This document shows positions 1 through 64,000 of a stretch of DNA of 64,000 nucleotides, piece by piece; within the stretch, counting starts at the first letter, position 1, and each line of letters opens with the position of its first letter. The notes under the pieces were generated by a model that saw nothing but the letters and a program-made list of their open reading frames with translations, ran no database searches and was not told the origin of the DNA. The stretch is from a virus. The DNA lies in the IMG/VR virus record IMGVR_UViG_3300032323_000739, positions 1 through 64,000 of that record, one strand, 5' to 3'. A program made the position numbers and the translations under genes.

Positions 1-340
1 CGTTAACAATCGTAACTCCGGGAAGATGTCGTCCCCAGTCTACACTGTGTACATCACGCTTGTCTTTGTAGTACAAATCGTGATTACCTGGGAAGAAATA
101 AAAGTTATCAAATGCTTTACCTAATTTTTCCAGTGCTCGAATAGAACTGTGTAAAGTTAACATATTCAAACTGTTACGATTATGATGCCAGTCACCTAGG
201 AAGATGCCAGTGTCGCACCCTTCACGTTTGGCCTCAGCAATAAACCAATCTACAAAATCCTCGCAGTCTTGGTTATGTATAGCACTATTTGATTTTAATC
301 CGAAATGTATATCGGTAAAACAAGCAATTTTTTTAAACAT
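1..340 (-). CDS. Recombination endonuclease subunit, T4 gp47/Mre11/SbcD-like metallophosphoesterase (5' part; runs off window start)
   Basis: Manual translation from ATG at 340: MFKKIACFTDIHFG...IFLGDWHH...FFPGNHDLYY, showing the DxH, GD and GNHD calcineurin-like phosphoesterase motifs. Adjacent to gp55 as in T4-like phages. Confidence 0.9.
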   Translation of the reverse strand, partial: MFKKIACFTDIHFGLKSNSAIHNQDCEDFVDWFIAEAKREGCDTGIFLGDWHHNRNSLNMLTLHSSIRALEKLGKAFDNFYFFPGNHDLYYKDKRDVHSVDWGRHLPGVTIVN

Positions 341-375
341 AAGTCCTGTAAATATAAGTGATTAAACGAGCAATG

Positions 376-1203
376 TTAATCCCCACTGCTATCTGCTTCT
401 CTTTTCATTGCATGTTCGTATTCGGCATTGATAATTCTAGTATTACTTGGGTTCATTCCGTTCATTTCTAATATATCATCTCGAATATTTTGCATTTTCT
501 TTTCAATATTGATCACACGTACAAAACTATTAGTCACAGCCGCAGTAAAATATGCAAATGGATTGTCTGATTTTGATTCATCAAACTGTAATCCTATCTG
601 TGTTAACTGCAAAATGGCCTGACCTTTCATTTCGTCGTTATAGGTATAACCTCGAACATTGCCTCTAGTAGCATAACGTTCACAAAGTTTAATATACATA
701 CGAGCTAATGTGTTGGTAATTTGTCCGTGATCTTTTGAAAACTTGCCGGTCTTGACTCCGCCTTTCCAATGGCTTTTGCCTACACATTCTAAATTATCAT
801 TCTCATCAAACTTCCAATGTTGGAAAGCAGGAAAGTTTACTTTTTCTTTGGCATCTGCGGCGCTTTTTACTGATTTTTTACGTCCAGGAGCATCTGGAAT
901 ATGATCGTATGTCATAATACGAAATACTAGATCAGTTTTTTCAATCTTTTTATAATCAACTTCAAATTCTGCTAGTTTGACTTTGTTGTTTAATGCTTTG
1001 GCTGCTTCAAACGCTTGTTGTGCTAGACGTTTAGCTCTGTTTCTTTTGGCTTCTGCTATAGTTCTTACATTAATTTTTTCTAAACTAGGCAAAATTAAAT
1101 CATATTGATGATGCTCTTGTTTAGCGAAACTGCTGTAGGAACACTTACTTTTATGTATTTCTGCTAACAGATCCTTGTTGTTAAGATAGTTTACTTTTTT
1201 CAT
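376..1203 (-). CDS. Late-transcription sigma factor, T4 gp55-like, with a long internal insertion
   Basis: N-terminal NYLNNKDLL and C-terminal GYTYNDEM...FDESKSDNPFAYFTAAVTNSFVRVINIEKK resemble the gp55 motifs (YVNNKELL...FDETK..NPHAYIT...NAFVQRI). Next to gp47; RBS GAGGAG upstream. Confidence 0.8.
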   Translation of the reverse strand: MKKVNYLNNKDLLAEIHKSKCSYSSFAKQEHHQYDLILPSLEKINVRTIAEAKRNRAKRLAQQAFEAAKALNNKVKLAEFEVDYKKIEKTDLVFRIMTYDHIPDAPGRKKSVKSAADAKEKVNFPAFQHWKFDENDNLECVGKSHWKGGVKTGKFSKDHGQITNTLARMYIKLCERYATRGNVRGYTYNDEMKGQAILQLTQIGLQFDESKSDNPFAYFTAAVTNSFVRVINIEKKMQNIRDDILEMNGMNPSNTRIINAEYEHAMKREADSSGD

Positions 1204-1228
1204 TGTTATTATAGTACTCCTCTATAAC

Positions 1229-1257
1229 ATTATAAAACCAGCGGTTTTAAAAGTCAA
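1229..1257 (-). promoter_or_regulatory. Host sigma70-type promoter for gp55/gp47: TTGACT-N17-TATAAT, with a 7-bp dyad overlapping the spacer
   Basis: Minus strand -35 TTGACT at 1257-1252, 17-nt spacer, -10 TATAAT at 1234-1229. Dyad TAAAACC-AGC-GGTTTTA at 1233-1249. Confidence 0.8.
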
Positions 1258-1263
1258 TAAATA
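1256..1263 (+). promoter_or_regulatory. Putative gp55-dependent late promoter (AATAAATA)
   Basis: Resembles the T4 late promoter TATAAATA. Lies upstream of the RBS CGGAGA and the first structural gene; the motif recurs before other structural genes. Confidence 0.7.
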
Positions 1264-1285
1264 TGTGTAACGGAGATAGCCAAAT

Positions 1286-2134
1286 ATGCCATTAGATAGA
1301 ATAAGTAGTTTCGCATCGGGTGCTAGAACTTTAGGTTCTACAGTTGGCGGAAATGTAGGCAATGCCATTGGTGCTGTAGGTGGCCTAGTAGGCGGAGCCA
1401 CTAGTTTAATTAGAAGTATACTGCCTAAAGGCGGTGTTCCTAGCGGAGCATCGGGCGCAACTAAAGCCACATTTTCTGGGCCCACTAGTGCTAAAGATTG
1501 GCGTGTGAAGTTAAGTTTACCTCCAGGTGTTTATCAAGAAAGTTTTATACTAGAACCACTAAAAGCCACTAACGGATTTGTGTTTCCTTACACACCTAGT
1601 ATCAGTCTTAGCCATCAGGCTAACTATCAAACTGTTGAACCAGTGCATAATAATTATGCATTTCTCAGTTATGAAAACAGTAAGATTGATAGAATATCTA
1701 TTACTGGAGACTTTTATTGTGAAGATGGCACAGAAGCCGCTTATTGGATAGCCGCAGTACACTACCTTCGCAGTGTGACAAAAATGTATTACGGTGAAAA
1801 AACAGAAAATGCAGGCAGTCCTCCTCCTATAGTAAAATTAAACGGCTATGGCGACTTTGTGTTTGCTAATGTTCCAGTGGTAATTACAAATTTCACAGTA
1901 GAACTACCAAAAGATGTAGACTACATACCTGCAAAATTTACAGGAGGTATTCCTGTGGTAACAGATGTTGACAGCGGTATTCAACGCAAAGACGGTATAG
2001 GATATGCACCAGTTAGAAGTACACTTACTGTGACTTGCCAACCAGTTTACAGTAGAACTAAAGTTCGAAATTTTAATCTCAATGATTTTGTTAACGGTGC
2101 CTACATTGGTAAAGAAGGCGGAGGTTACATTTAA
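1286..2134 (+). CDS. Baseplate tail-tube initiator-like protein (gp48/gp54 or CIS tube-initiator-like)
   Basis: FPYTP.I...PPP.V.L..YG...F.NVPVV.T.F pattern typical of tube initiators; first gene of the baseplate cluster. Confidence 0.55.
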   Translation: MPLDRISSFASGARTLGSTVGGNVGNAIGAVGGLVGGATSLIRSILPKGGVPSGASGATKATFSGPTSAKDWRVKLSLPPGVYQESFILEPLKATNGFVFPYTPSISLSHQANYQTVEPVHNNYAFLSYENSKIDRISITGDFYCEDGTEAAYWIAAVHYLRSVTKMYYGEKTENAGSPPPIVKLNGYGDFVFANVPVVITNFTVELPKDVDYIPAKFTGGIPVVTDVDSGIQRKDGIGYAPVRSTLTVTCQPVYSRTKVRNFNLNDFVNGAYIGKEGGGYI

Positions 2135-2436
2135 TGGCTGCAAAATACGCAAACTCTAGTCCTTGGTTTAACACTAAAGTTCGTGCAGGTTATCTCGATA
2201 CAATGGCTATACGACCAGTGTCTGCTGAGCCGGATGATATTTTATATGCAATAGAGCCACAGTTCAACTATCGCCCTGACTTATTGTCTACATATCTATA
2301 TGATACACCTAAACTATGGTGGGTTTTTGCACAACGCAATCTTGATGTTATTAGAGATCCAATATTTGATTTTAAATCTGGAACAGAAATTTACATACCT
2401 AAAAAACCAAGCCTGTTTAAAGTTCTAGGAATTTAA
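2134..2436 (+). CDS. Baseplate wedge subunit, gp53/LysM-like
   Basis: YRPDLLS..LYDTPKLWWVFAQRN...DP...F..G..IYIP LysM-like pattern; synteny. Confidence 0.75.
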   Translation: MAAKYANSSPWFNTKVRAGYLDTMAIRPVSAEPDDILYAIEPQFNYRPDLLSTYLYDTPKLWWVFAQRNLDVIRDPIFDFKSGTEIYIPKKPSLFKVLGI

Positions 2437-2442
2437 TAACCT

Positions 2443-5409
2443 ATGAGTAAAACACAACAGATTCTTGGAGCCGAGGGGTACGAAAATTATCGTCGATATA
2501 TCCTGCAAAAAGAAAGTTCTGGCGATTACGCAGTAGTAAACCGTCTAGGATTCATGGGTGGGTATCAGATGGGAGTGCCTGCTCTCAAAGATGCAGGACT
2601 GATAAGACGTGATGCTCCTAACAGTAACTCAGCCGCACTCAACGACAGCAATTGGACAATACCGGGCGGTCGACAAGCATTTCTAAATAATCCAGCACTG
2701 CAAGACAAAGCATTTGCTACTTACACTGATAAAAATTTAGGTTATCTAAATGCCAGTCGTGTAATAGGGCCTAATACATCCGCTGAACAAACAGCAGGTT
2801 ATCTAGGTGCTTCGCACCTAGTAGGTGCCGGAGCAGTCAACGCAGATAGATCTCTCAGCAAAAAAGACGCCAACGGTGTACAAGCAAAATCCTATTATGA
2901 TGGGGCAGCCGGTGCAGTATCAGGAAAAACGCCTGTGCCTCCTGCCGGAGCAGCCAAACCTGGGGCAAAACCTAAAACAGAACAAAGACCTCGAGAAGTT
3001 TACAGTGGTAAAAACGTTAATCTAGGAGACAGTGGAGTTGGAACTAATATTCCTGTAAGTTACACTCCTCCGGGTAATGTTGATATTGTACTACCACAGC
3101 CCAATCCTTTGAGATCCTTTGCTAGTTTTACTACTATTATCACATTAAGTTGTCTAACAGCAGACGAATACAACTATCCAGAACAAAGTTATAAAGCAGG
3201 AAGATTGGGAAAAATTATTGCTAAATCTGGCGGCAGCGGCGATCAAGTAGTAAGTCTTGCCGCAGAAACTAGCGACAACAGATCTGGAAAATATGAATTT
3301 TTTATTACAGATTTTGAATTTGAACTTGAAGCAACTTTTAATAGATTAACGTTAGGCAGTAACTTGACAGACATGAAAATGACTATCATAGAGCCTTATA
3401 GTATGGGAATGCTGTTTCAAGCTCTAGAAGTAGCCGCTAGAGAAAACGGTCACGAAACTGGGTATAACTTGGCTCCGTTTTTAATTACTATAGAATTTGT
3501 AGGGTGGGATGACAATGGAAATTCTCATAAAGTTCCTAACACTACAAGACATTTACCTGTGCATTTAGTAGACATGAGCATGGAAGTTACTGGGGCAGGA
3601 TCCACTTATAGTCTACAGGCTATTGCGTATAACGAAACAGCAGTATCAGATTTGAATAATGTTTTTAAAACAGATATTGGCATTGCAGGTAGTACTGTTC
3701 AAGAAATATTACAATCTGGCGAGTTTAGTTTACAGGCAGTAATTAATAAACGAATTCAAGAAATGAACTCTAAAGAAAAAGTCAAAGGCCTGCCAGATGA
3801 AATACTAATTGTGTTTCCTAAAGATTCGACAAATATTGCTAACAGTGAATCTAACTCGGACAACGAAGATGAAAACAATAATCAAGACAATGATCAGTTA
3901 ATAGATTTAAACGACCGAACAGCAACACAAGATCCTAATGAAAGTAAATCAGTAGATTTTACAACAAGAATTAATGCCACAAGGGGTGCGAATAATCTAG
4001 TAGTACAGGATAACAGTACTCTTAATGATATAGGTATATCATCAATGGATTTTTCTCAGTCAATGGCTGGCGAAAGTAAACAGGTACAAACTAATGTTGC
4101 TCAACCAGATGCATCTAAAGGCATAAGAAGAAAAAATGCCACATATGATCCTAAGAGTCGACTATTTGTTTTTGAACAAGGGTCTACAATAATAAACGCA
4201 ATCACTAATGTAATAGTAGTCAGTGAATATGGTAAATCGGCTGTAGAAAAAGCCAACAAGGATCCTAGCGGATTAATTCCTTGGTTTAGAATTGAAACCG
4301 CAGTATATATTAAACCTAGTGAAGAAGGTAATCTAGGAAAAAACAGACCGCCTGTGGCAATAGTGTTTAAGGTAGTACCTTATTTCGTACACAGTGCCAA
4401 ATATAAAAGAGCAAACTCTGAACCTAAAGGATTAGACTGGCTCACAGAAGAAACAGCCAAAGTTTATGATTATATCTATACTGGTAAAAACGAAGAAATT
4501 ATAGATTTTAAATTAAACTTTACAACATTATTTGGTACACCACAACTAGCAGACAACGGTCTATTAAATGCCGCAACATTTTATTCGACTAAAAATTCTG
4601 CAGGATTACCAGACACTAGTCCAATTATCTCCAGCAACGAGTCTGGAGAAATAGAAGGGAACAACGGCAAAACAGACGGACAAAACACAGAAGTAAATGC
4701 ACTTGTTGGAGGAACTCCGGCCGCAGATCATCGAACGTTAATAGCACAAATGTTTAACTATGCGATATTAAACGATATGAGCACAGATGTTGTACAAGTA
4801 GAATTACAAATACAAGGAGATCCGTATTTCATTGCTGACAGCGGCATTGGTAATTTTAGCAACACTGGATCTGGTAGATTTAATATTACAGAAGATGTTG
4901 CCATGGATTATCAAAGTGGTATAGTTACTGTGATTTTAAATTTTAGAACACCTATAGATTACGGCCCAACTGGAATTATGGAGTTTGGAGTTAACACCGA
5001 AGTACTAGAAGAGTTTAGTGGATTGTACGAATTAGTTTTAACAAAATCTGCAGTTAGCAAAGGTAAGTTTACACAATTATTGACCTTAAACAGAATAGAC
5101 AATCAGAAACCAAGACCCCAAGTATTAGCAGGAGCATCAACAACCGATGCCGTAGCAGAAAGAGCCAACGGTAGTGAAGAATTACGAGACGAAACGGGAC
5201 AGTTAAGTACAATAAGAAGAAATACTGAAACAGGTGATTTATATGACTCTACAGGACTATATGATGATAACGGTAGAGCCACATTTGATCCCAATAACCC
5301 AGCCGCAAGAACTAAAGTAAGAACATCACCGGCTGTGGCCAATGCTGAGATGTTAGTAGAATCTAGCACTCCCGAAAATACTTTTTCTTCTGATTACATA
5401 GCACCATAA
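2443..5409 (+). CDS. Baseplate hub (gp27-like) with N-terminal lysozyme/transglycosylase-like domain
   Basis: Residues about 1-155 have KESSG...G.YQMG...DANG lysozyme-like motifs, followed by a Pro/Ala/Lys linker. The C-terminal hub has V.L.I.GDP and FSG.Y.....S....GKFTQ.L.L.R. Lies between gp53 and gp5. Confidence 0.65.
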   Translation: MSKTQQILGAEGYENYRRYILQKESSGDYAVVNRLGFMGGYQMGVPALKDAGLIRRDAPNSNSAALNDSNWTIPGGRQAFLNNPALQDKAFATYTDKNLGYLNASRVIGPNTSAEQTAGYLGASHLVGAGAVNADRSLSKKDANGVQAKSYYDGAAGAVSGKTPVPPAGAAKPGAKPKTEQRPREVYSGKNVNLGDSGVGTNIPVSYTPPGNVDIVLPQPNPLRSFASFTTIITLSCLTADEYNYPEQSYKAGRLGKIIAKSGGSGDQVVSLAAETSDNRSGKYEFFITDFEFELEATFNRLTLGSNLTDMKMTIIEPYSMGMLFQALEVAARENGHETGYNLAPFLITIEFVGWDDNGNSHKVPNTTRHLPVHLVDMSMEVTGAGSTYSLQAIAYNETAVSDLNNVFKTDIGIAGSTVQEILQSGEFSLQAVINKRIQEMNSKEKVKGLPDEILIVFPKDSTNIANSESNSDNEDENNNQDNDQLIDLNDRTATQDPNESKSVDFTTRINATRGANNLVVQDNSTLNDIGISSMDFSQSMAGESKQVQTNVAQPDASKGIRRKNATYDPKSRLFVFEQGSTIINAITNVIVVSEYGKSAVEKANKDPSGLIPWFRIETAVYIKPSEEGNLGKNRPPVAIVFKVVPYFVHSAKYKRANSEPKGLDWLTEETAKVYDYIYTGKNEEIIDFKLNFTTLFGTPQLADNGLLNAATFYSTKNSAGLPDTSPIISSNESGEIEGNNGKTDGQNTEVNALVGGTPAADHRTLIAQMFNYAILNDMSTDVVQVELQIQGDPYFIADSGIGNFSNTGSGRFNITEDVAMDYQSGIVTVILNFRTPIDYGPTGIMEFGVNTEVLEEFSGLYELVLTKSAVSKGKFTQLLTLNRIDNQKPRPQVLAGASTTDAVAERANGSEELRDETGQLSTIRRNTETGDLYDSTGLYDDNGRATFDPNNPAARTKVRTSPAVANAEMLVESSTPENTFSSDYIAP

Positions 5410-5410
5410 T

Positions 5411-6802
5411 ATGCCAGAAATAAGACGAACGCCAGAAAATCAAAGCCCACTAGGACCCGGTCCCTACTTGGCTAAAATTGTTAGCCACCTTGATCCAAAA
5501 TACATGGGTACACTGCAAGTCCAACTATTGAGAGATGTTGGTAACTTACCTAATCGCGTGGGTAATACTATTCCGGTAAAATATCTCAGTCCGTTCTATG
5601 GAGTTACAGCATTAGAGCATACTGGTAATAACAATACATATAACGACACACAAAAAAGTTACGGTTTTTGGATGGTACCGCCAGATGTTGGTACAACAGT
5701 CATGGTAATTTTTGTTGATGGTGATATTAAACAAGGATATTGGATTGGTTGTGTTCAAGACGAGTTTATGAACTTTATGACTCCGGGATTAGCCGCAACA
5801 GAGCTACACAACGAGACAGGATCGGGCAAACGTGTAGTAGCAGAATTTAATAAACGATTAAATGATCAAACACAAACTGACACAACATTAATTAAAAAAC
5901 CTGTACACCCTTTTGATCAAGTATTATCGGCCCAAGGACTTGCCGGGGATGAAACTAGAGGAACAACTACTTCTAGTGCAAGACGAGATTTGCCTAGTAT
6001 GGTATTCGGTATTAGCACTCCGGGCCCAGTAGATAGAAGAAGTGGTGCTAAAAAAGGAACTACTGGTTTTCAAGAAAGCCGTGTAACAGGCACATTTGTT
6101 AGTCGATTGGGCGGCAGTACTTTTGTCATGGATGACGGTGACGAAAACTTTTTACGAGTTGGCCCGGCTAGCGAAGCACCTAGTCAATATGTCAGCGTTG
6201 AAAATGATGAAACGGGCGGAGATCCAACTATTCCACACAACGAACTAGTACGTATTAGAACACGCACAGGTCATCAAATACTTTTACACAACAGTGAAGA
6301 TTTAATTTACATTGGTAATGCTAGGGGAACTACTTGGATAGAACTTACTAGTAATGGTAAAATTGATATCTATGCCGCAGACAGTGTTAGCATACACACT
6401 AAAGCAGATCTTAATGTCACCGCAGACAGAGATATAAATCTTAAAGCAGGGCGTAATGTTAATATTAAAGCCGGTGAAAAGTTTCATGCTGAAAGTGGTG
6501 CAGATTGGGCGGCACTAAGTGGCGCTAATACCTTTATTACCACATCAGGGACAACAAACATCAACAGTGGTGGCAATCATTTAGAAACAGCGGCACAGAT
6601 TCACATGAACGGGCCAGCCGCAGGCACAGCCAGTGCAGGGCCTGATCCTAAACGTGTGCCACAAGCAGAACCGTGGGGAGGACATGAAAATTTAAACCCT
6701 TCGGGACATACTCCGGAAGTTACAGATGCATCTTCTAGTAGCCAAGTAAAAAATGGTACAGTGGGTAAAACACTAGATACCTTTAAGAAAACAGGCAAAT
6801 AA
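5411..6802 (+). CDS. Baseplate central spike, gp5/VgrG-like (OB fold plus beta-helix, no internal lysozyme)
   Basis: DPKYMG.LQV, PPDVGT.V.V.F..GD...YWIG OB-fold motif; RTRTGHQI; beta-helix repeats (ADRDINLKAGRNVNIKAG). Confidence 0.85.
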   Translation: MPEIRRTPENQSPLGPGPYLAKIVSHLDPKYMGTLQVQLLRDVGNLPNRVGNTIPVKYLSPFYGVTALEHTGNNNTYNDTQKSYGFWMVPPDVGTTVMVIFVDGDIKQGYWIGCVQDEFMNFMTPGLAATELHNETGSGKRVVAEFNKRLNDQTQTDTTLIKKPVHPFDQVLSAQGLAGDETRGTTTSSARRDLPSMVFGISTPGPVDRRSGAKKGTTGFQESRVTGTFVSRLGGSTFVMDDGDENFLRVGPASEAPSQYVSVENDETGGDPTIPHNELVRIRTRTGHQILLHNSEDLIYIGNARGTTWIELTSNGKIDIYAADSVSIHTKADLNVTADRDINLKAGRNVNIKAGEKFHAESGADWAALSGANTFITTSGTTNINSGGNHLETAAQIHMNGPAAGTASAGPDPKRVPQAEPWGGHENLNPSGHTPEVTDASSSSQVKNGTVGKTLDTFKKTGK

Positions 6803-6805
6803 ATA
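6798..6805 (+). promoter_or_regulatory. Putative late promoter AATAAATA, 5 nt before the gp25 ATG (probable leaderless mRNA)
   Basis: The motif overlaps the gp5 stop codon. No Shine-Dalgarno sequence between the motif and ATG 6811. Confidence 0.5.
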
Positions 6806-6810
6806 AAGTT

Positions 6811-7251
6811 ATGGCATTAGAAAAAAACCTTATTAGCAGAACAGTTGTACAAGGTAATCAAAAACAAACGGTTGCCGGAAGCCGTACCTACAGAGGTTTA
6901 AGTACTATAGCAGATCCTGCAGGCAGTTTTGCTCTTTATGATATTGCTTTAATTAAACAGGATATTATCAATCACTTTCATATTCGCAAAGGCGAACGCT
7001 TAGAAAGACCTGAATTTGGCACTATTATTTGGGACGCACTGTTTGAGCCTTTAACAGAAGAACTTAAAGAAATCATAGCACAGGACGTTACTACAATTAT
7101 AAATTTTGATCCACGTGTTAAAGTTGATAGGATTGTAGTCAGTGAATACGAAAGTGGACTACAAATAGAGTGCGAACTAACATACTTGCCCTACAACATA
7201 TCTGAACAACTGCGTTTTCAGTTTGATCAAGACAACAGTATCCTAGCATAA
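6811..7251 (+). CDS. Baseplate wedge subunit gp25-like
   Basis: IKQDI.NHF..RKGER...PEFG..IWD.LFEP...DPRV, the gp25/GPW signature. Confidence 0.9.
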   Translation: MALEKNLISRTVVQGNQKQTVAGSRTYRGLSTIADPAGSFALYDIALIKQDIINHFHIRKGERLERPEFGTIIWDALFEPLTEELKEIIAQDVTTIINFDPRVKVDRIVVSEYESGLQIECELTYLPYNISEQLRFQFDQDNSILA

Positions 7252-7275
7252 TAATCTACCCAGTTTTTTCGTTGC

Positions 7276-7283
7276 GATAAATA
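7276..7283 (+). promoter_or_regulatory. Putative late promoter GATAAATA
   Basis: Intergenic, followed by RBS GAGGGG. The 10-mer GCGATAAATA is identical at 29041-29050. Confidence 0.7.
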
Positions 7284-7301
7284 TCAGTATGAGGGGATAT
7301 T

Positions 7302-10300
7302 ATGGCCAGTGTAGATAGACAAAATAGACTAATTGTAGCGGAAGATTGGAAAAAGATATACCAAAGTTTCCGTAACGCAGATTTTCAAAGTTACGATTTC
7401 GACAATTTACGTCGTACAATGATCACGTACTTACGTGAAAATTATCCTGAAGATTTTAACGACTATATCGAAAGCAGTGAGTATCTAGCCCTCATAGATC
7501 TTATTGCGTACTTAGGTCAAAATCTTGCTTTCCGCTTTGATCTAAACAGTCGAGATAATTTTCTTGAACTAGCAGAACGTCGTGAAAGTGTGCTTCGATT
7601 GGCACGTTTATTAAGTTACAATCCTAAGCGTAATTTACCAGCCAACGGACTGTTAAAATTCACAGCAGTATCTACCACAGAAGCAGTTATTGACAGTAAT
7701 GGTCGTAACCTAGCAGGGCAGACTATAGTATGGAATGATCCAGCCAACGCTAACTGGTATGAGCAATTTATCAAGGTAATCAATGCTGCCATGACAGAAA
7801 CTATTCAGTTTGGCAAACCCCAGGATCGAGCTGTAATTTCTGGAATAAGAACAGAGCAATATCGTTTTAATGCTACTAATACTGAAGTTCCTGTTTATGC
7901 TTTTAACAAATCCATAGACGGAAGAAATACCAACTTTGAAGTTGTTAGTTGTTCATTTAAAGACAGCGATAAAATTTACGAAGAAGCACCTTTTCCTGGC
8001 AACAGTTTAGCATTCTTATATAGGGATGACGGCGGTGGTGCTCCTAGCAGTAACACAGGTTTCTTTGCACACTTCCGTCAAGGTAGTCTTCAAACAGGAA
8101 ACTTTGGCATATCAAGACCTAGTCCTAATGAAACTGTTGACATAGATAGTTCTGGAATTAATAACGACGACATTTGGTTGTATAAGTTAGACGGTATTGG
8201 TTTAGAAAATGAATTGTGGACCAAAGTTGATGCTACTGAAGGCAATAACATTATCTATAACAGCGTTAATAAAAAAATAAGAAATATCTACAGTGTGCTT
8301 TCACGTACCGGAGATCGTATACGTTTAAGTTTTGCTGACGGAGTGTTTGGAGACTTGCCACAAGGCAATTTTAAAATCTATTATCGTGTCAGCAACGGAT
8401 TACGCTATTCTGTTAATCCTAACAATATTAAAAACGTTACTATAGATATTCCTTATGTTAGTAAGAGAGGTAAACAAGAAACTATCACTGTAACACTTGG
8501 TTTAAAATATACAGTTAACAATGCGTCTGCCGCAGAAACTTCTGCCAGCATTAAACAGAAAGCCCCACAGACTTATTACACACAAGGTCGAATGATCACA
8601 GGCGAGGACTATAACGTTCTGCCGTTGAGTATCAGCCAAGAAATTATTAAAGCCAAAGCAGTTAATCGTGTTAGCAGTGGTATTAGTCGTTATTTTGATT
8701 TAAAAGACACTAGTGGAAAATACAGTAGCACTAATATATTTGGCACAGATGGTATCATTTATAAACAAGAGTTTGCTGAGACATTTAATTTTAGCGCCGC
8801 TACTAGATCAGAAATTGAAAGTGTTGTAGTTAATAAATTAAGTCCTGTGCTAAAGAAAAAGTCAGTGTATGATTTTTACCTAGATAATTTTCCACGTGTT
8901 GGATTATCGATTACTTTTGCAGATTGGAGACAAATTTCTAAGGCCACAAATGTGTCTACAGGTTATGTTAAAAATGTCGATACAGATGAACCTAAAACTG
9001 TAGGAAGTTTTACCAGCAGTAATCTTTTTTATCTAATACCGAACAGTTTAGTAAAGTTTACAGCATATGTCGAAGGTACTCCTATCAAACATTTTGATAA
9101 AAATAATCTTATCGTCGACGGTCCAGCATCTTTACCAGGTGACAAAGAATATATCTGGGCAAAAGTTATCAACGTAGTTGGTGACGGCACATACGGAGAA
9201 GATCAAATATTGCCTAACGGTGAAGGTCCAGTTAAATTTAACGAAATAATTCCTAATAATGCAGTATTAGATAGTATTGTACCAAGATTTACTAAAGCAT
9301 TAGATTCTGCTACGCAATCTCGAATTATAGATTTAATTTTTGCTAATAAAGAATTTGGACTAAGATACGACACAACAGTAACAGCATGGAAAATTGTAAC
9401 AGAAAGTAATCTTGATAAACTTTCTAATTTTAATTTAGGTAAAGCAGGAGATATTAGCAATCAACAATTAGATTCTAGTTGGTTAGTAATGTTTGAAACT
9501 GATGGAGAAACATATACAGTAACTAACAGAGGTCTTCGCTATGTTTTTGAAAGCGAAACTGAAGTTAGATTTTTCTTCGACAGCAGTGATAAAGTATATG
9601 ATACTAAGACAGGAAAAGTAATTAGAGATAGAATAACAATTCTTAGCATTAATAAACAACCAGATGTTACTTCTGCATTTATGAACGACTTTGAATGGAA
9701 TATTGTTGAAGAGTATAAAGGTGCCGACGGATACATCGATTCTAAGAAAATTTCTATTAGTTTTTCAGACACAGATGAAGACGGCGTAGTAGATGATCCA
9801 GATTTGTTTACACGTATAGTAGCCCCTACAACTAATCCTAGAGAAAAATATATTTTTCAACAGCGTAGAGTTGGATTAGATGGTGTAATAGATTATTATT
9901 ATCTAGACAATTCTAATAGTCTTATCAATGTCTACGAAACACAAGGACAAGCGGAACAAGATATTCCTACTTTTTCAAATGGAAAATTAGTCTATATAAT
10001 TAACGAGGATCTTGTAAAAACTTTTAATTCTGCCACAACTAGTTTTACTATTAATACAGAATATCGATCATACCAAGGAAGAAATTCTATTAAATTTCAG
10101 TATATACATGCCGCAGACGAAAGCAGTCGTTTAGACCCAGCGGCTACAAACATCGTTGATGTTTATATGCTAACACGCAGTTATGACACAGAGTATCGAC
10201 GTTGGCTCAAAGGAGAGATAGACAGTAAGCCCTTACCTTTAAGCAGTGATTCTTTGTTTGTTAATTTTGGTAGCAATCTTAACAAAATAAAATCGGTCAG

Positions 10301-10748
10301 CGATGAAATAATCTATCATCCTGTAAAATATAAAAATATTTTTGGTAGTACAGCAGATACTAGTCTTCAAGCCACATTTAAAGTAGTAAAAAGCCAAGGC
10401 GTTTCAGTTAGCGACAGTGATATAAAAACTGCGGTCATAAACGCCATTAATGAATTTTTTGCTATTGAAAATTGGGAGTTTGGAGATACATTTTATTTCG
10501 GCGAGTTAGCCACATATGTGATGAATAAACTTTCCCCAAATTTGGCTAATATTGTTTTAGTACCTAAACAAGATGGTTTAAGTTTTGGTAGTCTCTACGA
10601 AATAAAATCTAACTCAGATGAAATTTTTGTAAGTTCGGCAACAGTTGATGATGTTGAAATTATTTCTGAAATAACAGCGTCACGTATACGAGCATCAGGT
10701 ACTGTGTTAACCAGCACACAATCTACTAGTGGAATAACAAGCGCATAA
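7302..10748 (+). CDS. Baseplate wedge subunit gp6-like
   Basis: DFD.LR..MI.YL...DFND..ESS....LIDL.AY...A.RRESV.RLA....YNP; F.DGVFG..P; R.IT..DY. Follows gp25. Confidence 0.85.
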   Translation: MASVDRQNRLIVAEDWKKIYQSFRNADFQSYDFDNLRRTMITYLRENYPEDFNDYIESSEYLALIDLIAYLGQNLAFRFDLNSRDNFLELAERRESVLRLARLLSYNPKRNLPANGLLKFTAVSTTEAVIDSNGRNLAGQTIVWNDPANANWYEQFIKVINAAMTETIQFGKPQDRAVISGIRTEQYRFNATNTEVPVYAFNKSIDGRNTNFEVVSCSFKDSDKIYEEAPFPGNSLAFLYRDDGGGAPSSNTGFFAHFRQGSLQTGNFGISRPSPNETVDIDSSGINNDDIWLYKLDGIGLENELWTKVDATEGNNIIYNSVNKKIRNIYSVLSRTGDRIRLSFADGVFGDLPQGNFKIYYRVSNGLRYSVNPNNIKNVTIDIPYVSKRGKQETITVTLGLKYTVNNASAAETSASIKQKAPQTYYTQGRMITGEDYNVLPLSISQEIIKAKAVNRVSSGISRYFDLKDTSGKYSSTNIFGTDGIIYKQEFAETFNFSAATRSEIESVVVNKLSPVLKKKSVYDFYLDNFPRVGLSITFADWRQISKATNVSTGYVKNVDTDEPKTVGSFTSSNLFYLIPNSLVKFTAYVEGTPIKHFDKNNLIVDGPASLPGDKEYIWAKVINVVGDGTYGEDQILPNGEGPVKFNEIIPNNAVLDSIVPRFTKALDSATQSRIIDLIFANKEFGLRYDTTVTAWKIVTESNLDKLSNFNLGKAGDISNQQLDSSWLVMFETDGETYTVTNRGLRYVFESETEVRFFFDSSDKVYDTKTGKVIRDRITILSINKQPDVTSAFMNDFEWNIVEEYKGADGYIDSKKISISFSDTDEDGVVDDPDLFTRIVAPTTNPREKYIFQQRRVGLDGVIDYYYLDNSNSLINVYETQGQAEQDIPTFSNGKLVYIINEDLVKTFNSATTSFTINTEYRSYQGRNSIKFQYIHAADESSRLDPAATNIVDVYMLTRSYDTEYRRWLKGEIDSKPLPLSSDSLFVNFGSNLNKIKSVSDEIIYHPVKYKNIFGSTADTSLQATFKVVKSQGVSVSDSDIKTAVINAINEFFAIENWEFGDTFYFGELATYVMNKLSPNLANIVLVPKQDGLSFGSLYEIKSNSDEIFVSSATVDDVEIISEITASRIRASGTVLTSTQSTSGITSA

Positions 10749-10752
10749 GACT

Positions 10753-13700
10753 ATGGCATTTAATAACGATCAACAAGAATCAGCACTACCTATTGGAAAT
10801 TCTGCTAACAGAACTTCTGTGGATTTTTTACCAAGATATTTTAGAACAGCAACTAATCAAAAGTTCTTAAATGCTACTTTAGATCAGTTAATATCTGAAG
10901 GTGAAGTAGAAAAAATAAACGCCTTTGTAGGAAGAAAAACTACAGAAGCATACAGCATCAGAGATAGATATTTAGATGATGTTAGCGATCAGCGTACAGC
11001 ATATCAGTTAGAACCTGCTATTACTATTAGAGATAGTCTTAACAATTATGTATTTTTTAAAGACTATAATGATTACATTAATCAGTTAAGTTTTTTTAAT
11101 TCTAACAACAGCAATCATGATTTAATCAACAGTCAAGAATTTTATGCGTGGAATCCGCATATTGACTGGGATAAGTTTATCAATTATAGAGAATATTATT
11201 GGTTGCCTAACGGACCCCAAAGTATTCCAGTTGTTGGCCAAACACCTAACATAATCAGTACTTACAAGGTTGCACTTGTTGATGAAACAGATAATCAGGC
11301 TTATGTGTTTACTCCAGACGGACTAACTCGCAATCCTACACTAACATTGTATAGAGGTCAAACTTATCGTTTTGAAGTTGACTGTGCTGATCAGCCAATA
11401 GCATTTAAAACTGATAGAATTTCAGGCGATAGTTTTTTCTATACACAAGGTGTTAGTACAGGTAACGCATACGTAGGCACCGGTATAATCGAATTCCAAG
11501 TGCCAGAAGATGCTCCAAATATTCTTTATTACGTTAGTAAGAACGATATAAACTCCAGCGGTATTTTAAAAATTTATGACATTGACGAGTTTACAAAAAT
11601 AGATGTAGAAAACGAAATTATTGGTAAAAAGACTTATGTGTTAAATGACGGCACACCTCTAAGCAACGGTATGCGTGTTTTCTTTCAAGGGCGTGTAACA
11701 CCAGAAAAATACTCAACGGGTAATTGGTATGTAGAAGGTGTAGGCAACAGCATTTATCTTGTTGCAGAAAACGATCTATTAACACCTGCCAGTTATGCCT
11801 CTAATGCAGATATTGAATTTGACAATGAACAATTTGACACACAAGGCTACGATGTTAATGCAAACTACCCATCGACTAAAGATTATCTAATAGTTAATAG
11901 GGGTAGTAAAGATAGAAATCCTTGGAGTCGTTATAATCGTTGGTTCCACAAGGACGTTATAGAAGTATCAGCCGCTGTTAATAATCAGCCACTGACACTT
12001 GATCAAAATGCTCGTGCTAAACGACCAATTATTGAATTTGAAGCAGGACTTACACTTTGGAATTTTGGTAGTCAAGCCAAAGACAACGTTACTCTAGTAG
12101 ATACATTTACCACAGATGTATTTTCTAAAGTAGAAGGTAGTTTAGGTTATAATGTTGATGGTGTTAATTTATTAGAAGGGATGCGAGTGCTGTTTACAGC
12201 AGACACTGATATACGTGTAAGTGGTCGTATATTCCGTGTTTCGTTTGTTACGCATCTTGGTACAAGAAGAATTACCTTAATAGCAGAATCAGATACTGAT
12301 CCTATCGAAGGCGAAACAGTATTAGTTTTAGAAGGTGATGAAAACAGTGGAAAAATGTATTACTATTCTAATGGATTTTGGAAAGTATCTCAGCAAAAAA
12401 CAACAATAAATCAGGCTCCTCTGTTTGATGTGTTTAACAGTGACGGCATTAGTTACGGAGACAAATCTGTATATGTAGGTTCTACATTTGCTGGTACAAA
12501 ACTGTTTACTTACGCACCCGGTTCTGTGTTAGATTCGGAATTAAAATTTGGCATATCCTACAGAAATATTGGTAATATTGGTGATATAGTTTTTGATTTT
12601 AATTTACACACTGATTCGTTTTTATATCAAGATCTAGCCGAGGTTAAAACAGTAACATTGGATAGAGGTTACTTAAAGCAAACTAATGGTCTACTGTCAG
12701 AATCTTTTGTAAACGGGTGGAGCAAGGCTAGTGCAACTAGTCGACAATATGTTGTTAGACAATACGATGCAGTTGAACGTCAAAATTTCTTCCCCATTGA
12801 TGTGTACGACAATGTTGGGTCGCTAACTGACTTAGAAGTGCGTGTATGGGTCAACGGCAAATTAAAATCTAATATATCAGATTACAGCATTTTTGTAGAA
12901 GGTGTTAACGCCTATGTAGATTTTATTGCAGATTTAAACACTACGGATTCTGTAGTAGTTAAGACTCGCAGTTCAGCAGTTAAAAATCAAAATGGCTATT
13001 ATGAATTTCCGCATAATTTAGAAAATAATCCTCTTAACATTAGCATGGATGATTTCACTTTAGGCGAAATATCTAATCATTTAAAAACAATCGTTGAAAA
13101 CAACTCAGAAGTTATTGGCACAGTACCAGGTCCAACAAATTTAAGAGATATTTCAAATTTATCTGCATATGGTCGCAAAATAATACAGCACAGCGGTCCA
13201 TTGTCATTGGCTGCTTATCATATTACAGATAAAGAGCATAATATAGTAAAGTCATTAAGATTCGCTAAAAACGAGTACAGTAAATTCAAAAGAAATTTTC
13301 TGCGTATTGCGGAATCTTACGGCTTCGATGGTGACACAAGAGTACACTTAGATCTTTTATTAAGAGAAGCAGTTAAAGATAATGTAGATACTATGCCGTT
13401 TTACTTTAGCGACATGATCCCATTTTCTGCAAACTTTATCTACGAACAAACAGTTATAGACGACAGCATAACTCAATACCCTATAACTTTTAATTTTGAT
13501 TTAACACAACCTAGTCAACGTGCAGTTTTAGTTTACTTGAACGATCAACAACTACTGCACGGAAAAGAATACGAGTTTGTAAATGATAGTTTTGTCAGTA
13601 TTCTCGTACCAATTGTAGAAGGCGACAATGTTAAAATTATTCAGTATGAAAGTACCGATGGCTGCTACGTACCACCAACGCCAACAAAGTTAGGTTTATA

Positions 13701-16700
13701 TCCATTGTATGAGCCAAAGATATTTGTTGATGACACATATCAAACTCCTACAAGAGTAATACAAGGTCACGACGGTAGCATTACTGTAGCATTCAACGAC
13801 TACAGAGATGATTTAATTTTAGAATTAGAAAAACGAATTTTTAATAATATTAAAGTTCTGTATGATCCAACAGTATCAAACATTGACGAATATATTACCG
13901 GTTATTATAGAAAAACAGATGTTGCTATAAAGGATCTCAATGATACATTAAGGCAAGAGTTTTTATACTGGAGTCGTTTTATAGCCGACGATTACACTAA
14001 ACATACATTCTATGATAGTAATAATTCGTTCACATTTAATTATAAACAATTTGCCGCACCAGACGGAACACAAGTTCCGGGATTCTGGAGAGCAATCTAC
14101 AAGTATTTTTACGATACAGATCGCCCACACAGTCATCCTTGGGAAATTCTTGGCTTTAGAATAGAACCAACATGGTGGCAAGATGTCTACGGACCTGCAC
14201 CATACACCAGTGACAATTTAATTTTATGGAACGACATTGCCGAAGGGATCATTAGAGAGCCTGGAAAATTATTAGTAAGAACGCCAGAGTATGCTAGACC
14301 AACAATAAGTTCTCATTTACCTGTTAATCAAAACGGCGAATTACTGTCACCATTAGAAGCAAACGCAATTAATGATTATGTTGCATTGTTTACAGAAGGC
14401 GAATTTACATTTGGCGATCAAGCACCGATTGAAAGTGCTTGGAGAAAAAATTCAGAGTATCCGTTTGCTTTGATTACAGCATTAACATTGTTACGCCCAG
14501 CAAAACTGTTTGCCACTGCCTACGACAGAATAAGACAAGTTAGAGATAAAGATGGCCAACTAGTCTACAAAGTAGCCGATGGAAATCTAAGAATATCTCC
14601 AAAGATTATAGAGTTTCCTAATACTATTAAAGACACTAGTAGAATATTCACTTCTGGTCTAGTAAATTATGTCTGTGAATATGCTACAAGTCGCAGTGAA
14701 GAAATTTGCGAAAATTATAAATTTAATTTAAAAAATTTAGATCTTAAATTATCTGCTAAACTTGGCGGGTTTACTAGCAAAGAAAAATTTAAACTTATTC
14801 TTGACAGCCGTAGTCCTTTAAATCAAGGTAATGTTTTTGTACCAGAAGAAAATTATGAAATTGTTCTCAATACTAGCAGTCCTGTTTTAAGTATTGACTA
14901 TAGCGGTGTTATTGTTGAAAAACAACCTAGTGGATTTATAATCAAAGGCTACAATCAATCTGTACCGGAATTTAAATATTACAAACCACTGTCTACAGTT
15001 TCAGATCCACAAATTAATATTGGTGGTATATCAGAAAGTTATCTCGACTGGGACACTGATAAGTTTTATAATAAAACTCAAATAGTACGCTACGATAATA
15101 ATTTTTACAGAGTAACTACTAGTCACACTAGCAGTGGAACATTTGAGCTCAAATATTTTGCCAAGTTACCTCAGTTACCTGTAACCGGTGGCAGAGATGT
15201 TACTATTCGTAGAAGATTTGAAACAGAGTTGAGTACACTACATTACGGAGCAGAGTTAGAAACAGTGCAGGATGTAGTTGACTTTATGCTGGGATACAAT
15301 CAATATCTTTTACAACAGGGATTTAATTTTGAATACTTCAATCCTAGTTTAGAAACAGTCACTGATTGGGAAACTTCTGTTAAAGAGTTTATATTCTGGA
15401 CTACACAAAATTGGGCCGCAGGTTCGGTAATCGCTTTAAGCCCAGGTGCAGATGAAATAATTTTTGCTCAAGAATTTTCAGTTGTAGATAACATCTATGA
15501 TAGTTTTTACGAGTATAGCATTTATAAACAGGATGGATTAAGTTTAGAACCTTTATTTACAAACAGCATCCGTAAGGGAAATAACTTTACATTACGTCCA
15601 CGTAATACTGCTGATGGCATCTATCATGCTACGTTAAATCTTGTACAGAAAGAACATGTGTTAATTTTAGATAATAAAACAGTATTCAATGATATAATAT
15701 ACGATCAAACACAAGGTTATCGCCAAGAAAGAATTAAAGTTACAGGCTATAGAACTGGCGGATGGCAAGGCGACTTTAGTATACCAGGATTTATCTACGA
15801 CAGAGCAGTGGTAAAAGAGTGGTCATCGTGGAAAGATTATGCACTTGGTGAAACAATCAAATATAAAGAATTTTATTATAGTGCTAAGAAAAATACTCCA
15901 GGTAGCGAAACATTTAATGACGAATCTTGGTATAGATTACCTGCTCGCCCAGAAAGCAAGTTAATACCTAACTGGGACTATCGAGCAAATCAGTTCCCTG
16001 ACTTTTACGATTTAGATACCGATAGTTTTGATACCGATCAACAAAAATTTGCACAACATTTAATTGGTTATCAAAACAGACAATATCTTGAAAATATTAT
16101 TAATGATGACGTAGCACAATATAAATTTTATCAAGGTATGATTCGAGAAAAAGGAACTCAGAACGTTCTTTCGAAACTATTTGATACTCTTAGTGCTACA
16201 GATAAAGAAAGCATTGAATTTTTTGAAGAGTGGGCAATTCGTATTGGACAATACGGTGCTGTTGATGCCTTCAAAGAATTAGAATATAAGGTTGACGAAG
16301 AAAAAATATTAATTAATCCTCAACCATTTGAACTAGTCAATAGAATTGATAGAGAGTTAAATGATTTCGTTTATAGATTTACGCCAGATCAAGTCTATGT
16401 AAAACCTGAAGGTTATAATCATAATCCTTTTCCAACATTTAATCCTTCTAACTATTTTGTAGAAACAGCAGGATTTGTAAGAACAGAAGATGTTAATTAT
16501 GTAATTTCTACTAAAGCAGACCTAGCCAACTATAGTTTAGAAGATTTAGAAGAAGGCAGTCGTTTCTGGGTAGGATATGATAAAAATACTTGGAACGTTT
16601 TAAGATTTGGCCAATTTGCTAAAGAAATTTCTAGTGTTGAATTTTTAGATCCAGCATTAAAAATTAATTTAGTATCCAATCGAGACAGCGATATTCAAGT

Positions 16701-19700
16701 AGGCGACTACATTGGCGTTAATGTTGGTAATAATAGATTGGATGGTATCTTTCCAGTAATAGAAGTTGGATTTAATTATATTACAATTACTCCTGCTTCT
16801 TCGTTCACAGACGATGATGCAACGTTGATTAACTTTGATGGTGTTACTACACTTTATAAATTTAGCAGTGTTAGAACATCAACAATGGATCAAATCAATT
16901 CACTATATCTACCACGTAAGAAAGATGGTGATTTAGTTTGGGTTGACGGTATTAGCAATCAATGGAGTGTGTGGCAGTATAATAGCGTTTATTCTGTAGA
17001 TACAGTTGCAGACGATGCAGATAAATTTGGCTCAGTGTTGTCTATTGATGATGCAAACAGAATTATGGTAATCACGGCCGATGATAGAGTTTTATATCTT
17101 TCAAGACCAGTTAGCCAACAAAACTGGGTATTTAGAGATCAAATAACACCTAGTTCAGCGCAGGCGTTGACTGACACTAACGGCAGTTTCGGTGCGAGTC
17201 TTGCAATTAGCAAAGACGGAGCATATTTGTTAGTTGGTGCTCCGGACGCAGATAAAGTTAGTGGCGACAGTAGTAACACAGCAAAAGAAGGATATGTTGC
17301 TGTTTACAAGAAAAATGCCGCAGATATTTTTACGCTACACGAAGTTAAAGATGCAAATGAAAATATAATTTTTGATGGTGTGTTTAAATCACCAAACAGA
17401 AATCAGTTTGAGTACTTTGGTTTTAAAACAGCAATAGTCAATCAATTAGTAATTATAGCAGGCAAAGGAGGCCAACTCGGTCCAACAACACTTAACTTGT
17501 TTACACTAGATGGAGTGTTTATAGATCGGTATGAGTTTACAGGCGATGCCGAAATAACAGACATGAGTGTAGCAGATACTGGCCTAATTGCAGTAACTAG
17601 AAACGACGAAACTGTACACATGTTTACTTCTAATAATAGTGGTCTAACATTGTCTGAAACTATTTTGTTTAATGATGTAATTGACAGCGGAATTGAAATA
17701 TCTAGCGGTTCAAATTTTGCTAGTTCAGTGGCTTTAGCCAGAGATGGCAACACTATGGCAGTAGGTGCAGCCAGTTATTCAAACACCAACATTGAAGAAG
17801 GATGTGTGATATTATTTGCTAAGAACACAATCTTTGAACCTGTTGATATTATTACTAGTCCAACTCGCCAGGAAAGCGGTCGCTTTGGTGACAAAGTTAA
17901 ATTTAATCGAACAGGCGATCAATTAGTTGTTCGTTCTAGAACAGGTGATCAAACATTTGCTACAAGTTTTGACAACAGTGCAACAACGTTTGATTTAGGG
18001 TCAACAGCATTTAAAGAAATTGACAAGTTTACTGGTGCAGTATTTGTATTTGACAAGTACAATACTAAGTATGTTTTTGCTGAAGATTTAGAAAATAAAA
18101 ATTTAGGTTCAGAGTACGGTAAAGATATTGTTGTTACAGATAGAATTTATGTAGGCGATGCAACTGCCACGCAAGGTGCAGTGTATGAATTTAAGTCTAG
18201 CAAAAAATCTTGGAGTGTCTATAGACAACCCGAACCAGCAGTAGATGTAAAGAAAATTAGATCTGTATTTTTATACGACACAGAAAAAAATAATATCATA
18301 AGTTATCTAGATTTTATTGATCCTTTGCAAGGAAAAATTTTAGGACTGGCCGAACAAGAATTAAGTTACAAAACATATTATGATCCAGCCACTTATACTC
18401 TAGGTACTGCTGATGTAGTAGTTGATACTTTTGATAGTTGGACCAGAGCCGCAGTTGGTAGACTATGGTGGGATTTAGGCGCAGTAAAGTTCTTTAACAC
18501 TTATCAAGGCACAGCGGCATATAAAGCCAATACATGGAATGCTAGATTTGGTGATGCTGAAGTTGCAGTATACGAATGGGTTGAATCTATTTACAGACCA
18601 AGTGACTGGGATCAATTAGCAGATACAGAAGAAGGTCTAACAATGGGCATAAGCGGCCAAAGTAAATATGGCGATTTGGCTTATAGTGTAGAACAAAGTT
18701 ACGATTCTCTTACACAAAATTATTCTAACAAATATTATTTCTGGGTAAAGAATAAGGTCACTGTTCCTAATGTTGAATTCCGCAAATACAGTGCTAAAGA
18801 TGTTGCTGAATTTATACAAGACCCTAAGAGTAAGGGAGTTAGATATGCGGCATTATTAGGATCAAATCAATGGGCGTTAATAAACTGTAAAGAATTGATT
18901 GCTGACAGAAAAGTTGCTGTAAACTTCCGTTATTGGAATGTAGAAAATACTGAAATTAATATACATAGTCATTATCAATTACTAACAGACGGCGATATAA
19001 GCCGTAAGTTAAACACATATGTTGAGCAAAAATGGATCGACAGTTTAGTTGGGTCAGATGTGTTTAACAATCCTGTGCCTGATCCAGACTTGCCACCTAA
19101 ATTAAAATATGGTATCTTAAACAAGCCTCGTCAGAGTATGTTTGTAAACAGAGTTGAAGCAGTTAAACAATTCGTAGAACGTGTCAACTCTGTACTAGCA
19201 AAGAAAAATTTAATAGATGATTTTAATCTCAGCGGCCTTGATGTTAAAGAACAGCCACCTACTTTATACAGCCGTAGTTATGATATAGTTAAACCCACTT
19301 ATAGCGAAATAAGATTTGTAGGTACGGCGGCAGTAGAAGCACCAGTATTATTACCAATAATTTCTTTAGGTAAGATTGTTGGTGTAGATATTATTAACCC
19401 AGGTAAAGGTTATATAGATGTTGTCTACGATCCAGCACAAGAAATAGCTCGTCGAGGGCCTGCCATTGAAGTTGTGGGCACTGGAGAAGGTGCTCAACTT
19501 TCTTGCGAAATCGATTCTGCAGGTCAAATTGTCAGAGTTAAAGTTGAAAAACAAGGCAAGAATTATTCTAATTCTACCGCGTTAACTGTTCGTCCGTTTA
19601 CTGTATTAGTAGAAGCAGACGAAACAGCAAATTTTGGGTGGAGTTTATACACTTGGAATGTTGAATCTAAGTCATGGGAACGCTCAAGAACACAATCCTA

Positions 19701-22700
19701 TGATGTGACTAAGTATTGGCAATACGCCGACTGGTATGCCAGCGGATACAATAATTTTACTAACATAAATCATTTATTAGATTTTGCCTACGAAATTCCT
19801 GGAGCAAATATCGAAATAGGTGAAATAGTTAAAATTAAAAATCAAGGTTCTGCCGGCTGGTTACTATTAAAGAAAATAGATAATCAAGAAACTACAGATA
19901 ACACTGTAAACTTTCAAACTATTGGTCGTCAAAACGGTACAATACAATTGAACGATAATATCTATCGCTTCTCTAATAACAATGTAGGCTACGACGGCCC
20001 TACCTATGATGATGATATCTTTGATGATCAACCTACCGAAGAACTTCGTATAATGCTAAATGTTTTGAAAAATGATATTTTCATTGATGATTTAGAAATA
20101 GAATACAATCAGTTGTTCTTTGCAAGTTTACGTTATGTGTTCCAAGAACAAGTATTTGTTGATTGGGCATTTAAGACTAGTTTTGTAAGAGGTAAACACA
20201 ACCTAGGTGAATTAAAACAAAAAGTAACCTATCAAAGTGATAACCTCGATAGTTTTGAGGATTACATCAGCGAAGTTAAACCTTATAGAACTAAAATACG
20301 TGAATTTGTTAGTGCATATGATAGATTAGAGCAAACTAGGTCTGTAGTTACAGATTTTGACTTACCTCCTTTCTATAATTTTGAAAGTAACAAAATTACC
20401 ACTGTTTCCACTTTTGTTGAAGACGGTATTTTAAAATACAACAATGACATTGTATTATCAGAACCCTACGACAACTGGTATTATAACGTAGGTCACAATG
20501 TTGCTGAAATCACGGTTGTTGATGGGGGATCAGGTTATACAAGTCCTCCGATAGTAATTATTAACGGAATAAGTTCAATATCTGCTGAAGCCACAGCATA
20601 TATCAGTCAAGGACGTGTTAACAAGATAATAGTAGATAATCCAGGCGAAGGATACTTAGTTATTCCTGAAATTATTTTAGATGGCGGCCAACCGTTAGGA
20701 GGCACTCCTGCTAGAGTTGCAGTACAATTAGGCGCAGGTCCTGTGCGCAGTAATAAAATTGGAATTAAATTTGATAGATTAAACCCAAGATATACAATAA
20801 CTAATCAGGTTAAAACAGAAACTTTTGCAAATGTTTCCGGTAGTCAAACTAGATTCAATTTAATTTGGCCTATTGATTTGCGGTTAACAAAAATTACTGT
20901 GTCGGTTGGCGGAATAGAATTGTTAGACAGTGACTATACTGTGGCCAACATCAAAGATACAACTTCTACATATACACGCTATTATGGTCGCGTAACATTT
21001 GATGTAGCGCCATCTGTTGGTCAAACTGTGGCAATAACTTATTATAAAGACATTAATCTAATGGATGCCGCAGACCGCATTCAGTTCTACTATACCGATC
21101 CAACACCGGGTCAGTTAGGACAAGATTTAGGTCAATTGATGCAAGGTGTTGACTACGGCGGTGTTCAGATAACAGGTATTGATTTTAATATTGGTTCAGG
21201 TTGGGACAGCCTACCTTGGGGTATCACTGGTTGGGATAGTTTTGATTCTCAATATACTGATCAATTATTTAGAAGCGATGGCACTAGTCGAGAATTTACA
21301 CTAGGATTCGTGCCGGGTGTTGGAGAAGAAATTAACGTCTACGTTAATAATATTCGCGTAGATGATCCAAACTATGACACTGTAACTACAACACAGGCAG
21401 TATTAACTGCTGAACAACAAGTGTTAGAAACCCTGCAGACAGAACTATCTGCACTTCAGTTAATAGCCAACGGCACACAACTTGCGTTGAATAGTGCGTT
21501 AAGCACACAACTTCAAGCACAGCAGGACACACAAGCGGCAGCCGCGGCCTATAATCAGGCTATACTTGACTTTGGAGCAGGCAGTCCTGAAGCACAGGCA
21601 GCAGAAGCAGTTTACATTTCTGCTCAAAGTGACGAAGTTACAGCAAATAACAATGCCATTGCAGCCACGGCCGCTAATAACATAGCTCAGGACAACGTTT
21701 CAGATAAGCAGGACGAAGTAAATGCTCAAACTATAATAGTTACATCGGCGCAAACAGCATTAGACGATTTAGATCCTATAACTAATGAAAATGCAGAGAT
21801 GAATACTATCTACGGCGATGGCGTTACTAACGAATTTACACTACCTTCTACAGTGACATTATCCGGTGATCAAACTAATAATAATGTGTTTGATAATATT
21901 ATTTTCCGCAAAGCCACCAGTGATGGCAGTTTTGTGCCAGAAGAAAACACATACGACATTAATTTAAGTGGCGGAAATCTAGCCTATACTAGTGCTAGAG
22001 GATTGAACGCAGAAGAAATTAATGTCGACGGCGACGGGTTTGTTACGCCAACTTCTAGTCATGCTCCAGAGGAGATGGTAACTGGTCAAGTATTAGACAC
22101 TGTCGACATTCAAGTATTTCACAAAGTTAGCGACGGTGCGCCAACTATTGTTACCAAGCATTACATAGCAAACGGTCAAACCGCATTTGATATTGGTCAA
22201 CGTCCAGGCACAGACAATTCCGTTATTGTAAAAATAAATGGTCTAGTAAAGAGATTAAATGTTGATTATGTTGTTGATTTTATTAATCAGCAAATTTTAT
22301 TAACTACAGTTCCTACAACAACAGATGAAGTTACTGTAACAAGTCTAAGTCAAAATGGTTTAGGTATTTTAGATTTAGATTTCTTTGTTGGCGATGGTAG
22401 TACTACAGAGTTTATTACTGCGGCACGTTGGGACGGAGATTTTTCAGCCTTTGTTACTGTGAATGGATTAGTTACAGGTGTAACAGCATTTGTAGCAGAC
22501 GACACTTATATTCGTCCAGGTAACATTGGTATAAGATTTGGTCAAGCCCCAGCAGTAGACTCAATTATCAATTACACCATACTTAACAGTTTTGTAAACA
22601 CTGTGAGTAAAATTGACCAAGAATTAATTGTACACGACGGAACTACTACAACATATGAACTAACTAATGTTCCTGCATTTGTAGCACCATTAGAAAATCA

Positions 22701-24171
22701 TTTGATAGTAGAGGCAGACGGTCACGTCCTGCGTTCAGTAGATACATATTATTTTAATGTATCTGGTACAAGTAGAACTTACACAGTTGACTCTGCAGAT
22801 TATGCGTTTAATACAATCGATCCAACAGAACTTAAAGTTTATAAGAACGGTGTAGAATTACAGCAGGCTCGAGATTGGACATGGACTTCAAGCAGTAACC
22901 AACTAAAAATTAAACAAGGAGTTGCGGTTACCGGTGATATTATTGCGTTGGCTATTTTAGAAAATGCTGAATATTTTGTTGAAACAGTTAGTAACTCCAC
23001 AGTAATTCGATTTGTTAACGCTTATACCAGTGGTACAGTAATAGCAGTAACATCTTTTACTAATCACGATTTGTTAGAAGTTGAACGTAACAACGATGTT
23101 GTTGTTTCCACAGCAACTTTAACTCCTGGATCAGTTTCATATCAAAAGTTTAGTCAACTATCTTTAGGTAAAATTAAATTAGAAAACACTGTAGTAAGTC
23201 CAGCATATGTTTGGATTATGATTAATAGCGAACTGCTAACACCTAGTGTGGACTATATTTTAGATTCTGATTTACAAACTATTATAATTGGAAAAACTTT
23301 AGCATTAGGTGACCTTGTCGAAATCATGACATTTAACAGTAATACAACACGTACTGCATTTGGATACAGAATATTTAAAGACATGCTGAATTCTGTAGTT
23401 TACAAACGTTATGATGATAGTACAACTACAACTTTAGTTGAACCTTTACGCTATTATGATCCAAGAATTACTGTTGCCGATGCGTCCGGATTAACAGAAC
23501 CAAACGCTAGTTTAAATCAACCGGGTATTGTATTCATTGATAGTGAGCGTATTGAATATCTTAAGAAAACAGGTAACGTTCTTAGCCAACTAAGAAGAGG
23601 TACATTAGGAACAGGTATATTAGAAAGTTATCCTGTAGGAACTAAAGTTCGAGATCAAAGTCAGGGACACACTGTGCCTTACAATGATGTCACAGCGTCT
23701 AGTAAAGTAATTGCTGACGGTAGTAGTCAAATTATTCCTATAGATTTTGTACCAATGCAACATCACATACAAAACAACGGAACTTATAAGACTGCGGCTG
23801 ATTGGATAGCAGAAGGATTTACAACACAGTTTGCACCAACATCCGTTCAAGCAGACGATATTGAAGTATTTGTAGGCGGAAGAAGACTTCGCAAGCAACC
23901 AATTAAAATTTGGAACGAAGCAATTGGTCCAGATAGCCCAAGCGGAGATGTTAGTTTAGATGCAGAATTTGTAGTTGACGGAGTAACAGCCACAGTACAG
24001 TTAGCAGATGGTGTGATTCCTCTAGCAGACGACGGCTCACAACTACCTGTAACTATTGTAGTACAAAAACGTACAGGTAAACTTTGGACAGGTATAGGAC
24101 AGAGTCTGGCAGACAGTACTCAAAGTCCTGCAAAATTCATACGTGCAAAGAGCATAGATTTGTCAGAATAA
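10753..24171 (+). CDS. Giant (4472 aa) multidomain baseplate wedge/virion protein, gp7-like
   Basis: Follows gp6. N-terminal FLP.YF.T..N.KFL; YI.EVKPY.TKIR; G.GY..P repeats; DG.T..F repeat domains; FG-GAP-like propeller at about 17020-18200; two short carbohydrate-binding-like motifs. Confidence 0.7.
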   Translation: MAFNNDQQESALPIGNSANRTSVDFLPRYFRTATNQKFLNATLDQLISEGEVEKINAFVGRKTTEAYSIRDRYLDDVSDQRTAYQLEPAITIRDSLNNYVFFKDYNDYINQLSFFNSNNSNHDLINSQEFYAWNPHIDWDKFINYREYYWLPNGPQSIPVVGQTPNIISTYKVALVDETDNQAYVFTPDGLTRNPTLTLYRGQTYRFEVDCADQPIAFKTDRISGDSFFYTQGVSTGNAYVGTGIIEFQVPEDAPNILYYVSKNDINSSGILKIYDIDEFTKIDVENEIIGKKTYVLNDGTPLSNGMRVFFQGRVTPEKYSTGNWYVEGVGNSIYLVAENDLLTPASYASNADIEFDNEQFDTQGYDVNANYPSTKDYLIVNRGSKDRNPWSRYNRWFHKDVIEVSAAVNNQPLTLDQNARAKRPIIEFEAGLTLWNFGSQAKDNVTLVDTFTTDVFSKVEGSLGYNVDGVNLLEGMRVLFTADTDIRVSGRIFRVSFVTHLGTRRITLIAESDTDPIEGETVLVLEGDENSGKMYYYSNGFWKVSQQKTTINQAPLFDVFNSDGISYGDKSVYVGSTFAGTKLFTYAPGSVLDSELKFGISYRNIGNIGDIVFDFNLHTDSFLYQDLAEVKTVTLDRGYLKQTNGLLSESFVNGWSKASATSRQYVVRQYDAVERQNFFPIDVYDNVGSLTDLEVRVWVNGKLKSNISDYSIFVEGVNAYVDFIADLNTTDSVVVKTRSSAVKNQNGYYEFPHNLENNPLNISMDDFTLGEISNHLKTIVENNSEVIGTVPGPTNLRDISNLSAYGRKIIQHSGPLSLAAYHITDKEHNIVKSLRFAKNEYSKFKRNFLRIAESYGFDGDTRVHLDLLLREAVKDNVDTMPFYFSDMIPFSANFIYEQTVIDDSITQYPITFNFDLTQPSQRAVLVYLNDQQLLHGKEYEFVNDSFVSILVPIVEGDNVKIIQYESTDGCYVPPTPTKLGLYPLYEPKIFVDDTYQTPTRVIQGHDGSITVAFNDYRDDLILELEKRIFNNIKVLYDPTVSNIDEYITGYYRKTDVAIKDLNDTLRQEFLYWSRFIADDYTKHTFYDSNNSFTFNYKQFAAPDGTQVPGFWRAIYKYFYDTDRPHSHPWEILGFRIEPTWWQDVYGPAPYTSDNLILWNDIAEGIIREPGKLLVRTPEYARPTISSHLPVNQNGELLSPLEANAINDYVALFTEGEFTFGDQAPIESAWRKNSEYPFALITALTLLRPAKLFATAYDRIRQVRDKDGQLVYKVADGNLRISPKIIEFPNTIKDTSRIFTSGLVNYVCEYATSRSEEICENYKFNLKNLDLKLSAKLGGFTSKEKFKLILDSRSPLNQGNVFVPEENYEIVLNTSSPVLSIDYSGVIVEKQPSGFIIKGYNQSVPEFKYYKPLSTVSDPQINIGGISESYLDWDTDKFYNKTQIVRYDNNFYRVTTSHTSSGTFELKYFAKLPQLPVTGGRDVTIRRRFETELSTLHYGAELETVQDVVDFMLGYNQYLLQQGFNFEYFNPSLETVTDWETSVKEFIFWTTQNWAAGSVIALSPGADEIIFAQEFSVVDNIYDSFYEYSIYKQDGLSLEPLFTNSIRKGNNFTLRPRNTADGIYHATLNLVQKEHVLILDNKTVFNDIIYDQTQGYRQERIKVTGYRTGGWQGDFSIPGFIYDRAVVKEWSSWKDYALGETIKYKEFYYSAKKNTPGSETFNDESWYRLPARPESKLIPNWDYRANQFPDFYDLDTDSFDTDQQKFAQHLIGYQNRQYLENIINDDVAQYKFYQGMIREKGTQNVLSKLFDTLSATDKESIEFFEEWAIRIGQYGAVDAFKELEYKVDEEKILINPQPFELVNRIDRELNDFVYRFTPDQVYVKPEGYNHNPFPTFNPSNYFVETAGFVRTEDVNYVISTKADLANYSLEDLEEGSRFWVGYDKNTWNVLRFGQFAKEISSVEFLDPALKINLVSNRDSDIQVGDYIGVNVGNNRLDGIFPVIEVGFNYITITPASSFTDDDATLINFDGVTTLYKFSSVRTSTMDQINSLYLPRKKDGDLVWVDGISNQWSVWQYNSVYSVDTVADDADKFGSVLSIDDANRIMVITADDRVLYLSRPVSQQNWVFRDQITPSSAQALTDTNGSFGASLAISKDGAYLLVGAPDADKVSGDSSNTAKEGYVAVYKKNAADIFTLHEVKDANENIIFDGVFKSPNRNQFEYFGFKTAIVNQLVIIAGKGGQLGPTTLNLFTLDGVFIDRYEFTGDAEITDMSVADTGLIAVTRNDETVHMFTSNNSGLTLSETILFNDVIDSGIEISSGSNFASSVALARDGNTMAVGAASYSNTNIEEGCVILFAKNTIFEPVDIITSPTRQESGRFGDKVKFNRTGDQLVVRSRTGDQTFATSFDNSATTFDLGSTAFKEIDKFTGAVFVFDKYNTKYVFAEDLENKNLGSEYGKDIVVTDRIYVGDATATQGAVYEFKSSKKSWSVYRQPEPAVDVKKIRSVFLYDTEKNNIISYLDFIDPLQGKILGLAEQELSYKTYYDPATYTLGTADVVVDTFDSWTRAAVGRLWWDLGAVKFFNTYQGTAAYKANTWNARFGDAEVAVYEWVESIYRPSDWDQLADTEEGLTMGISGQSKYGDLAYSVEQSYDSLTQNYSNKYYFWVKNKVTVPNVEFRKYSAKDVAEFIQDPKSKGVRYAALLGSNQWALINCKELIADRKVAVNFRYWNVENTEINIHSHYQLLTDGDISRKLNTYVEQKWIDSLVGSDVFNNPVPDPDLPPKLKYGILNKPRQSMFVNRVEAVKQFVERVNSVLAKKNLIDDFNLSGLDVKEQPPTLYSRSYDIVKPTYSEIRFVGTAAVEAPVLLPIISLGKIVGVDIINPGKGYIDVVYDPAQEIARRGPAIEVVGTGEGAQLSCEIDSAGQIVRVKVEKQGKNYSNSTALTVRPFTVLVEADETANFGWSLYTWNVESKSWERSRTQSYDVTKYWQYADWYASGYNNFTNINHLLDFAYEIPGANIEIGEIVKIKNQGSAGWLLLKKIDNQETTDNTVNFQTIGRQNGTIQLNDNIYRFSNNNVGYDGPTYDDDIFDDQPTEELRIMLNVLKNDIFIDDLEIEYNQLFFASLRYVFQEQVFVDWAFKTSFVRGKHNLGELKQKVTYQSDNLDSFEDYISEVKPYRTKIREFVSAYDRLEQTRSVVTDFDLPPFYNFESNKITTVSTFVEDGILKYNNDIVLSEPYDNWYYNVGHNVAEITVVDGGSGYTSPPIVIINGISSISAEATAYISQGRVNKIIVDNPGEGYLVIPEIILDGGQPLGGTPARVAVQLGAGPVRSNKIGIKFDRLNPRYTITNQVKTETFANVSGSQTRFNLIWPIDLRLTKITVSVGGIELLDSDYTVANIKDTTSTYTRYYGRVTFDVAPSVGQTVAITYYKDINLMDAADRIQFYYTDPTPGQLGQDLGQLMQGVDYGGVQITGIDFNIGSGWDSLPWGITGWDSFDSQYTDQLFRSDGTSREFTLGFVPGVGEEINVYVNNIRVDDPNYDTVTTTQAVLTAEQQVLETLQTELSALQLIANGTQLALNSALSTQLQAQQDTQAAAAAYNQAILDFGAGSPEAQAAEAVYISAQSDEVTANNNAIAATAANNIAQDNVSDKQDEVNAQTIIVTSAQTALDDLDPITNENAEMNTIYGDGVTNEFTLPSTVTLSGDQTNNNVFDNIIFRKATSDGSFVPEENTYDINLSGGNLAYTSARGLNAEEINVDGDGFVTPTSSHAPEEMVTGQVLDTVDIQVFHKVSDGAPTIVTKHYIANGQTAFDIGQRPGTDNSVIVKINGLVKRLNVDYVVDFINQQILLTTVPTTTDEVTVTSLSQNGLGILDLDFFVGDGSTTEFITAARWDGDFSAFVTVNGLVTGVTAFVADDTYIRPGNIGIRFGQAPAVDSIINYTILNSFVNTVSKIDQELIVHDGTTTTYELTNVPAFVAPLENHLIVEADGHVLRSVDTYYFNVSGTSRTYTVDSADYAFNTIDPTELKVYKNGVELQQARDWTWTSSSNQLKIKQGVAVTGDIIALAILENAEYFVETVSNSTVIRFVNAYTSGTVIAVTSFTNHDLLEVERNNDVVVSTATLTPGSVSYQKFSQLSLGKIKLENTVVSPAYVWIMINSELLTPSVDYILDSDLQTIIIGKTLALGDLVEIMTFNSNTTRTAFGYRIFKDMLNSVVYKRYDDSTTTTLVEPLRYYDPRITVADASGLTEPNASLNQPGIVFIDSERIEYLKKTGNVLSQLRRGTLGTGILESYPVGTKVRDQSQGHTVPYNDVTASSKVIADGSSQIIPIDFVPMQHHIQNNGTYKTAADWIAEGFTTQFAPTSVQADDIEVFVGGRRLRKQPIKIWNEAIGPDSPSGDVSLDAEFVVDGVTATVQLADGVIPLADDGSQLPVTIVVQKRTGKLWTGIGQSLADSTQSPAKFIRAKSIDLSE

Positions 24172-24174
24172 ATA
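24167..24174 (+). promoter_or_regulatory. Putative late promoter AATAAATA
   Basis: Overlaps the stop codon of the giant gene, 20 nt before ATG 24195. Confidence 0.6.
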
Positions 24175-24194
24175 TAGAGAACAGGTAAAAAAAT

Positions 24195-24809
24195 ATGGAT
24201 AAAAAACCCAACGAAAATACAGGAATACTAGTTCAAGGTCATATCAAGATCTTTGATCCTAGCACTCAAGAAGTGTTCATAGATAAACGTAATGCTATCC
24301 ATTACGAAAATATGAGTATAGCATTAGCAGAAAGTCTTGCCAACGCAGGACAAGGATTTATATATGAAATGGTGTTCGGCAATGGAGGAACTAGTGTAGA
24401 TCCTACAGGAATCATAACATATTTGACACCTAATACTACCGGCACAAACAGTAGTTTATACAACGAAACCTATGCTAAAATAGTAGATGATCGCTCAGCC
24501 AACAATGTGGATCCTGTGCGTAATAAAATTGAAACTCGCCACGTAACTGGCGCAAATTATACAGACATTCTAGTTACCTGTTTATTAGACTATGGTGAGC
24601 CTGCAGATCAAGAAGCGTTTGATGTGGCCACTATTCCGGATAGTCAATACGTATTTGACGAATTAGGTTTGCGTAGTTATAGCCCCAATGGTACAGGAAG
24701 ATTATTAACTCACGTTATTTTCCATCCTGTACAAAAGTCACTTAACAGATTAATTCAAATTGATTATACTGTGCGTGTTCAGAGTTTAACTGGTTTTAAC
24801 GAGGCTTAA
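24195..24809 (+). CDS. Virion structural protein (baseplate/fibre-attachment component)
   Basis: G.IKI.D...N.I..E...FG.GG...FDELGL....LLTHV.F.PVQKS.NR.I.I.YT pattern of baseplate-associated proteins; position between wedge and fibres. Confidence 0.55.
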   Translation: MDKKPNENTGILVQGHIKIFDPSTQEVFIDKRNAIHYENMSIALAESLANAGQGFIYEMVFGNGGTSVDPTGIITYLTPNTTGTNSSLYNETYAKIVDDRSANNVDPVRNKIETRHVTGANYTDILVTCLLDYGEPADQEAFDVATIPDSQYVFDELGLRSYSPNGTGRLLTHVIFHPVQKSLNRLIQIDYTVRVQSLTGFNEA

Positions 24810-24811
24810 TC

Positions 24812-27169
24812 ATGGCATATCAAATCAATTATTCAGACCCATTAAACAATGAACCGTTAATTGTAGAAGACGGCGCAGAAAATAATTCTACAAGCCTTGT
24901 TTTTGTAGGTAGAAACAAAACAGGATATGCTCAAGCCATATCAGAAAATTTTCTTCATTTGTTAGAAAATTTTGCCAGCGGTACCGCACCAGTTAATCCT
25001 ACACAAGGACAGTTATGGTATGATACTAGTATAGGTGTTAATCAACTTAAAATTTGGGACGGCAGTAACTGGGGTGCCGCAGGTGGTCTTAAAAAAGGAT
25101 CAAATGAACCTGATGTAAGTTCTAGTGTTGTCGGTGACTTATGGGTTAATACTGATACACAACAATTATATTTGTTCACTGGCTCAGGCTGGATTCTAGT
25201 TGGACCAAGATTTAGTTCTGGGTCTAGAACAGGAGCAGAACCAGAAGTTATCATAGACACGTTAAATACTCCGCAAAACGTTGTAAGCCAATATGTAGAA
25301 GGCGAACGTGTGATGATTATTAGCAAAACTGATTTTATACCTAAATCAGTTATACCTGGGTTTACAGAAATTAAAGCAGGTACTAATCTTAATAATCTAT
25401 ACAGCACTTATTACGGAACAGCAGATAAAACTACTAAGTTAGTGGTTTCGGGATACCCAAATGGATTAGATGCTAATAGTTTTGTAAGAAAAGACATAGA
25501 ACAAAACACACAAGGTGCATTAAATGTTCGTAATGCAGGTGGTGTTAGCGTAGGCACTGATGCACAATTTACAATGAATCTGGACGGAGCAACTGGTGTA
25601 ATTCGCCATAAGACTTCCGGAGCCAGTATTGATATTCGTGTTAACAATAACAACAGTGTATCTACAGTTATTCGAGTTGATGCTAACGAACGTGTTGGTA
25701 TTAGAAAATTAAATCCTCAAGAAGCATTAGATGTTACTGGTAATATTTTAGCCAGCGGTACAATTAAAACAACTGATACAACAGAATCTACAACTAGCGG
25801 CACTGGTAGTGCTGTGTTTGCCGGCGGAGTAGGCATTGCAAAAAATTTAAATGTTGGCGGTAATTTAATTGTAAGCAGTAACTTGCTTCCTGATGAACAA
25901 AATGGTGCAGATATAGGCACTGTAGATTTGCGATTTGAAAACATTTATGCTTCGACAATAGATGTAGCAAATGAATTTGTTGGTGATTTACGAGGAAACG
26001 TTATTGGTAATATTACCGGTAATGCACAAGGATCCGCTAGTAAATTGGCAAGTTCTACAATCTTTGAATTAACCGGTGACGTTACTAGTAGTGCTGTTGA
26101 GTTTGACGGACAAGTTGGTACACCTACAGTAGCCACATTAACAGCATCTGGCGACGGTACAACAGCCACACTTACTTTTGCAACACAGACTATTCCTCCT
26201 TATCCGGTTGGATCTACTATTGTTGTTTCTAGTATTGTGCCAACAGGATATCGCGGAACATTTATTGTTACAGGTGCTACAGCAAATAGCGTTAGTTACG
26301 CAAACACTACTACAGGTGCGCAAACTACAGCAGGACAAGTGGCACCATTGGCTCCTGTAGGAAATAGAAAAACATTCTTTACTAGACTTAGTGAAACTTT
26401 TATTTCAAGTAAACCCGCTGTAACTGAAATAGCAGAAAACGATCAATTATTGCTAAGTCGCGGCGCAGAAGGTTTAAAAAGAATTTCAAAATCAGATTTC
26501 TTTAATGCTATTCCAGGTATGCCAGTTGGCGCAGTTATGCCTTACGCTGGACCAGTTGCTCCGGGTGGTTGGTTAGTGTGTGACGGTAGCGAAGTTAAAA
26601 CTGCTGACTATGAAACATTGTTTAGTGTTATAGGCTATACCTACGGTGATCCAGCAACATTATTAGGTCTAGGAACATTTAAATTACCTGACTTACGTGG
26701 TCGATTTGCTCTAGGTCTTGATAACATGACTAGTGGAATCACAGTACCGCAAGGTCCGGGAAGCGGACCGGGCTGGGATCCAAATAACCAAATTACTACG
26801 GGCGGTGGACCTGCTAATCGAGTAACAGATGTACAAGCCGACATTGATTATGCTAATCCGTTCTCAGCAAGAATTGGTGGCGGAGATGAGGACAGAACAT
26901 TGGCTGTTAATAATCTTCCAGATCACGAACACGATTTAAGAGGCAATGCAGGCAATCCTTATTATGCTTATAGAAATAATTCCGGAACGCCTCCAGATAC
27001 AGATGCTATTTCGGGTACGGGTAATCCACCAGAAGATTCGGGTCTAGGACAATATCTAGGAACCAGTGGCGGCATTTTAACAAGCCCACCGGGCACATTC
27101 AGTCAAGCAGCCTTGAATGTTATGAACCCGTATTTGGCTATGAATTATATTATCTATACCGGAGCATAA
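24812..27169 (+). CDS. Tail fibre with tail-collar domain (short-tail-fibre-like tip)
   Basis: Shared N-terminal adaptor (ENF.HLLENFA...P.NP..GQ.W.D); collar motif MPVGAVMPYAG...GWLVCDG...LF.VIG.TYG...F.LPDLRGRF; LP.H.H motif; C-terminal PYLAMNYII. Confidence 0.85.
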   Translation: MAYQINYSDPLNNEPLIVEDGAENNSTSLVFVGRNKTGYAQAISENFLHLLENFASGTAPVNPTQGQLWYDTSIGVNQLKIWDGSNWGAAGGLKKGSNEPDVSSSVVGDLWVNTDTQQLYLFTGSGWILVGPRFSSGSRTGAEPEVIIDTLNTPQNVVSQYVEGERVMIISKTDFIPKSVIPGFTEIKAGTNLNNLYSTYYGTADKTTKLVVSGYPNGLDANSFVRKDIEQNTQGALNVRNAGGVSVGTDAQFTMNLDGATGVIRHKTSGASIDIRVNNNNSVSTVIRVDANERVGIRKLNPQEALDVTGNILASGTIKTTDTTESTTSGTGSAVFAGGVGIAKNLNVGGNLIVSSNLLPDEQNGADIGTVDLRFENIYASTIDVANEFVGDLRGNVIGNITGNAQGSASKLASSTIFELTGDVTSSAVEFDGQVGTPTVATLTASGDGTTATLTFATQTIPPYPVGSTIVVSSIVPTGYRGTFIVTGATANSVSYANTTTGAQTTAGQVAPLAPVGNRKTFFTRLSETFISSKPAVTEIAENDQLLLSRGAEGLKRISKSDFFNAIPGMPVGAVMPYAGPVAPGGWLVCDGSEVKTADYETLFSVIGYTYGDPATLLGLGTFKLPDLRGRFALGLDNMTSGITVPQGPGSGPGWDPNNQITTGGGPANRVTDVQADIDYANPFSARIGGGDEDRTLAVNNLPDHEHDLRGNAGNPYYAYRNNSGTPPDTDAISGTGNPPEDSGLGQYLGTSGGILTSPPGTFSQAALNVMNPYLAMNYIIYTGA

Positions 27170-27175
27170 ACAGTC

Positions 27176-29029
27176 ATGACGTACACTATTAATAAAACAG
27201 ATGGTAATGAATTAACTAAAATACCTGACGGTACGTTTGACACTAACAGCACTAGTATTACGCTGATAGGTAAAAACGTAACCAGTTTTGGTGAAGCACT
27301 TAACGAAAATTTTGTTAAGTTACTGGAAAATTTTTCCAGTGCTACGGCGCCAGAAAATCCAATTAGGGGTCAAATTTGGTTTGACACTACTAACAATAGA
27401 CTAAACGTATATGACGGCACATCATTTCGAGCCAGTGGTGGACCACAAGTTGGTCCACGTGCTCCGACAAATTTAGTTACTGGTGACTTGTGGATTAACA
27501 ACGATACAAATCAACTTTATTTTTATGACGGTACTGATTTAGTATTAGCCGGACCGATATGGGCCAACGCTCAAGGCGAAACTGGGTTTAAAGTAGTTAC
27601 CGTAATAGATACCTTTGGTGTTAGTCATACTATTGCACAACTACGTGTTAAGAGTGTAATAATTGGTATCTTTAGTAAAGATGCGTTTGTACCTCGATCA
27701 GATTTTTTAAATGATGTAGCAGGTATAAATCCTGTAGGCATAGGATTTTCTGCAGCCAATATTGCAGGAATTAAATTTGATGTTACTGTTACACGCAGTG
27801 AAAATATTTTATTAGACGACGGAACACCAAAGTCGGGTAGTGAGTTAGTGTTTACTAACGAAGAAGCAGTATTCACAGAAAAAGTAACAATACAAAATGA
27901 CATTGGTTTAGTAATTGGCGGTGCAGAACAAGTACAACAAAAAGTCGTCGATGATGAATTTATAATTGAAAATCAAATTACTAACAAACCAATTAAACTT
28001 AAAGTAAAGTCGTTGGCTACTACATTTACCGGACTTAGTGTTTTACCTATTGCACCAAATCAAGCATATATAGGTATTTCTAAAGATGTACCTACAGCCG
28101 CGTTAGATGTCAACGGTGATGTTAAAGTTTCCGGTAATTTAATTATTGAGGGATCCACTACAACAATAAATTCGACAACATTAACAGTTGATGATAAAAA
28201 TATTGTTTTAGGTGATACCGCAAGTCCTACAGATGTTGGTGCAGACGGTGGCGGCATTACCTTAAGAGGTACAGTAAATAAGACTATAACCTATAGCAAT
28301 GCTAGTCAAAGTTGGGACTTGTCTGAAAATCTTAAATTAGCATCTACAAAAACAATTAGTATTGGTTCTAGCGAAGTGCTATCGGATAATGCATTAGGTA
28401 CTTCTATAACATCATCAAGCCTTGAAATTGTTGGTGTACTTGAAAGTTTACAAATAAAAGGTACAGCAACTTCAGGATTAAATTTTTTAGACGGAACTAT
28501 TAGTTTAGCATCCGGCGACATAGGTATTAATCCAGCAGGAAGTTTAAATCTAAATAGCAAGAAAATTATTAATCTTTCTAACCCACGCTCAGGTGTTGCA
28601 GGCCTACAAGATGCCGCAACTAGAACGTATGTGGATGATGCTGTGTTTGCCCGCCCACTATCTATGAGTATGGATATTACAGGATTGGCTAATAATGCTG
28701 CCATTGCCGCAATATTAGATCAAGTGGCTCCGTTTTACGATCCGACTTCGTCACCGGATGGTTCAGCAATCGACGGAACAATCCTATATTTGCACACTAC
28801 TACTGTTTCTGTATCAAACGGTACTACAACAATTACTGGTGCAAATATAACTAAAACTTACGATAACGCACTAAGTATAGACGGATCTAGCACTGTTCCT
28901 GTTTTAACAGATGTCAATTTTAGCCCAATAGCGGGCCCTACAGCAACAGTTACAGTAGCACGTCAAAATAAAAGATTTATCATGGGCAGAAACGTGCCCG
29001 GACAGTGGGGTTTTGACGGTGATATCTAA
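27176..29029 (+). CDS. Tail fibre paralog
   Basis: Same N-terminal adaptor; G.L...G.TTTINST...VDDKNI.LG and N..P....DAAT..YVD fibre motifs. Confidence 0.75.
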   Translation: MTYTINKTDGNELTKIPDGTFDTNSTSITLIGKNVTSFGEALNENFVKLLENFSSATAPENPIRGQIWFDTTNNRLNVYDGTSFRASGGPQVGPRAPTNLVTGDLWINNDTNQLYFYDGTDLVLAGPIWANAQGETGFKVVTVIDTFGVSHTIAQLRVKSVIIGIFSKDAFVPRSDFLNDVAGINPVGIGFSAANIAGIKFDVTVTRSENILLDDGTPKSGSELVFTNEEAVFTEKVTIQNDIGLVIGGAEQVQQKVVDDEFIIENQITNKPIKLKVKSLATTFTGLSVLPIAPNQAYIGISKDVPTAALDVNGDVKVSGNLIIEGSTTTINSTTLTVDDKNIVLGDTASPTDVGADGGGITLRGTVNKTITYSNASQSWDLSENLKLASTKTISIGSSEVLSDNALGTSITSSSLEIVGVLESLQIKGTATSGLNFLDGTISLASGDIGINPAGSLNLNSKKIINLSNPRSGVAGLQDAATRTYVDDAVFARPLSMSMDITGLANNAAIAAILDQVAPFYDPTSSPDGSAIDGTILYLHTTTVSVSNGTTTITGANITKTYDNALSIDGSSTVPVLTDVNFSPIAGPTATVTVARQNKRFIMGRNVPGQWGFDGDI

Positions 29030-29042
29030 AATACAGCAGAGC

Positions 29043-29050
29043 GATAAATA
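29043..29050 (+). promoter_or_regulatory. Putative late promoter GATAAATA
   Basis: Intergenic, followed by the RBS AGGGGTG and ATG 29072. Confidence 0.7.
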
Positions 29051-29071
29051 CAGCATACTAGGGGTGAACTT

Positions 29072-30583
29072 ATGTCATACGTAATTAATAAATTTAATGG
29101 AACAGCGATTACAACCATAGAAGATGGTACAGTAGATCAAACGCTAGACATTAAACTTATCGGTAAAAACTATGCTGGATACGGTGAAATCCAGAACGAA
29201 AATTTCTTGCATATGTTGGAAAATTTTGCCAACAATGCTCCTCCCCCTAATGCTATTGCAGGGCAGATTTGGTTTGATTCAACCACTAAAAAATTAAAGT
29301 TTTTTACAGGTGATACCCCAGGTGGTGTTAAATTATTTAAAACAGCAGGCGGTGTTGAATATAGCGCCAACGAACCCTCTAGTGCTACAGAAGGCGATTT
29401 ATGGTTAGATACTTCTGTAAACCAACTTAAAGTTAGAATTGCCGGAAGTCAGTGGTTATCAGTTGGTCCACAAAGTGCAGGAACAGGTACAACACAGTTA
29501 GTATCTCGTCAAGTTAAAGCCACTGACGATAGTTTAAAATCTATTATTGCTGCCACAGTTAACAATGAAGTTGTTTATGTAATCTCTAAAGATTTTGACT
29601 TTACTTTAAAAACAGGTGACTTAGCCAACAATGGCTTAGATGGTTCGGGATTTACTTTAATTAAGAAAGGTATTACATTAGCCTACAGCGACTCTAATGG
29701 TAAATCTACACAGAGTCACAGATTCTGGGGTACAGCATCTGCGGCTACAGGACTTGTTGATAGTTTAGGAAACTTTGTACCGGCCAGTGCCTTTGTGCAA
29801 AGCGGTAGTTCAACATTTACAGCCATAGTTCGTTTTGCAGATGTAGGTTATACAGTAGGCGACAGCAACGACCTAGCAGTGTTTATTGAATCAGGTGTTG
29901 AACCAATAATTCAAAATACATCAGGACCTAAAATTATATTCCGAGTACAAGACGGCGCTACTACTCAAAACGTAGTTTCTATTAATGCTAATCGACTTGA
30001 GCCAGGATCAGATAACACGTATAGTCTGGGTACTTCTAGTAAAAAATGGAGTAACGTCTACGCTACAACTTTTACAGGTACTGCTACTCAAGCAGATACA
30101 TTGTTAGTAGGAAGCTCATACAGAGTAGCATCAACAGCAGCCACAGCAGACACTATTGCGTGTCGTGATGCCGCAGGTAATATGACAGCCGCGGTATTTA
30201 ACGGTACTGCAACATCAGCACGTTACGCTGACCTAGCAGAAAAATATTTGGCAGATGCTGAATATGAGCCAGGTACAGTTGTTGCTGTTGGCGGCGAAGC
30301 AGAAGTTACAGCAGTAAAATTTGGTGACCGCGCTATCGGTGTTGTTTCTACTGCACCTGCTTATATGATGAACAGCGAATTAGAAGGTGGCACTTATGTA
30401 GCTCTAAAAGGTCGTGTACCATGTAAAGTAGTTGGTACAGTTCGTAAAGGTGATCGGTTAGTAGCATCAAACAACGGATGTGCAATAGCAGCCAGTTTCC
30501 ATCAGCATCCTGATGTTTTTGGAATTGCTTTAGAAAATAACAGCGAAACTGGTGTCAAAACAGTAGAAGTTTTAGTGTTATAA
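29072..30583 (+). CDS. Tail fibre with C-terminal intramolecular chaperone/autocleavage (peptidase G2 IMC-like) domain
   Basis: Same N-terminal adaptor; C-terminal A.YADLAEKY.AD..YEPGTVV...GVVST.PAY.MN...VAL.GRVPCKV.G...KGD.LV. Confidence 0.8.
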   Translation: MSYVINKFNGTAITTIEDGTVDQTLDIKLIGKNYAGYGEIQNENFLHMLENFANNAPPPNAIAGQIWFDSTTKKLKFFTGDTPGGVKLFKTAGGVEYSANEPSSATEGDLWLDTSVNQLKVRIAGSQWLSVGPQSAGTGTTQLVSRQVKATDDSLKSIIAATVNNEVVYVISKDFDFTLKTGDLANNGLDGSGFTLIKKGITLAYSDSNGKSTQSHRFWGTASAATGLVDSLGNFVPASAFVQSGSSTFTAIVRFADVGYTVGDSNDLAVFIESGVEPIIQNTSGPKIIFRVQDGATTQNVVSINANRLEPGSDNTYSLGTSSKKWSNVYATTFTGTATQADTLLVGSSYRVASTAATADTIACRDAAGNMTAAVFNGTATSARYADLAEKYLADAEYEPGTVVAVGGEAEVTAVKFGDRAIGVVSTAPAYMMNSELEGGTYVALKGRVPCKVVGTVRKGDRLVASNNGCAIAASFHQHPDVFGIALENNSETGVKTVEVLVL

Positions 30584-30584
30584 A

Positions 30585-30592
30585 GATAAGTA
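30585..30592 (+). promoter_or_regulatory. Putative late promoter variant GATAAGTA
   Basis: Intergenic, upstream of RBS AAAGGA. The TAAGTA variant is also seen on the minus strand at about 60563-60570 and 62361-62367. Confidence 0.5.
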
Positions 30593-30616
30593 ACATACAC
30601 GGATAAAGGAAAGATT

Positions 30617-31525
30617 ATGGCAGTCGGTGATTTAATTACAGCAACGAGATATAATAATTTACAAAGTCGTATTAACGTTATTATGGGCGTGGGCTCGGGT
30701 AATAGCGGATACGGACAAACTTTAGTTAGCGGACAAGTTATTGCAGGTAGTAACGTAGACTTAACTCGCGTATTGAACTTGCGTACAGACATGCTGAAAG
30801 CACGCCAACATCAAACCGGCGGTAACGAAGGACCTAGCCCAGGCACTGGAGCATTTCCGTTGGTTACAACTGCTGATCAAATTACAGATGCTTTTGCCGC
30901 AAACCTTGAAAGCCAAATGACTACTATTGAAAACAATAAATTAGCATTAGGACTAGTAGCAGGTAACTTTACCGATGTAACAGATGCATTAACTAGCCAA
31001 CGTACTGCTAGTTGGAATGGTCTATTAACACACAATCTTACAGTGGCATTTGGCAGCGATAATAATGCTCGTTATTTCTTTAACAGCGGCGGTGATATTC
31101 GTTTCCGTGTTACACTAACAGGCGGTACTAGCGACACAGGTGCTAACCAAATTTATACAGATTGGTTAAACATGTTTAACACCATGGGTACTATCATTAT
31201 GAATCATAATACTACTAGTAGAACTGGTACAGCAGGAACAACACAAAATATTGGTTTTTATGGTTTGACTGGTACTAACCAAGAAATTTTCCGTCGTGTA
31301 GGTTCGGGCAACTACGCTTCAAACACATACATTATTAATGCACGTAAGGATACTTCAGGTAACGTATTTTTTAACATCCAATTCAACGATAACAAAGGCG
31401 GTAATCCAAACTTTGACGAAGCCGTAACAGGTACGTTGACAAGCCGTGTGGATCATCGTCGTGCTACGGGCTCAAACGTATCAGTAGCCGCACCAACTTT
31501 GACAACAACTACAGCAATTACCTAA
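30617..31525 (+). CDS. Virion structural protein (fibre-associated)
   Basis: Thr/Gly/Asn-rich; G..I.A..YN, GYGQ and ARYFFN.GG.I motifs; last gene of the structural operon. Confidence 0.55.
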   Translation: MAVGDLITATRYNNLQSRINVIMGVGSGNSGYGQTLVSGQVIAGSNVDLTRVLNLRTDMLKARQHQTGGNEGPSPGTGAFPLVTTADQITDAFAANLESQMTTIENNKLALGLVAGNFTDVTDALTSQRTASWNGLLTHNLTVAFGSDNNARYFFNSGGDIRFRVTLTGGTSDTGANQIYTDWLNMFNTMGTIIMNHNTTSRTGTAGTTQNIGFYGLTGTNQEIFRRVGSGNYASNTYIINARKDTSGNVFFNIQFNDNKGGNPNFDEAVTGTLTSRVDHRRATGSNVSVAAPTLTTTTAIT

Positions 31526-31533
31526 TAAATTTC

Positions 31534-31562
31534 TTGACACTAGTCTCCTAGTACTATATAAT
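31534..31562 (+). promoter_or_regulatory. Perfect sigma70 consensus promoter TTGACA-N17-TATAAT for the biosynthetic cluster
   Basis: TTGACA at 31534-31539, TATAAT at 31557-31562. Confidence 0.85.
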
Positions 31563-31590
31563 ATACTAATATAGTCCTAGGAGATTTTTT
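31544..31590 (+). terminator. Intrinsic-terminator-like hairpin ending the structural operon; it also covers the downstream RBS
   Basis: TCTCCTAG-T-ACTATAT (31544-31559) pairs with ATATAGT-C-CTAGGAGA (31569-31584), one mismatch, 9-nt loop, followed by TTTTTT (31585-31590). Confidence 0.7.
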
Positions 31591-31938
31591 ATGGATGAAC
31601 GATTATCCAAAGCATTAGAATTTGCCAATTATTCGGTGACGCTGGCCAATCAACGTCGAGCTCTAAAAGAAAAATATCTAGCAGATGTTATCCACTATCA
31701 TAACGGAGGATGCTTTGCTATTACAAAAGAATTAATTAATTTTGTCAAATTACAAATCGATACAGGTAATGACACTGGTGTTGTTCTCATTGACGACAAC
31801 GATATTCCAGTAGAAATTGCCAATATGGACGAATTTTTTGATACGATTCTTAACAAATATTTTACAGCCAGTAATGAATATTATACTGAGTATCAAAAAC
31901 TGCGTAAAAATCGCACAGTGGAAGGTTTAACACAATGA
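31591..31938 (+). CDS. Hypothetical protein (possible fibre assembly/chaperone-like)
   Basis: 115 aa, strong RBS AGGAGA, no recognisable catalytic motif. Confidence 0.5.
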   Translation: MDERLSKALEFANYSVTLANQRRALKEKYLADVIHYHNGGCFAITKELINFVKLQIDTGNDTGVVLIDDNDIPVEIANMDEFFDTILNKYFTASNEYYTEYQKLRKNRTVEGLTQ

Positions 31939-32816
31939 CCCGTGGCTGTTTAATCTATGCCTTTAACAACGAAGAAATAGATTATATCACTATTGCTCGA
32001 GAAGCCGCACGTCGAGTTAAACTTTACTTAGAGGTGCCCGTTTGCTTGATTACAGATTCTGTGGAACAAGCACAAAAGGTAGATCCCGACAACAAATATT
32101 TTGATACAATTATTGATGTTTGGAAAGACACCCAACTAAAACCTACAGCAGAATTATTAAACACTAGAAATGTTCGTCAATATTCAGACGGCAGTGTTAC
32201 ACAAAAGAAAGCCAATTTTAAAAATAGTCTCCGAACAAAAACTTATGAATTAACACCTTATGATGAAACATTAGTAATAGACAGTGATTACTTTTTAGCC
32301 AATGGTTTGTTAAAAAATTGTTGGGATCAAGAGAAAGATTTTTTAATTTATAAAGAAGGGTATGACATATCTGGATATAGAATCCACCCGGAGTTTGATC
32401 GTGTTAGCGACTATACAGTAGATTTTTATTGGGCTACAGCGTTCTGGTTTAGAAAATCATCAATGACTAAAACTTTTTTTAATCTAGTAGATCACATCCG
32501 TGACAACTGGGATTACTATAAGTTAGTTTATCAATTTGCCAGTCATATGTACCGTAATGATCACGCCTTTAGTATTGCAATTCATATTATGAACGGTTAT
32601 ACAGGCTTGCCTTGGGAAGGAAAAATGCCAGGTCGTATGCTTTATACACTAGACAAAGATGTACTAGTAGATATGGATGATCGAGGATTTAGAGTATTAT
32701 TAGAAAAACAAAACAGACATGGTGAGTATACTTTAACAAAAACTCAGGATGTTAGTATACATCTTATGAATAAGTTTAGCATACACAGAGTTCTCAAGGA
32801 GATTGCTGATGTCTAA
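31935..32816 (+). CDS. GT-A fold glycosyltransferase (GT8-like)
   Basis: RGCLIYA...Y...A; TPYDETLVIDSDY (DxD); RNDHAFSIA. Confidence 0.7.
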   Translation: MTRGCLIYAFNNEEIDYITIAREAARRVKLYLEVPVCLITDSVEQAQKVDPDNKYFDTIIDVWKDTQLKPTAELLNTRNVRQYSDGSVTQKKANFKNSLRTKTYELTPYDETLVIDSDYFLANGLLKNCWDQEKDFLIYKEGYDISGYRIHPEFDRVSDYTVDFYWATAFWFRKSSMTKTFFNLVDHIRDNWDYYKLVYQFASHMYRNDHAFSIAIHIMNGYTGLPWEGKMPGRMLYTLDKDVLVDMDDRGFRVLLEKQNRHGEYTLTKTQDVSIHLMNKFSIHRVLKEIADV

Positions 32817-33657
32817 AGGTTTTATTGTATTAGCACAAAATACAGACACAATAGACTATGTTCGACAGGCTTATGCTCTTGCGTTAAGCATTAAACATAG
32901 TCAGCAGACAATAAACAATATATCTATCATTACTAATGATATTATACCCGAACAATATAAATTTGTGTTTGATCAAATTATTAAAATCCCATGGGGTGAT
33001 TCTAGCGCCAACAGTAGATTTAAAGTAGAAAATCGTTGGAAAATATATCATGCTAGTCCATATGATCAGACCATTGTGCTTGATACTGATATGTTAGTGT
33101 TGGATGATATTTCTAGTTACTGGTCTACCTTTGAAAATTATGAAGTTTATTATACAAGTAAAGTCTTAGATTATCGAAACAAAATTATTTCCAGTAATTA
33201 TTATAGAAAAGCGTTTACTGCTAATAACCTACCAAATTTTTACTCTGGGTTACACTATTTTAAAAAATCTGAGTTTGCCAAAGAATTCTATAGTTGGGTA
33301 GAGTTAATTACAAACAACTGGGAATTATTTTATGGCAAATATGTCAGCGAACATTATCCAGAAAGGCCCAGTATGGATATTAGTGCGGCCTTAGCAGGAA
33401 AAATTATGCAAGTGACAGAAAAGATTACTAATTCTAAATACGACCCTGTAACCTTTACACACATGAAAAGTCGAATACAAGGTTGGGCTGACCCAGGGGA
33501 TAGTTGGATGAATAGTGTTGCTGTATATTTTGATCACGAGTGCCAGTTAAAAATTGGTAATTTTCAACAGCAGGGAGTGTTCCATTACACTGAAAAAGAG
33601 TTTCTTACTGATGTAATAATTAACAAATTGGAGTCAGCATGCCTGGCAATGAATTAA
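32809..33657 (+). CDS. GT-A fold glycosyltransferase (GT8-like), paralog of the previous gene
   Basis: SPYDQTIVLDTDML (DxD). Start moved to ATG 32809 behind the RBS AAGGAGA. Confidence 0.7.
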   Translation: MSKGFIVLAQNTDTIDYVRQAYALALSIKHSQQTINNISIITNDIIPEQYKFVFDQIIKIPWGDSSANSRFKVENRWKIYHASPYDQTIVLDTDMLVLDDISSYWSTFENYEVYYTSKVLDYRNKIISSNYYRKAFTANNLPNFYSGLHYFKKSEFAKEFYSWVELITNNWELFYGKYVSEHYPERPSMDISAALAGKIMQVTEKITNSKYDPVTFTHMKSRIQGWADPGDSWMNSVAVYFDHECQLKIGNFQQQGVFHYTEKEFLTDVIINKLESACLAMN

Positions 33658-34250
33658 CTCAAGAAGAATTAGATGCTATACTAGCACAGTCGGCATGGAA
33701 ACCAGCAGACCCGCTAGTGTATTTTAATCCGGATACCGGAGAACTTCGTATGATTACTGGAGAGCAACAGGGCGATGATCCGTATTTTATACGTGTTAAT
33801 CCTGCTGAGATTGACGATCTTGTAAAAAACAAAACATCCCCTGCAGACTATCGTGTAGTTATGGATTTTAAAACTAATGAATATATTCTACAAAATATTT
33901 TAGATGGAGACATTCGTAGTTTTAATTGGAATGAAGAAGTATATCAACTACCTAAACACGGAGAGGGTAGTATTACATTAGTTCAAAATATTAAAGATAA
34001 AACTTGGACTCTTAAAATAACAGACAACGTTAGAGACTCGCTGTCTAAACAGGCAGTACACGCTAAAAGCAGTCTTGCTTTTTACGCTACTAAGCGGGAT
34101 GATGTTAACGTGTTATATGGGATATTAAAGTTTAGGATGATAGATATTACTACTACAGGTGAATTTACTATAAAAGATAGTTCTGCAGAACAGGAATGCA
34201 GTGTATTTTGCCGTAGAGTATTTGATAGTTATAGGCATGTAGAACAATGA
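33639..34250 (+). CDS. Hypothetical protein
   Basis: 203-aa ORF overlapping both neighbours; RBS GGAG. Confidence 0.55.
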   Translation: MPGNELTQEELDAILAQSAWKPADPLVYFNPDTGELRMITGEQQGDDPYFIRVNPAEIDDLVKNKTSPADYRVVMDFKTNEYILQNILDGDIRSFNWNEEVYQLPKHGEGSITLVQNIKDKTWTLKITDNVRDSLSKQAVHAKSSLAFYATKRDDVNVLYGILKFRMIDITTTGEFTIKDSSAEQECSVFCRRVFDSYRHVEQ

Positions 34251-35143
34251 AAATAAGAATAGCAGAACAAGATATCATTTATCTCAGTTACGATGAACCC
34301 AATGCTGAGAAGAATTATGCAGATTTATTACACAAAGTACCTTGGGCTAAACGTGTACATGGAGTTAAAGGCAGCGATGCCGCACACAAAGCCTGTGCCG
34401 CATTAAGCGACACAGAATATTTTGTCACAGTTGACGGTGACAATGTTATTGATTCTGAATTTATTAACGTAGAAATCGATTTAGATGAATTAGGGCTTGA
34501 TGAAAGTTATGTATTCAGTTGGTGCGGTAAAGTTAACGTTAACGGATTAATGTATGGCAACGGCGGCCTTAAGTTATGGACTCGTAAATTTGTTAACAAC
34601 ATGCGTACACATGAAAATTCTGACCCTGCTGATACTAAAGGTCTAGTAGAATTTTGTTTTGATGACAAATATTATCAATTCAATACTAATTATTCTACTA
34701 GCGTTATTAATGGCAGTGCTTTCCAAGCCTTCCGTGCAGGATTTCGAGAAGGCGTAAAGATGAGTTTAAATCAAGGAGCCAAAGTTAGTAACATTAAAGA
34801 CGTGTGGTGGCAAAATTATCAACGTCTTTTAATCTGGTCTACGGTTGGCAGTGATGTGGAATATGGAGATTGGGCTATATATGGTGCTCGAGAAGGTTGC
34901 TACTTGACTAATTGTACAGACTGGGACTATGCCAATGTTCGTGATTTTGAATACCTTACAGAACAGTGGAAAGAAAAATACAGTAAAATTACTGAGGAAA
35001 TGTTACCATATGAAATTACAGGACTTGGTGTAACACTAAAAGAAGAATTAGGTTTAGAAATAGCAGACCTAGATAAACATGGCAGTAAATTTTTTAGAAC
35101 AGTATATCAAAATACTCCAAGAATAATTGGAAGAAAACTATGA
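34247..35143 (+). CDS. GT-A glycosyltransferase-like protein (DGD motif)
   Basis: DII.LSYDEPNA...GVKG...AH..A......F.TVDGDN; paralog of 45718-46413. Confidence 0.65.
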   Translation: MKIRIAEQDIIYLSYDEPNAEKNYADLLHKVPWAKRVHGVKGSDAAHKACAALSDTEYFVTVDGDNVIDSEFINVEIDLDELGLDESYVFSWCGKVNVNGLMYGNGGLKLWTRKFVNNMRTHENSDPADTKGLVEFCFDDKYYQFNTNYSTSVINGSAFQAFRAGFREGVKMSLNQGAKVSNIKDVWWQNYQRLLIWSTVGSDVEYGDWAIYGAREGCYLTNCTDWDYANVRDFEYLTEQWKEKYSKITEEMLPYEITGLGVTLKEELGLEIADLDKHGSKFFRTVYQNTPRIIGRKL

Positions 35144-36555
35144 TCACTAGCAAGTTAGAATATTGGCCTAAGATTAAAGATCAACTAGATCAAGTAGGAC
35201 CTGGATTTTGTTTGGCAAAATGGAATCAAGTAACAATTCATCTAGCCACAGGTCATACACATAGTTGTCATCATCCTAACACACATAAGATTCCTCTGCA
35301 AGAAATTGCCGCGGACCCTAGTGCATTACATAATACTCTATTCAAGAAACAACAACGCCAACGTATGTTAGACGGTGAACGTCCAGAAGAATGTAGTTAT
35401 TGCTGGAATGTTGAGGATAATGTTAAAGAAGCACATATATTCAGTGACCGTGTACAAAAAAGTGCAGAATCTTGGAGTCAGAATTTTGAAGAAGTGCTGG
35501 CTGCTGGCGCAGAAAATTTTAATCCTACCTATGTTGAAGTTAGTTTTAGTAATGTTTGCAATTTTAAATGTTCGTATTGTTCACCAGAAGTATCTAGCAA
35601 ATGGATGGAGGAGATAGAACAATATGGGGCTTATCCAACTAGCAACAAATTTAATAATATCGAATGGTTAAAAAGCATTGACAAAATGCCTATACCTAAC
35701 AAAGACTATAATCCTTATGTTAATGCGTTTTGGCACTGGTGGCCCGAGTTATATAAGACTCTAAAAGTGTTCCGTATTACTGGCGGCGAACCTTTATTAA
35801 GCAAAGATACGTTTAAAGTTTTAGATCATATCATAGAAAACCCTCGTCCTGAACTTGAACTAATGATTAACAGTAATCTCTGCATACCGGATGAATTGTT
35901 TAATAAGTTTGTAGAAAAGATGAAACGTATTCAAGGCGAAGGCATGATCAAAGACTTTACCTTGTTTACTAGTTGCGAAGCACACGGCGAGCGAGCAGAA
36001 TATATTCGCAACGGTTTAAATTATAACAAATGGTTAGATAATTGTTATACGTACTTGGACAAAGTACCAAATGGTCGTTTAGGTATAATGAGCACCTATA
36101 ATATTTTAAGTGTTACAAGTTACATGCCATTTATGAAAGACTTGTTAACACTAAACAAAACCTTTAATCATTATAAGGATAGAGTACATCCATTAATTTT
36201 TGATATTCCATACTTACGTTATCCAGAACATCTTAGTATGACTATCCTTACACCTGATTATCTTAAACAAGTCGAAGAACAAGTAACGTTTATGTATCAG
36301 AACCGTCAAACAGCAGATTGGCAACCTCTTGCTGGCAACGGTTTTTATGATTGGGAATGTAAAAAGTTAGAACGTGTTTATCATTTGCTAGAAAGCACTT
36401 TCAAAGTTGGCGAGCATCTACAACCAAGCACTGTAAATAAACGCAAAGATTTTGTACGTTTTGTTGACGAGCATGACCGTCGTCGTGGTACAAATTTCTT
36501 ACAAACCTTTCCAGAAATGGAAGAGTTCTACAACCTATGCAAGTCTTTAACATGA
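35140..36555 (+). CDS. Radical SAM protein with N-terminal twitch/SPASM-like Cys cluster
   Basis: CNFKCSYC (CxxxCxxC), TGGEP; N-terminal CLAKW...HSCHH...ECSYCW. Confidence 0.85.
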   Translation: MITSKLEYWPKIKDQLDQVGPGFCLAKWNQVTIHLATGHTHSCHHPNTHKIPLQEIAADPSALHNTLFKKQQRQRMLDGERPEECSYCWNVEDNVKEAHIFSDRVQKSAESWSQNFEEVLAAGAENFNPTYVEVSFSNVCNFKCSYCSPEVSSKWMEEIEQYGAYPTSNKFNNIEWLKSIDKMPIPNKDYNPYVNAFWHWWPELYKTLKVFRITGGEPLLSKDTFKVLDHIIENPRPELELMINSNLCIPDELFNKFVEKMKRIQGEGMIKDFTLFTSCEAHGERAEYIRNGLNYNKWLDNCYTYLDKVPNGRLGIMSTYNILSVTSYMPFMKDLLTLNKTFNHYKDRVHPLIFDIPYLRYPEHLSMTILTPDYLKQVEEQVTFMYQNRQTADWQPLAGNGFYDWECKKLERVYHLLESTFKVGEHLQPSTVNKRKDFVRFVDEHDRRRGTNFLQTFPEMEEFYNLCKSLT

Positions 36556-36983
36556 AATATATTAGTCATAGAGGAAATTTAAAAGGTCCTGAACCTGAAT
36601 TAGAAAATGAGCCAGGGTACATTCAGGACGCTTTAGATGCTGGATTTGATGTAGAAGTTGATGTTTGGTATGTAGATGAAAAATTTATGCTAGGGCATGA
36701 CGCACCTATATATGATGTAACCAAAAACTTTTTATTAGATAGTAGACTTTGGTGTCATGCTAAAACTCCCGAAGCATTAACAGCCATGTTAACAGCCGGA
36801 ATTCATTGCTTTTGGCATGAAAATGATGAAAGAACTTTAACTAGTCAGGGATTTATATGGACATATCCACACAAAAAATTAGTTGATCGTTCAGTAGTTG
36901 TAATTTTAGACAAGGAATTAAATCATGAGTATGTCTCACGAGCAGTTGCAGTCTGCGGTGACTACGTTCAATCCTGGCGCTAA
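36552..36983 (+). CDS. Small glycerophosphodiester phosphodiesterase (GDPD/PLC)-like protein
   Basis: ISHRGN...EN.....A...GFDVEVDVW...LGHD...WCHAK. Start at ATG 36552 (ATGA overlap). Confidence 0.7.
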   Translation: MKYISHRGNLKGPEPELENEPGYIQDALDAGFDVEVDVWYVDEKFMLGHDAPIYDVTKNFLLDSRLWCHAKTPEALTAMLTAGIHCFWHENDERTLTSQGFIWTYPHKKLVDRSVVVILDKELNHEYVSRAVAVCGDYVQSWR

Positions 36984-37734
36984 TAAAATTGCTATCTGTT
37001 TTAGTGGACAAATTCGCACATGGCGTCGATGCATAGACACATGGATTCATCTTTTAGAACATAATGGTTCTAGAGATAACATAGATGTTTTTTGTCATTT
37101 TTGGGATTTTAATACGGTACCAAACTCTGTGCCAGATCATCCTAAAGTATCTGCCAAGGTGGATACTGAAGAAATAAAAGAACTAATAGACATTTTAAAA
37201 CCTAAAAAATATATAATTGATTTTGCGCGAGAGTTCCCACTGTTTGATAAAAATCAAGCAATTACACACGGACCGTTTGTTAGTCAATTTTACGGAATCA
37301 TGAAAGCGGCAAATTTAAAACGTCAGTATGAGATTGAAAATCGCATGATGTATAAAGGTGTAGTACGTGCAAGGTATGACGCATACTATACTCACAATGT
37401 AACTGAGTTTTATAAAAATATTGCTCCTAATACTATGCACGGGTTTCATATGGGATGGAATCCTGATAACTTTAGAGGGCGTATGGGAGATATTTTTTGG
37501 ATTGCAGACAGTGACACTTATGATCTTATAGCAGACTACTATATCAATCTAGGCTACATGAATAAGAAATGGTTCACTGCTGATCAAACAGATGCCACTC
37601 CGGAATGGGTATTTTTTCATTACATTAAAAAGAATAATATCGATATACAAAATAATCATTGGGATATTAAACTAATGAGAGAAAACGCAGAACTTAGTTT
37701 TGCCAAGAAGGAGGGCGGCTTTGAAGTCTGGTAA
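36925..37734 (+). CDS. Putative glycosyltransferase-like protein (IAIC.SG..R family)
   Basis: KIAICFSGQIRT...DVFCHFW...SQFY....AN.K..YE...Y..VVR.R.D; RBS AAGGA; paralog of the next gene. Confidence 0.5.
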   Translation: MSMSHEQLQSAVTTFNPGANKIAICFSGQIRTWRRCIDTWIHLLEHNGSRDNIDVFCHFWDFNTVPNSVPDHPKVSAKVDTEEIKELIDILKPKKYIIDFAREFPLFDKNQAITHGPFVSQFYGIMKAANLKRQYEIENRMMYKGVVRARYDAYYTHNVTEFYKNIAPNTMHGFHMGWNPDNFRGRMGDIFWIADSDTYDLIADYYINLGYMNKKWFTADQTDATPEWVFFHYIKKNNIDIQNNHWDIKLMRENAELSFAKKEGGFEVW

Positions 37735-38455
37735 GATTGCTATCTGTATTAGCGGAATGCTACGAACAGGAATTCAAGCGTATCCTGTGTTTCGTAATTT
37801 TTTTGATTCTCTTGGCGAGTATGATATTTTTTATCATACCTGGAAGTTAGACTCATCAATATCTAATTTGTTAAAAACAACTTACAAACCTACAAGATTT
37901 TTAGAAGAAGATCCGCTTAATAATACTAAAGAAAGTTCGTTTGGTAGTATGTTATACAGTATAATGATGGCCAATGAACTTAAAAAACAATATGAGATTG
38001 AAAATAATTTCAGATATGATCTTGTAATTAAAACAAGGTTTGATCTTGTTTTTCCTAAGACTATTAAATTTCCTGTTGATGAAAATATATGGCCTAGAAC
38101 AATTTATAGTGTAAACGGAAATTGTGGTATAAATCATACTGATTATGAAAATCACGGTATTAGTGATGTAATATTTTGGGGAGATAGCCAAAGTATGGAC
38201 CTGGCAACTAATATTTACAGGCATTATAAGTACACTACCTTAGTTAAAGACATGTATTTGAGGGACGGCTGGAAAATGGATGTAAAAGATTACTATCTAA
38301 GTCCAGGTACTATGATTTATCAACGCACAGTTAAACAAAATATAGCACATGTTAGATTGCCGTCTATTGGAGAAGTTCCGTGGAGGGACGATGTTGCTGA
38401 GTTAGATCCAGTTAAAGATTACGATAAAATAAGAGAGAGATATGCAAAAGGTTAA
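37721..38455 (+). CDS. Putative glycosyltransferase-like protein, paralog of 36925-37734
   Basis: KIAICISGMLRT...DIFYHTW...SMLYS...ANELK..YE....YDLVIKTRFD. Likely TTG start at 37721 after GAAGGAGG. Confidence 0.5.
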   Translation: MKSGKIAICISGMLRTGIQAYPVFRNFFDSLGEYDIFYHTWKLDSSISNLLKTTYKPTRFLEEDPLNNTKESSFGSMLYSIMMANELKKQYEIENNFRYDLVIKTRFDLVFPKTIKFPVDENIWPRTIYSVNGNCGINHTDYENHGISDVIFWGDSQSMDLATNIYRHYKYTTLVKDMYLRDGWKMDVKDYYLSPGTMIYQRTVKQNIAHVRLPSIGEVPWRDDVAELDPVKDYDKIRERYAKG

Positions 38456-39260
38456 GACATTATTAGTAGATGGCGATAGTTGGACATACGGCAGTGAAAT
38501 ACGCGATCCCAAGTTGCCAGAAGAAGTAAAAGATTGGGACCCACCGAATGATGAATATCGATTACCGCGTATTTGGCCAACAAAGTTGGGAGAAATGTTA
38601 GGTGCTGACGAAGTGTTTAACATCAGTTATCCTGCATCTAGCAATGATGGAATAGTGCGAAGAACAGTAGGATGGATTACTCAAGAATATCTAAGCAAAG
38701 GTCGCGATACTAGCGATCTATTTGTAGTCATAGGATTTACTAGTCCAGAACGAAAAGATTTTTATTATCGTGACATTGACGACAAATATAAACACTTTTG
38801 GTACACACTTTGGCCAATGTGGAAACATCGTTATCCACAAGAGGAATTAAACAGATTTGCCGACATTTATGCTTCTTATATGTGGAACCCTGAAGAGTAT
38901 ACACATAGATATCTAAATCAAGTATTCTATTTGCAAACATTGTTTAATCATTACGGCATAAAACATTTATTTTTCCAAGCCTTTTATCAGCGTAATGATA
39001 TGCATATACGTCAGTGGACAGATGATCCATATAACAAACACTACAACGGACAACCAGATCAAATGGTTTGGGACATGATTGATCCTACACGATTTATGCA
39101 TAAGGATGACAAGATTCATAGTTTTCATAACTATATTTTAGATAAAGATACCAGCGAAGGAAAACGAAATAGTATTCTTAACATGCATCCTAGTGAATTA
39201 GGACATACATGGTGGGCCGAACACATTTATGAATACGGCAAAGGAAAAAAATTATGGTAA
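38442..39260 (+). CDS. SGNH/GDSL-fold esterase or acyltransferase-like protein
   Basis: DGDSWTYG block I, SN..I.R, G.T..ER, C-terminal HP...GH..WA. Confidence 0.65.
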   Translation: MQKVKTLLVDGDSWTYGSEIRDPKLPEEVKDWDPPNDEYRLPRIWPTKLGEMLGADEVFNISYPASSNDGIVRRTVGWITQEYLSKGRDTSDLFVVIGFTSPERKDFYYRDIDDKYKHFWYTLWPMWKHRYPQEELNRFADIYASYMWNPEEYTHRYLNQVFYLQTLFNHYGIKHLFFQAFYQRNDMHIRQWTDDPYNKHYNGQPDQMVWDMIDPTRFMHKDDKIHSFHNYILDKDTSEGKRNSILNMHPSELGHTWWAEHIYEYGKGKKLW

Positions 39261-40027
39261 AAGAAATTGTAGTTTGCGGGGATAGTTTTGGCTGCGGTTC
39301 GGGCATCCCCTTAGAATCTTGTTTTGAAGCATCTTTTGGTGGACAAGTCGCAGATCATTTTAATGTTCCTTTGAATGTGTATGCTAGATCGGGGTGTTGT
39401 AATTATGTGATATATCTGCAAGTTAAACAAGTAATTGAGGATTATCGTGCTAAAGAAAAACCATTTGTGTTAATATCAACAACTAATCACAGTCGATTTA
39501 CATTTCCTGTTGATACAACTTTAGGATATGTTAACTATACATTGGCTGATGTTGACTACGATAGTTATACTCCTTATTCTGAACATACAGGCCCAGGTCG
39601 TAGACCCAAGCCTATAGAAAATTTTAATAAACCTAAATTAATTAGTGAAACTGTTAGTAACATTTTATATTTTTTAGAACAAAATCCTGGAAATTTAGCA
39701 CCGTTGTTTTACAGTATTAAAAGAAAAATAAAAACTGTTGAGCTTTATTTTAGAGATTTGTACGATGACGAAATTAAACAAGTTAATGATACTGGTTTAA
39801 TATTATTAATGCACAACGAATTAAAAGAGGCCGGAATTCCGCATTTAATAATGACACCTAGTGAACACAGAGATCGTTTTATAGATAAAGAAAATTTCTT
39901 TTATAATAATTGGGGATACTATAGTCAAAAATATCCAGACTTGTACGGTAGCGGACATTGCACTGAAGTCGGTCACATGGAAGTAGCCAAAAAAATAATT
40001 AAACGAATAGAAGGAACGAGTTTGTGA
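39254..40027 (+). CDS. SGNH/GDSL-fold protein
   Basis: CGDSFG.G, ARSG.CN, C-terminal GH...GH..VA. Confidence 0.6.
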   Translation: MVKEIVVCGDSFGCGSGIPLESCFEASFGGQVADHFNVPLNVYARSGCCNYVIYLQVKQVIEDYRAKEKPFVLISTTNHSRFTFPVDTTLGYVNYTLADVDYDSYTPYSEHTGPGRRPKPIENFNKPKLISETVSNILYFLEQNPGNLAPLFYSIKRKIKTVELYFRDLYDDEIKQVNDTGLILLMHNELKEAGIPHLIMTPSEHRDRFIDKENFFYNNWGYYSQKYPDLYGSGHCTEVGHMEVAKKIIKRIEGTSL

Positions 40028-40710
40028 AATTAGTGTATGCTAACGGTGATAGTTGGACGCATGGTGACGAATTATCTGCGTTCGATGACATAGATCAAAC
40101 TTCTGTTCGATATTATAATTCTTGGCCGTGGAAATTATCTCAAATTTTAGACATTCCGGTATGTGTTAATGATGCACAAGGTGGCACAGGTAATTTACGT
40201 ATTTTTCGTAGAACTAACGAATTTATATATAGATGGATTGGTTCAGGAAAATCTGTCAGTGATTTATTAGTAGTAGTAGGATGGTCTACGCCCGAGCGTA
40301 CAGAAATTGGTGAAGGAAAAGGAATATATCCAATACAGATTCAGGGTCCTTTGTATTTTACAGATTTACCACGTGATGATGTTTCTTTAGAAAACTATCA
40401 TAAAGCATATTACGAAATATATTCAGACAGTTACGGAGAAAACTTAACAGCACTATATATGATGAATTTAAGAATGTTGTGCCAGGGATTAGGAATAAAA
40501 TATTTTGATTTTGTTGCTATAGGTAATCAACCTCAGCATTGGCAAGACTATATGAAATCAAAGTGGAATATAGAATTAACAAATATGTATATGAAAAGTA
40601 CCTGGAGTGCTGAAGTTTATAATAATAAATGGAGTAAACATAAGCACGGACATCCTACTAAAGAAACTCATGAACTATGGGCTAACATTTTAGCCAAGGA
40701 AATACAATGA
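40024..40710 (+). CDS. SGNH/GDSL-fold protein
   Basis: NGDSWTHG, GGTGN.RI.R, GWS..ER, HP....H..WA; GTG start. Confidence 0.65.
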   Translation: MKLVYANGDSWTHGDELSAFDDIDQTSVRYYNSWPWKLSQILDIPVCVNDAQGGTGNLRIFRRTNEFIYRWIGSGKSVSDLLVVVGWSTPERTEIGEGKGIYPIQIQGPLYFTDLPRDDVSLENYHKAYYEIYSDSYGENLTALYMMNLRMLCQGLGIKYFDFVAIGNQPQHWQDYMKSKWNIELTNMYMKSTWSAEVYNNKWSKHKHGHPTKETHELWANILAKEIQ

Positions 40711-41429
40711 ACATAATAATTGGACTATGCGGCCAAGGAAACCGATTTAAACAAGTAGGTTACGAATTGCCTAAATATCTTATTACGTATCATGGAGCAC
40801 CAATGATTTATCATAGTGTAGAAACTATAGGTATTAGAGGTAGAATACATTTTGTAGTAAGGAAAGAACATTTAGAACAATTTAATTTTTTAGAAAAAAT
40901 GTTGTTAGGGTTAGGAGACGAAATCATAACCATAAATGGTAACACACAAGGTGCCGCAGAAAGTTTATTATATACTAAGCCTTATATCAAAGATTTAAAT
41001 GCTCCTATGCTTAGTGTAAATGGTGACCAATTTATGGATTGGAAATCTTATCAATTTCAAGATGAAATACAACGGAATCCTGAAACAAGTTATATTGTAA
41101 CTTACAACGAAACTAGCCCTAAATGCAGTTATGTTCGAGAGGATCAAGATCGTGTTGTTGAAGTAAGAGAGAAACAAGTTATTAGTAACGACGCAACTAC
41201 GGGGTATTATCATTGGGCTCACACACATGATTTTTTTCAAGATGCTGAACAAATGATTAAAGAAGGACACAAAGAAAACGGAGAGTTTTATGTTGCTCCA
41301 GTTTATAATTATACTATTGCTAGAGGAAAAACAGTAAAAAAGTTTTCTATAAGTAATAAAGAGTTTTATCCAGTAGGCACTCCCGACGATTTAACAAAAT
41401 TTCAAAGACTAAGCACAAGGTTTGATTAA
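40707..41429 (+). CDS. Sugar-phosphate nucleotidyltransferase (NTP_transferase family)
   Basis: IIIGLCGQGNRF...GY.LPK.LI; T.GAA; NGDQ; V.EK..IS..AT.G.Y; GEFYVAPVYN; GTP.DL. Confidence 0.85.
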   Translation: MNIIIGLCGQGNRFKQVGYELPKYLITYHGAPMIYHSVETIGIRGRIHFVVRKEHLEQFNFLEKMLLGLGDEIITINGNTQGAAESLLYTKPYIKDLNAPMLSVNGDQFMDWKSYQFQDEIQRNPETSYIVTYNETSPKCSYVREDQDRVVEVREKQVISNDATTGYYHWAHTHDFFQDAEQMIKEGHKENGEFYVAPVYNYTIARGKTVKKFSISNKEFYPVGTPDDLTKFQRLSTRFD

Positions 41430-41764
41430 TGAAAAAAGCACACATTGATAACTTTATTAAAGGATGGTTCGTTGGAAATTTTGAACCTAGCCTACTTAAA
41501 GAAAATTTTGAAGTTGGTTTCCATCAGCACAAAGCAGGCGATTTTCATCAAGATCATTTTCATAAACACAGTACTGAAATTAACTTAGTAGTAGAGGGCA
41601 AAGTCAAAATAAACGGAGAAGTATTTAGGGCAGGTGACATCTTTGTTTTGGAGCCTTACGAAATTAGCCAATGCGAATATCTTACAGATGTTAAATTAGT
41701 TGTAGTACGGAATCTAAGCGACCCTAATGATAAGTTTGAAGTCCAAATAGTTGACAAAAAATAA
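41429..41764 (+). CDS. Cupin-domain protein (possible sugar epimerase/isomerase)
   Basis: GWFVGNF.P; H.H....E...V..G...ING.....GDI....P cupin motifs. Confidence 0.75.
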   Translation: MKKAHIDNFIKGWFVGNFEPSLLKENFEVGFHQHKAGDFHQDHFHKHSTEINLVVEGKVKINGEVFRAGDIFVLEPYEISQCEYLTDVKLVVVRNLSDPNDKFEVQIVDKK

Positions 41765-41779
41765 AAAATACTTTACAAT
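41751..41779 (+). promoter_or_regulatory. sigma70-type promoter TTGACA-N17-TACAAT for RLP-kinase-cyclase-SDR
   Basis: TTGACA at 41751-41756 (inside the cupin 3' end), TACAAT at 41774-41779, RBS AAAGGA at 41785-41790, ATG at 41796. Confidence 0.75.
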
Positions 41780-41795
41780 AACAGAAAGGAAAAGT

Positions 41796-43028
41796 ATGAA
41801 ATTTTTTCGAGAACTAACTCAAACAGAAAAAGATCGTTGTGTTATTGCAACATATTATATTGAAACGTATTCTGACATAGGAGATTTACGCGATGCCGCT
41901 TGGAATCTTGCTATAGGTCAAAGTGTTGGAAATCCAAAAATACGAAATCAGTGGGAAACTGATGAATTGTTTGAAAGGTCATCCTGTGTGATTTATCACA
42001 ATGAATCAGAATTAACAGGCAAGCATAGTGGCACAATTAAGATTGGATTTCCTAAAATAAACTCCGATTGGCAAGGGGATGGCATCAGTCATCTTATGTG
42101 TCAATTAATGGGCGGCCAGATGGATATTAATGTGTTTAAAGCCTGCAGATTAAAACACATTGAGTTTCCTAAAGATGTCGAACAGCAATTTTTAGGACCT
42201 CGACAAGGTATTACGGGTATTAGAAAATTTGTTAATCGCTATGACAAACCTCTGTCAGGAGCCATTGTAAAACCTAAAACTGGCATTAGTCCTGCTACTC
42301 TAGCAGACATGGTTAAAGAATTAATAGACGGCGGTGTAGATTTTATCAAGGAAGACGAGATATTGTCTAACCCTAGTTTTTGTCGTTTAGAGGATCGTGT
42401 TGAATTAATTTCTAACATTGTTAATAATTGCGGTCGTGGAGTTATCTATTGCTTCTGTATTAATGGCGATCATCATACTATTCTTGACCGTGCTAAGTTT
42501 GTAGCCAACAATGGCGGTAACGGTATTCACATTAATTTCTGGAGCGGTCTAGGAGTTTATAATTCAATACGCAGATTAGATTTTCCATTGTTTATTCATT
42601 ACCAGAAGAGTGGTGATAAGATTCTTACAGACAAACGCAACCCGTTTGGTATTGATTGGTCAGTACTGTGTGACCTTGCTGGACTATGCGGTGTAGATAC
42701 TATTCATGCGGGCATGTGGGGAGGCTATTTAAGTGACAACGAAGATGAACTTAAATACACCATGGAAACTCTGCATAAACGAAATGTTCTTCCTGCACTA
42801 AGTTGTGGCATGCATCCTGGGATTGTTAATCCAACAGCAGAAAAATTTGGTACTGATTTTCTTGCTAACTGCGGCGGCGCTATACACGGGCACCCAGACG
42901 GTACTCTAGCCGGAGCATTAGCCATGCGTCAGGCCATTGACAAAACTCCTGGAAAAGAGTTTTTGACAGCAATAGAAAAATGGGGCTATGTAGGCGGTTC
43001 CTTACCCGAGTGGGTATTAGATTTTTAA
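41796..43028 (+). CDS. RuBisCO-like protein (form IV RLP), probably non-carboxylating
   Basis: GP..GI.G.R...PL.GAIVKPKTG, GGVDFIKEDE (carbamylated Lys and metal motif), DTIHAG, SCGMHPG, GGAIHGHPDG..AGA.AMRQA. The true start is 41796; the TTG at 41751 in the ORF track is the -35 box. Confidence 0.92.
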   Translation: MKFFRELTQTEKDRCVIATYYIETYSDIGDLRDAAWNLAIGQSVGNPKIRNQWETDELFERSSCVIYHNESELTGKHSGTIKIGFPKINSDWQGDGISHLMCQLMGGQMDINVFKACRLKHIEFPKDVEQQFLGPRQGITGIRKFVNRYDKPLSGAIVKPKTGISPATLADMVKELIDGGVDFIKEDEILSNPSFCRLEDRVELISNIVNNCGRGVIYCFCINGDHHTILDRAKFVANNGGNGIHINFWSGLGVYNSIRRLDFPLFIHYQKSGDKILTDKRNPFGIDWSVLCDLAGLCGVDTIHAGMWGGYLSDNEDELKYTMETLHKRNVLPALSCGMHPGIVNPTAEKFGTDFLANCGGAIHGHPDGTLAGALAMRQAIDKTPGKEFLTAIEKWGYVGGSLPEWVLDF

Positions 43029-43029
43029 T

Positions 43030-43989
43030 ATGGATATAATTGAACTAAAAGGCGGTAGTTTAAATTCAACTTGTTTATATGTTGACGGTGATCGCAAATT
43101 TGTAAGAAAAACTATTTCGACTACTGCCGATAGAGAATACGGCTATGTACGTTGGTACAGTCAATTAAAAAAATTACAAAGATTTAATCAGATAATTCCC
43201 CAGCACGTTCCTCGAGTTCTGGATGCTGGTGTGTGTGATAAAGGTGCATATTTTGACATTGAATATATTGATGCTAAAGATATTAAAACACTGTTTAAAG
43301 AAAATTTACTAGATGCCCACCAGACTGAAAAAATGCATCAACAGTTGTGGCAAGCGTTTGATACTTTACATCAACACACTTATCAACCAAACATTAGTAG
43401 TTTAAAACTTTATTTTCAGGAAGAAGTTTTACAAAAAATTAATGATGCTAGACAGTTTTCAGAGTTTGAAAACTTTTATCAAATGGATGTCTATGTACAT
43501 TGGGGAGAAACATTTAGTGGTATTAAACATAAATTAGAACAATTATCTAAGTTGTTTGATCAAGTTATAACTACAGAAAGTTACGTACACGGAAATCCAA
43601 CGCTAGAAAATATTCTTTACAGCGAAGAAACAGGTATAGTGTTTATTGACTTATATGAAGAAGGTATTGTAGACAGCAAGTTTATGGACTATAGTCAGAT
43701 ACTACAATGTAGTAGCAGTTACTACGGTATTCTTAATGACAGTGTGATACGTGTAAAAGGAAACGTTACAGGATTCGACACTAAGTTTCCAAAAAATTTA
43801 TTGTACTTCGATAAACTGTTTAATGAAGAATTAGAGCGTAGATTTACAAATCAGGAATATTTGTTGATAAGATTATTTGAAGCCACACAGTTTTTTCGTA
43901 TGTTGCCGTTTAAATGTCACGCTGGAAACATAGAAGCGGCAAAGTTTTTTTATGCTCATGCTTGCGCTCTCGTAAATAAACTATTATGA
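43030..43989 (+). CDS. Aminoglycoside-phosphotransferase/choline-kinase-like kinase
   Basis: LKGGS glycine loop, VRK, P.V, IEYI, Brenner-like HGNPTLENIL, FIDL. Confidence 0.7.
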   Translation: MDIIELKGGSLNSTCLYVDGDRKFVRKTISTTADREYGYVRWYSQLKKLQRFNQIIPQHVPRVLDAGVCDKGAYFDIEYIDAKDIKTLFKENLLDAHQTEKMHQQLWQAFDTLHQHTYQPNISSLKLYFQEEVLQKINDARQFSEFENFYQMDVYVHWGETFSGIKHKLEQLSKLFDQVITTESYVHGNPTLENILYSEETGIVFIDLYEEGIVDSKFMDYSQILQCSSSYYGILNDSVIRVKGNVTGFDTKFPKNLLYFDKLFNEELERRFTNQEYLLIRLFEATQFFRMLPFKCHAGNIEAAKFFYAHACALVNKLL

Positions 43990-45047
43990 CATGGCGTGTA
44001 AAGACTACCCTTCCTGTAGAGTTTGATATAGTCAAAGTACCTAATGCATTGGATTGGGACATAATTCCCGGTCAGCGTAGAATAGCCGTGGTTGATGAAA
44101 CAGTCTATGCTTTGTACAAAGACAAAATTCCCGCTGGCACAGAGATTTTTACAGTACGCAGTACAGAATCTGAAAAAGATTGGAAAAACGCCGAACGTGT
44201 TTTACAGTTTTTTCAAGATATAAAATTACTACGGAGAGAAACGGTTATTGCTGTAGGCGGTGGAGTTCTTTTAGACTTAGTAGGATTTTGTTGCAGTATA
44301 TATCGTAGAGGTGTTCCTTATGTTAGAATACCAACTACACTATTGGCTATTGTTGATGCTAGTGTAGGTGCAAAAACAAGCATTAATCATTTTGGGTTTA
44401 GAAATAGAATTGGTAGTTTTTATCCACCGACATTGACATTAATTGATAAGTCTTTTATTAAAACACAAGATCACAGAGAAATATCAAACGGCATGGCAGA
44501 AATTTTAAAGTTAGCCATAGTTCTTGATTATCAATTATTTGAATTAATTGAACTTAATCCGCAGGAATTACTAAGACTTAAATTTCAAAATTATGTGTTA
44601 GCAGATAAAATAATTGATCGTGCAATTTCGGGTATGACTGAAGAACTGAATGATAATCTTTGGGAACGAGACTTACAGCGTCCTGTAGATTTTGGACATA
44701 CATTTAGTCCTATGGTTGAAATGAAAAATGTTCCTAATTTGTTACATGGTGAAGCAGTAATGTTAGATTGTCTTTTAAGTGCTTGTATTAGTAATTTAAG
44801 AGGATATATCAGCAACGATCATTTACACCGTATTTTTAAAACTGTTCGCAGTTGTGACTTGCCTACAGAACACAAAGATTTTTATAATGTTGACCTGCTG
44901 TGGGCAGGTTTACAAGATGTAATGAACCATCGCAATGGTAATCAATATATACCTGTTCCTATAAGTATTGGCCGTTGCGAAATTATCAATGACGTAACAC
45001 GCAGTGAAATAGAACAGGCCTGCGACCGAATGAGAAGTATGCAATGA
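43986..45047 (+). CDS. Sedoheptulose 7-phosphate cyclase, 2-epi-5-epi-valiolone synthase (EEVS)-type (DHQS superfamily)
   Basis: GGGVLLDLVGF..SIYRRG.PY..IPTTL...DAS.G.K; metal ligands in AEILK, FGHTF and LHGEAV; EEVS-type MTEEL..NLWE...R.VDFGH. Confidence 0.82.
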   Translation: MTWRVKTTLPVEFDIVKVPNALDWDIIPGQRRIAVVDETVYALYKDKIPAGTEIFTVRSTESEKDWKNAERVLQFFQDIKLLRRETVIAVGGGVLLDLVGFCCSIYRRGVPYVRIPTTLLAIVDASVGAKTSINHFGFRNRIGSFYPPTLTLIDKSFIKTQDHREISNGMAEILKLAIVLDYQLFELIELNPQELLRLKFQNYVLADKIIDRAISGMTEELNDNLWERDLQRPVDFGHTFSPMVEMKNVPNLLHGEAVMLDCLLSACISNLRGYISNDHLHRIFKTVRSCDLPTEHKDFYNVDLLWAGLQDVMNHRNGNQYIPVPISIGRCEIINDVTRSEIEQACDRMRSMQ

Positions 45048-45718
45048 AAACAGTATTAATTACAGGTTCTAGTCGAGGGCTAGGTAAAGCACTGACAGAA
45101 ACATTTTTACAAAATGGATGGAAAGTTGTTGGAGTTAGTAGAACAGATTTAAAGAGTTATGACAACTATACACACATAGTTGCTGATGTGGCTAATATTG
45201 GCCAAGTCCATACTGCATTTGATCTACTTAAAAAAACTAAAACTAAAATTGATGTGTTAATAAACAATACGGCTGCTTTTCATATGGGCGACTTTGCAGA
45301 TTCAAAATATTTTGATATTGCGAATGTTATTGATACTAATGTAAAAGGCACAATGTATGTGACTAATCAAGCGTTAACAATAATGGAGCCAGGTTCAAAA
45401 GTTGTTTTTGTTAACAGTGTAGCAGGACTAAGAGAAATTCAACATCAGAGCATTTACTGTGCCAGCAAGGCTGCTTTAAAAAGTTTTGCCGGAGTGTTAG
45501 GCCAAGAACTTAGACAGAGGGGTATAAAAGTATCTAGTATACATCCAGGCGGCATTAACACAACCTTATGGAATGAAAATAATCCATATCCTTGCGGTGA
45601 TGTTACTAACGCTTTAGATCCACACCATCTTTCAGAAATGATCTATCGCATCTCGTCTGATACTAGTAATACTGAATACAAAACTATAACAATGTTTCCT
45701 GAAGTGGAGTGGCACTAA
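45044..45718 (+). CDS. Classical short-chain dehydrogenase/reductase
   Basis: TGSSRGLG, DVLINN, NSVAG, YCASK, HPGG..T. Confidence 0.9.
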   Translation: MKTVLITGSSRGLGKALTETFLQNGWKVVGVSRTDLKSYDNYTHIVADVANIGQVHTAFDLLKKTKTKIDVLINNTAAFHMGDFADSKYFDIANVIDTNVKGTMYVTNQALTIMEPGSKVVFVNSVAGLREIQHQSIYCASKAALKSFAGVLGQELRQRGIKVSSIHPGGINTTLWNENNPYPCGDVTNALDPHHLSEMIYRISSDTSNTEYKTITMFPEVEWH

Positions 45719-46413
45719 TGTACGACATAGTGTTTATCAGTTACGGTGAGCCTAATGCAGAAGCCAATTGGGAACGATTAAAAAATAGATATCCCTTGGC
45801 TAAACGTGTTACCAATGTGGCAGGAATTCATCAAGCACATATTGCCGCGGCTAAAAAAGCCTTTACTAAAATGGTTTGGGTAGTGGATGGCGATGCAGAG
45901 GTATTACCTACATTTAATTTTGACTACGAAGTTAGCGAATGGGATTTAGATGTAGTACATGTATGGCGCAGTCGTAATCCTATAAATGATTTAGAATACG
46001 GGTACGGCGGAGTAAAACTATTGCCACGTAAGTTAACGCTGGATATGGATATTTCTAAACCAGACATGACTACCAGTATTAGTACAAAATTTAAAGCAAT
46101 GGCTGAAGTTAGTAATATTACTGCTTTTAACACTGATCCGTTTAATACTTGGAAGAGTGCGTTTCGCGAGTGCGTTAAGTTAGCCAGTAAAGTTATAGAT
46201 GGACAAGTTGACACTGAAACTGAGCATAGGTTATTAGAGTGGTGTACCCCACACGTAGATAGATTGCACGGTAACTGGGCGTTTCTTGGCGCAGAGGATG
46301 GCAAAATGTACGGCATGCAAAAGGCCGGAGATTTAAAAGCACTAGGTAAAATAAATGATTTTGAATGGCTACGACAATTCTTTTCAAGATATCCCGTTCC
46401 ACCAAATAGTTAA
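45718..46413 (+). CDS. GT-A glycosyltransferase-like protein, paralog of 34247-35143
   Basis: DIVFISY.EPNA...GIH.AH..AA....WVVDGDA; TAATG coupling to the SDR. Confidence 0.65.
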   Translation: MYDIVFISYGEPNAEANWERLKNRYPLAKRVTNVAGIHQAHIAAAKKAFTKMVWVVDGDAEVLPTFNFDYEVSEWDLDVVHVWRSRNPINDLEYGYGGVKLLPRKLTLDMDISKPDMTTSISTKFKAMAEVSNITAFNTDPFNTWKSAFRECVKLASKVIDGQVDTETEHRLLEWCTPHVDRLHGNWAFLGAEDGKMYGMQKAGDLKALGKINDFEWLRQFFSRYPVPPNS

Positions 46414-47353
46414 ATTTGGTCAACGCACTATGCTTGAACGACCTTTGTTCAACGTAAGTTGGATACTAGGTCGTTTTTGTAATTATAATTGTAGTTACTG
46501 CTGGCCCTATGCTAGAAGTGATAAATTGGATCATCTAGATTATGAAACTTATACAAACACCGTTGACGAAATAAAACGTCAGGCACGTGAACAAGGCTTC
46601 ACTGATTTTCATTGGAGTTTTAGTGGCGGCGAACCTACAGCATATAAACGATTATTAGATTTAGTTAAACATTTAGACGATGGAGTAAAATCTCCTTATC
46701 AAAGTATCCACATGACTACTAATCTTAGTCCAGGAAGTAAGTGGTGGGGCACCTGGTGTAAAAATACTGAGATGCTACAACGCAGAAGTTTAACAGCCAG
46801 TTTCCATACAGAATTTGCACGTGAACAAGAATTTGGAGACAAATGTCTACAATTAAATTACGAAGGTGTTCATGTAACAGTAAATCAGGTAATGGTTCCA
46901 GAATTGTTCTGGGACACCTATGCACGATGCGAACGTCTATACAAACGAGGTATAAATGTAACACTAAAACCTCAAAGCGATCCTACGGCTAGTTTTGTAG
47001 TCAGTGGTTACGATGACAAAATGTTAGAGGTTATGCAAACAGGATTTCCGCAATTATCGAGTGGCGAGCAGTTGTATCAGGTAGCATTATTTGACGAGTT
47101 AGGGCACGAATATTTGTTTGATCAAGCCGAAAGATTTAACGCATTTGGTTTTAACAAATTTCAAAATTGGACTTGCAATGCTGGCTATCAAAGTGTTATA
47201 ATAAGAAGCAACGAAGTTAAACGTAGTTATAGTTGTCACGATGAATCATTAGGAACTTTGATAAGCGGATTTAAATTATTTGACAGTCCTAAAAAATGTA
47301 TAACTCCAACTTGTGTTAGTTCGGCAGATAGTAAAATACCAAAAATAAAATGA
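46355..47353 (+). CDS. Radical SAM protein
   Basis: CNYNCSYC, SGGEPT; C-terminal CNAG...SC...C....C Cys cluster. Confidence 0.85.
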   Translation: MILNGYDNSFQDIPFHQIVKFGQRTMLERPLFNVSWILGRFCNYNCSYCWPYARSDKLDHLDYETYTNTVDEIKRQAREQGFTDFHWSFSGGEPTAYKRLLDLVKHLDDGVKSPYQSIHMTTNLSPGSKWWGTWCKNTEMLQRRSLTASFHTEFAREQEFGDKCLQLNYEGVHVTVNQVMVPELFWDTYARCERLYKRGINVTLKPQSDPTASFVVSGYDDKMLEVMQTGFPQLSSGEQLYQVALFDELGHEYLFDQAERFNAFGFNKFQNWTCNAGYQSVIIRSNEVKRSYSCHDESLGTLISGFKLFDSPKKCITPTCVSSADSKIPKIK

Positions 47354-48021
47354 AAAGATTAATAGCGTTCGGAGATTCCATGACCTATGGTGTAGGATTA
47401 GAAGATTGCTGGCCGGATACCGAGAAACCTAGTAAGCACTGTTGGCCCGAAATAATTGCGTCGACACTTGGAAGAAAATGCATTAACAAATCAGTGCCAG
47501 GGTCTAGTAACAAACGAATATGGTATTCTATATCTAAGTTTAAATTCCGTTCAGACGATTTGGTATTAATTTTATGGACATATCCTGATAGAACTGCGGT
47601 TATTCGAACTCCCTTTAATATAACAAATTTATTGCCTAGTCAAGTAGGCAATAGTTATGGAGAAGTAGAAATAATGGCACGTAGTTATTATGAAAATCTT
47701 CATGCTTTCTATGATTCTGATGTCGCAAGCAAACTTTATATAAGAGATGCTACTAGAAAAATAAAAGATCTGGGACTAGAGTTTTATCAGATGATTGCTG
47801 AGCCTCGAGATAAGTTTTTATTTGAAAATATAGAACATATTTCGCTATTCATGAGTAACTATGAAAGAAATTATAATAAAGCCCTAGACGACAATCATGC
47901 CGGACCCGACGGTCACAAAGCATTTGCTCGAGATTTTTTAAAATATATAAATGTTGATACAGATTTAGTTGCTCCTAAACCTTTAAGTTTTTTTGAAAAG
48001 ATTAAAAAAAGATGCAGATAG
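47350..48021 (+). CDS. SGNH/GDSL-fold protein
   Basis: FGDSMTYG, PGSSN.RI, WT..DR, D.NH.G..GH..FA. Confidence 0.65.
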   Translation: MKRLIAFGDSMTYGVGLEDCWPDTEKPSKHCWPEIIASTLGRKCINKSVPGSSNKRIWYSISKFKFRSDDLVLILWTYPDRTAVIRTPFNITNLLPSQVGNSYGEVEIMARSYYENLHAFYDSDVASKLYIRDATRKIKDLGLEFYQMIAEPRDKFLFENIEHISLFMSNYERNYNKALDDNHAGPDGHKAFARDFLKYINVDTDLVAPKPLSFFEKIKKRCR

Positions 48022-48602
48022 ATACAGAACATTTACACCACTGGATGAGAGCAATTCGATCTAGCAAAGATCCTATACGTACCATGGATGCTTTTTGGAG
48101 AGGCCAAATTCTTAGTAAAGAATGGTTAATAGACAATATTAAACCGTTTGTCAATCAAGAAGTGTCTATAGACATACATGGCGGGTGGGTAGGAGTGTTA
48201 TCTAGTATGTTGTTTCAATCTGGCTTATCTATTAAACATATTCGTAGTATCGACATAGATCCAGACTGCAAGGATATAGCATCTAATATGAATCAGATAG
48301 AACTAGAACAAGGAAGATTTAGAGCTGTCACAGCAGATATGTGTACTATTCGCAGTGATGCAGATATTATAATTAATACTAGTTGTGAACACATTACACA
48401 AGATCAATACGACACTTGGTCAATAGGACATCCTAACAACAGTCTATTGGTATTACAGAGCAACAACTACAGCATTCCTGAACACGTTAGGCCTGCTCAA
48501 GATTTAGAAGAATTTAAATCTCAATGTGATGTAAATGTATTATGGGCAGGAGAATTAGAACTACCCCTGTACAAGCGATTTATGATTATAGGAACTAGAT
48601 GA
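48012..48602 (+). CDS. Class I SAM-dependent methyltransferase-like protein
   Basis: IHGGWVG motif I, SIDIDP, ADM, IINTSCEH. Confidence 0.65.
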   Translation: MQIDTEHLHHWMRAIRSSKDPIRTMDAFWRGQILSKEWLIDNIKPFVNQEVSIDIHGGWVGVLSSMLFQSGLSIKHIRSIDIDPDCKDIASNMNQIELEQGRFRAVTADMCTIRSDADIIINTSCEHITQDQYDTWSIGHPNNSLLVLQSNNYSIPEHVRPAQDLEEFKSQCDVNVLWAGELELPLYKRFMIIGTR

Positions 48603-49468
48603 TGAACAAACATTTTATTGAAATAGCACAATTTTACATGACTAATGTTTGTAATCTTACCTGTAATAATTGCTGTACTTTCAATAATAGAAGATTTTCG
48701 GGACACTATAAATTTAACGATTATCGAGATCATTATATTGAGTGGTCAAAAAAAGTTGATTTAGATTTTATGAGTATCCTAGGTGGAGAACCGTATGCTA
48801 ATCCAGATTTACCAAATTGGATAGATGGTCTCAGATCCTGCTGGCCAGATAACAAAAATTTTAGTATTTGTACAAACGGATCTTATCTCTCTACCTTCAA
48901 AGAATTGTCAAGAGATGCAATAAAAAAGGGATTATGGTTAGAAATAAATGTTCACGATCCTAATCAATATGATGATATTAAAAACAATTTGTTAGAAATT
49001 ATCAGTGTCTTTAATTATGAAGAAAAAGTTATACCTGATAAATTTCATGTAGATCATCTTGAATACTATGCTGACGGTATAAAAATAGCTCAAATAGTCA
49101 AATATTATAATTTTTTTAATTCAGCAACTACAGAGATTAAAAATAGAGTAACGTATTTTCATAATAGTAATCCAGAAATTGCTCACAGTGCTTGTTCAGC
49201 ATTTGATTGTCATTATTTTGTAAGAGGCGAACTTTATAAATGTTTTTTAACAGCAGTGGGAAGAGATTTAAATCAGCAATTTTTGATAGAGGATCGTGCT
49301 AAAACTCTTCTAGAAAACTATCAGGCCTGCTCACCGTGGTCTTCGGACGAACAAATTAAACAATTTATGAACAATATTAAAACCCCAATATCTCAATGTA
49401 GTCTTTGTCCAGAAAAATTAAATTTACAGCCTATATGGCCTTTAGAAAAGACCAAAATTAAATTGTAG
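48599..49468 (+). CDS. Radical SAM protein
   Basis: CNLTCNNC, LGGEP, TNG; C-terminal C...C....G.LYKC and C..CP. Confidence 0.85.
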   Translation: MMNKHFIEIAQFYMTNVCNLTCNNCCTFNNRRFSGHYKFNDYRDHYIEWSKKVDLDFMSILGGEPYANPDLPNWIDGLRSCWPDNKNFSICTNGSYLSTFKELSRDAIKKGLWLEINVHDPNQYDDIKNNLLEIISVFNYEEKVIPDKFHVDHLEYYADGIKIAQIVKYYNFFNSATTEIKNRVTYFHNSNPEIAHSACSAFDCHYFVRGELYKCFLTAVGRDLNQQFLIEDRAKTLLENYQACSPWSSDEQIKQFMNNIKTPISQCSLCPEKLNLQPIWPLEKTKIKL

Positions 49469-49471
49469 TCA

Positions 49472-49507
49472 AAACAACCTATGTAGAATGATAGGTTTGT
49501 TTAAATA
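49472..49507 (+). promoter_or_regulatory. Weak hairpin followed by a TAAATA late-promoter-like motif before the epimerase gene
   Basis: AAACAACCTAT-GTAGAATG-ATAGGTT(T)GTTT; TAAATA at 49502-49507; RBS AAGGA at about 49517. Confidence 0.35.
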
Positions 49508-49528
49508 TCATGAACCAAGGAATATTCT

Positions 49529-50452
49529 ATGAAAATTTTAATGACCGGAACCAGTGGATTTATCGGATCACATCTTAAACCACTGATTGAAAAAAATCAT
49601 ACTTTTTACTCTCTTAAAAGCGATTTGTTAGATTTTGAAGCAGTAACCAAAGAAGTATTAGATTTTAAACCAGATGTCATAGTACACCTTGGTGCTCGTA
49701 CAGAAGTTGAAAAAAGTTTTTATGAGCAAATAACATTTAGTCAAATTAATTATGTTGGTAGCGTCAACTTAATCGAAGCGGCTAGCAAAGTAGAGAATTT
49801 TAAAAATTTTGTTTTTGCCAGTACCATGGAAGTGTATGGCTGGCAACCTATTAGCGACGAAATTAAAGATAACGGTCAACCTTTAAATCATGTTGCGTTT
49901 GATGAAAATACCGAACCTCACCCTAATGCTCCCTATGCTGTAGCCAAATACGGTGTAGAAAAATATCTTGAATATATGCATCGTAGTTGCGGCTTTCCTT
50001 TTAGTGCCATTCGTCAGACTAATAGTTATGGTCGTAAAGATAATGATTTCTTTGTTGTAGAACAAATTATTACACAGATGTTAAAAAATCCTAATGAGGT
50101 AAATTTTGGTTATGCCGAGCCTTTTCGCAATTTTATTTTTATTGATGATTTACTTGCCGCTTGGATGACATTAATAGAAGATCCTAACATCGGTAAAACA
50201 GGAAAAATTTTTACAGTAGGACCAGACAATCCTATCAAGATAAAAGATCTAGCCAGCATTATTGCTAAGAAACTAAACTGGAACGGTGCAATTAACTGGA
50301 ATAAAAAACCTAAGCGTCAGGGAGAAATTTACTGGTTAAACAGCAACCATAATCTTTTAACTAAACACACTGGGTGGACTCCTAAGGTTAGTTTAAATGA
50401 CGGCATTGATCGAACTATAGAAATTTGGAGAAACATTTTACATGTTAAATGA
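49529..50452 (+). CDS. NAD-dependent nucleotide-sugar epimerase/dehydratase (extended SDR)
   Basis: TGTSGFIG, D.IVHL.A, STMEVYG, YAVAK, RNFIFIDD. Confidence 0.9.
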   Translation: MKILMTGTSGFIGSHLKPLIEKNHTFYSLKSDLLDFEAVTKEVLDFKPDVIVHLGARTEVEKSFYEQITFSQINYVGSVNLIEAASKVENFKNFVFASTMEVYGWQPISDEIKDNGQPLNHVAFDENTEPHPNAPYAVAKYGVEKYLEYMHRSCGFPFSAIRQTNSYGRKDNDFFVVEQIITQMLKNPNEVNFGYAEPFRNFIFIDDLLAAWMTLIEDPNIGKTGKIFTVGPDNPIKIKDLASIIAKKLNWNGAINWNKKPKRQGEIYWLNSNHNLLTKHTGWTPKVSLNDGIDRTIEIWRNILHVK

Positions 50453-51566
50453 ACTGCAAACTCATTGGGACAACAAAGTTGTTAATTACAATTTAGAAAA
50501 GTATAACTGGCCTGCGTGGGCGTTAAGTGTCATACAAGAAGTTGCACCACAAGTAAAAGAACTTGAAACAATGCATGAAGTTCTTACTCCCGTTGAGATT
50601 GTGCGGGTAAGTCAGCATGTGCAAAATTCATGCAGTCGTAAAGATTTTATGGAACGATTTGATGAATTTGCCGCAGGCATAGTTCCACAACGAATTGCTG
50701 GTAAACGTTACATGATTCAACGTCAAGGCACTCTTCGTGTGGTAATTCCCAATCAAGAAAGCGTAGGACGTAGACTGGCGTTTCATCAAGGTATTTTTGT
50801 AGGAAATGGTCGCGGTTGTCGTACTATCTGGACCCCATTTACAGAAGCCAAAGGTACTAATACTATGTGGATGTTAGACTTAGATATTAGTCGAGAAATT
50901 ACAAAACGTGTGCTTGCTGAAAAGTGGAGTCTTGAAAAGTTTGAAGAAGAAAGTCTAAAACATGCCTGGCCTGTTACACTGGAACCCGGCCAAAGCCACT
51001 TGTTCTTTCAAGAACATATACATGGCAATAAAAATAACACAGAGGGATATACTCGTGTTAGTATGGACATGCGTATTCTTATTGAAGGCGAAGAGTGGGG
51101 TCGTAGACTTCCTGGCGGATTTATGCGACTGCCAGGCGACTATGAAGTTGCAGACACAATGGACTATACTGGTAAAAGTTTTATTACCTATGCTGGTTGG
51201 AATAGTAAGTTTAGTAAAGATATTCCATTACCGATGCAACGTGCAATTATAGAGCCATACTGTCAAAAGAATAAGATTGCTTATACAAGTTACGAGTTTG
51301 AAAATGAACACATGGACTGGCAACCTGGACTAGAATACTACATTAAAGAACGTCCAGACGGTATTGTACTGTGCAGTATGTACTGTCTAACAGACGACGT
51401 GCAACGACGTAGCGAATTACTGCAACTGGCATTAGATCTAGGTGTAGAACTACACTTTGCCAACGAACTAGTAAGTTTAAAGTCAAAGAAAGATTTAGAA
51501 AAAATCGAAACCTATCTAAACTTTGCTGTACCTAAAAAAGGTCCGCATGTGTGGGAAGAACAATAA
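50442..51566 (+). CDS. Fe(II)/2OG oxygenase with HxG (halogenase-like) motif, fused to a sporadic-carbohydrate-cluster-like domain
   Basis: LRV..P, FHQG (H115-x-G117), IW.PFT, H194GN, R205VS. The C-terminal Q...I..YC...DGIV..S...L....R.....HFANE resembles the TIGR04323-type partner (recalled from memory). Confidence 0.65.
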   Translation: MLNELQTHWDNKVVNYNLEKYNWPAWALSVIQEVAPQVKELETMHEVLTPVEIVRVSQHVQNSCSRKDFMERFDEFAAGIVPQRIAGKRYMIQRQGTLRVVIPNQESVGRRLAFHQGIFVGNGRGCRTIWTPFTEAKGTNTMWMLDLDISREITKRVLAEKWSLEKFEEESLKHAWPVTLEPGQSHLFFQEHIHGNKNNTEGYTRVSMDMRILIEGEEWGRRLPGGFMRLPGDYEVADTMDYTGKSFITYAGWNSKFSKDIPLPMQRAIIEPYCQKNKIAYTSYEFENEHMDWQPGLEYYIKERPDGIVLCSMYCLTDDVQRRSELLQLALDLGVELHFANELVSLKSKKDLEKIETYLNFAVPKKGPHVWEEQ

Positions 51567-52072
51567 TGAATAGAGGGCATATTACGCCATTTTGGAGTAT
51601 GAGTGATATTAAAGCAGTGTTATTCACTCCACCTGCAAACGTTTACAACGGTTTTAAATTGATGGATTATCAAGAGGATGTTTATAAAAATATTGATATT
51701 TCTATCAACATACACAAAACTCTTCCAGATTTTATTAGCAAGGAAATTCTTGAACAAGAGTTTAGTTGGCTAAAAGAAAAAATGTATGCTGTACATCGAA
51801 TGACTCCGGGTACCGGACTGCCCGAACACTCTGATAGGTATGAATATTATTCTAAAACTAATAACATTGATGACATTAATCAAATAGAGCGGATAATTGT
51901 ATTTTTAGAAGATAAAAAAATAGGTCACGAGTTTGTTTTAGAAAATTACAAATTTGAGGATTGGAAAGCCGGGGACTGGGTAAGTTGGGTCGGTGGAGCG
52001 AATCATGCCGCATACAACGAAGGTGCGGAAGATCGATATACTATGCAGATTACCGGTATTAAAAAAAGTTAG
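51566..52072 (+). CDS. Fe(II)/2OG oxygenase-like cupin
   Basis: PG..LPEHSD (HxD), W.AGD, HAAYN....RYT.QIT; TAATG coupling. Confidence 0.7.
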   Translation: MNRGHITPFWSMSDIKAVLFTPPANVYNGFKLMDYQEDVYKNIDISINIHKTLPDFISKEILEQEFSWLKEKMYAVHRMTPGTGLPEHSDRYEYYSKTNNIDDINQIERIIVFLEDKKIGHEFVLENYKFEDWKAGDWVSWVGGANHAAYNEGAEDRYTMQITGIKKS

Positions 52073-53369
52073 AGTTTTTCTTAAGAGATTCTAAATTTTT
52101 AAAATTGTGTTCTATAATTGGTGTCATTTCACTATAGAGTACTTTTAAATCTTCTATTGATTTTGAACTTAGATAGTCAATAACTTTAAATATTTTTATT
52201 AATCGCTGTTCGTGATTTTCTTCTTGGTCATAACTTTCGTCCCAAAAATCACTAAAAGTTTTAAATCCTAGTTTTTTAGCATATTCTAAAGAATAAGGCG
52301 GAGCCATTAGTATAAAAGGTCTAAATGATTTAACTGCATTTAGAGTTTTTTCACTTAACATTCCTGTGGGCTGTGCAAATTTAGTTTCACTGACAACTGC
52401 ACAAAAACAACTTTGATATACTGATATAGGTAATTCGTTTATGCTAGGACACTCTTGTCTATGAAATACATAATCCATTACTATTGGTCCTTGATTTTGT
52501 AACTCCTCGACGCCATTTTTTATTTTTTTATAAAGTTCTGGGTAGATATTTTGCCAGCGATCGATATCAAACCACAGATTGCTGTTTATTTCTTCAAATG
52601 AAACATTGTGTTGCCAAGAATATTTTGTTTCTAAATTTTTTATATAACTGATTAATAAATGGCGGTATCCTGTGTATCTCCAGGCACCTGACCAAAATTT
52701 GTATTTTATTTTTGAGCAATCTGGTATATTAGAATCGGGATTATATGTATAAGTGGTAGTAGAATCAGTACTGTGTTTTAATAATGAGGTTTTAAAAATA
52801 TCTCGATTTTTAATTTCAAACGAATATTTTTCTTTAAAATATTTCTCAACGTTATAGTCAAAGGTATTGACTCTTACCTTTGTTAATCCATTTTTTAACA
52901 CAAATTTTTTAACACTATCTAGCTCAAAACAATGTAAATTTTCAATATTTTTTATAGTAGATTCGAAACCATTTATGATATAAACTGAATTTATTATTGG
53001 GTTATTATAAGCATCGGTGTCTTTTAAACTAAACGTATTTTTTTCGCCGATATCAAAAAACAAATTTTCGTAGAAGAAGATGTCCAATCCGTGTTCATTT
53101 ATATAAGTTACAACATCGTTAGGTAAAATTAAATTTTCTATTTGAGAAATTTGACCAATGCCTGTATAAACCATAAAAGGCGTTGGATAGTTGTATAGGT
53201 AAGTATCTTTGTAGTAGTCATCAAAATAATCAAAAAACGAATAATCATTACAAATTTCTTCTTGATTTACAATCTCTCCCGTTTTTAAAATAATAGAAGG
53301 CGACTGTATTTTTAAGTCTTGATATACAACACAAAAATAATAAGGACTTTCAACATCAAAATTTTTCAT
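52059..53369 (-). CDS. Putative GT-B glycosyltransferase (GT10/GT47-like C-terminal domain)
   Basis: Y..CFCAVVSET......SEKT......RPFI.....SL......GFKTF...WDESYD; tandem paralog of the next gene. Confidence 0.5.
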   Translation of the reverse strand: MKNFDVESPYYFCVVYQDLKIQSPSIILKTGEIVNQEEICNDYSFFDYFDDYYKDTYLYNYPTPFMVYTGIGQISQIENLILPNDVVTYINEHGLDIFFYENLFFDIGEKNTFSLKDTDAYNNPIINSVYIINGFESTIKNIENLHCFELDSVKKFVLKNGLTKVRVNTFDYNVEKYFKEKYSFEIKNRDIFKTSLLKHSTDSTTTYTYNPDSNIPDCSKIKYKFWSGAWRYTGYRHLLISYIKNLETKYSWQHNVSFEEINSNLWFDIDRWQNIYPELYKKIKNGVEELQNQGPIVMDYVFHRQECPSINELPISVYQSCFCAVVSETKFAQPTGMLSEKTLNAVKSFRPFILMAPPYSLEYAKKLGFKTFSDFWDESYDQEENHEQRLIKIFKVIDYLSSKSIEDLKVLYSEMTPIIEHNFKNLESLKKNSNFF

Positions 53370-54670
53370 AATATAACTGCATTGTTTTTAAACGTAGAAA
53401 GATTTTTTAAATTATGTTCTAAAACTGGTTTAATTTTATCATATAATTCTTTGAGATCCTCGATGCTATAACTATCGATATGGTCAATGAGTTTTAAAAT
53501 TTTTTCCATGCGGCGTGAGTGATTAATCTCTGTATCATAACTTTCGTCCCAGACCTCGCCAAAAGTTTTAAAACCCATTAGTTTTAAATATTCTAAAGTG
53601 CGTGGAGGAGCAACTAACACAAAAGGTCGCATAGCTCTAATTGCGTTTATTGTTTTTTCACTGAACAATCCAGTATCCTGAGTAAACCGAGATTCTGTAA
53701 CTACTGCACAAAAACATTGAGCATAAAATTCAATAGGTAATGGATGGGTCCAGTCGGGACTTTTAACACTCGGTTTACTGATTTGTTCAGATGATAAATT
53801 TACAATCTCGCCGGGTATATCAATGCTAAACGGACCTTTTTGATTTAAATATTTGTTGCCGTTTACTAGTTCATTTTTTTTAAAATCTAACTCAAACCAC
53901 AATGCTGATAAAAACTCCTCGGTAGACACGTTATAATTCCAACTAATTAAAGAAGATCGCTGACAAAGATATGCGGCAATTATATTTCTAAATGACGTGT
54001 ACCTCCAATTTGCAGACCAAAATTTATACTTGATTTCATCACTGCTAAAATTGGTTCGTATAGGATCAGTATTTTCATTAAACAACGATTGGATAAAAAT
54101 ATCTTTACAAAAAATTTTAAATTCTTTATATTGATTTGAAAATTTTTCTCTACAATAATAATCGCATGTAAAGACAGAAACATTTGTTAATTTATTTTTA
54201 ATAACAAACTCTTTAATCGATTCAAATTCATAACAGAATAATATTTCACTGTTATCTTTTTCTGAAAAAACTTCTTTAGCAGATTTATTACCTCGATGAT
54301 AATTGACCGGATCAATGTAAAATCGGTCATCGGAGTTATTAGTAAATGATAATATTTCGTACAGATATATTTCTAAACCTGTTTGATTAAGTTTTTCAAT
54401 AACTTTGCTATCTAGTTCTAACGATTCTAACTGCGGTATATTGCCTATACCTGTGTATATCATGTGTGGCTTTGATATTTTTTCTATAAAGGTACCAGTA
54501 TATAAATCTTGATAATAATCAAAAAAAGTATATTTTTCTGATTGTTGATCGGATCTAAATATCTCTCCGTTTTGAAGAATTAAAATAGGGTCAGAGAACA
54601 ACTTTTGATACAAAACACAAAAGTAATGATCGTTTCGAGTATCAAAAGTTTTTCCCGACAATGGTCTCAT
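53366..54670 (-). CDS. Putative GT-B glycosyltransferase, paralog of 52059-53369
   Basis: Shares YFCV.YQ, YTGIG.I.Q.E.L, IKYKFWS..WRYT..R, SEKT and WDESYD motifs. Confidence 0.5.
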   Translation of the reverse strand: MRPLSGKTFDTRNDHYFCVLYQKLFSDPILILQNGEIFRSDQQSEKYTFFDYYQDLYTGTFIEKISKPHMIYTGIGNIPQLESLELDSKVIEKLNQTGLEIYLYEILSFTNNSDDRFYIDPVNYHRGNKSAKEVFSEKDNSEILFCYEFESIKEFVIKNKLTNVSVFTCDYYCREKFSNQYKEFKIFCKDIFIQSLFNENTDPIRTNFSSDEIKYKFWSANWRYTSFRNIIAAYLCQRSSLISWNYNVSTEEFLSALWFELDFKKNELVNGNKYLNQKGPFSIDIPGEIVNLSSEQISKPSVKSPDWTHPLPIEFYAQCFCAVVTESRFTQDTGLFSEKTINAIRAMRPFVLVAPPRTLEYLKLMGFKTFGEVWDESYDTEINHSRRMEKILKLIDHIDSYSIEDLKELYDKIKPVLEHNLKNLSTFKNNAVIL

Positions 54671-55659
54671 TTATGATCCCTAGCAATGTCGAGGGTTACG
54701 CAATGAAATCCGCCACCTAAGGTCCTTTGTTGTCGTCCAGGTAGCATAGCACACTCTATTTTATATTTGGCCAATTCTTTTCTTAGAGGTTCTTGTACAT
54801 TGGGCAGTGCTACTAGATTAGGATTAATACTAAACAAATTTACATTCATCCACTTACTAGCATTACAATAACCGGGATAATGACCTACATCGACAGCATC
54901 ATCGACAAAAATGGCATCCCAACTTTGTAAAGGTTTAGGCAATTGATCTTTGCTCTTAATTCGACTCCCGTTTAACAGCATTAGTCCTTCTCTTAACAAT
55001 GCTATAGTACTGTCTATGTGCATATAACTGTAAACACCTTCAACTAGCCATACTTTTTTTGACGGTCCTACTAATTCTTGTAGATACTCTGCACCTTTCT
55101 TATTAGCACTGTTACTGACTAGATAATATAAGTTATCGTTATCTTTTAAAACATTTGCCGCATCAAAGCAAGGTTCTATTTCTGTTAGTGCTAAAATGTC
55201 TTTGTCTCCTAGACACTTTTCATTATATAACGCATCGGATTTTTCCGCCGCTGCCTGTATGTAACGTACTCCGTTTTTAGCAAATCTTTGAAAATGTGCG
55301 TCCATACTACGCCACTCTCCTTCTCTCGCTCTTAGGGGTTGTGGAGTTGCTAATATTAAATCGTCGTAGACTATGACATTATCGCGAGGACAATAGTTAT
55401 AATAGTTTGGTTCAAAATTAGAATCGGGTCTAAGAACCTCAACACCTTCCCCTTTTAAAAATTTACAAAATTCTTCTAAATCTTCGTTGGCTTCGTCTAT
55501 AACTTGTTGCGGATATCTACCCTGAGGAATTTTACTTTCGTCTGTGTAGTCAGCATAGTTTACGCATCTTAGACTTTTATCTAGAGATGGTATTTTAGCA
55601 TCGTCGGCAATGCCAACGATTACAGTTTTTAAAGGATCCCATTCGTTTTTACTTAACAT
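54667..55659 (-). CDS. Amidinotransferase (StrB1/glycine amidinotransferase family)
   Basis: NEWDPLK.VIVG, CPRD, FDAAN, HIDST, C-terminal GGGFHCVTLD (Asp-His-Cys triad). Confidence 0.9.
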   Translation of the reverse strand: MLSKNEWDPLKTVIVGIADDAKIPSLDKSLRCVNYADYTDESKIPQGRYPQQVIDEANEDLEEFCKFLKGEGVEVLRPDSNFEPNYYNYCPRDNVIVYDDLILATPQPLRAREGEWRSMDAHFQRFAKNGVRYIQAAAEKSDALYNEKCLGDKDILALTEIEPCFDAANVLKDNDNLYYLVSNSANKKGAEYLQELVGPSKKVWLVEGVYSYMHIDSTIALLREGLMLLNGSRIKSKDQLPKPLQSWDAIFVDDAVDVGHYPGYCNASKWMNVNLFSINPNLVALPNVQEPLRKELAKYKIECAMLPGRQQRTLGGGFHCVTLDIARDHK

Positions 55660-55662
55660 AAT

Positions 55663-56376
55663 TTACTCACTGTGTTTATAAAGTTCAAAATCTTTTTCGT
55701 ATAATTTAAAAAATTCTTTTGAATTTTTTACATAATTATCAAATAAAGTTTTACAGAATACACTATAATTTGGTAATTTTTTTTCACTACTATTATAGTG
55801 TGGAAGTCTTACATCTATTCCTAAAAAATTTTGTATTTTTTGTTCAAGGGTATTATCCATTTTAAAAGTTTGAATATTTTTATCTTTACAAGGAATTAAA
55901 AAAAGATACTGCGGGGCAGTGTGTTCTTCAAAAATAAACTTTTTTTGTTTTACTTCTTCTGCTATCTGCTCCAGCGATAATACCATATCTCTAGGTACAG
56001 GAATTCCGAACATAGGATTTTCTTCTGTACATTCAGGACCAATGAATCTATACATATACTCGTTTAAGCCCGCTGACCAGCGAGATAGTGGATCTCTGAC
56101 TACTGCAAAAATTTTATAATCATCCTGTAATTCAAAATTTAAATCGTCTGATATTAATGTAAATCCAGCAGATTTTAAAGCGGCAGTGAGACTTCGACTT
56201 GCACACTTATCTATGTGCATGAATATAGTCTTTATCTGATGATTTACCATACATCCAGTAAACCCTGGTGCATGAATAAGATCTCGATATTTTTGAAATG
56301 TCATGGCAGATGATGCACAATAGTTATTGTACAAATCTATAGAATAATCAATGACTGCAGGGGATTGTGTTAACAT
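55663..56376 (-). CDS. Sulfotransferase family 2 protein
   Basis: FMHIDKCASRS (5'-PSB loop), VVRDPLSRW.A (3'-PB), H..PQ. Confidence 0.75.
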   Translation of the reverse strand: MLTQSPAVIDYSIDLYNNYCASSAMTFQKYRDLIHAPGFTGCMVNHQIKTIFMHIDKCASRSLTAALKSAGFTLISDDLNFELQDDYKIFAVVRDPLSRWSAGLNEYMYRFIGPECTEENPMFGIPVPRDMVLSLEQIAEEVKQKKFIFEEHTAPQYLFLIPCKDKNIQTFKMDNTLEQKIQNFLGIDVRLPHYNSSEKKLPNYSVFCKTLFDNYVKNSKEFFKLYEKDFELYKHSE

Positions 56377-56604
56377 TTAATCTTTTTCGGTTACTATAAT
56401 TGCTACTCGATCGGCGGCCCATACTAGCCGACCGTAGCAGGCGATGTTCCATTTAGTTTCACCGTGTTCTTGCGTACATTCTGTAAACGTTTCTCCAAAG
56501 ATTCTAACATCCGACGCAAAATGCTCTTGGCCGTTTTCAAACACTCGCCACACTAATTTAGAACCGTTGTGTTTGGTATTGAATCGGACGTGATACTTGT
56601 TCAT
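56377..56604 (-). CDS. Small hypothetical protein
   Basis: 75 aa, translationally coupled to both neighbours. Confidence 0.55.
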   Translation of the reverse strand: MNKYHVRFNTKHNGSKLVWRVFENGQEHFASDVRIFGETFTECTQEHGETKWNIACYGRLVWAADRVAIIVTEKD

Positions 56605-57437
56605 TTAAGTCCCATCTCTTTTCTTATCTTAGTGGCACTTATTGAATGTATAGCATCATCAAAAGTTTCTTGTTCAATTCGATAGCCTACATCTCTACCA
56701 TAGGTAATGTTTACAATGTTAGGCACAACTTGTATTTCGTATTGTCCCTGATACAGAGGATCTAGATCTCTGCGTATGTAACTTTTGACTTGTTCTATAG
56801 CAAACGGGTTTGACCCTTGCCAACCTTGACAATCACGTATTTGTATCACAACTTGCCCTGTTTTGGCAATGGCACGTTCAAATAACGCACGATGTCCAGC
56901 ATGCCACGGCTGCCATCGTCCTAACATTTGTACTGTTTCTTTTTGCCAGTCGAACGTAGGTCTACGACGATTGCTAAGGATATGTTCTCCGATAAATTCA
57001 GACCACTTCTCTGCATTCTGTTCTGTAATGCGGAAGTCGTAGACATCTGGTGCTACAAACATTTTATTTGTATCTTCATATCGACCAGCATCTATAGTGT
57101 CTACCCAGATAGTCCAGTCTGCTTTAAAATTATGTCGCATTTCGGGCAAAGGTGCTACAAAATCAACAATGACAAAATCTGCAGAACTTCGATCTGCTAA
57201 TTCCCTCATTCTATGACTTTGACGTATACGTCCTTCTTGACTAAAGTCCCAGTCATTATACTTCTTGCGGACATCATCGGCATTAAACCATTCTACAGTA
57301 GCGTAACTCTGGTGAGCCATTTCTCGATCACTGTGAAACATACCGCTATGGTTTTCTAACCATTTTTTTAATTCTTGAGCAAGCATGGTTTTGCCTGCGC
57401 CGGGTAACCCCATTATTAATATACGCTTTGCTGTCAT
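56601..57437 (-). CDS. Adenylylsulfate-kinase-like domain fused to an HxGH nucleotidyltransferase domain
   Basis: GLPGAGKT P-loop, NAD.VR....DFS.EGR..Q..R; C-terminal LGRWQPWHAGH...ISATKIR. Confidence 0.8.
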   Translation of the reverse strand: MTAKRILIMGLPGAGKTMLAQELKKWLENHSGMFHSDREMAHQSYATVEWFNADDVRKKYNDWDFSQEGRIRQSHRMRELADRSSADFVIVDFVAPLPEMRHNFKADWTIWVDTIDAGRYEDTNKMFVAPDVYDFRITEQNAEKWSEFIGEHILSNRRRPTFDWQKETVQMLGRWQPWHAGHRALFERAIAKTGQVVIQIRDCQGWQGSNPFAIEQVKSYIRRDLDPLYQGQYEIQVVPNIVNITYGRDVGYRIEQETFDDAIHSISATKIRKEMGLK

Positions 57438-58027
57438 TGAAACACCTTTTGTAAACTTATGTCTGGATAATCTTTATAACTCCATTTCTGCGGAGGCATA
57501 TCCTTTACTTCTTTAAACTTTTTAAGACCTAGTTCTGCAGTTTCAGGAGTCATATAATAATGATAACCTAACTGTTCTATAATTTGTTCTGGCCACGGTC
57601 TTTCTCCAAATCTTCCATCGTAACTCATTTCTTTTAATTTTTTAAAGTCAGATAAATTGTCTAACAGAATCATTCCGCCTCTGCCAAGTTTAAGATGTTT
57701 TTTAAATTGAAAACTTAAACACATTAAAGTACCTGGAATGTAACTGCCTTGCTTCCATAGCACTGCGGCGTCAATTATATTACTGTTGCCGATGTAATAA
57801 TAATCTTGCCAGTCTTCGTTTCTAAATTTCCACTCTAAACCTAATTTCATAAAAGTCATTGGTATAGAAAGATACGTTTGCCTTGGGCAACTAACCTGAT
57901 TTGTTTCAGTTAATCTTAAACTTAGTTCTACTGCATGTGTACAGCAGTCAACACTGACAGCATATTTGCTGCCAAAAAAGTCAGCAATAGTATTTTCAAA
58001 TTCTGATATAGTATTCCAGTCAGCCAT
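57434..58027 (-). CDS. DegT/DnrJ/EryC1/StrS PLP aminotransferase (short, about 197 aa)
   Basis: FE..IA...G.KYAV.VD.CT.A, IDAA, SFQFKKHL..GRGG, GY.Y.M....A.LG. Start at ATG 58027 (TAATG). Confidence 0.8.
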   Translation of the reverse strand: MADWNTISEFENTIADFFGSKYAVSVDCCTHAVELSLRLTETNQVSCPRQTYLSIPMTFMKLGLEWKFRNEDWQDYYYIGNSNIIDAAVLWKQGSYIPGTLMCLSFQFKKHLKLGRGGMILLDNLSDFKKLKEMSYDGRFGERPWPEQIIEQLGYHYYMTPETAELGLKKFKEVKDMPPQKWSYKDYPDISLQKVFQ

Positions 58028-58617
58028 TATAATCTCGGATCCCAAGTAGGAAATTCGCACTCCCATTTAGGGAATTTTTTCAGTTGTTCAAAGTATATAT
58101 CTAAATTTAGGCCCCACACTGACTGATTCCATCCCCTGTAAAATACATCTTTGGCTTTGTAAAATGTGCCTTGCTCTACATGTTTAGGAAACCAGATATT
58201 ATGACTAATTCTACTAGTACCTACACTGTTAGCATTACTAGTGCCGTAGAATTTTTTATCTGTTCCGGCCCAGGCAATAGCCGCAGGCATAAAGAATTGA
58301 CTGGCTACACACTGATGTTTAAACACAAATCCTCGAACATTGTGCATAGGCTTATGACTGCGATCAGTAAAGCACACAGTCCTTGCTAGTAATCGATAAC
58401 TGCCGGGACCCATAACATCATCAAAACTATGGCAACAAACTCCTCCGATAATTTCTCCGTTGTATTCTAATAACCAGCCGGCCCACTCTCGTTCGTTTTT
58501 AAAACAATCAAACATAGTTTTTTGACTGATATTATTTTCAAAACCTCTGCGAGCACACTCGGCATAAAATTCTGTTAAATCTAAATCTTCAGTAAATGGT
58601 ATTAATCGATATGTCAT
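58027..58617 (-). CDS. Hypothetical protein, possible GNAT-fold acyltransferase
   Basis: W.L...GEIIG....H.......YRL..R pattern; start at ATG 58617 (ATGA overlap). Confidence 0.4.
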   Translation of the reverse strand: MTYRLIPFTEDLDLTEFYAECARRGFENNISQKTMFDCFKNEREWAGWLLEYNGEIIGGVCCHSFDDVMGPGSYRLLARTVCFTDRSHKPMHNVRGFVFKHQCVASQFFMPAAIAWAGTDKKFYGTSNANSVGTSRISHNIWFPKHVEQGTFYKAKDVFYRGWNQSVWGLNLDIYFEQLKKFPKWECEFPTWDPRL

Positions 58618-59918
58618 GTGCTTTCCTGCCAGTGTGAATTGCGTGACAAACAACGATTTGTAATTTTATTTCTAGCATCTGATATTTCAGTTTTACTATG
58701 TAAAAAATTGCTAATCATAAAATAATTTAAAATAGTGCTAGTGTGTATAAATGCATTATCTAACTTTGAAACTATTAAATCAATTTTTGATAAAAGATCA
58801 ATATTATGAAACTCTACTTCTAAATTTTTAAAATGGTCCCAGTTGTTTAATATTTTTTCATTTAATCCTTGATACTTTTGAGACTCGCACTGAGCACTAT
58901 CTAAGTGCGGTTCAATACCGATATTTCTTTCTTTTGCCCAGGAGTTAGCGAACTCTTGATAATTTTTTCCGTCCCATGTTTGATATAAAGATTTTTTAAA
59001 TTCTATATTATTAGGATTTAAATCATAAAAAATTATTTTCTTAGCATTACTGGTAAGTGCCATGCTTTCACCTAAAAGTCCGTTAGCCGGACTGATTACT
59101 ACATCTGCTTGTATGTGCGGAGCATGACAGTCCCAGTGCCACACATTTAAATAATTAAATTCTAAAGCCTTTTTAATAATAGCAATAATCATTATTTGAC
59201 TTTCATCAAGATCATCTGTAATTGTTAAAGATTTAAGTGCTGGTTCAAATAATTCTGGACGTATTTTAGGATAAAAATGGCCACGTGCCGGCAAGCGATA
59301 TCTATCTTTATCAAACCCTAAGTCGTCAACTAAATCTTCTATAGAAATAAATTTTAAATTATTTTCTGGATATCTCCAGTCTTCGTCAAAGTTAACAACT
59401 GTATAGCCTTGGTTTAGTGCCTCCTCCATAACGGCTGCTCCAAAGTCCATGACTCTTTCTGTTTTTTCTTCTGCCAAATACACACTAAGTGGAGCATGTC
59501 CGCAGTTCATGTCGCCGTGCCCTCGAACAAATCTGGATCCATAATCTTCGTAAGAAGAAAAATTTAATCCTTTAGGAAATGCGCGAGTATTAATAATAAA
59601 ACATTGATCGTGTAAGTGGGGAGTGGTGTCCTCGGGGTACCAAATAATATGCCCCATAACTCCGATATTATCAGTTAAACTATGTATTTTATTCCACAAG
59701 TGATCTCTGTTAATAATCACATCGCCTGCAGTTTCCACAAACAGCCAGTCGGCCTGATCTAAATAATCATTAATTTGTTCATAACTATTCACTGTAACTA
59801 CTGGATAGTTGCCTTCGCTAAGTTGATACTGTCCTGCCTCTGTAATCTGTAACATCTTAGCATCTAGCCAAGGATGATTAGTAGAGATCTGTACTGTAAT
59901 AAAAATAACCCGATTCAT
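58614..59918 (-). CDS. Hypothetical protein (possible GT-A-like N-terminal and methyltransferase-like C-terminal domains)
   Basis: 434-aa ORF coupled to neighbours. LH.QCF.IN and IIFYD.N....F are suggestive only. Confidence 0.4.
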   Translation of the reverse strand: MNRVIFITVQISTNHPWLDAKMLQITEAGQYQLSEGNYPVVTVNSYEQINDYLDQADWLFVETAGDVIINRDHLWNKIHSLTDNIGVMGHIIWYPEDTTPHLHDQCFIINTRAFPKGLNFSSYEDYGSRFVRGHGDMNCGHAPLSVYLAEEKTERVMDFGAAVMEEALNQGYTVVNFDEDWRYPENNLKFISIEDLVDDLGFDKDRYRLPARGHFYPKIRPELFEPALKSLTITDDLDESQIMIIAIIKKALEFNYLNVWHWDCHAPHIQADVVISPANGLLGESMALTSNAKKIIFYDLNPNNIEFKKSLYQTWDGKNYQEFANSWAKERNIGIEPHLDSAQCESQKYQGLNEKILNNWDHFKNLEVEFHNIDLLSKIDLIVSKLDNAFIHTSTILNYFMISNFLHSKTEISDARNKITNRCLSRNSHWQEST

Positions 59919-60558
59919 CTTGTTTTTCCAATGCTTGTTTCATCATGTCTTTCCATTCTGGCGTACTGTCATGATGATGTACTATTAAATGATAACGATC
60001 TTCCGTGCTACGATTTTCTATACTATGTTCATAACTGAGATTCATAGCATAGGCATCTCCAGGTTTAAAATCAACCTTAGATCCGTCTGTCCACTGCCAA
60101 ACACAATTAGGATGATTAGTGAGGGCAATATTTACAGCATCCGGTATAGAGTAAGGACTGTCCCGATGTTGACTAATAAACCCACCTGCTTTTAACAACA
60201 TAAATCTTACTCTGCCTAATTGTTGACTAGGAAAGACATTTTTTAACCAATTTACTGTTACTGGGCATTGCTCTGCAATTTCAGTCCATGTAAAATCTTT
60301 AGCAGCCTCGCGTGGACTAGCGTATCCGTAGGCATCCCAACTCATAGGACGATCTAACCCTAATCCGTATATAGGTAAACTAAACCAATCGTGGTGGTCG
60401 TATCCGTCATCTTTTCTATATCTAATAAATTGATCTTTTAACGACTGTGCTTCGGCAGCCATGGCTTCGTGTGGGATTTCCAAATCTAATTTTAAACATT
60501 TGGCAGAAGTGTATAGATATTCTCTTGCACCTTCTGTATATTCTTTACTAAAATTCAT
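59878..60558 (-). CDS. Aspartyl/asparaginyl beta-hydroxylase-like Fe/2OG oxygenase
   Basis: CP.T..WL, RVRFM.L..GG.I..HRD, NIAL, G.......EHS..N.S..DRYHLI. Confidence 0.8.
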   Translation of the reverse strand: MNFSKEYTEGAREYLYTSAKCLKLDLEIPHEAMAAEAQSLKDQFIRYRKDDGYDHHDWFSLPIYGLGLDRPMSWDAYGYASPREAAKDFTWTEIAEQCPVTVNWLKNVFPSQQLGRVRFMLLKAGGFISQHRDSPYSIPDAVNIALTNHPNCVWQWTDGSKVDFKPGDAYAMNLSYEHSIENRSTEDRYHLIVHHHDSTPEWKDMMKQALEKQDESGYFYYSTDLY

Positions 60559-60562
60559 AATG

Positions 60563-60603
60563 TACTTATTTTATTTTAGCACCATGGAAATAAAAAGTAA
60601 ATA
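60563..60603. promoter_or_regulatory. Divergent late-promoter-like motifs: AATAAGTA (minus, 60570-60563) and TAAATA (plus, 60598-60603)
   Basis: They lie 4 nt and 6 nt before their start codons respectively, with no SD sequence. Confidence 0.55.
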
Positions 60604-60609
60604 CCCAGT

Positions 60610-61695
60610 ATGTTTAAATTTGACGAACTTCAAACCATTCATTTAGAAATAACCAATAACTGTCAAGCCAGTTGCCCTATGTGTGCTAGAAACTATCACG
60701 GCGGTCAGCCCAATCCATTGTTAAAAATTAATAATTGGACACTAAAAGATTTCCAAGATATTTTTACAGACGAAGTGATCGCACAAGTTAAAGGCATCTA
60801 CTTTTGTGGAAACTTTGGAGATCCGTTATTAAACAACGATTTTTTAGACATGATAAAATGGATAGTACCAAAAAGTCCTAATCTTGTTATTAATGTACAT
60901 ACCAACGGTGGTGCTCGTAAAACTGAATGGTGGGAAGAATTAGCTCGTAGCCTACCACAGAATCACATGATAAATTTTGGCATCGATGGATTGGAGGATA
61001 CACATCATTTATATCGAGTCGGAACAACCTATGAAAATGTTATACGTAATGCTAAAGCATTTATAGATGCAGGCGGTCGTGCTGAGTGGGTTTTCTTAAA
61101 ATTTAAACATAACGAACATCAGGAAGAAGAAGCGCGTCGACGTGCTAAAGATTTAGGCTTTGAAATTTTTACATTAAAAAATTCCAGTAGATTTTTAGGA
61201 GAACCTAGATATAGAGTTATTGACAAGGAAGGTAATATTACACATTATATTGAACCTCCTAATGATAACAAGATGCATTTTATTAGCAAAGAAATGATAG
61301 ATAACTATCGAGAAACTATCATGCCTCTTGAAATTAGTTGTAAGGTACAACGTGATAGAGAAATTTATATAGATGCTTTTAAGATGGTCATGCCCTGCTG
61401 TTGGTTAGCCAGCGCACCTTATACACAATATGATTATGATAATGTTAATGCGCATATACGATCTGAAATTAAACGACAGTATCACGACTTAGTTGATGCA
61501 TTAGGCGGACCACAAGCATTAGATGCTGTTAACGTTGGTATAAAAGCAGTTATAGATTCTAAACCATGGCAGACAGTGTGGGAAGAATATTGGACAAATA
61601 AGAAAATGATCATGTGTGCTCGTATATGTGGTCAAACACCTACGATTTCAAAACCAACAGATCAATTTTTAGAAAGAAAGAAATTAAACTCTTAA
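60610..61695 (+). CDS. Radical SAM protein with SPASM/twitch-like C-terminus
   Basis: CQASCPMC, GNFGDP, TNG; C-terminal C...PCCW...C..IC. Confidence 0.85.
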   Translation: MFKFDELQTIHLEITNNCQASCPMCARNYHGGQPNPLLKINNWTLKDFQDIFTDEVIAQVKGIYFCGNFGDPLLNNDFLDMIKWIVPKSPNLVINVHTNGGARKTEWWEELARSLPQNHMINFGIDGLEDTHHLYRVGTTYENVIRNAKAFIDAGGRAEWVFLKFKHNEHQEEEARRRAKDLGFEIFTLKNSSRFLGEPRYRVIDKEGNITHYIEPPNDNKMHFISKEMIDNYRETIMPLEISCKVQRDREIYIDAFKMVMPCCWLASAPYTQYDYDNVNAHIRSEIKRQYHDLVDALGGPQALDAVNVGIKAVIDSKPWQTVWEEYWTNKKMIMCARICGQTPTISKPTDQFLERKKLNS

Positions 61696-62355
61696 AATTT
61701 CGTAGTGCATTCCTGTTTGAGAAATTAAATTTTTAAAATTTTCTAAAACAGTTTCGTCTTTGTAAGAAATCATTATTTCTCTGTCGTTGATCCAACGAAA
61801 GCCAGTAATATCGCCTTGCTTTATAGCATAATTTATAAATGTACTCATGTTCACATTTATAATGTGTTTAAAATCAAAATCTCCACCTAACATTTTTATA
61901 TGAACTGGGTTTTCTTTAATGTCTGGTAAAGGAACACGAATATTTAAATGAATTCTATCTCGACTACCAAAGTTAACTGCTACATGCCTAGGCCCGGTAT
62001 CCATTAGCCAAACTTCACCGTTGACAGGAAGATGATACATTTTATTTTCATCTAAGTCGATGAGATAGCAATACGGATTAGTAGTAATCGCTAAGTGTAA
62101 CCGATCATCCGGGTCGCTGTGCGCCATGTAACATTCTTCCGGACGAAGTCTCATTAATCTGGCTTCTCCTACGTTATCCAAATTGGCTAATAGATCTCCT
62201 AACGGAGTTCCAACGAACTCGGGCTTTGTGACATACGGACCGTTAAACACAGTTCCTCTGGTTTCGTTAAGGGCTAATCTTTTATCAAATTCCAAAGACA
62301 GAACTTGATCAATAATAGATTGGATAGGAAATTTTTTGTTAGTCTGGTGTAGCAT
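61684..62355 (-). CDS. Aspartyl/asparaginyl beta-hydroxylase-like Fe/2OG oxygenase with C-terminal extension
   Basis: ARLM.L.....Y.AHSD...RLH.AI.TN, DT...H.AVNFG...RIHL. Confidence 0.7.
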   Translation of the reverse strand: MLHQTNKKFPIQSIIDQVLSLEFDKRLALNETRGTVFNGPYVTKPEFVGTPLGDLLANLDNVGEARLMRLRPEECYMAHSDPDDRLHLAITTNPYCYLIDLDENKMYHLPVNGEVWLMDTGPRHVAVNFGSRDRIHLNIRVPLPDIKENPVHIKMLGGDFDFKHIINVNMSTFINYAIKQGDITGFRWINDREIMISYKDETVLENFKNLISQTGMHYEILRV

Positions 62356-62367
62356 TTAAATACTTAT
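62356..62367. promoter_or_regulatory. 12-bp intergenic gap carrying back-to-back late-promoter motifs
   Basis: Plus strand TAAATA (62357-62362) then 5 nt then ATG 62368. Minus strand ATAAGTA (62367-62361) then 5 nt then ATG 62355. Confidence 0.6.
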
Positions 62368-63168
62368 ATGATTAGAGACACTCTAAAGGCACTTTATGAA
62401 GCAACGCCTTACACTAGCATATTACACGATATTAACGGAGTGGCCGTTCCTTTGGCACCCGATTGGCGTAATATTGGTATTAGCGTAAGTGGTGGTGCCG
62501 ACAGTGCTCTATTAGCATTTTTAATTTCTAAATTAATTAGTGAAAATAACTTTGAATCTAAAGTACACATAATTAGTAATGTGCGTATGTGGAAGTTACG
62601 CCCGTGGCAAAAATACAATAGTTTAGATGTTTTTAGATGGCTACAACAACGCTTTCCAAGCATTGAATATATTAGACATGAAAACTTTATTCCACCAGAC
62701 TTTGAGTGGGGATCTAAAGGTCCAACAATTATAGATGAATACGGTGAACTAAAAAGTGGCGACACTATCGAAATTCGAGCTCATGCAGAATATATAGCAC
62801 ACACAGAAAACCTTGATGCTTATTTTAATGCAGTAACTCACAATCCTCATGAGCCGTTAAATGGCGCAATGCCGACTAGAGACATTGCACCAGTACTAGA
62901 AAATTTAACTAAAATGATAACAGTACACATGGGTCGAGTTAGTTGTCATCCTTTTCGATTTGTAGAAAAAGATTGGATATATCAACAATACAAACATTTT
63001 AATATATTAGATTTGTATTATATAACACGCAGTTGTGAAGGTGATACTAATGTGTATCCGGAAGTGTTTAATGGATTAAACTATGAAACTTATACACCAG
63101 GGCAATATGTTCCTACTTGTGAACAATGTTTTTGGTGTCTAGAACGTAGTTGGGCGGAAAAGCAATAA
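62368..63168 (+). CDS. PP-loop ATP pyrophosphatase (QueC/adenine-nucleotide alpha-hydrolase-like)
   Basis: ISVSGGADSALL PP-loop; PF....K; TRSCE...C..CFWC.ER Zn-site-like C-terminus. Confidence 0.7.
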   Translation: MIRDTLKALYEATPYTSILHDINGVAVPLAPDWRNIGISVSGGADSALLAFLISKLISENNFESKVHIISNVRMWKLRPWQKYNSLDVFRWLQQRFPSIEYIRHENFIPPDFEWGSKGPTIIDEYGELKSGDTIEIRAHAEYIAHTENLDAYFNAVTHNPHEPLNGAMPTRDIAPVLENLTKMITVHMGRVSCHPFRFVEKDWIYQQYKHFNILDLYYITRSCEGDTNVYPEVFNGLNYETYTPGQYVPTCEQCFWCLERSWAEKQ

Positions 63169-63500
63169 TGGACATATACCACGTTTGGGCTGACAAAGCA
63201 GGGGACATTAGTGACCTCGATTGGGTTAATAATATGCGTTCTTTTTTAGATCATCTTGTTAGCGAAGGCAAGATGGTAAGTTATAGAATTACTAGATGTA
63301 AGATGGGTTTCCGTAGCATGGATATTCCTGAGTGGCATATTATGATGGAATTTAATAATATGGCACAGTTAGAAACAGCATTTCAACGTGTGGCTCCCTT
63401 AGAAGGGGAGTTAGAAGATAAACATAAAAGTTTTAATCAATTTGTGGCAGGAAACATACAGCATGCCTATTACAGAGATTGGCCAGATGGACAAAATTAA
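63168..63500 (+). CDS. Small conserved protein (dimeric alpha/beta barrel-like, DUF6614-like)
   Basis: Y..W.....SD..W......FL..L..EG....YRITRCK.GF...EWHIMMEF..MAQL..AF; TAATG coupling. Confidence 0.5.
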   Translation: MDIYHVWADKAGDISDLDWVNNMRSFLDHLVSEGKMVSYRITRCKMGFRSMDIPEWHIMMEFNNMAQLETAFQRVAPLEGELEDKHKSFNQFVAGNIQHAYYRDWPDGQN

Positions 63501-64000
63501 ATTAAATAGTTGGGACGAATTGCAACCACTTGAAGTAGTGGCTGTGGGCAGTGTGTATGATCCTAGTTTTTTTGACGGTGTAAAAAATTCACGCATATCT
63601 TCGGTGCTAAAGAAAATTATGCACGAAACTATAGAAGATATCGAATACTTCAAAACACAGATGAAAAGTCATGGTATACAAGTACTGCAAGCCACTCCTA
63701 AAGAGTTGGGTTACAAAGACAGCATACTTGATTATGTTGATGTTAACGGTAAGATGGGATTTGCCAGTGCTCGTCCTAACCTAGTTAAGAAAAACATGAT
63801 TCCAACTAGTCCTCTGCAGATTCGAGATGACAGTATAGTGATGGGCAATAAACTGTTGATTACTGATAGAACATTTGAAGTAGAAGGATATGTTAATAAG
63901 TTTATTGAATGGTTTGGCGAAGATCAAATAGATCTTAGCATATACAATGGTCGTATGGAGTTTCAACGCAGTGAATATAATTTACGTGCCGCCGCCAAGG
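63487..64000 (+). CDS. Second amidinotransferase-family protein (5' part; runs off window end)
   Basis: Manual translation from ATG 63487: MDKIKLNSWDELQPLEVVAVG...ETIED......GIQVLQ...PLQIRDDSIVMGNKL, homologous to the N-terminus of 54667-55659. Confidence 0.7.
   Translation, partial: MDKIKLNSWDELQPLEVVAVGSVYDPSFFDGVKNSRISSVLKKIMHETIEDIEYFKTQMKSHGIQVLQATPKELGYKDSILDYVDVNGKMGFASARPNLVKKNMIPTSPLQIRDDSIVMGNKLLITDRTFEVEGYVNKFIEWFGEDQIDLSIYNGRMEFQRSEYNLRAAAK

Follow-up and report, generated by a model that had tools for sequence, protein, structure and literature searches.

What does a large phage make with dozens of soluble enzymes encoded directly behind its tail-fibre genes, and to what acceptor is the product attached? 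The question is raised by an 89-kb contig from an uncultured giant (jumbo) phage of fresh water (~24% of its genome); positions 1 to 64,000 of the contig, hereafter the window, were described first. That preliminary description had recognised an island of tailoring enzymes of more than 32 kb and about 40 genes; family matches, predicted folds and the flanking fibre genes bear out its existence and position, and correct its size to ~47 kb (31,591-78,586), with 56 ORFs predicted to be soluble enzymes, 41 of them in the window part (31591-64000, Table 1). At its right end lies a canonical thyA-DHFR pair, so that the reported lack of any thymidylate synthase homolog fails just past the island. On its left, the fibre genes o010-o012 have a common N-terminal domain (paralogy by BLASTP), and fibre-gene homologues flank the same island in several related loci (L047, L052, L057, L059, L062, L064, and L065). 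The promoter-like site in between, the sole 12/12 match in 20 kb, would set the island apart from the fibre operon, as opposed to expression by read-through. Islands of this hypervariable, fibre-adjacent kind are already known as "host recognition clusters" of aquatic T4-like phages, in which GT8 is the commonest family and which have been interpreted as serving to remodel the O-antigen of the host (PMC7029224); the supposed novelty of an autonomous phage protein-glycosylation system is therefore not upheld. The cyanophage S-SCSM2R carries a comparable cassette (PMC12801897).

Table 1. Features of the island and its left flank (contig coordinates)
Feature	Position	Strand	Basis or remark
Tail-fibre genes o010-o013 (left flank)	24812..31525	+	PHROG tail fibre and collar matches
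Promoter-like TTGACA-17-TATAAT, then inverted repeat and T run	31534..31590	+	Directly before first island gene
Conserved left end: o014, GT8-like o015/o016, o017, GT-A o018	31591..35143	+	Profile and fold; o014/o017 without family
N_Twi_rSAM o019 (N-terminal twitch domain)	35140..36555	+	NF033640 344.6 bits, cut-off 170
o020, 148 aa	36537..36983	+	HRG...E.D motif; resembles N-terminal half of glycerophosphodiester phosphodiesterase
Paralogue pair o021/o022, putative glycosyltransferase-like	36925..38455	+	27% identity between the two
SGNH-like o023, o024, o025	38442..40710	+	DUF6071 68 bits (o023), 32 bits (o025)
NTP-transferase o026, cupin o027, RuBisCO-like o028, kinase o029, EEVS-like o030, SDR o031	40707..45718	+	Pfam
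GT-A o032, radical SAM o033, SGNH-like o034, methyltransferase-like o035, radical SAM o036	45709..49468	+	
Epimerase/dehydratase o037, fusion o038, small Fe/2OG o039	49529..52072	+	Family matches
GT-B paralogues o040, o041	52059..54670	-	Predicted GT-B fold
StrB1-type amidinotransferase o042	54667..55659	-	1bwd full length, E 8e-58
Sulfotransferase-like o043, small o044, o045	55663..57437	-	Family and motif matches
Short DegT-type aminotransferase o046, GNAT-like o047, o048	57434..59918	-	DegT 57 bits; GNAT sub-threshold; o048 without family
Asp/Asn beta-hydroxylase-family Fe/2OG o049 and o051, radical SAM o050 between	59878..62355	o049 -, o050 +, o051 -	
PP-loop-like o052, DUF6614 o053, start of o054	62368..64000	+	Motifs, family matches
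Divergent amidinotransferase-like o054	63442-64656	+	GGWHC motif, sub-threshold matches
Further GT-B paralogues o067, o069	74649-78586 (beyond window)		Paralogy

The island encodes four GT-B, two GT-A, and two GT8-like glycosyltransferases. About eight glycosyltransferase-like genes in four pairs had been listed, and BLASTP retrieves these pairs (o040/o041, o018/o032, o015/o016, and o021/o022); three of the families hold, whereas the fourth pair, o021/o022, is a candidate with sub-threshold DUF7796 matches and a language-model cluster labelled "capsular polysaccharide biosynthesis". The GT-B family proves to have four copies across the island, 31-42% identical to one another. An AlphaFold2 model of o040/o041 (pLDDT 88.5) has a GT-B fold with T4 beta-glucosyltransferase (Z 11.2), exostosin (10.1), Gtf3/GtfC (9.8), and a GT10 fucosyltransferase (9.5) as top structural matches, and T4 alpha-glucosyltransferase at Z 8.8. 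In that of o018/o032 (pLDDT 89.8) the N-terminal domain is of the GT-A type and contains a DGD motif; its structural matches, at Z 10-10.6 (10.6 for o018), include A64R and TarP. The o015/o016 family profile matches glycogenin (GT8) weakly (E 4e-4) over a span that covers the DxD motif, and the left-end block o014-o018 is syntenic in 10-41 related loci. Environmental data contain 772 homologues of the GT-B family, which in relatives is fused to an Fe/2OG domain, to UDP-glucose/GDP-mannose dehydrogenase, or to a methyltransferase domain; the dehydrogenase and methyltransferase fusions tie the family to sugar chemistry. Relatives also have a small Fe/2OG gene directly upstream of the GT-B gene, fused to it in 10 loci.

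The block o026-o031 was left out of the preliminary gene list. Its EEVS-like sedoheptulose-7-phosphate cyclase (o030) is closest to ValA (4p53, 262 bits), ahead of DDGS (5tpr, 220) and DHQS (146); o028 has form III RuBisCO and RuBisCO-like proteins as top matches (~1e-43), and Pfam assigns o029 to the APH/fructosamine-type kinases and o031 to the short-chain dehydrogenases. Such a ring-sugar (cyclitol) pathway is new for phages. Six other viral contigs share it in synteny, at 60-97% amino acid identity; at least two of them are the contigs of related loci L006 and L004, further along. The block occurs in none of the 79 related loci (each 10 kb either side of a GT-B gene). It is confined to near relatives of this phage, while most of the 79 loci have the amidinotransferase/DegT/glycosyltransferase core. 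In cellular genomes, homologues of the RuBisCO-like cassette have GT2 genes around them, and in 12 of 19 cellular loci a homologue of o020 adjoins the RuBisCO-like gene.

Two amidinotransferases had been proposed, and o042, with its catalytic Cys within GGGFHC and homologues in 64 of the 79 related loci, is confirmed by its full-length match to StrB1; o054 is a putative second one, with its motif and sub-threshold matches. These proteins are 58% and 31% identical to S-SCSM2R ORF309 and ORF266, respectively, and the DegT aminotransferase o046 is 52% identical to ORF305. With a median length of 196 aa across 46 loci, the short DegT protein is not a split gene. It and the NDP-sugar epimerase/dehydratase o037 (Pfam Epimerase, 129 bits) were correctly identified, as were the four radical SAM enzymes of the window (o019, o033, o036, and o050), each with a CxxxCxxC motif (CNFKCSYC in o019); o050 scores 42.8 bits against Radical_SAM and o036 28.3 bits, slightly under the Pfam cut-off of 29.5. 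The whole island has ten radical SAM enzymes, four of them N_Twi_rSAM, together with about seven Fe/2OG-type and four SGNH-like proteins. Both window counts of four also stand. The Fe/2OG proteins are o038, a fusion with an LIC12192-family domain that matches TIGR04324 and TIGR04323 ("sporadic carbohydrate cluster"), o049 and o051 (PF05118, 51 and 30.5 bits), and o039, whose HxD..H motif is invariant in a 35-sequence alignment and which matches AtsK/TauD (E 1e-4). In the SGNH-like proteins (o023, o024, o025, and o034) GDS and C-terminal His motifs can be read; three have DUF6071 or weak GDSL matches, and o024 has the motifs without a family match. The methyltransferase (o035), sulfotransferase (o043), and PP-loop ATPase (o052) of the preliminary description are putative, with motifs and sub-threshold matches: Sulfotransfer_2 at E 0.02 for o043, which is also 29% identical to an S-SCSM2R gene annotated "sulfotransferase", and an SGGADS motif with a weak ATP_bind_3 match for o052. 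DUF6614 in o053 scores 86 bits, o045 combines a P-loop APS-kinase-like domain (APS_kinase, 27 bits) with a following HxGH nucleotidyltransferase-like domain, and o032 and o033 are conserved at 68-72% in related loci.

The absence of exporters and multi-pass membrane proteins noted for the window extends to the ends of the 89-kb contig, where, even at a relaxed threshold, no ORF has two or more hydrophobic segments except the giant structural o008 and the soluble EEVS, and to the 79 related loci, where none of the 1449 ORFs is both longer than 199 aa and endowed with three or more such segments. The families Bac_transf, WecA-type (PF00953), and GT20 have no match on the contig. Cytoplasmic assembly, without a phage-encoded export or membrane step on the contig, is accordingly well supported.

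From these families, folds, conservation, synteny, and lack of membrane proteins, we infer an order of steps, a product, and an acceptor. The most likely product of the island is a heavily decorated sugar chain. Sedoheptulose 7-phosphate would be converted to an activated C7 cyclitol by the EEVS, the kinase, the short-chain dehydrogenase, and the NTP-transferase in turn; the NTP-transferase/cupin/RuBisCO-like/o020 cassette may supply a second activated unit. Keto groups would become amino and then guanidino groups through the short DegT enzyme and the StrB1-type amidinotransferase, and 8-10 glycosyltransferases (four GT-B, two GT-A, two GT8-like, and possibly two more) would join the units, with editing by the ten radical SAM enzymes, about seven Fe/2OG oxygenases, four SGNH proteins, methyltransferase, and sulfotransferase. 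The StrB1-like amidinotransferase, the ValA-like EEVS, the "sporadic carbohydrate cluster" protein o038, and the GT2-adjacent RuBisCO-like relatives are consistent with this predicted pathway.

We tentatively favour an entirely soluble pathway with virion proteins, either fibres or other surface proteins, as acceptor, which would be hydroxylated and then glycosylated ahead of assembly; since no export step is encoded, the acceptor would be reached in the infected-cell cytoplasm. Giant viruses glycosylate their own capsids and fibrils, and one of them, Mimivirus LCMiAC02, has a structural homologue of the GT-B family (E 7.6e-11). This parallel is consistent with a virion-protein acceptor, as may also be two features of relatives, the island's constant place after the tail-fibre genes and the hydroxylase-glycosyltransferase fusions, together with the detection of homologues of two island enzymes, o054 and a hydroxylase, in purified S-SCSM2R virions (PMC12801897). 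Against it, the structural proteins on this contig have no collagen-like or Ser/Thr-rich tract as a candidate acceptor, and the perfect sigma-70-type promoter would separate the island from the fibre operon. The evidence thus fits the acceptor already proposed for the window, with points on both sides.

The published reading of host recognition clusters (PMC7029224), like that of cyanophage "cell-wall" genes (PMC12801897), instead points to the host envelope. At the inner membrane face, phage enzymes would extend or decorate lipid-linked precursors of the O-antigen, capsule, or teichoic-like type, the host would supply the initiating transferase and exporter, and the altered surface could block superinfection or adsorption of progeny to debris. 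Transferases acting on lipid-linked intermediates require no membrane span, the promoter suggests expression earlier than the late genes, and cellular glycan clusters contain relatives of the RuBisCO-like cassette, of the TIGR04324/TIGR04323 fusion, and of the GT8-like proteins. Known phage O-antigen conversion, however, relies on membrane proteins (GtrABC, Oac), whereas neither this contig (~24% of the genome) nor the 79 related islands encode an initiating phosphoglycosyltransferase, flippase, polymerase, or multi-pass membrane protein, and a host exporter would have to accept an odd-sugar chain from about ten transferases; we consider envelope remodelling somewhat unlikely. More improbable is a free aminocyclitol or pseudo-oligosaccharide, similar to aminoglycosides or validamycin, released at lysis or active in the infected cell. 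The affinities of the EEVS to ValA and of the amidinotransferase to StrB1 of streptomycin synthesis speak for it, as do the DegT aminotransferase and APH-type kinase, which mirror the logic of aminotransfer, phosphorylation, and amidination, and the B12 radical SAM enzyme and TobZ/NodU-type carbamoyltransferase that related loci add; a lytic phage would need no export genes for such a product. To our knowledge, however, aminoglycoside and C7N pathways use far fewer than 8-10 glycosyltransferases and four SGNH proteins. The restriction of the EEVS block to near relatives of a phage whose core is widespread, the absence of a GT20-type pseudoglycosyltransferase from the contig, and the unexplained fibre-adjacent position also count against a metabolite, although the S-SCSM2R homologues were termed "antibiotic synthesis genes" by their authors (PMC12801897).

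Structure comparison of the GT-B and GT-A models raises a further alternative and may count against a virion-protein acceptor: proven DNA-modifying phage glycosyltransferases share their nearest neighbours, namely T4 beta-GT and PBCV-1 A64R/TarP (bioRxiv 10.1101/2023.12.21.572611). As in T4, RB69, and TET-dependent clusters, a base of the phage DNA would be hydroxylated by a dioxygenase and then receive sugars from the GT-B and GT-A enzymes. The Fe/2OG genes adjoining or fused to GT-B in relatives recall such dioxygenase-plus-glycosyltransferase pairs, thyA abuts the island, and DNA heptosylation is accompanied by kinase and nucleotidyltransferase sets (bioRxiv 10.1101/2023.12.21.572611). Yet we regard DNA hypermodification as very improbable: the known DNA glycans in the literature consulted consist of one to three sugars, the Tet_JBP, T4-Gluco-transf, and C5 DNA methylase families have no match on the contig (~24% of the genome), and thyA, followed by DHFR, is canonical, with 316 bits to bacterial enzymes and a DxHxYxNH motif. 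Moreover, ~212 AGCT sites are expected and 27 are present, there is no GTGCAC, and the median observed/expected ratio of six-base palindromes is 0.81; it follows that the DNA is apparently exposed to restriction, and the AGCT avoidance argues against a global bulky modification and would be compatible with a sequence-specific one. The AGCT depletion is equally strong inside and outside the island, which has therefore long been resident in this phage lineage, consistent with the glycosylation of virion proteins that we favour.

The window forms the first 64 kb of a single viral contig of 89,019 bp, which CheckV estimates to be 24% complete, implying a genome of ~370 kb. Upstream of the tailoring island, the contig encodes a late sigma factor, baseplate hub and wedge proteins, a protein of 4,472 aa, and four tail-fibre-like proteins (o010-o013). 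The baseplate wedge protein is 35-39% identical in amino acid sequence to those of Atu_ph07, SCTP-2, PA5oct, and Rak2-type jumbo myoviruses, and megablast found no DNA match in cultured phages for either 24 kb of the structural part or 20 kb of island sequence. Near-identical DNA is present in freshwater metagenomes of an independent study, and an identical GT-B protein is also encoded on a 166-kb contig. The island of more than 32 kb that the preliminary description had placed after the tail-fibre genes is indeed there and continues past the window. It comprises 56 tightly packed ORFs with frequent overlaps and directly adjoins the fibre genes, a junction found in at least seven related loci, and its right end is marked by a thyA and dihydrofolate reductase pair, beyond which lie replication-type genes. 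The absence of thymidylate synthase homologs described earlier holds for the island itself, but a canonical thyA (o070) lies directly past its end; a score of 316 bits against bacterial enzymes and the conserved DxHxYxNH motif identify its product as an ordinary thymidylate synthase and not a hydroxymethylase.

No glycosyltransferase family was matched by Pfam at E 0.01 or better, so that every glycosyltransferase-like assignment needed other evidence. Four paralogues sharing 31-42% identity (o040, o041, o067, and o069) belong to a family with 772 unnamed environmental homologues and no tblastn match in cultured phages. The family model, built on a 44-sequence alignment (pLDDT 88.5), has a GT-B fold and its leading Foldseek matches are all GT-B transferases. 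Its best VIA-align matches are T4 beta-glucosyltransferase (Z 11.2, only ~1-2 Z units above the next ones), exostosin (10.1), Gtf3/GtfC (9.8), and a GT10 fucosyltransferase (9.5), and the family has a structural homologue in Mimivirus LCMiAC02; the Pfam T4-Gluco-transf family has no match on the contig. The model of the o018/o032 pair (pLDDT 89.8) combines a GT-A domain carrying a DGD motif with a helical C-terminal domain, and that of o018 matches A64R. The family profile of o015/o016 weakly matches glycogenin (GT8) over the DxD motif (E 4e-4). PDB profile and sequence searches were uninformative for the GT-B family, the GT-A family, the N_Twi_rSAM proteins, and o033. The initial observation thus holds, with corrections to its gene inventory: the GT-B, GT-A, radical SAM, and StrB1-type members were confirmed, as was, weakly, the GT8-like pair, but not the fourth glycosyltransferase-like pair (o021/o022).

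The tailoring enzymes include ten proteins on the contig with the radical SAM motif CxxxCxxC, and o058, o019, o060, and o068 score 380.8, 344.6, 314.4, and 297.1 bits, respectively, against N_Twi_rSAM (NF033640, cut-off 170). The amidinotransferase o042 aligns with StrB1 (1bwd; E 8e-58, residues 4-327 against 7-339), including the GGGFHC segment with the catalytic cysteine. The short DegT protein o046 has a constant length of ~196 aa in 46 loci, which indicates that it is not a broken gene; a split DegT gene was rejected for the same reason, o047 being GNAT-like. The SGNH, sulfotransferase, methyltransferase, PP-loop, and several Fe/2OG assignments come from motifs read in the sequence and from sub-threshold matches. 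The Pfam families 2OG-FeII_Oxy_3 and 2OG-FeII_Oxy_5 have no match on the contig and hence do not place the small Fe/2OG proteins, and two Asp/Asn beta-hydroxylase-family proteins are encoded in the island. In o038, 84-91% conserved in relatives, an Fe/2OG domain (TIGR04324) is fused to a LIC12192-family domain (TIGR04323), with H-Q-G at the expected HxD iron-ligand site, a halogenase-like substitution. Two genes away from the sulfotransferase-like o043, o045 combines a P-loop domain resembling APS kinase with a short nucleotidyltransferase-like domain (HxGH) and could supply the sulfate donor or another nucleotide-activated donor. A RiPP cluster was rejected since the island is gene-dense, its only small precursor-like ORF is the 75-aa o044, and its twitch/SPASM radical SAM enzymes lie amid sugar genes. 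Within the window, Rfam yielded nothing at the gathering threshold, not even the wcaG motif that accompanies the cyanophage island in its annotation.

As proposed initially, we scanned all ORFs for membrane segments: among the ORFs of the contig, only those for the giant structural protein o008 and the soluble cyclase described below contain more than one hydrophobic segment, and families of initiating phosphoglycosyltransferases were not found on it. The sole N-terminal hydrophobic segment within the island belongs to o056, which weakly matches the C-terminal domain of arginyl-tRNA-protein transferase.

A further block, missing from the initial inventory, encodes an NTP-transferase, a cupin, a RuBisCO-like protein, and an APH/fructosamine-type kinase, followed by a sugar-phosphate cyclase and a short-chain dehydrogenase. 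The cyclase (o030) scores higher against ValA, a 2-epi-5-epi-valiolone synthase-type (EEVS) enzyme (4p53, 262 bits), than against DDGS (5tpr, 220) or dehydroquinate synthases (146 at most), and its VDFGH and NHRNG segments align with VDFGH and KHRDG in ValA and with IAYGH and TRDG in DDGS. It is therefore predicted to be a sedoheptulose-7-phosphate cyclase of EEVS type. The o025-o035 stretch is syntenic in six other viral contigs (60-97% amino acid identity), the RuBisCO-like protein being its most conserved member. In cultured phage records, the cyclase found only distant dehydroquinate-synthase-type matches of at most 32% identity, two of which came from records with Salmonella as organism, and the literature searched contained no link between phages and EEVS. 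As far as that literature goes, the block is the first of its kind in a phage, a notable feature of this island.

The RuBisCO-like o028 (PF00016, 149 bits) has KPKTG and FIKEDE segments that are invariant in 17 homologues and is a candidate form IV RuBisCO-like protein, a class that has the RuBisCO large-chain fold and the Mg and carbamate site but does not act as a carboxylase. Cellular homologues with 62-78% identity occur on a complete SAR11 chromosome and in Crocinitomicaceae, Verrucomicrobiae, Planctomycetes, CPR bacteria, and Woesearchaeota; the cassette as a whole is present in SAR11, Bacteroidota, Verrucomicrobiae, Planctomycetes, CPR bacteria, and archaea. Next to the cellular gene we found the NTP-transferase in 17 of 19 loci, a homologue of o020 in 12, and the cupin in ten, amid GT2 genes; EEVS and the kinase were not among its neighbours. 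These neighbourhoods indicate that the RuBisCO-like protein belongs to a mobile four-gene cassette tied to glycan clusters, to which, judging from gene content, the phage appears to have added a C7-cyclitol branch.

Related viral loci were collected by an IMG/VR scan with the GT-B alignment, which returned at least 580 viral stretches; 79 were examined, and the comparison of island content across related phages suggested at the outset was run on them. A core recurs: GT-B in all 79, the amidinotransferase in 64, the small Fe/2OG gene in 57-67, N_Twi_rSAM in 51-55, the short DegT in 48, and GT-A in 41. Both junctions, with the fibre genes on the left and with thyA-DHFR on the right, are recurrent as well. 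No exporter was found, nor any sizeable multi-pass membrane protein among the 1,449 ORFs of these loci. The small Fe/2OG gene usually ends exactly where the GT-B gene starts and is fused to it in ten loci, one such fusion being L015:9389-11170; other GT-B fusions involve UDP-glucose/GDP-mannose dehydrogenase and methyltransferase domains, and relatives carry additional B12 radical SAM enzymes and carbamoyltransferases. Close relatives may lack entire modules: o036-o046 are missing from one contig (L084), and o036, o040, o041, and o043-o045 from two others (L088 and L089). EEVS was found only in near relatives of this phage, whereas the core enzymes persist in most of the 79 loci.

Coordinates of features on the contig and in related viral loci (L numbers)
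Feature	Position	Strand	Description
Structural region	1-31,525		baseplate and tail-fibre genes
Late sigma factor	376-1203	-	gp55-like
4,472-aa protein	10753-24171		single ORF between baseplate wedge and fibre genes
Promoter-like site	31534-31590		perfect TTGACA-17-TATAAT, then inverted repeat and T run, directly 5' of first island gene
Tailoring island	31,591-78,586		fibre genes to thyA-DHFR
Four-gene RuBisCO-like cassette	36537-36983 + 40707-43028		NTP-transferase, cupin, RuBisCO-like, 148-aa HRG-motif o020; cellular loci L091-L109
Putative cyclitol block	40,707-45,718		NTP-transferase to short-chain dehydrogenase
o038	50442-51566		Fe/2OG fused to LIC12192-family domain
o045	56601-57437	-	APS-kinase-like and nucleotidyltransferase-like domains
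o056	65123-65605 (contig, past window)	-	arginyl-tRNA-protein transferase C-terminal domain, weak
Repeat/GT-A giant	L015:13516-19845
Repeat/GT-A giant	L066:12768-19709
Repeat/GT-A giant	L040:13472-19462
Repeat/GT-A giant	L037:13529-19219
Repeat/GT-A giant	L045:14268-18815
Repeat/GT-A giant	L043:12044-16411
Repeat/GT-A giant	L070:14458-20028

With the perfect promoter-like site in front of its first gene, the island looks like a transcription unit of its own, distinct from the fibre operon. The T4-type late-promoter box TATAAATA has zero occurrences in the window, where 12 +/- 3.5 would be expected, and a T4-type late promoter was rejected on this basis, despite the gp55-like late sigma factor encoded near the start of the contig. 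Restriction sites are strongly avoided: over the whole contig (1-89019) there are 27 AGCT sites against ~212 expected, GTGCAC does not occur, GCTAGC is rare, and the median observed/expected ratio of six-base palindromes is 0.81. The AGCT purge points to long-standing pressure by AluI-type and other restriction systems of the host. As depletion is equal in the structural part (10 against 85) and in the island (11 against 92), we rejected a recent acquisition of the island from bacteria.

Islands of this kind have already been described. The host recognition cluster (HRC), or hyperplastic region, of aquatic T4-like myophages (pelagi- and cyanomyophages) is a hypervariable island of 34-45 kb that contains fibre genes, LPS-type genes among which GT8 is prominent, and radical SAM cassettes, and which its authors read as serving host O-chain modification (Zaragoza-Solas et al. 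2020, PMC7029224). Ours is likewise a large, non-syntenic, fibre-linked island, with its junction in at least seven loci and module differences among relatives, and it shares the gene content (GT8-like, GT-A, and GT-B transferases, an epimerase, an NTP-transferase, LPS-like sugar genes, and ten radical SAM enzymes, the HRC cassettes of which also differ between close relatives). In contrast with the HRC, its structural genes are nearest to the Atu_ph07/SCTP-2/PA5oct jumbo group (35-39%) and not to pelagi- or cyanomyophages, it extends from the fibre genes to thyA-DHFR (on a contig holding ~24% of the genome), the HRC being located between VrlC and gp14, and it has an EEVS/RuBisCO-like block unreported for the HRC in PMC7029224. 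Cyanophage S-SCSM2R (ORF301-310 and ORF266-269; PMC12801897) shares with it a StrB1-type amidinotransferase (58%), a short DegT (52%), a second amidinotransferase type (o054, 31%), a small Fe/2OG protein (o039), a radical SAM enzyme, and a sulfotransferase (o043), all interleaved with glycosyltransferases, but its cassette measures ~7 kb and is remote from the fibre genes, and tblastn of its record with the o040-type GT-B and EEVS gave no match. Its authors regarded the cassette as antibiotic or cell-wall genes, and purified virions contained an amidinotransferase and a hydroxylase (PMC12801897). Since the HRC and S-SCSM2R descriptions make this kind of island known descriptively, what is notable here is its size, the phage EEVS block, and the defined gene context for an uncharacterised RuBisCO-like clade.

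Three other known systems offer partial parallels. Mycobacteriophage capsid and tail-tube O-glycans (Freeman et al. 2023, as related in PMC12619734), chlorovirus A64R, and mimivirus fibrils represent virus-encoded virion glycosylation with soluble transferases, sugar-nucleotide enzymes, no export genes, and lineage-variable content; our island has many more radical SAM and Fe/2OG enzymes. DNA hypermodification clusters (T4, the arabinosyl-5hoC type of RB69/DLP3, and TET-dependent ones) resemble it in the GT-B fold near T4 beta-GT, the GT-A fold near A64R/TarP, a dioxygenase adjoining a transferase, and sugar-activating kinase and nucleotidyltransferase genes alongside, but the island is ~10 times larger, the genome strongly avoids restriction sites, and no base-activating enzyme was found on the contig. 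Actinomycete C7-cyclitol and streptidine pathways (ValA/AcbC; StsC, inosamine kinase, and StrB1) share an EEVS nearest to ValA, an amidinotransferase nearest to StrB1, a DegT-type aminotransferase, an APH-type kinase, a short-chain dehydrogenase, and a nucleotidyltransferase; they differ by the RuBisCO-like protein and cupin inside the block, the phage setting, and the ~10 glycosyltransferases, and neither GT20 nor another pseudoglycosyltransferase of known type was found on the contig.

The phage protein-glycosylation system put forward in the preliminary description is thus one of several live interpretations, circumstantially favoured over its rivals. Soluble island enzymes would hydroxylate virion or fibre proteins and then glycosylate them, which we rank first while granting it somewhat less than an even chance. 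It is favoured by the fully soluble design, the fibre-adjacent position, and the hydroxylase-transferase fusions, which follow a collagen-type logic of hydroxylation and then glycosylation. The two Asp/Asn beta-hydroxylase-family proteins, the Mimivirus LCMiAC02 GT-B homologue, and the S-SCSM2R virion data (PMC12801897) agree with it, as do virus-encoded soluble transferases and sugar-nucleotide enzymes on a contig where export machinery was not found. Against virion proteins count the island's own perfect sigma-70-type promoter and the lack, in any ORF of the contig, of a run of at least five G-X-Y triplets as acceptor tract. The giant o008, the only ORF scanned for this, has no 60-aa window with at least 35% Ser+Thr; the other structural proteins have an ordinary overall Ser/Thr content, and capsid and tail-tube genes lie off the contig. 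In a more complete scenario, which we consider distinctly unlikely in all its parts together, the phage would by its own means hydroxylate virion or fibre proteins and attach to them a long guanidino and C7-cyclitol glycan. This glycan, of phage-specific composition, would take part in host recognition, and the RuBisCO-like cassette would make a novel activated sugar that also occurs in surface glycans of SAR11 and other streamlined aquatic bacteria.

The host envelope glycan, ranked second and somewhat unlikely, is the published interpretation (PMC7029224), and several island genes have cellular relatives in glycan clusters; however, a membrane step was not found in any of ~80 islands, and the exporter of the host would need to handle such a long and unusual glycan. 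A free metabolite, third in rank, would suit the EEVS, StrB1, DegT, and APH logic but is made improbable by the large number of transferases, the constant location next to the fibre genes, and the persistence of the core in most loci while EEVS was found only in near relatives. We expect DNA least of all, although the T4 beta-GT-like fold, the dioxygenase-transferase pairing, and the adjoining thyA would suit it, the structural neighbours of the island transferases are those of proven DNA glycosyltransferases too (bioRxiv 10.1101/2023.12.21.572611), and poly-arabinosylated cytosine indicates that DNA glycans can require entire sugar pathways (PMC13326640). The strong restriction-site avoidance and the canonical thyA oppose it, and on the contig (~24% of the genome) TET/JBP (PF12851) and C5 methylase (PF00145) have no match at E up to 10, and the T4-type glucosyltransferase family has none; some room is left for a sequence-specific modification or for base-activating genes in the other ~76% of the genome. 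Mixed or other targets account for the remaining probability.

Such islands represent 10-15% of some very abundant aquatic phage genomes and recur in hundreds of contigs. If the acceptor is the virion, tailed phages, like giant viruses, would carry out an elaborate glycosylation of their own, which would affect host range and the interaction of phage particles with their surroundings. The conserved EEVS block would be the first phage C7-cyclitol pathway, and the RuBisCO-like cassette common to SAR11, Verrucomicrobia, CPR bacteria, and archaea provides a clear genomic context for this RuBisCO-like clade.

The repertoire of relatives also includes a type of giant protein that this contig does not encode and for whose repeat part Pfam gave no significant match in any of the four scanned. 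In eight related contigs, these island proteins of 1,455-2,313 aa consist of ~65-aa repeats (FDFSWHPDP..PYIYxFG) and have an o032-like GT-A domain at the end.

Follow-up and report, generated by a model that had tools for sequence, protein, structure and literature searches.

A phage operon that apparently joins a RuBisCO-like protein cassette to a putative activated-cyclitol cassette

Related systems and the phage locus

The GDP-valienol branch of acarbose and validamycin biosynthesis employs the EEVS cyclases AcbC/ValA, cyclitol kinases, the AcbN reductase and the nucleotidyltransferases AcbR/ValB. The acarbose pathway also requires a 2-epimerisation next to a ketone, and this chemistry is within reach of an enolising enzyme. 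Characterised RuBisCO-like proteins (RLPs), such as MtnW, the R. rubrum MTRu-1-P isomerase and OiaX, act on ketose phosphates without carboxylation, and the R. rubrum enzyme is a precedent for an RLP with a cupin partner. Reference data for the actinomycete EEVS are available (PDB 4P53; PMC4426668), and no description of a phage EEVS was found in the literature searched. The accessible text of Jaffe, Castelle, Dupont and Banfield (2019; PMC6389311) describes a divergent, non-carboxylating clade of the RuBisCO superfamily, termed 'form IV-like', on myovirus-like contigs of many environments and in Beckwithbacteria, and leaves its function open.

The DNA analyzed here, referred to as the window, is a 64,000-nucleotide stretch of an 89-kb IMG/VR contig that is estimated to be 24% complete. 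Its phage origin is confirmed by genes for a baseplate hub, a baseplate wedge and tail fibres at 2.4-30.6 kb. The large phage that carries the operon has a freshwater setting, and DNA nearly identical to that of the window was present in an independent freshwater study. A preliminary description of the window had claimed six consecutive, co-oriented and tightly packed genes, and an ORF check located all six on the + strand: a nucleotidyltransferase (NT'', 40707..41429), a cupin (41429..41764), an RLP (41751/41796-43028), an APH-like kinase (43030..43989), an EEVS-type cyclase (43986..45047) and an SDR (45044..45718). These family assignments were borne out by Pfam or structure matches, and that of the cupin, which scored below the Pfam cut-off, by an invariant HxHxxxxE metal motif in the family alignment. 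The couplings were as described in part: three gene junctions (40707, 43986 and 45044) are ATGA overlaps, the NT and cupin genes share one base (41429), a single base (43029) separates the RLP and kinase genes, and TAATG links the SDR to the next gene (45716-45720). The family consensus start MKFFR and an upstream GAAAGGA Shine-Dalgarno sequence point to ATG 41796 as the most likely RLP start, which would place a 31-nt spacer, and not an overlap, after the cupin. The six genes are surrounded by glycan genes (GT-A-like proteins, GT2, GT11, WavE and sugar O-methyltransferases). An assembly artefact was rejected as the source of the gene order, which recurs in ∼17 other viral contigs from many samples.

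The locus resembles the GDP-valienol branch in that an EEVS-type cyclase would act first, on sedoheptulose 7-phosphate, and SDR reduction, re-phosphorylation by the kinase and nucleotidyl activation would then lead to an NDP-carbasugar donor. It differs in being of phage origin and set in a glycan island, not in an antibiotic cluster, in having an APH-fold kinase with an HGN loop and not one of the ROK/glucokinase type, and in its 240-aa, RmlA/GlmU-like NT. No acarbose/validamycin-type dehydratase (AcbL type), 2-epimerase (AcbO/ValD type), HAD phosphatase or GT-B pseudo-glycosyltransferase was recognizable, and the neighboring transferase candidates are GT-A-like. An APH-fold kinase followed by a small NTP_transferase-fold enzyme, giving an NDP or CDP derivative, is also found in NahK with a GlmU-type NT and in LicA/LicC (choline). 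Unlike in these pairs, the proposed substrate is a carbocyclic C7 polyol that the adjacent cyclase would synthesise de novo, and the catalytic Asp of the kinase is replaced by Asn. The window RLP fits the description of the phage and Beckwithbacteria 'form IV-like' RLPs in the accessible text of PMC6389311, and a Beckwithbacteria locus was among the cellular RLP loci recovered in a genome scan. Beyond that portion of the account, the present analysis describes an NT-cupin-RLP-GDPD neighborhood and its link to a cyclitol cassette.

Predicted functions of the gene products

The cyclase scored 262 bits against ValA (4P53), 220 against DDGS (5TPR), at most 146 against any DHQS and 79 against DOIS, and its score with the aroB model TIGR01357 was 215 bits, under the 305-bit cut-off. 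The D in VDFGHTFSP and the H in NHRNG, both invariant across 15 homologues, are the ValA residues, whereas DDGS has A and T at these positions. An ordinary DHQ synthase is rejected by the scores and the ValA-like D/H positions, and the preliminary assignment held: by sequence, the protein belongs to the EEVS-type sedoheptulose-7-phosphate cyclases of the DHQS superfamily, and the corresponding activity is predicted. The classical SDR (PF00106, 136.6 bits) directly follows the cyclase in nearly all viral loci of the latter (72-74 of 77) and is a candidate ketoreductase for the cyclitol C1 carbonyl.

The model of the kinase-like protein (PF03881, PF01636; fructosamine-kinase fold) had a pLDDT of 92.6 and matched MTR kinase, FN3K, N-acetylhexosamine 1-kinase (NahK), APH(4) and choline kinase. 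The nearest folds to its modelled APH/ELK fold are those of small-molecule sugar kinases, anomeric ones among them. In the catalytic loop, HGN189PTLEN194, and at D207, which is retained, the residues are invariant or nearly so in 20 homologues. Throughout the family an invariant Asn (HGN) replaces the catalytic Asp (HGD) of APH-fold kinases, and the protein may be a poor or unusual phosphotransferase.

NT'' (PF00483, 32.5 bits) matched 4EVW best in the PDB (65 bits), and NCBIfam gave only sub-threshold RmlA/GlmU/AglF-like matches. It is the sole NT of its family in the 89-kb record, where a tblastn search of the whole record gave one locus. All NTs compared resemble sugar-1-phosphate NTs and not IspD/TarI/LicC-type enzymes. 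If the single NT'' served the cyclitol branch only, the RLP would be deprived of a near-constant partner; the record represents ∼24% of the genome.

The RLP (RuBisCO_large PF00016, 149 bits) shares the RuBisCO large-chain fold with MtnW (DK-MTP-1-P enolase), the R. rubrum isomerase and OiaX (apiose pathway), and like them it keeps the carbamyl-lysine/Mg triad (K201, D203, E204) and K175. Equivalents of K177, H327, S379, G381 and G403/404 are also retained, and E60, T65, W66, N123, H294, R295 and K334 are substituted. Judged by its residues, the RLP is non-carboxylating and does not fix CO2. It scored under every NCBIfam equivalog cut-off, including those of mtnW (123.5, cut-off 513.6), PRK09549 (159.1, cut-off 409) and OiaX (151.5, cut-off 700), and its top PDB matches and nearest solved structures are form III RuBisCOs (141-151 bits), not RLPs. 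Its setting is biosynthetic, with an NT and glycan genes, rather than one of salvage or catabolism. One active-site signature was common to all RLPs compared.

In the 111-aa cupin, residues H34, H43, H45 and E50 are invariant. Its profile matched Cupin_2 proteins, a small 'mannose-6-phosphate isomerase' (7ZVM), KdgF and the Cap5F cupin domain, and did not retrieve the R. rubrum cupin; the protein is a candidate sugar isomerase or epimerase. RLP genes have an adjoining cupin gene in 69 viral loci and 12 cellular ones. Upstream in the window, a mini GDPD-like protein of 148 aa (36537..36983, + strand) carries the motifs HRG..EN..ExD..GHD, which are invariant in 25 homologues, and its family profile matched PDB GDPDs with E=1.5e-4. 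This mini-GDPD is found beside the RLP or the NT at 61-64 viral loci and 19 cellular ones and completes the RLP cassette as its fourth gene, although in the window it lies ∼4 kb upstream.

Two paralogous genes of ∼250-270 aa follow on the + strand (36925-37734 and 37700-38455) and have a weak DUF7796 match. Their model (pLDDT 62.5, confident in the N-terminal half only) gave Foldseek matches to GT6, B3GalT5 and glycogenin with E∼1e-4, and they probably encode GT-A-fold glycosyltransferases. Members occur at 40 RLP loci and at 55-62 cyclase loci; in RLP-free cyclitol cassettes the family lies directly 5' of the NT. The gene directly after the SDR, which the preliminary description called glycosyltransferase-like, does start at ATG 45718 (45718..46413, + strand), but its 231-aa product matched no Pfam or NCBIfam family; the conserved IVFISYGEPNAE...VVDGD motif, which is DxD-like, is the sole hint of a possible glycosyltransferase. 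The product is a paralogue of that of 34247-35143 (34% identity), and the gene is restricted to the contigs that share the six-gene order. It has no homology to the 237-aa protein encoded after the SDR in RLP-free cassettes.

Distribution and history of the two cassettes

The NT-kinase-cyclase-SDR unit recurs in ∼70 of 77 viral cyclase loci (kinase in 74, SDR in 74, adjacent NT in 69). A gene-neighborhood analysis of RLP and EEVS homologues, as proposed in the preliminary description, showed an RLP in only 15 of the 77 loci; a cupin is present in only 14, and in ∼57 loci the cyclase cassette has neither. Relatives of the window RLP turned up on at least 241 viral contigs, and among the best 80, whose neighborhoods were examined, 71 have no kinase, cyclase or SDR. 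In cellular RLP loci the NT is adjacent in 41 of 45, in several gene orders, and the hosts of this pair include SAR11, Legionella, CPR bacteria and DPANN archaea. No cyclase was present within the 47 cellular loci fetched, and a cyclase search of five cellular RLP genomes gave only an aroB-level match (30-35% identity, 100-127 bits). Whole-record searches with positive controls found no cyclase in four RLP phage genomes estimated to be 90-100% complete, namely G001 (197 kb, 100%), whose RLP is 89% identical to that of the window, G002 (177 kb, 90%), G004 (518 kb) and G005 (172 kb), and no RLP in the cyclase phages G006 (85% complete) and G007 (82%). The RLP unit (NT-cupin-RLP-mini-GDPD) is independent of the cyclase and far more widespread than the six-gene set.

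The six-gene order is a fusion restricted to ∼18 contigs (the fused clade). Beyond that clade the six genes do not occur together, which by the standard set in the preliminary description counts as a refutation of the six-gene pathway. In the NT tree, which like the other gene trees was built with quick methods and contains long branches, the fused-clade NTs form a single clade (SH-aLRT 84) and, together with the NT of locus L172, a further one (SH-aLRT 99). These NTs sit among RLP-associated NTs, a long way from the NT' that RLP-free cyclitol cassettes carry. At L172 the NT'', kinase, cyclase and SDR genes stand by themselves, flanked by genes for a cell-wall hydrolase and a DNA ligase. Across the fused clade, the NT, kinase, cyclase and SDR become less similar to their window counterparts in step with one another, while the RLPs split into two distant clades, one of which is nested among RLPs of cyclase-free phages; the window RLP is 88-89% identical to RLPs of such phages, and the RLP of one fused contig is frameshifted. 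As read from these sequences, the RLP allele was swapped at least once within the operon and the NT, kinase, cyclase and SDR were passed down as a set. The RLP is a neighbor of the pseudo-sugar pathway with no demonstrable step in it. Because the RLP unit is separate, the RLP allele was exchanged and close relatives of the window RLP occur in cyclase-free phages, action on valiolone phosphate or heptulose phosphate, as had been suggested, is unlikely. The cupin is 65-91% identical to that of the window in the fused clade, compared with 34-48% for other cupins. Since it is unusually divergent and co-inherited with the NT and cyclitol genes, it may act in the cyclitol branch of this clade.

Proposed pathways and alternatives

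As the cyclase is EEVS-type and the four-gene unit is conserved, gene context supports the activated-carbasugar idea: the cassette probably makes a nucleotide-activated, seven-carbon ring pseudo-sugar. This part of the preliminary proposal stands, without the RLP and cupin, which come from a separate unit. We consider it moderately probable that two biosynthetic cassettes were fused end to end within a glycan-tailoring island of the phage. In the first, the cyclase would convert host sedoheptulose 7-phosphate to 2-epi-5-epi-valiolone, the SDR would reduce the ring ketone, the APH-fold enzyme would re-phosphorylate, most likely at the new pseudo-anomeric hydroxyl, and the NT would form an NDP-cyclitol, the moiety of which neighboring GT-A-like proteins would transfer. 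The second (NT, cupin, RLP, mini-GDPD) is the unit widespread in phages and cells, here read as one of 'RLP sugar activation', and would act on a phosphorylated keto-sugar and not on a cyclitol; the RLP would enolise or isomerise, the cupin isomerise or epimerise and the NT activate the product. In the fused clade, the cyclitol cassette would have lost its own NT and a diverged NT of the RLP-type lineage would head the joint operon, probably serving the cyclitol branch and possibly both.

A single six-gene NDP-cyclitol pathway, with the RLP and/or cupin as enediol epimerase/isomerase acting either on valiolone phosphate or, ahead of cyclisation, on the heptulose phosphate, is quite unlikely. 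The genes are translationally packed into one operon with one NT, their order is retained in ∼18 contigs despite differing RLP alleles, the NT and cupin differ unusually strongly from their counterparts in ordinary RLP cassettes, which a new substrate would predict, and 2-epimerisation beside a ketone would suit an enolising enzyme. However, the RLP occurs without the cyclase in 71 of the best 80 viral loci, in the four 90-100% complete phages and in cells with only an aroB-level match, and the cyclase without RLP or cupin in ∼57 loci and, with the same NT lineage, at L172. The RLP was moreover swapped within the fused clade and frameshifted in one contig, and it shares both its active-site signature and 88-89% identity with RLPs of cyclase-free phages.

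The mode of transfer and the fate of the product allow other readings. Saturated NDP-carbasugars make poor glycosyl donors on chemical grounds; displacement of NDP from a saturated carbocycle is difficult, and attack at phosphorus avoids it. This would suit activation of a non-anomeric phosphate by the logic of CDP-ribitol, CDP-glucitol or CDP-choline, leading to a phosphodiester-linked cyclitol placed by a phosphotransferase or GDPD-like protein instead of a glycosyltransferase. A kinase followed by an NT is also the LicA/LicC order, the kinase fold matches choline kinase in addition to sugar kinases, the adjoining cassette includes a GDPD-like protein, LicD adjoins the RLP-NT pair in four Legionella-family loci, and conserved 280-aa and 237-aa genes without a known family flank the RLP-free cassette. 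We regard this route as unlikely, since the NTs all score best against sugar-1-phosphate NTs (RmlA, GlmU, AglF, MurU) with marginal or absent matches to IspD-type cytidylyltransferases, the conserved upstream neighbor resembles a GT-A glycosyltransferase, and the window genes scanned gave no sign of a LicD, TagF or CDP-alcohol phosphotransferase. A soluble end product of the kinase, cyclase and SDR, with the window NT reserved for the RLP branch, is very unlikely; it would be a cyclitol or its phosphate and might serve, for instance, as a glycosidase inhibitor, sunscreen-like compound or signal. The EEVS products known so far are soluble secondary metabolites (PMC4426668; PMC12904256), the window NT descends from the RLP-type lineage and the L172 cassette has no nearby transferase gene. 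Against this, the cassette contains no gadusol/MAA/validamycin-type methyltransferase-oxidoreductase, ATP-grasp or aminotransferase gene, an NT adjoins the cyclase in 69 of the 77 viral loci, including RLP-free L172, and the cassettes lie in glycan islands beside GT-like and sugar methyltransferase genes.

Genomic setting of the six genes

The source contig is 89 kb long with a CheckV completeness of ~24%, and the window covers its initial 64 kb. Genes for a baseplate hub, a baseplate wedge and tail-fibre-like proteins occupied 2.4-30.6 kb, and the wedge protein was 35-39% identical to its counterparts in the jumbo myophages Atu_ph07, Phosso and SCTP-2. A single ORF of 4472 aa (10753-24171) was located between the baseplate wedge gene and the tail-fibre-like genes. 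From ~30.6 to 52 kb the + strand carried an unbroken run of small genes. Within it, all six co-oriented ORFs of the preliminary description were confirmed with the families named there: a nucleotidyltransferase (NT, 40707-41429), a cupin (41429-41764), a RuBisCO-like protein (RLP, 41796-43028), a kinase-like protein (43030-43989), a cyclase (43986-45047) and an SDR (45044-45718). The tight packing described for these genes was found at most junctions, as overlaps of 4 or 1 nt or a gap of 1 nt, but the RLP start leaves a spacer of 31 nt after the cupin. This start is most likely the ATG at 41796, because homologues begin with MKFFR and a Shine-Dalgarno sequence is present just upstream of it.

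The downstream gene that had been called glycosyltransferase-like is present, with its true start at 45718, but it had no family match and showed only a DxD-like motif. It also had no homology to the gene that follows the SDR in RLP-free cassettes. This gene (45718-46413) and a second one at 34247-35143 are paralogues with 34% identity and the common motif IVFISYxEPNAE...VDGD, neither with a family match, and possibly represent an undescribed transferase family. Three radical-SAM genes were present in the same + strand island (35140-36555, 46355-47353 and 48599-49468), the second of which was co-inherited with the six-gene cassette in 14 loci. Two DUF6071 paralogues (38442-39260 and 40024-40710) lie just upstream of the NT and were restricted to contigs with the six-gene order, from here on the fused clade.

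Near-identical DNA was present in an independent freshwater study. Among short, low-depth contigs the RLP/kinase junction was spanned by one only (X3), which comes from the probable source study of the window. The sequencing runs listed for this DNA included no RNA data set. The six-gene order was seen again in ~17 further viral contigs, which come from many samples.

Distribution of the RLP and cyclase genes

The IMG/VR search with the RLP returned at least 241 relatives, and every ORF of the window was checked against the 80 best loci (54-97% identity). Among these best 80 loci, an NT was present in 79, the cupin in 69 and the 148-aa product of window ORF 36537-36983 in 64. The kinase, cyclase and SDR genes were found in only 9-11 of the 80, all close relatives of the window. 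When one genome from each prokaryotic species was scanned, 47 cellular RLP loci were obtained. Their sources include a complete Pelagibacter chromosome, single cells of SAR11, four genomes of the Legionella family, Azospirillum, Verrucomicrobia, Beckwithbacteria, Saccharibacteria and several DPANN archaea. The NT was located beside the RLP in 41 of 45 cellular loci, in several gene orders, together with the cupin in 12 and the 148-aa protein in 19; the cyclase was absent from all 47. Neighbours of the RLP loci included GT2, GT11, WavE and sugar methyltransferase genes.

The reverse search with a cyclase alignment gave 118 viral relatives, of which 77 newly fetched loci were counted. Kinase and SDR genes were each present in 74 of them and an NT lay directly upstream in 69; only 15 loci had the RLP and 14 the cupin. 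The six genes had been read as one pathway, but by the counts from both directions they do not co-occur outside a small clade.

From the RLP-based and cyclase-based counts, four architectures were therefore distinguished. The first, NT-cupin-RLP-148-aa protein, occurs in phages and cells. The second is an RLP-free cyclitol cassette of ~57 viral loci, NT'-kinase-EEVS-SDR, where EEVS stands for a ValA/AcbC-type sedoheptulose-7-phosphate cyclase and NT' for the NT of these cassettes, usually with a GT-A-like gene and a methyltransferase gene ahead of it. The third is the fusion NT''-cupin-RLP-kinase-EEVS-SDR of the window and ~17 other contigs. The fourth, NT''-kinase-EEVS-SDR alone, was found in the viral locus L172, flanked by genes for a cell-wall hydrolase and a DNA ligase. 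Many of the RLP-free cyclitol cassettes are followed by the gene of a ~840-aa protein (L173:12706-15240 and homologues) with a Zeta-toxin/AAA_33 kinase domain and an N-terminal, weak cytidylyltransferase-like match (E=0.018, under the Pfam cut-off).

Searches of whole records, checked by positive controls, confirmed the split between RLP and cyclase. No cyclase was detected in four RLP phage genomes of 172-518 kb, estimated to be 90-100% complete, one of which (G001) encodes an RLP 89% identical to that of the window, and no RLP was detected in two cyclase phages with an estimated completeness of 82-85%. In five cellular RLP genomes the search for an EEVS-level cyclase gave only aroB-level matches (30-35% identity, 100-127 bits).

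The history of the fusion was traced in a tree of 154 NT sequences and in an RLP tree. A very long branch leads to the clade of NT' sequences. NTs from the fused clade and from L172 (NT'') together constitute one clade (SH-aLRT 99, stem 0.75) placed among the RLP-associated NTs, and tblastn of the 89-kb record of the window, ~24% complete, detected one NT only. NT, kinase, cyclase and SDR identities to the window drop in step, from 66/74/77/62% in the viral locus L136 through 53/60/63/52% in L147 to 50/56/56/46% in L172. The RLP identity to the window within the fused clade is bimodal, at either 85-86% or 47-50%, and in the RLP tree these RLPs fall into two distant clades, one of them nested among the RLPs of cyclase-free phages. 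In the fused-cassette contig IMGVR_UViG_3300008113_005242 (L140:5865-7090) the RLP is frameshifted near residue 297, which could reflect a decaying gene or an assembly error. The fused-clade cupin is unusually divergent and was inherited together with the NT, and it may have a new role; in L172, the 106-aa gene upstream of the NT is not a cupin.

These relationships show that an NT of RLP type is able to take the place of the one native to the cyclitol cassette. In the simplest reading, the RLP has the same job with or without a nearby cyclase, its allele is freely exchangeable, and the RLP-type NT was taken over by the cyclitol genes. We consider it unlikely that both cassettes of the fused clade now form one pathway, in which either a single diverged NT, perhaps with a co-diverged cupin, would act on a cyclitol phosphate as well as on an RLP-derived sugar phosphate, or the RLP and the cupin would act on a keto-cyclitol. 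If this were so, a hybrid or epimerised carbasugar donor beyond the reach of either cassette alone would be expected, and the RLP product would be similar enough to a C7 cyclitol 1-phosphate for the NTs to be exchangeable. The natural fusion reveals which genes travel together, and matched enzyme sets are available in the ordinary RLP cassette, the RLP-free cyclitol cassette and the fused form.

The cyclase, the kinase-like protein and the putative cyclitol route

The cyclase has a DHQS-type two-domain fold (PF01761, 126 bits; PF24621, 81.5 bits). It scored highest against ValA (4P53, a proven EEVS; 262 bits), followed by the Anabaena DDGS (5TPR; 220 bits), the best DHQS (146 bits) and DOIS (79 bits), and its score against the aroB equivalog TIGR01357 was 215 bits, under the cut-off of 305 bits. 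EEVS and DDGS enzymes are told apart by two active-site fingerprint sites (PMC4426668). In the alignments, ValA has an Asp (VDFGHSFSP) and a His (KHRDG), DDGS an Ala and a Thr, and the window cyclase an Asp (VDFGH) and a His (HRNG), both of which were invariant in 15 homologues (55-100% identity). We take the published sites to be ValA Asp281 and His360, that is, the two aligned positions, and the DHQS Asn (N268, A. nidulans numbering) presumably occupies the position of ValA Asp281. By motif alignment the window cyclase carries Asp there and not the DHQS Asn. An ordinary 3-dehydroquinate synthase (AroB) was ruled out by this residue, the ValA preference and the sub-cut-off aroB score, and a mycosporine-type DDGS by both fingerprint residues and its lower score. 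The earlier assignment to a predicted EEVS-type cyclase, and not a DHQ synthase, thus stands.

The kinase-like protein was predicted to adopt a bilobal kinase fold (pLDDT 92.6), with matches to MTR kinase, fructosamine-3-kinase (FN3K), N-acetylhexosamine 1-kinase (NahK), APH(4) and choline kinase; the Foldseek probability was 1.00 for the first four. In place of the APH-fold catalytic loop HxDxxxxN it has H187-G-N189-P-T-L-E-N194, with Asn at the position of the base Asp. Asn189 was invariant among 20 homologues, which represent cassettes of both types, and the D207 that binds Mg was retained. Since HGN replaces HGD in the catalytic loop, the protein is called kinase-like here. HGD was also looked for in distant relatives, but a kinase-family profile search gave only close relatives, all without a Pfam label.

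Gene content across the loci shows that a predicted EEVS-type cyclase, an SDR, an APH-fold kinase-like protein and a putative sugar-1-phosphate-type NT form a conserved unit. In the proposed route the cyclase would convert sedoheptulose 7-phosphate to 2-epi-5-epi-valiolone, the ring ketone would be reduced and the ring phosphorylated, an NDP-cyclitol would be made, and adjoining GT-A-like proteins would transfer the unit. All NTs resemble RmlA, GlmU, AglF and MurU rather than IspD or TarI, and anomeric kinases are among the top matches of the kinase model; both features favour a pseudo-anomeric 1-phosphate as the predicted cyclitol phosphate. A phosphodiester route resembling that of CDP-alditols is a real alternative, although the NT families and the kinase model lean towards the 1-phosphate. 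The NDP-carbasugar pathway of the preliminary description is therefore plausible from the conserved unit, but the participation of the RLP in it is unsupported.

Among known pathways, the GDP-valienol branch of acarbose and validamycin synthesis comes closest in its chemistry, and the phage unit would share with it the EEVS step and the logic of reduction, phosphorylation and activation. EEVS, kinase, reductase and NT occurred together in 69-74 of the 77 viral cyclase loci, which is a match at the level of families and not of orthology. The kinase and the NT of the phage unit belong to other families than those of acarbose and validamycin synthesis. A 2-epimerase, a valienol-forming dehydratase and a GT-B pseudo-glycosyltransferase were not recognised among the scanned window genes, several neighbours being without a family match; the cupin is a possible epimerase.

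C7 cyclitols (carbasugars) are familiar as antibiotics, glycosidase inhibitors and sunscreens. To our knowledge, no virus has been described as activating them, in the way of an ordinary sugar, for use as building blocks. If a phage cassette diverts sedoheptulose 7-phosphate into an NDP-pseudo-sugar, this would be a novel application of carbasugar chemistry and would give phage or host glycans a unit that resists glycosidases. The isolate phage genomes of INPHARED gave no DNA match and no RLP match to the window, and the cyclase matched only aroB genes of bacteria there, in records that were mislabelled or contaminated. No paper on a phage EEVS or sedoheptulose-7-phosphate cyclase was found in the literature searched. 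New from the window are the NT phylogeny, the minimal cassette of L172, evidence that RLP alleles were exchanged, and a catalytic loop that reads HGN.

The RLP and its own cassette

The RLP has a RuBisCO large-chain fold (PF00016, 149 bits), and its closest solved relatives are archaeal form III RuBisCOs (141-151 bits). Equivalents of K175, K177, K201, D203, E204, H327, S379, G381 and G403/404 are retained. The substitutions E60Q, T65N, W66P, N123Q, H294Q and R295K were found, and K334 is replaced within GMWGGYL. Because E60, T65, W66, N123, H294, R295 and K334 are replaced, the protein cannot act as a carboxylase, and a bona fide RuBisCO of forms I-III was ruled out by this loss of catalytic and RuBP-binding residues; the score against the rubisco_III model was 206 bits, with a cut-off of 497. 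The fold, K175 and the carbamylation/Mg triad K201/D203/E204 are kept and the carboxylase residues are gone, as in form IV RLPs in the broad sense. Scores for the characterised RLP equivalogs were under their cut-offs (mtnW, 123.5/513.6; PRK09549, 159.1/409; OiaX, 151.5/700). Jaffe et al. described phage RLPs of this type in 2019 without assigning them a function (PMC6389311).

KPK and KEDE were invariant in phage, Legionella and SAR11 homologues, and the signature GQSxGNP, KPK, KEDE, YQKSGD, IHxGMxGGY, SCG and G[GS]xxH was common to every RLP, also in Legionella and Pelagibacter. The same signature with or without a cyclase, the allele exchange and the RLP phages that lack a cyclase speak against the proposal that the RLP acts on a cyclitol or heptulose phosphate, an attractive but unsupported idea that the analysis corrects. 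A methionine-salvage trio of MtnK-like kinase, RLP as MtnW and cupin as ARD was considered because MTR kinase is the top match of the kinase model. It was rejected since it is the cyclase, not the RLP, that the kinase accompanies, and the RLP scores lie far under the MtnW cut-offs. The pairing of an R. rubrum-type RLP with a methylsulfurylase cupin was unsupported, as the cupin profile missed that cupin among PDB sequences.

The 148-aa protein is short for a full (beta/alpha)8 GDPD domain, and its window copy had no Pfam match; 4 of 25 homologues matched Pfam GDPD, at best with E=0.033. The N-terminal catalytic motifs HRG, EN, ExD and GHD are invariant and the family profile matched GDPDs in the PDB (E=1.5e-4), and by these features the protein is a predicted miniature GDPD-like phosphodiesterase. 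In DPANN RLP loci the phage and bacterial mini-GDPD is replaced by a full-length GDPD (PF03009, 77 bits) with an adjoining second NT (L102:4102-4857; also L098, L103, L115, L117 and L119). The literature searched contained no paper linking an RLP with a cytidylyltransferase or a GDPD. In four genomes of the Legionella family, a LicD-family phosphotransferase gene lies next to the RLP-NT pair in divergent orientation (L124:8627-9478 in Legionella nautarum; also L126, L127 and L130), which hints at a possible transfer of the RLP-branch product as a phosphodiester.

Some RLP cassettes encode the NT as a fusion with a HAD domain, as in the 456-aa protein at L079:2959-4329, where the HAD domain is N-terminal and nearest to beta-phosphoglucomutase, the sugar phosphatase TM_1254 and CbbY. 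This fusion is consistent with a pathway that has to supply a rearranged sugar phosphate in its 1-phosphate form. The NT ORFs of three further loci (L023, L071 and L072) are about as long as this fusion.

What the first reader, a model, noticed from the sequence alone, without database searches (positions are those of the whole stretch)
41796..43028. RLP active site keeps the enolisation machinery but has lost the carboxylation residues
Seen, by eye against spinach RbcL numbering. Kept: K175/K177 (KPKTG), K201 with D203/E204 (FIKEDE, 202 is E), H327 (DTIHAG), S379/G381 (SCG) and G403/G404. Apparently replaced: E60 (IGQSVG), N123 (MGGQM), H294/R295 (HYQK) and loop-6 K334 (WGGYL). Established: these losses are incompatible with RuBP carboxylation. 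Characterised RLPs act in methionine salvage or apiose/hamamelose catabolism, and none of those partner genes is visible here. Inference: an anabolic RLP subfamily. It should not be annotated as a CO2-fixation auxiliary gene.
Basis: partly seen in the sequence, partly recalled or inferred. Interest (0 to 1): 0.8.

Follow-up and report, generated by a model that had tools for sequence, protein, structure and literature searches.

The report
Phage RuBisCO-like enzyme for sugar activation
A large freshwater phage carries a RuBisCO relative that cannot fix CO2 and is always paired with, and sometimes fused to, a sugar-activating enzyme, so it probably helps build an unusual surface-sugar donor.

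Summary
Window 41796-43028 (+) is an intact 410-aa RuBisCO large-subunit homologue (Pfam E 2.5e-43; AF2 pLDDT 94.5; TM 0.85-0.87 to form III). Kept: K175, K177, K201, D203, E204, H327, S379, G381, G403/G404. Replaced: E60G, T65N, N123G, H294Q, R295K, H298D, K334Y, G380C. Nearly all of these states are invariant in 118 relatives at 35-97% identity, which form one clade (SH-aLRT 99) outside the bona fide, MtnW and OiaX clades.

The context is new. All 77 loci with at least 4 kb on both flanks (SAR11, DPANN archaea, Verrucomicrobiota, Legionella, many viral contigs) have one nucleotidyltransferase (NTase) family beside the RLP. RLP-NTase and miniGDPD-RLP fusions exist. Neighbours are glycosyltransferases, methyltransferases and, in Legionella, LicD. 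In cultured cyanophages the same NTase clade is instead fused to RpiB, RibB or a HAD domain.

Best reading (about 0.7): an enolising isomerase on a pentulose phosphate, feeding an NDP-linked glycan donor; it is not a CO2-fixation gene. The kinase, EEVS-like and SDR genes next to it are lineage-specific (8 loci).

Phage RLPs were reported in 2019 without a function. I found no paper on the NTase link. The scan had noted this stretch before, in another window of the same genome. Substrate and product are untested.

The parts
41796..43028 (+). RuBisCO-like protein, 410 aa. Family signature in spinach numbering: G60, N65, G123, K175, K177, K201, E202, D203, E204, Q294, K295, D298, H327, Y334, S379, C380, G381.
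   Evidence: Pfam PF00016 E 2.5e-43. Residue map and conservation. AF2 pLDDT 94.5. Foldseek TM 0.85-0.87 to form III RuBisCO. Monophyletic clade, SH-aLRT 99. dN/dS 0.04.
40707..41429 (+). Nucleotidyltransferase (NDP-sugar pyrophosphorylase fold). It is the universal partner of the RLP.
   Evidence: PF00483 E 8.5e-8. PDB 4evw E 4e-17. phrog_3980 E 3e-49. Within 6 kb of the RLP in 113/120 loci, within 450 bp on the same strand in 102/113, and present in all 77 loci with at least 4 kb flanks. Natural RLP-NTase fusion P0123.
41429..41764 (+). Small metal-type cupin, 111 aa, with an HxH..E motif. Frequent module member.
   Evidence: Found in 74/120 loci. Invariant H43 and E50, near-invariant H45. 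Profile hits to quercetinase YxaG (E 8e-6) and a cupin mannose-6-P isomerase. phrog_24762 E 4e-33. 44% identical to cyanophage Bellamy gp095, which follows the NTase-RpiB fusion.
36537..36983 (+). Minimal GDPD-like phosphodiesterase, 148 aa. It is a module member that lies 4.8 kb upstream here; it usually sits directly after the RLP.
   Evidence: Found in 76/120 loci. Conserved HRG..E.D..GHD motif. Profile hit to GDPD 3i10, E 7e-5. AF2 pLDDT 95.4. Top Foldseek hits are all GDPDs. Natural miniGDPD-RLP fusion P0159.
36925..38455 (+). Two tandem paralogues (36925-37734 and 37700-38455) of an ORF cluster whose other members match DUF7796. Frequent viral neighbour of the module; function unknown.
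   Evidence: The cluster is within 6 kb of the RLP in 38 viral loci. A cluster representative hits PF25072, E 4e-10. The window copies themselves gave no Pfam hit but hit phrog_13607, E 1e-11. A homologue follows the cupin in Bellamy.
43030..45718 (+). APH/fructosamine-type kinase, DHQS-like sugar-phosphate cyclase (EEVS candidate) and SDR. This is a lineage-specific insertion next to the module, not a conserved partner.
   Evidence: Pfam and NCBIfam hits. Present with the RLP in only 8 viral loci.
49529..50452 (+). NAD-dependent NDP-sugar epimerase/dehydratase. Recurrent neighbour.
   Evidence: PF01370 E 2e-37. The same cluster is near the RLP in 33 loci.

Best explanation
The gene encodes a catalytically active form-IV RuBisCO-like protein. 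It keeps the Mg2+/carbamate enolisation core (K175, K177, K201, D203, E204) and one backbone-glycine phosphate site (G381, G403, G404). It has lost everything specific to CO2 addition, hydration and cleavage (E60, N123, H294, K334), and the distal-phosphate site is altered (R295K, H298D).

It works as the sugar-phosphate-converting half of a two-enzyme cassette whose other half is a dedicated NTase. The RLP enolises a keto-sugar monophosphate and re-protonates it to give an isomer (carbonyl migration or epimerisation). The substrate is most probably D-ribulose 5-phosphate or a close pentulose phosphate, that is, RuBP minus one phosphate. The invariant Y334, C380 and Q294 are candidate proton-transfer residues. 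The NTase then links the phosphate to NMP, giving an NDP (possibly CDP) donor. Glycosyl- or phosphotransferases encoded nearby use that donor to decorate a surface glycan. The small cupin, the minimal GDPD and the DUF7796-family proteins are accessory tailoring or transfer steps.

In this jumbo freshwater myophage the cassette sits in a glycan-type biosynthetic island of about 20 kb, downstream of the tail-fibre genes.

Shown: fold, residue pattern, clade, synteny, fusions, neighbour families. Inferred: catalysis by enolisation, pentulose-phosphate substrate, order of steps, nucleotide used, fate of the product. My odds: about 0.7 that it is anabolic and NTase-coupled; about 0.35 that the substrate derives from Ru5P.
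For: Fold and site. Pfam, AF2 and Foldseek all give the RuBisCO large-subunit fold. The active-site pattern is near-invariant over 118 sequences at 35-97% identity, and dN/dS is 0.04.

Clade. The signature family is monophyletic (SH-aLRT 99) and separate from the MtnW, OiaX and bona fide clades. It falls below all NCBIfam equivalog cut-offs.

Coupling to the NTase. The NTase lies within 6 kb in 113/120 loci and within 450 bp on the same strand in 102/113. It is present in all 77 loci with at least 4 kb flanks, across Pelagibacterales, Woese-/Nano-/Micrarchaeota, Verrucomicrobiota, Elusimicrobiota, Spirochaetota, Bacteroidota, Legionellaceae, Francisellaceae and viral contigs. The 667-aa RLP-NTase fusion has 128 members in its 90% cluster, with full-length copies from Tara, MGnify, JGI and ENA. 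A miniGDPD-RLP fusion also exists.

Anabolic context. SAR11 loci carry GT17, GT61 and RmlD-like genes. LicD lies divergently upstream in the four Legionellaceae loci, three Legionella and one Tatlockia. Viral loci carry GT2/GT25, GT11, WavE and FkbM methyltransferases. Among 112 dereplicated cellular neighbours the top Pfam families are glycosyltransferases, methyltransferases, DegT and NDP-sugar epimerases.

Substrate class. NTase domains nested inside the clade of RLP-adjacent NTases are fused in cultured cyanophages to RpiB (Bellamy, then the same cupin and a DUF7796 protein), to DHBP synthase RibB (S-SKS1) and to a beta-PGM-type HAD domain (S-CAM9). RpiB and RibB act on ribose-5-P or ribulose-5-P.

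Known RLP partner genes are absent from the record.
Against: No biochemical datum exists for any member. Synteny and fusion show coupling, not chemistry or order of steps.

The pentulose-phosphate idea rests on non-homologous partner replacement. The three cyanophage partners (RpiB, RibB, HAD) need not yield the same NTase substrate.

The NTase resembles anomeric sugar-1-phosphate NTases about as weakly as it resembles alditol- or choline-phosphate ones. The type of donor is therefore open.

Which phosphate site survives cannot be read from sequence: K295 and H327 could still bind a distal phosphate.

The role of the GDPD-like protein is unexplained.

IMG/VR 'viral' contigs may include some cellular island fragments.

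My tree used named references only for form I, MtnW and OiaX. Named DeepYkr and Photo references were not available.
Confidence: 0.7

Rival explanations
1. The order is reversed. The NTase first makes an NDP-ketose (as in CDP-6-fructose-type pathways), and the RLP isomerises the nucleotide-linked sugar. The GDPD-like enzyme may then process the phosphodiester.
For: Fusions and adjacency are equally compatible with either order. The closure elements over the P1 site are remodelled (E60G, T65N, K334Y), which could make room for a nucleotide. A GDPD-type enzyme acts on phosphodiesters.
Against: No known RuBisCO-superfamily enzyme acts on a nucleotide-linked substrate (established knowledge). The alternative partners RpiB and RibB act on free pentose phosphates. 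Two-gene RLP+NTase loci lack the GDPD.
Confidence: 0.15
2. The RLP belongs to the adjacent kinase / EEVS-like cyclase / SDR genes and helps build an NDP-C7-cyclitol (pseudo-sugar). This was proposed in another first-stage note on this stretch.
For: In this window the genes are contiguous and co-oriented: NTase, cupin, RLP, kinase, DHQS-like cyclase, SDR.
Against: Kinase, cyclase and SDR accompany the RLP in only 8 of 120 loci, all close viral relatives. The NTase accompanies it in every locus with adequate flanks. The canonical order NTase-cupin-RLP-miniGDPD is interrupted here: the GDPD gene sits 4.8 kb upstream, which looks like an insertion of a second cassette.
Confidence: 0.08
3. It is a salvage enzyme like the Rhodospirillum rubrum RLP. 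It would isomerise 5-methylthio- or 5-deoxy-ribulose 1-phosphate made from radical-SAM or polyamine by-products, with the cupin acting like MTXu-5-P methylsulfurylase.
For: An RLP followed by a cupin is the arrangement of the R. rubrum MTA-isoprenoid shunt (PMC6302742). The window island holds three radical-SAM genes and an APH-family kinase, the same superfamily as MtnK.
Against: The IF-2B/MtnA isomerase that makes such ketose 1-phosphates is absent from the phage record, from the complete Pelagibacter chromosome and from the Verrucomicrobiae chromosome-level MAG assembly, both of which carry the module. Salvage does not explain universal NTase coupling or the glycosyltransferase context. The cupin is missing from many loci.
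Confidence: 0.06
4. It is a CO2-fixing or otherwise RuBP-dependent auxiliary metabolic gene, or a non-catalytic relic.
For: Source databases name it 'ribulose-bisphosphate carboxylase large chain'. The closest solved structures are form III RuBisCOs.
Against: E60, N123, H294 and K334 are all replaced. There is no small subunit, PRK or AMP-pathway gene in the record. The site is under strict conservation with dN/dS 0.04, so it is not a relic.
Confidence: 0.01

Closest known systems
Phage 'Form IV-like' RLPs (Jaffe et al. 2019, Mol Biol Evol, PMC6389311) and the ocean-sampling RuBisCO-homologue clades (Yooseph et al. 2007, PMC1821046; IV-GOS of Tabita et al. 2007)
   Same: Divergent RLPs on large myovirus-type phage contigs from IMG/VR and in ocean metagenomes, with key residues only partly conserved and no function assigned. 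This gene very probably belongs to that group.
   Different: Those papers give no gene context or function. Identity of the clades could not be tested because their sequences and supplements are not held. The NTase coupling, the fusions and the SAR11, DPANN and Legionella members are not mentioned in them.
Form III RuBisCO (P. horikoshii 2cwx/2d69, T. kodakarensis 1geh/3a12)
   Same: Closest solved structures: E 5e-43, 28% identity, TM 0.85-0.87. Same two-domain fold. K175, K177, K201, D203, E204, H327, S379 and G381 are shared.
   Different: E60, T65, N123, H294, R295, H298 and K334 are replaced. The protein scores 206 bits against the 497-bit TIGR03326 cut-off. It lies outside the bona fide clade.
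MtnW/YkrW 2,3-diketo-5-methylthiopentyl-1-phosphate enolase
   Same: An RLP that uses the carbamate/Mg2+ core only to enolise a monophosphorylated keto compound. This is the mechanistic model for the present protein.
   Different: Separate clade. It scores 159 against a 409-bit cut-off. MtnW has K at the N123 position and V at K177, where this family has G and K. No mtnA, mtnB or mtnX nearby.
Rhodospirillum rubrum RLP (MTRu-1-P 1,3-isomerase) with its cupin MTXu-5-P methylsulfurylase
   Same: An RLP performing carbonyl migration by successive enolisations, followed by a cupin enzyme. The product DXP ultimately feeds a cytidylyltransferase, IspD (PMC6302742; the IspD step is established knowledge).
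   Different: Catabolic or salvage logic, and no adjacent NTase. MtnA is absent from two carrier genomes that have a complete chromosome record. Homology of the two cupins was not tested.
OiaX/OiaC RLPs of D-apiose catabolism
   Same: Form IV proteins at about 30% identity.
   Different: They keep H294, R295 and K334 and sit with transporters and four-carbon acid-sugar kinases. This protein scores 152 against a 700-bit cut-off. Different clade.
Cyanophage NTase fusions: Bellamy gp096 (NTase-RpiB), S-SKS1 SWZG_00042 (NTase-RibB), S-CAM9 gp067 (HAD-NTase)
   Same: Same NTase clade, the same cupin and a DUF7796 neighbour in Bellamy, and the same glycosyltransferase-island setting.
   Different: The sugar-phosphate-converting partner is RpiB, RibB or HAD instead of an RLP. 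None of the 50,697 GenBank phage records encodes the RLP.
CDP-ribitol / CDP-alcohol donor systems (TarI/TarJ, LicC/LicD, FKTN/FKRP)
   Same: A pentulose-5-phosphate-derived unit is nucleotidylated on a non-anomeric phosphate and transferred as a phospho-unit by a LicD-family enzyme (established knowledge). LicD lies next to RLP-NTase in Legionella.
   Different: No reductase is conserved in the module. The nucleotide specificity and the nature of the phosphate ester are unknown. LicD is absent from the phage record.

Membership tests
RuBisCO large-subunit superfamily | Catalytic TIM-barrel domain (PF00016) over the curated cut-off | tested here: met
   148.9 bits against a cut-off of 30.1, E 2.5e-43.
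RuBisCO large-subunit superfamily | N-terminal alpha/beta domain plus barrel, i.e. the whole-chain fold | tested here: met
   PF02788 is just under its cut-off (19.1 against 20.7). The AF2 model (pLDDT 94.5) aligns over 410-440 columns to form III chains at TM 0.85-0.87.
Bona fide RuBisCO (forms I-III) | Complete catalytic set E60, N123, K175, K177, K201, D203, E204, H294, K334 | tested here: not met
   E60G, N123G, H294Q and K334Y, each 118/118 in the family.
Bona fide RuBisCO (forms I-III) | Score over an NCBIfam equivalog cut-off, and placement in the bona fide clade | tested here: not met
   206 against 497 (form III), 192 against 438, 114 against 489. Separate clade.
Form IV RuBisCO-like proteins | RuBisCO homologue with substitutions at residues essential for carboxylation | tested here: met
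Form IV RuBisCO-like proteins | No RuBP carboxylase activity | not testable with these tools
   Needs a 14CO2 fixation assay.
MtnW/YkrW enolase | Equivalog score, clade membership and methionine-salvage neighbours | tested here: not met
   159 against 409 and 124 against 514 bits. Separate clade. No IF-2B or class II aldolase in the record.
OiaX/OiaC apiose-pathway RLPs | Equivalog score, clade membership and a four-carbon acid-sugar kinase neighbour | tested here: not met
   152 against 700 bits. Separate clade. No SBD_N kinase domain in the record.
DeepYkr MTRu-1-P isomerase (R. rubrum type) | Clade membership, and an MtnA-type source of MTRu-1-P in the genome | tested here: inconclusive
   No named DeepYkr reference was available for the tree. 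IF-2B is absent from 2 of 5 carrier genomes searched, the complete Pelagibacter chromosome and the Verrucomicrobiae chromosome-level MAG assembly.
Phage 'Form IV-like' RLP clade (Jaffe et al. 2019) | Encoded on large myovirus-type phage contigs, highly divergent from other RLPs, key residues partly kept | tested here: met
   Baseplate and tail genes lie on the same contig. The record is 89 kb at about 24% completeness. 254 IMG/VR contigs carry relatives.
Phage 'Form IV-like' RLP clade (Jaffe et al. 2019) | Same phylogenetic clade as their sequences | not testable with these tools
   Their sequences and supplements are not held.

The most novel reading that the evidence does not exclude
This would be the first biosynthetic RuBisCO-like protein. 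The enzyme would take ribulose 5-phosphate (RuBP minus one phosphate) and, by enolisation chemistry inherited from RuBisCO, make a rare keto or rearranged pentose phosphate. Its fused or adjacent NTase would turn that into a previously unknown NDP-linked donor. The donor would be used by SAR11, DPANN archaea, Legionella and their jumbo phages to decorate surface glycans. It would therefore be a widespread determinant of phage-host recognition in oceans and lakes.
Probability: 0.3. Interest if true: 0.8.

Novelty: new variant of a known kind. Interest (0 to 1): 0.62.

Why it matters
RLP clades seen only in environmental and phage sequence have had no function since 2007 and 2019. They are still auto-annotated as 'ribulose-bisphosphate carboxylase large chain', which inflates counts of viral carbon-fixation genes.

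The strict coupling to one NTase family, the natural fusions and the glycan-island context give a concrete hypothesis: RLP plus NTase plus pentose phosphates plus NTPs. There are culturable carriers in which to test it (Legionella nautarum, L. drozanskii, L. maceachernii, Azospirillum oleiclasticum).

If confirmed, RuBisCO-superfamily chemistry would extend from CO2 fixation and salvage or catabolism to nucleotide-sugar biosynthesis. It would also point to an uncharacterised sugar in the surface glycans of very abundant aquatic microbes.

Tried and rejected
Context came from the search for related loci and search_dna_similar instead.
- tblastn of the RLP against 50,697 GenBank phage records found nothing. 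PHROGs has no RLP family.
- Literature searches linking RuBisCO-like proteins with nucleotidyltransferase, cytidylyltransferase, polysaccharide or nucleotide sugar found no relevant paper. One broad search was uninformative.
- Tabita et al. 2007 is not held and the Jaffe 2019 supplements are not held. Identity with IV-GOS or 'IV-like' could not be tested.
- Cluster names for the sister and outgroup representatives were uninformative.
- The ESM Atlas added nothing beyond family names for the NTase and the DUF7796-family protein. A PDB sequence search with the DUF7796-family protein gave only insignificant hits.
- Rejected: a link to the EEVS cassette as the general explanation (8 of 120 loci).
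- Rejected: MTA or 5'-deoxyadenosine salvage as the general explanation (MtnA absent from two carrier genomes with a complete chromosome record).
- Rejected: pseudogene or relic (dN/dS 0.04).
Full report
**1. What is there**

The window is part of an 89-kb IMG/VR virus record that CheckV estimates at 24% complete. Genes at 1-31 kb are myovirus baseplate, wedge and tail-fibre genes. The wedge protein is 36% identical to that of the jumbo phage Atu_ph07, and there is a 4472-aa ORF. From about 31.6 to 52 kb runs a co-oriented block of small biosynthetic genes.

The finding is the ORF at 41796-43028 (+). The ATG has an AAGGA Shine-Dalgarno sequence, and homologues of 396-412 aa start at the same point. 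The protein is therefore 410 aa. It matches PF00016 at E 2.5e-43. An AF2 model has pLDDT 94.5 and superposes on form III RuBisCOs at TM 0.85-0.87 and 28% identity.

**2. The observation**

I aligned 118 family members with an annotated form I large subunit, an MtnW and an OiaX taken from plasmid records. The HMMER alignments to P. horikoshii and T. kodakarensis form III agree with that alignment.
- Kept: K175, K177, K201, D203, E204, H327, S379, G381, G403, G404.
- Replaced: E60G, N123G, H294Q, R295K, K334Y.
- Additional replacements: T65N, H298D, G380C, D202E, G405A.

The pattern is a family signature, not decay. G60, N65, G123, Q294, Y334 and C380 are 118/118 over sequences as low as 35% identical. 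K295 and D298 are 115/118. dN/dS against the nearest viral copy is 0.04. K177, which is lost in the MtnW, OiaX and related RLPs compared here, is kept.

**3. Family placement**

The protein is below all NCBIfam cut-offs: form III 206 against 497, MtnW 159 against 409, OiaX 152 against 700. No solved RLP scores better than E 3e-36.

An exhaustive HMMER scan of 1.84 billion cluster representatives gave 1464 hits at E up to 1e-3 and 90 at E up to 1e-30. In an IQ-TREE of 137 sequences (quick search, LG+G4) the signature-bearing sequences form one clade (SH-aLRT 99). That clade is separate from the clades holding form I and the bona fide signatures, MtnW, and OiaX. A weakly attached sister group of five unnamed sequences shares only Y334.

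Members come from:
- Pelagibacterales, in two subtypes at 64% and 45% identity;
- Woese-, Nano- and Micrarchaeota;
- Verrucomicrobiota, Elusimicrobiota, Spirochaetota, Bacteroidota and Balneolota;
- Azospirillum, Legionella and Francisellaceae;
- 254 IMG/VR contigs.

None of 50,697 GenBank phage records has it.

**4. Context, the main new result**

I called ORFs in 120 loci and clustered them.
- One NTase family (window 40707-41429) lies within 6 kb of the RLP in 113 loci and within 450 bp on the same strand in 102 of those 113.
- The loci that lack it are truncated. The one exception, L029, has it by tblastn. So all 77 loci with at least 4 kb on both sides have it.
- A 148-aa protein (window 36537-36983) occurs in 76 loci and a 111-aa cupin (41429-41764) in 74.
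- The usual viral order is NTase-cupin-RLP-148aa.

The 148-aa protein carries the GDPD motif HRG..E.D..GHD. It hits GDPD structures by profile, and its model (pLDDT 95.4) finds only GDPDs at the top. The cupin has an HxH..E metal motif.

Two natural fusions tie the parts together. The first is a 667-aa RLP-NTase protein. It has 128 members in its 90% cluster, with many full-length copies from independent sources. The second is a miniGDPD-RLP protein.

By contrast, the kinase, DHQS/EEVS-like cyclase and SDR that follow the RLP in this window occur with it in only 8 loci.

**5. Anabolic setting**

- Around the module in SAR11 lie GT17, GT61 and RmlD-like genes.
- In the four Legionellaceae loci (three Legionella, one Tatlockia) a LicD phosphotransferase sits divergently upstream.
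- In viral loci there are GT2/GT25, GT11, WavE, FkbM methyltransferases and DUF7796-family proteins.
- Among 112 dereplicated neighbours from 20 cellular loci the commonest families are glycosyltransferases, methyltransferases, radical SAM, DegT and NDP-sugar epimerases. No transporter or catabolic kinase is among the 25 commonest families shown.
- The characterised catabolic RLPs on plasmids sit instead with TRAP transporters and four-carbon acid-sugar kinases.
- MtnA, MtnB, acid-sugar kinase and LicD families are absent from the phage record.

**6. What the substrate may be**

PHROGs has families for the NTase, the cupin and the miniGDPD but none for the RLP. In cultured cyanophages the same NTase is fused to other enzymes:
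- RpiB in Bellamy, followed by the same cupin (44% identity) and a DUF7796 protein;
- DHBP synthase RibB in S-SKS1;
- a beta-PGM-type HAD domain in S-CAM9.

All three sit in glycosyltransferase islands. In an NTase tree these domains nest among the RLP-adjacent NTases. S-CAM9 is 64% identical to the SAR11 copy, and Bellamy groups with the DPANN and SAR11 copies at SH-aLRT 95.

RpiB and RibB both act on ribose-5-P or ribulose-5-P (established knowledge). The RLP therefore looks like a non-homologous alternative for supplying this NTase from a pentose phosphate. Ribulose 5-phosphate, which is RuBP lacking one phosphate, is the natural candidate, and this fits the altered distal-phosphate residues.

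A methylthio- or deoxy-ribulose 1-phosphate substrate is less likely as a general answer. MtnA is missing from the complete Pelagibacter chromosome and from the Verrucomicrobiae chromosome-level MAG assembly, both of which carry the module.

**7. Mechanism proposed**

This section is inference. Carbamylated K201 with Mg2+ (bound by D203 and E204), K175 and K177 generate an enediolate. With K334, N123, E60 and H294 gone, no CO2 adduct can be stabilised or hydrated. The enediolate is instead re-protonated, with the invariant Y334, C380 and Q294 as candidate proton-transfer residues, to give an isomer. The NTase then makes the NDP derivative, and glycosyl- or phosphotransferases use it. LicD points to a CDP-alcohol-type donor in Legionella.

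The reverse order (NTase first) cannot be excluded. The roles of the cupin, the GDPD and the DUF7796-family proteins are open.

**8. Known or new**

Phage 'Form IV-like' RLPs on large myovirus contigs were reported in 2019 with 'functionality unclear' (PMC6389311). Unassigned RuBisCO-homologue clades were reported in ocean metagenomes in 2007 (PMC1821046). This gene most likely belongs to those groups, so the existence of the clade is not new.

I found no paper that connects it to an NTase or to glycan synthesis. I class it as a new functional variant of a known kind.

**9. Habitat**

Near-identical DNA is held, besides the probable source sample, by a freshwater metagenome run from another study that holds 0.53 of the sampled words. 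Several other runs hold smaller shares. No RNA holder was listed.

Noticed in passing
window 36537-36983: A 148-aa protein with the full GDPD catalytic motif and a confident model (pLDDT 95.4). The model aligns across whole GDPD chains of 217-250 residues, so it looks like a stripped-down phosphodiesterase barrel. It occurs in 76 of 120 RLP loci and is fused to the RLP in P0159.
   Followed up: partly
L126:6001-7428, L127:5992-7149, L128:5341-6726: Cultured cyanophages S-SKS1, Bellamy and S-CAM9 encode the same NTase fused to DHBP synthase (RibB), RpiB and a HAD_2 domain respectively. GenBank annotates them simply as 'DHBP synthase', 'phosphatase' and 'pyrophosphorylase'.
   Followed up: partly
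P0195, P0271, P0160/P0172 (hits): Other RuBisCO-superfamily fusions turned up in the representative search: TIR_2 plus a RuBisCO-like protein (583 aa), a RuBisCO-like protein plus an APH-type kinase (1265 aa), and IF-2B (ribose-1,5-bisphosphate isomerase type) plus RuBisCO (726 and 742 aa).
   Followed up: no
window 10753-24171: A single 4472-aa ORF lies between the baseplate wedge gene and the tail-fibre genes.
   Followed up: no
window 43986-45047: A DHQS-family sugar-phosphate cyclase (aroB model 215 bits against a 305-bit cut-off, so not AroB proper). It is flanked by an APH-type kinase and an SDR and forms a separate cassette shared with only 8 related viral contigs.
   Followed up: partly
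L001 (WTHI01000081.1, 4.6 kb): A contig binned to a Methanobacteriota MAG carries NTase-cupin-RLP-miniGDPD in the phage order. Its RLP is 78% identical to the window's and nests among viral copies. It is probably a misbinned viral fragment.
   Followed up: no
L014, L018 (Pelagibacteraceae single-cell genomes): In a second SAR11 subtype of the module the RLP is flanked by two divergent NTase paralogues (miniGDPD-NTase-RLP-NTase). DPANN loci carry up to three NTase copies nearby.
   Followed up: no
window 35140-36555, 46355-47353, 48599-49468: Three radical-SAM genes lie in the same island. Several neighbouring ORFs of about 250-300 aa (31935-35143, 39254-40027) have no family match, and two carry DUF6071 (38442-39260, 40024-40710).
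   Followed up: no
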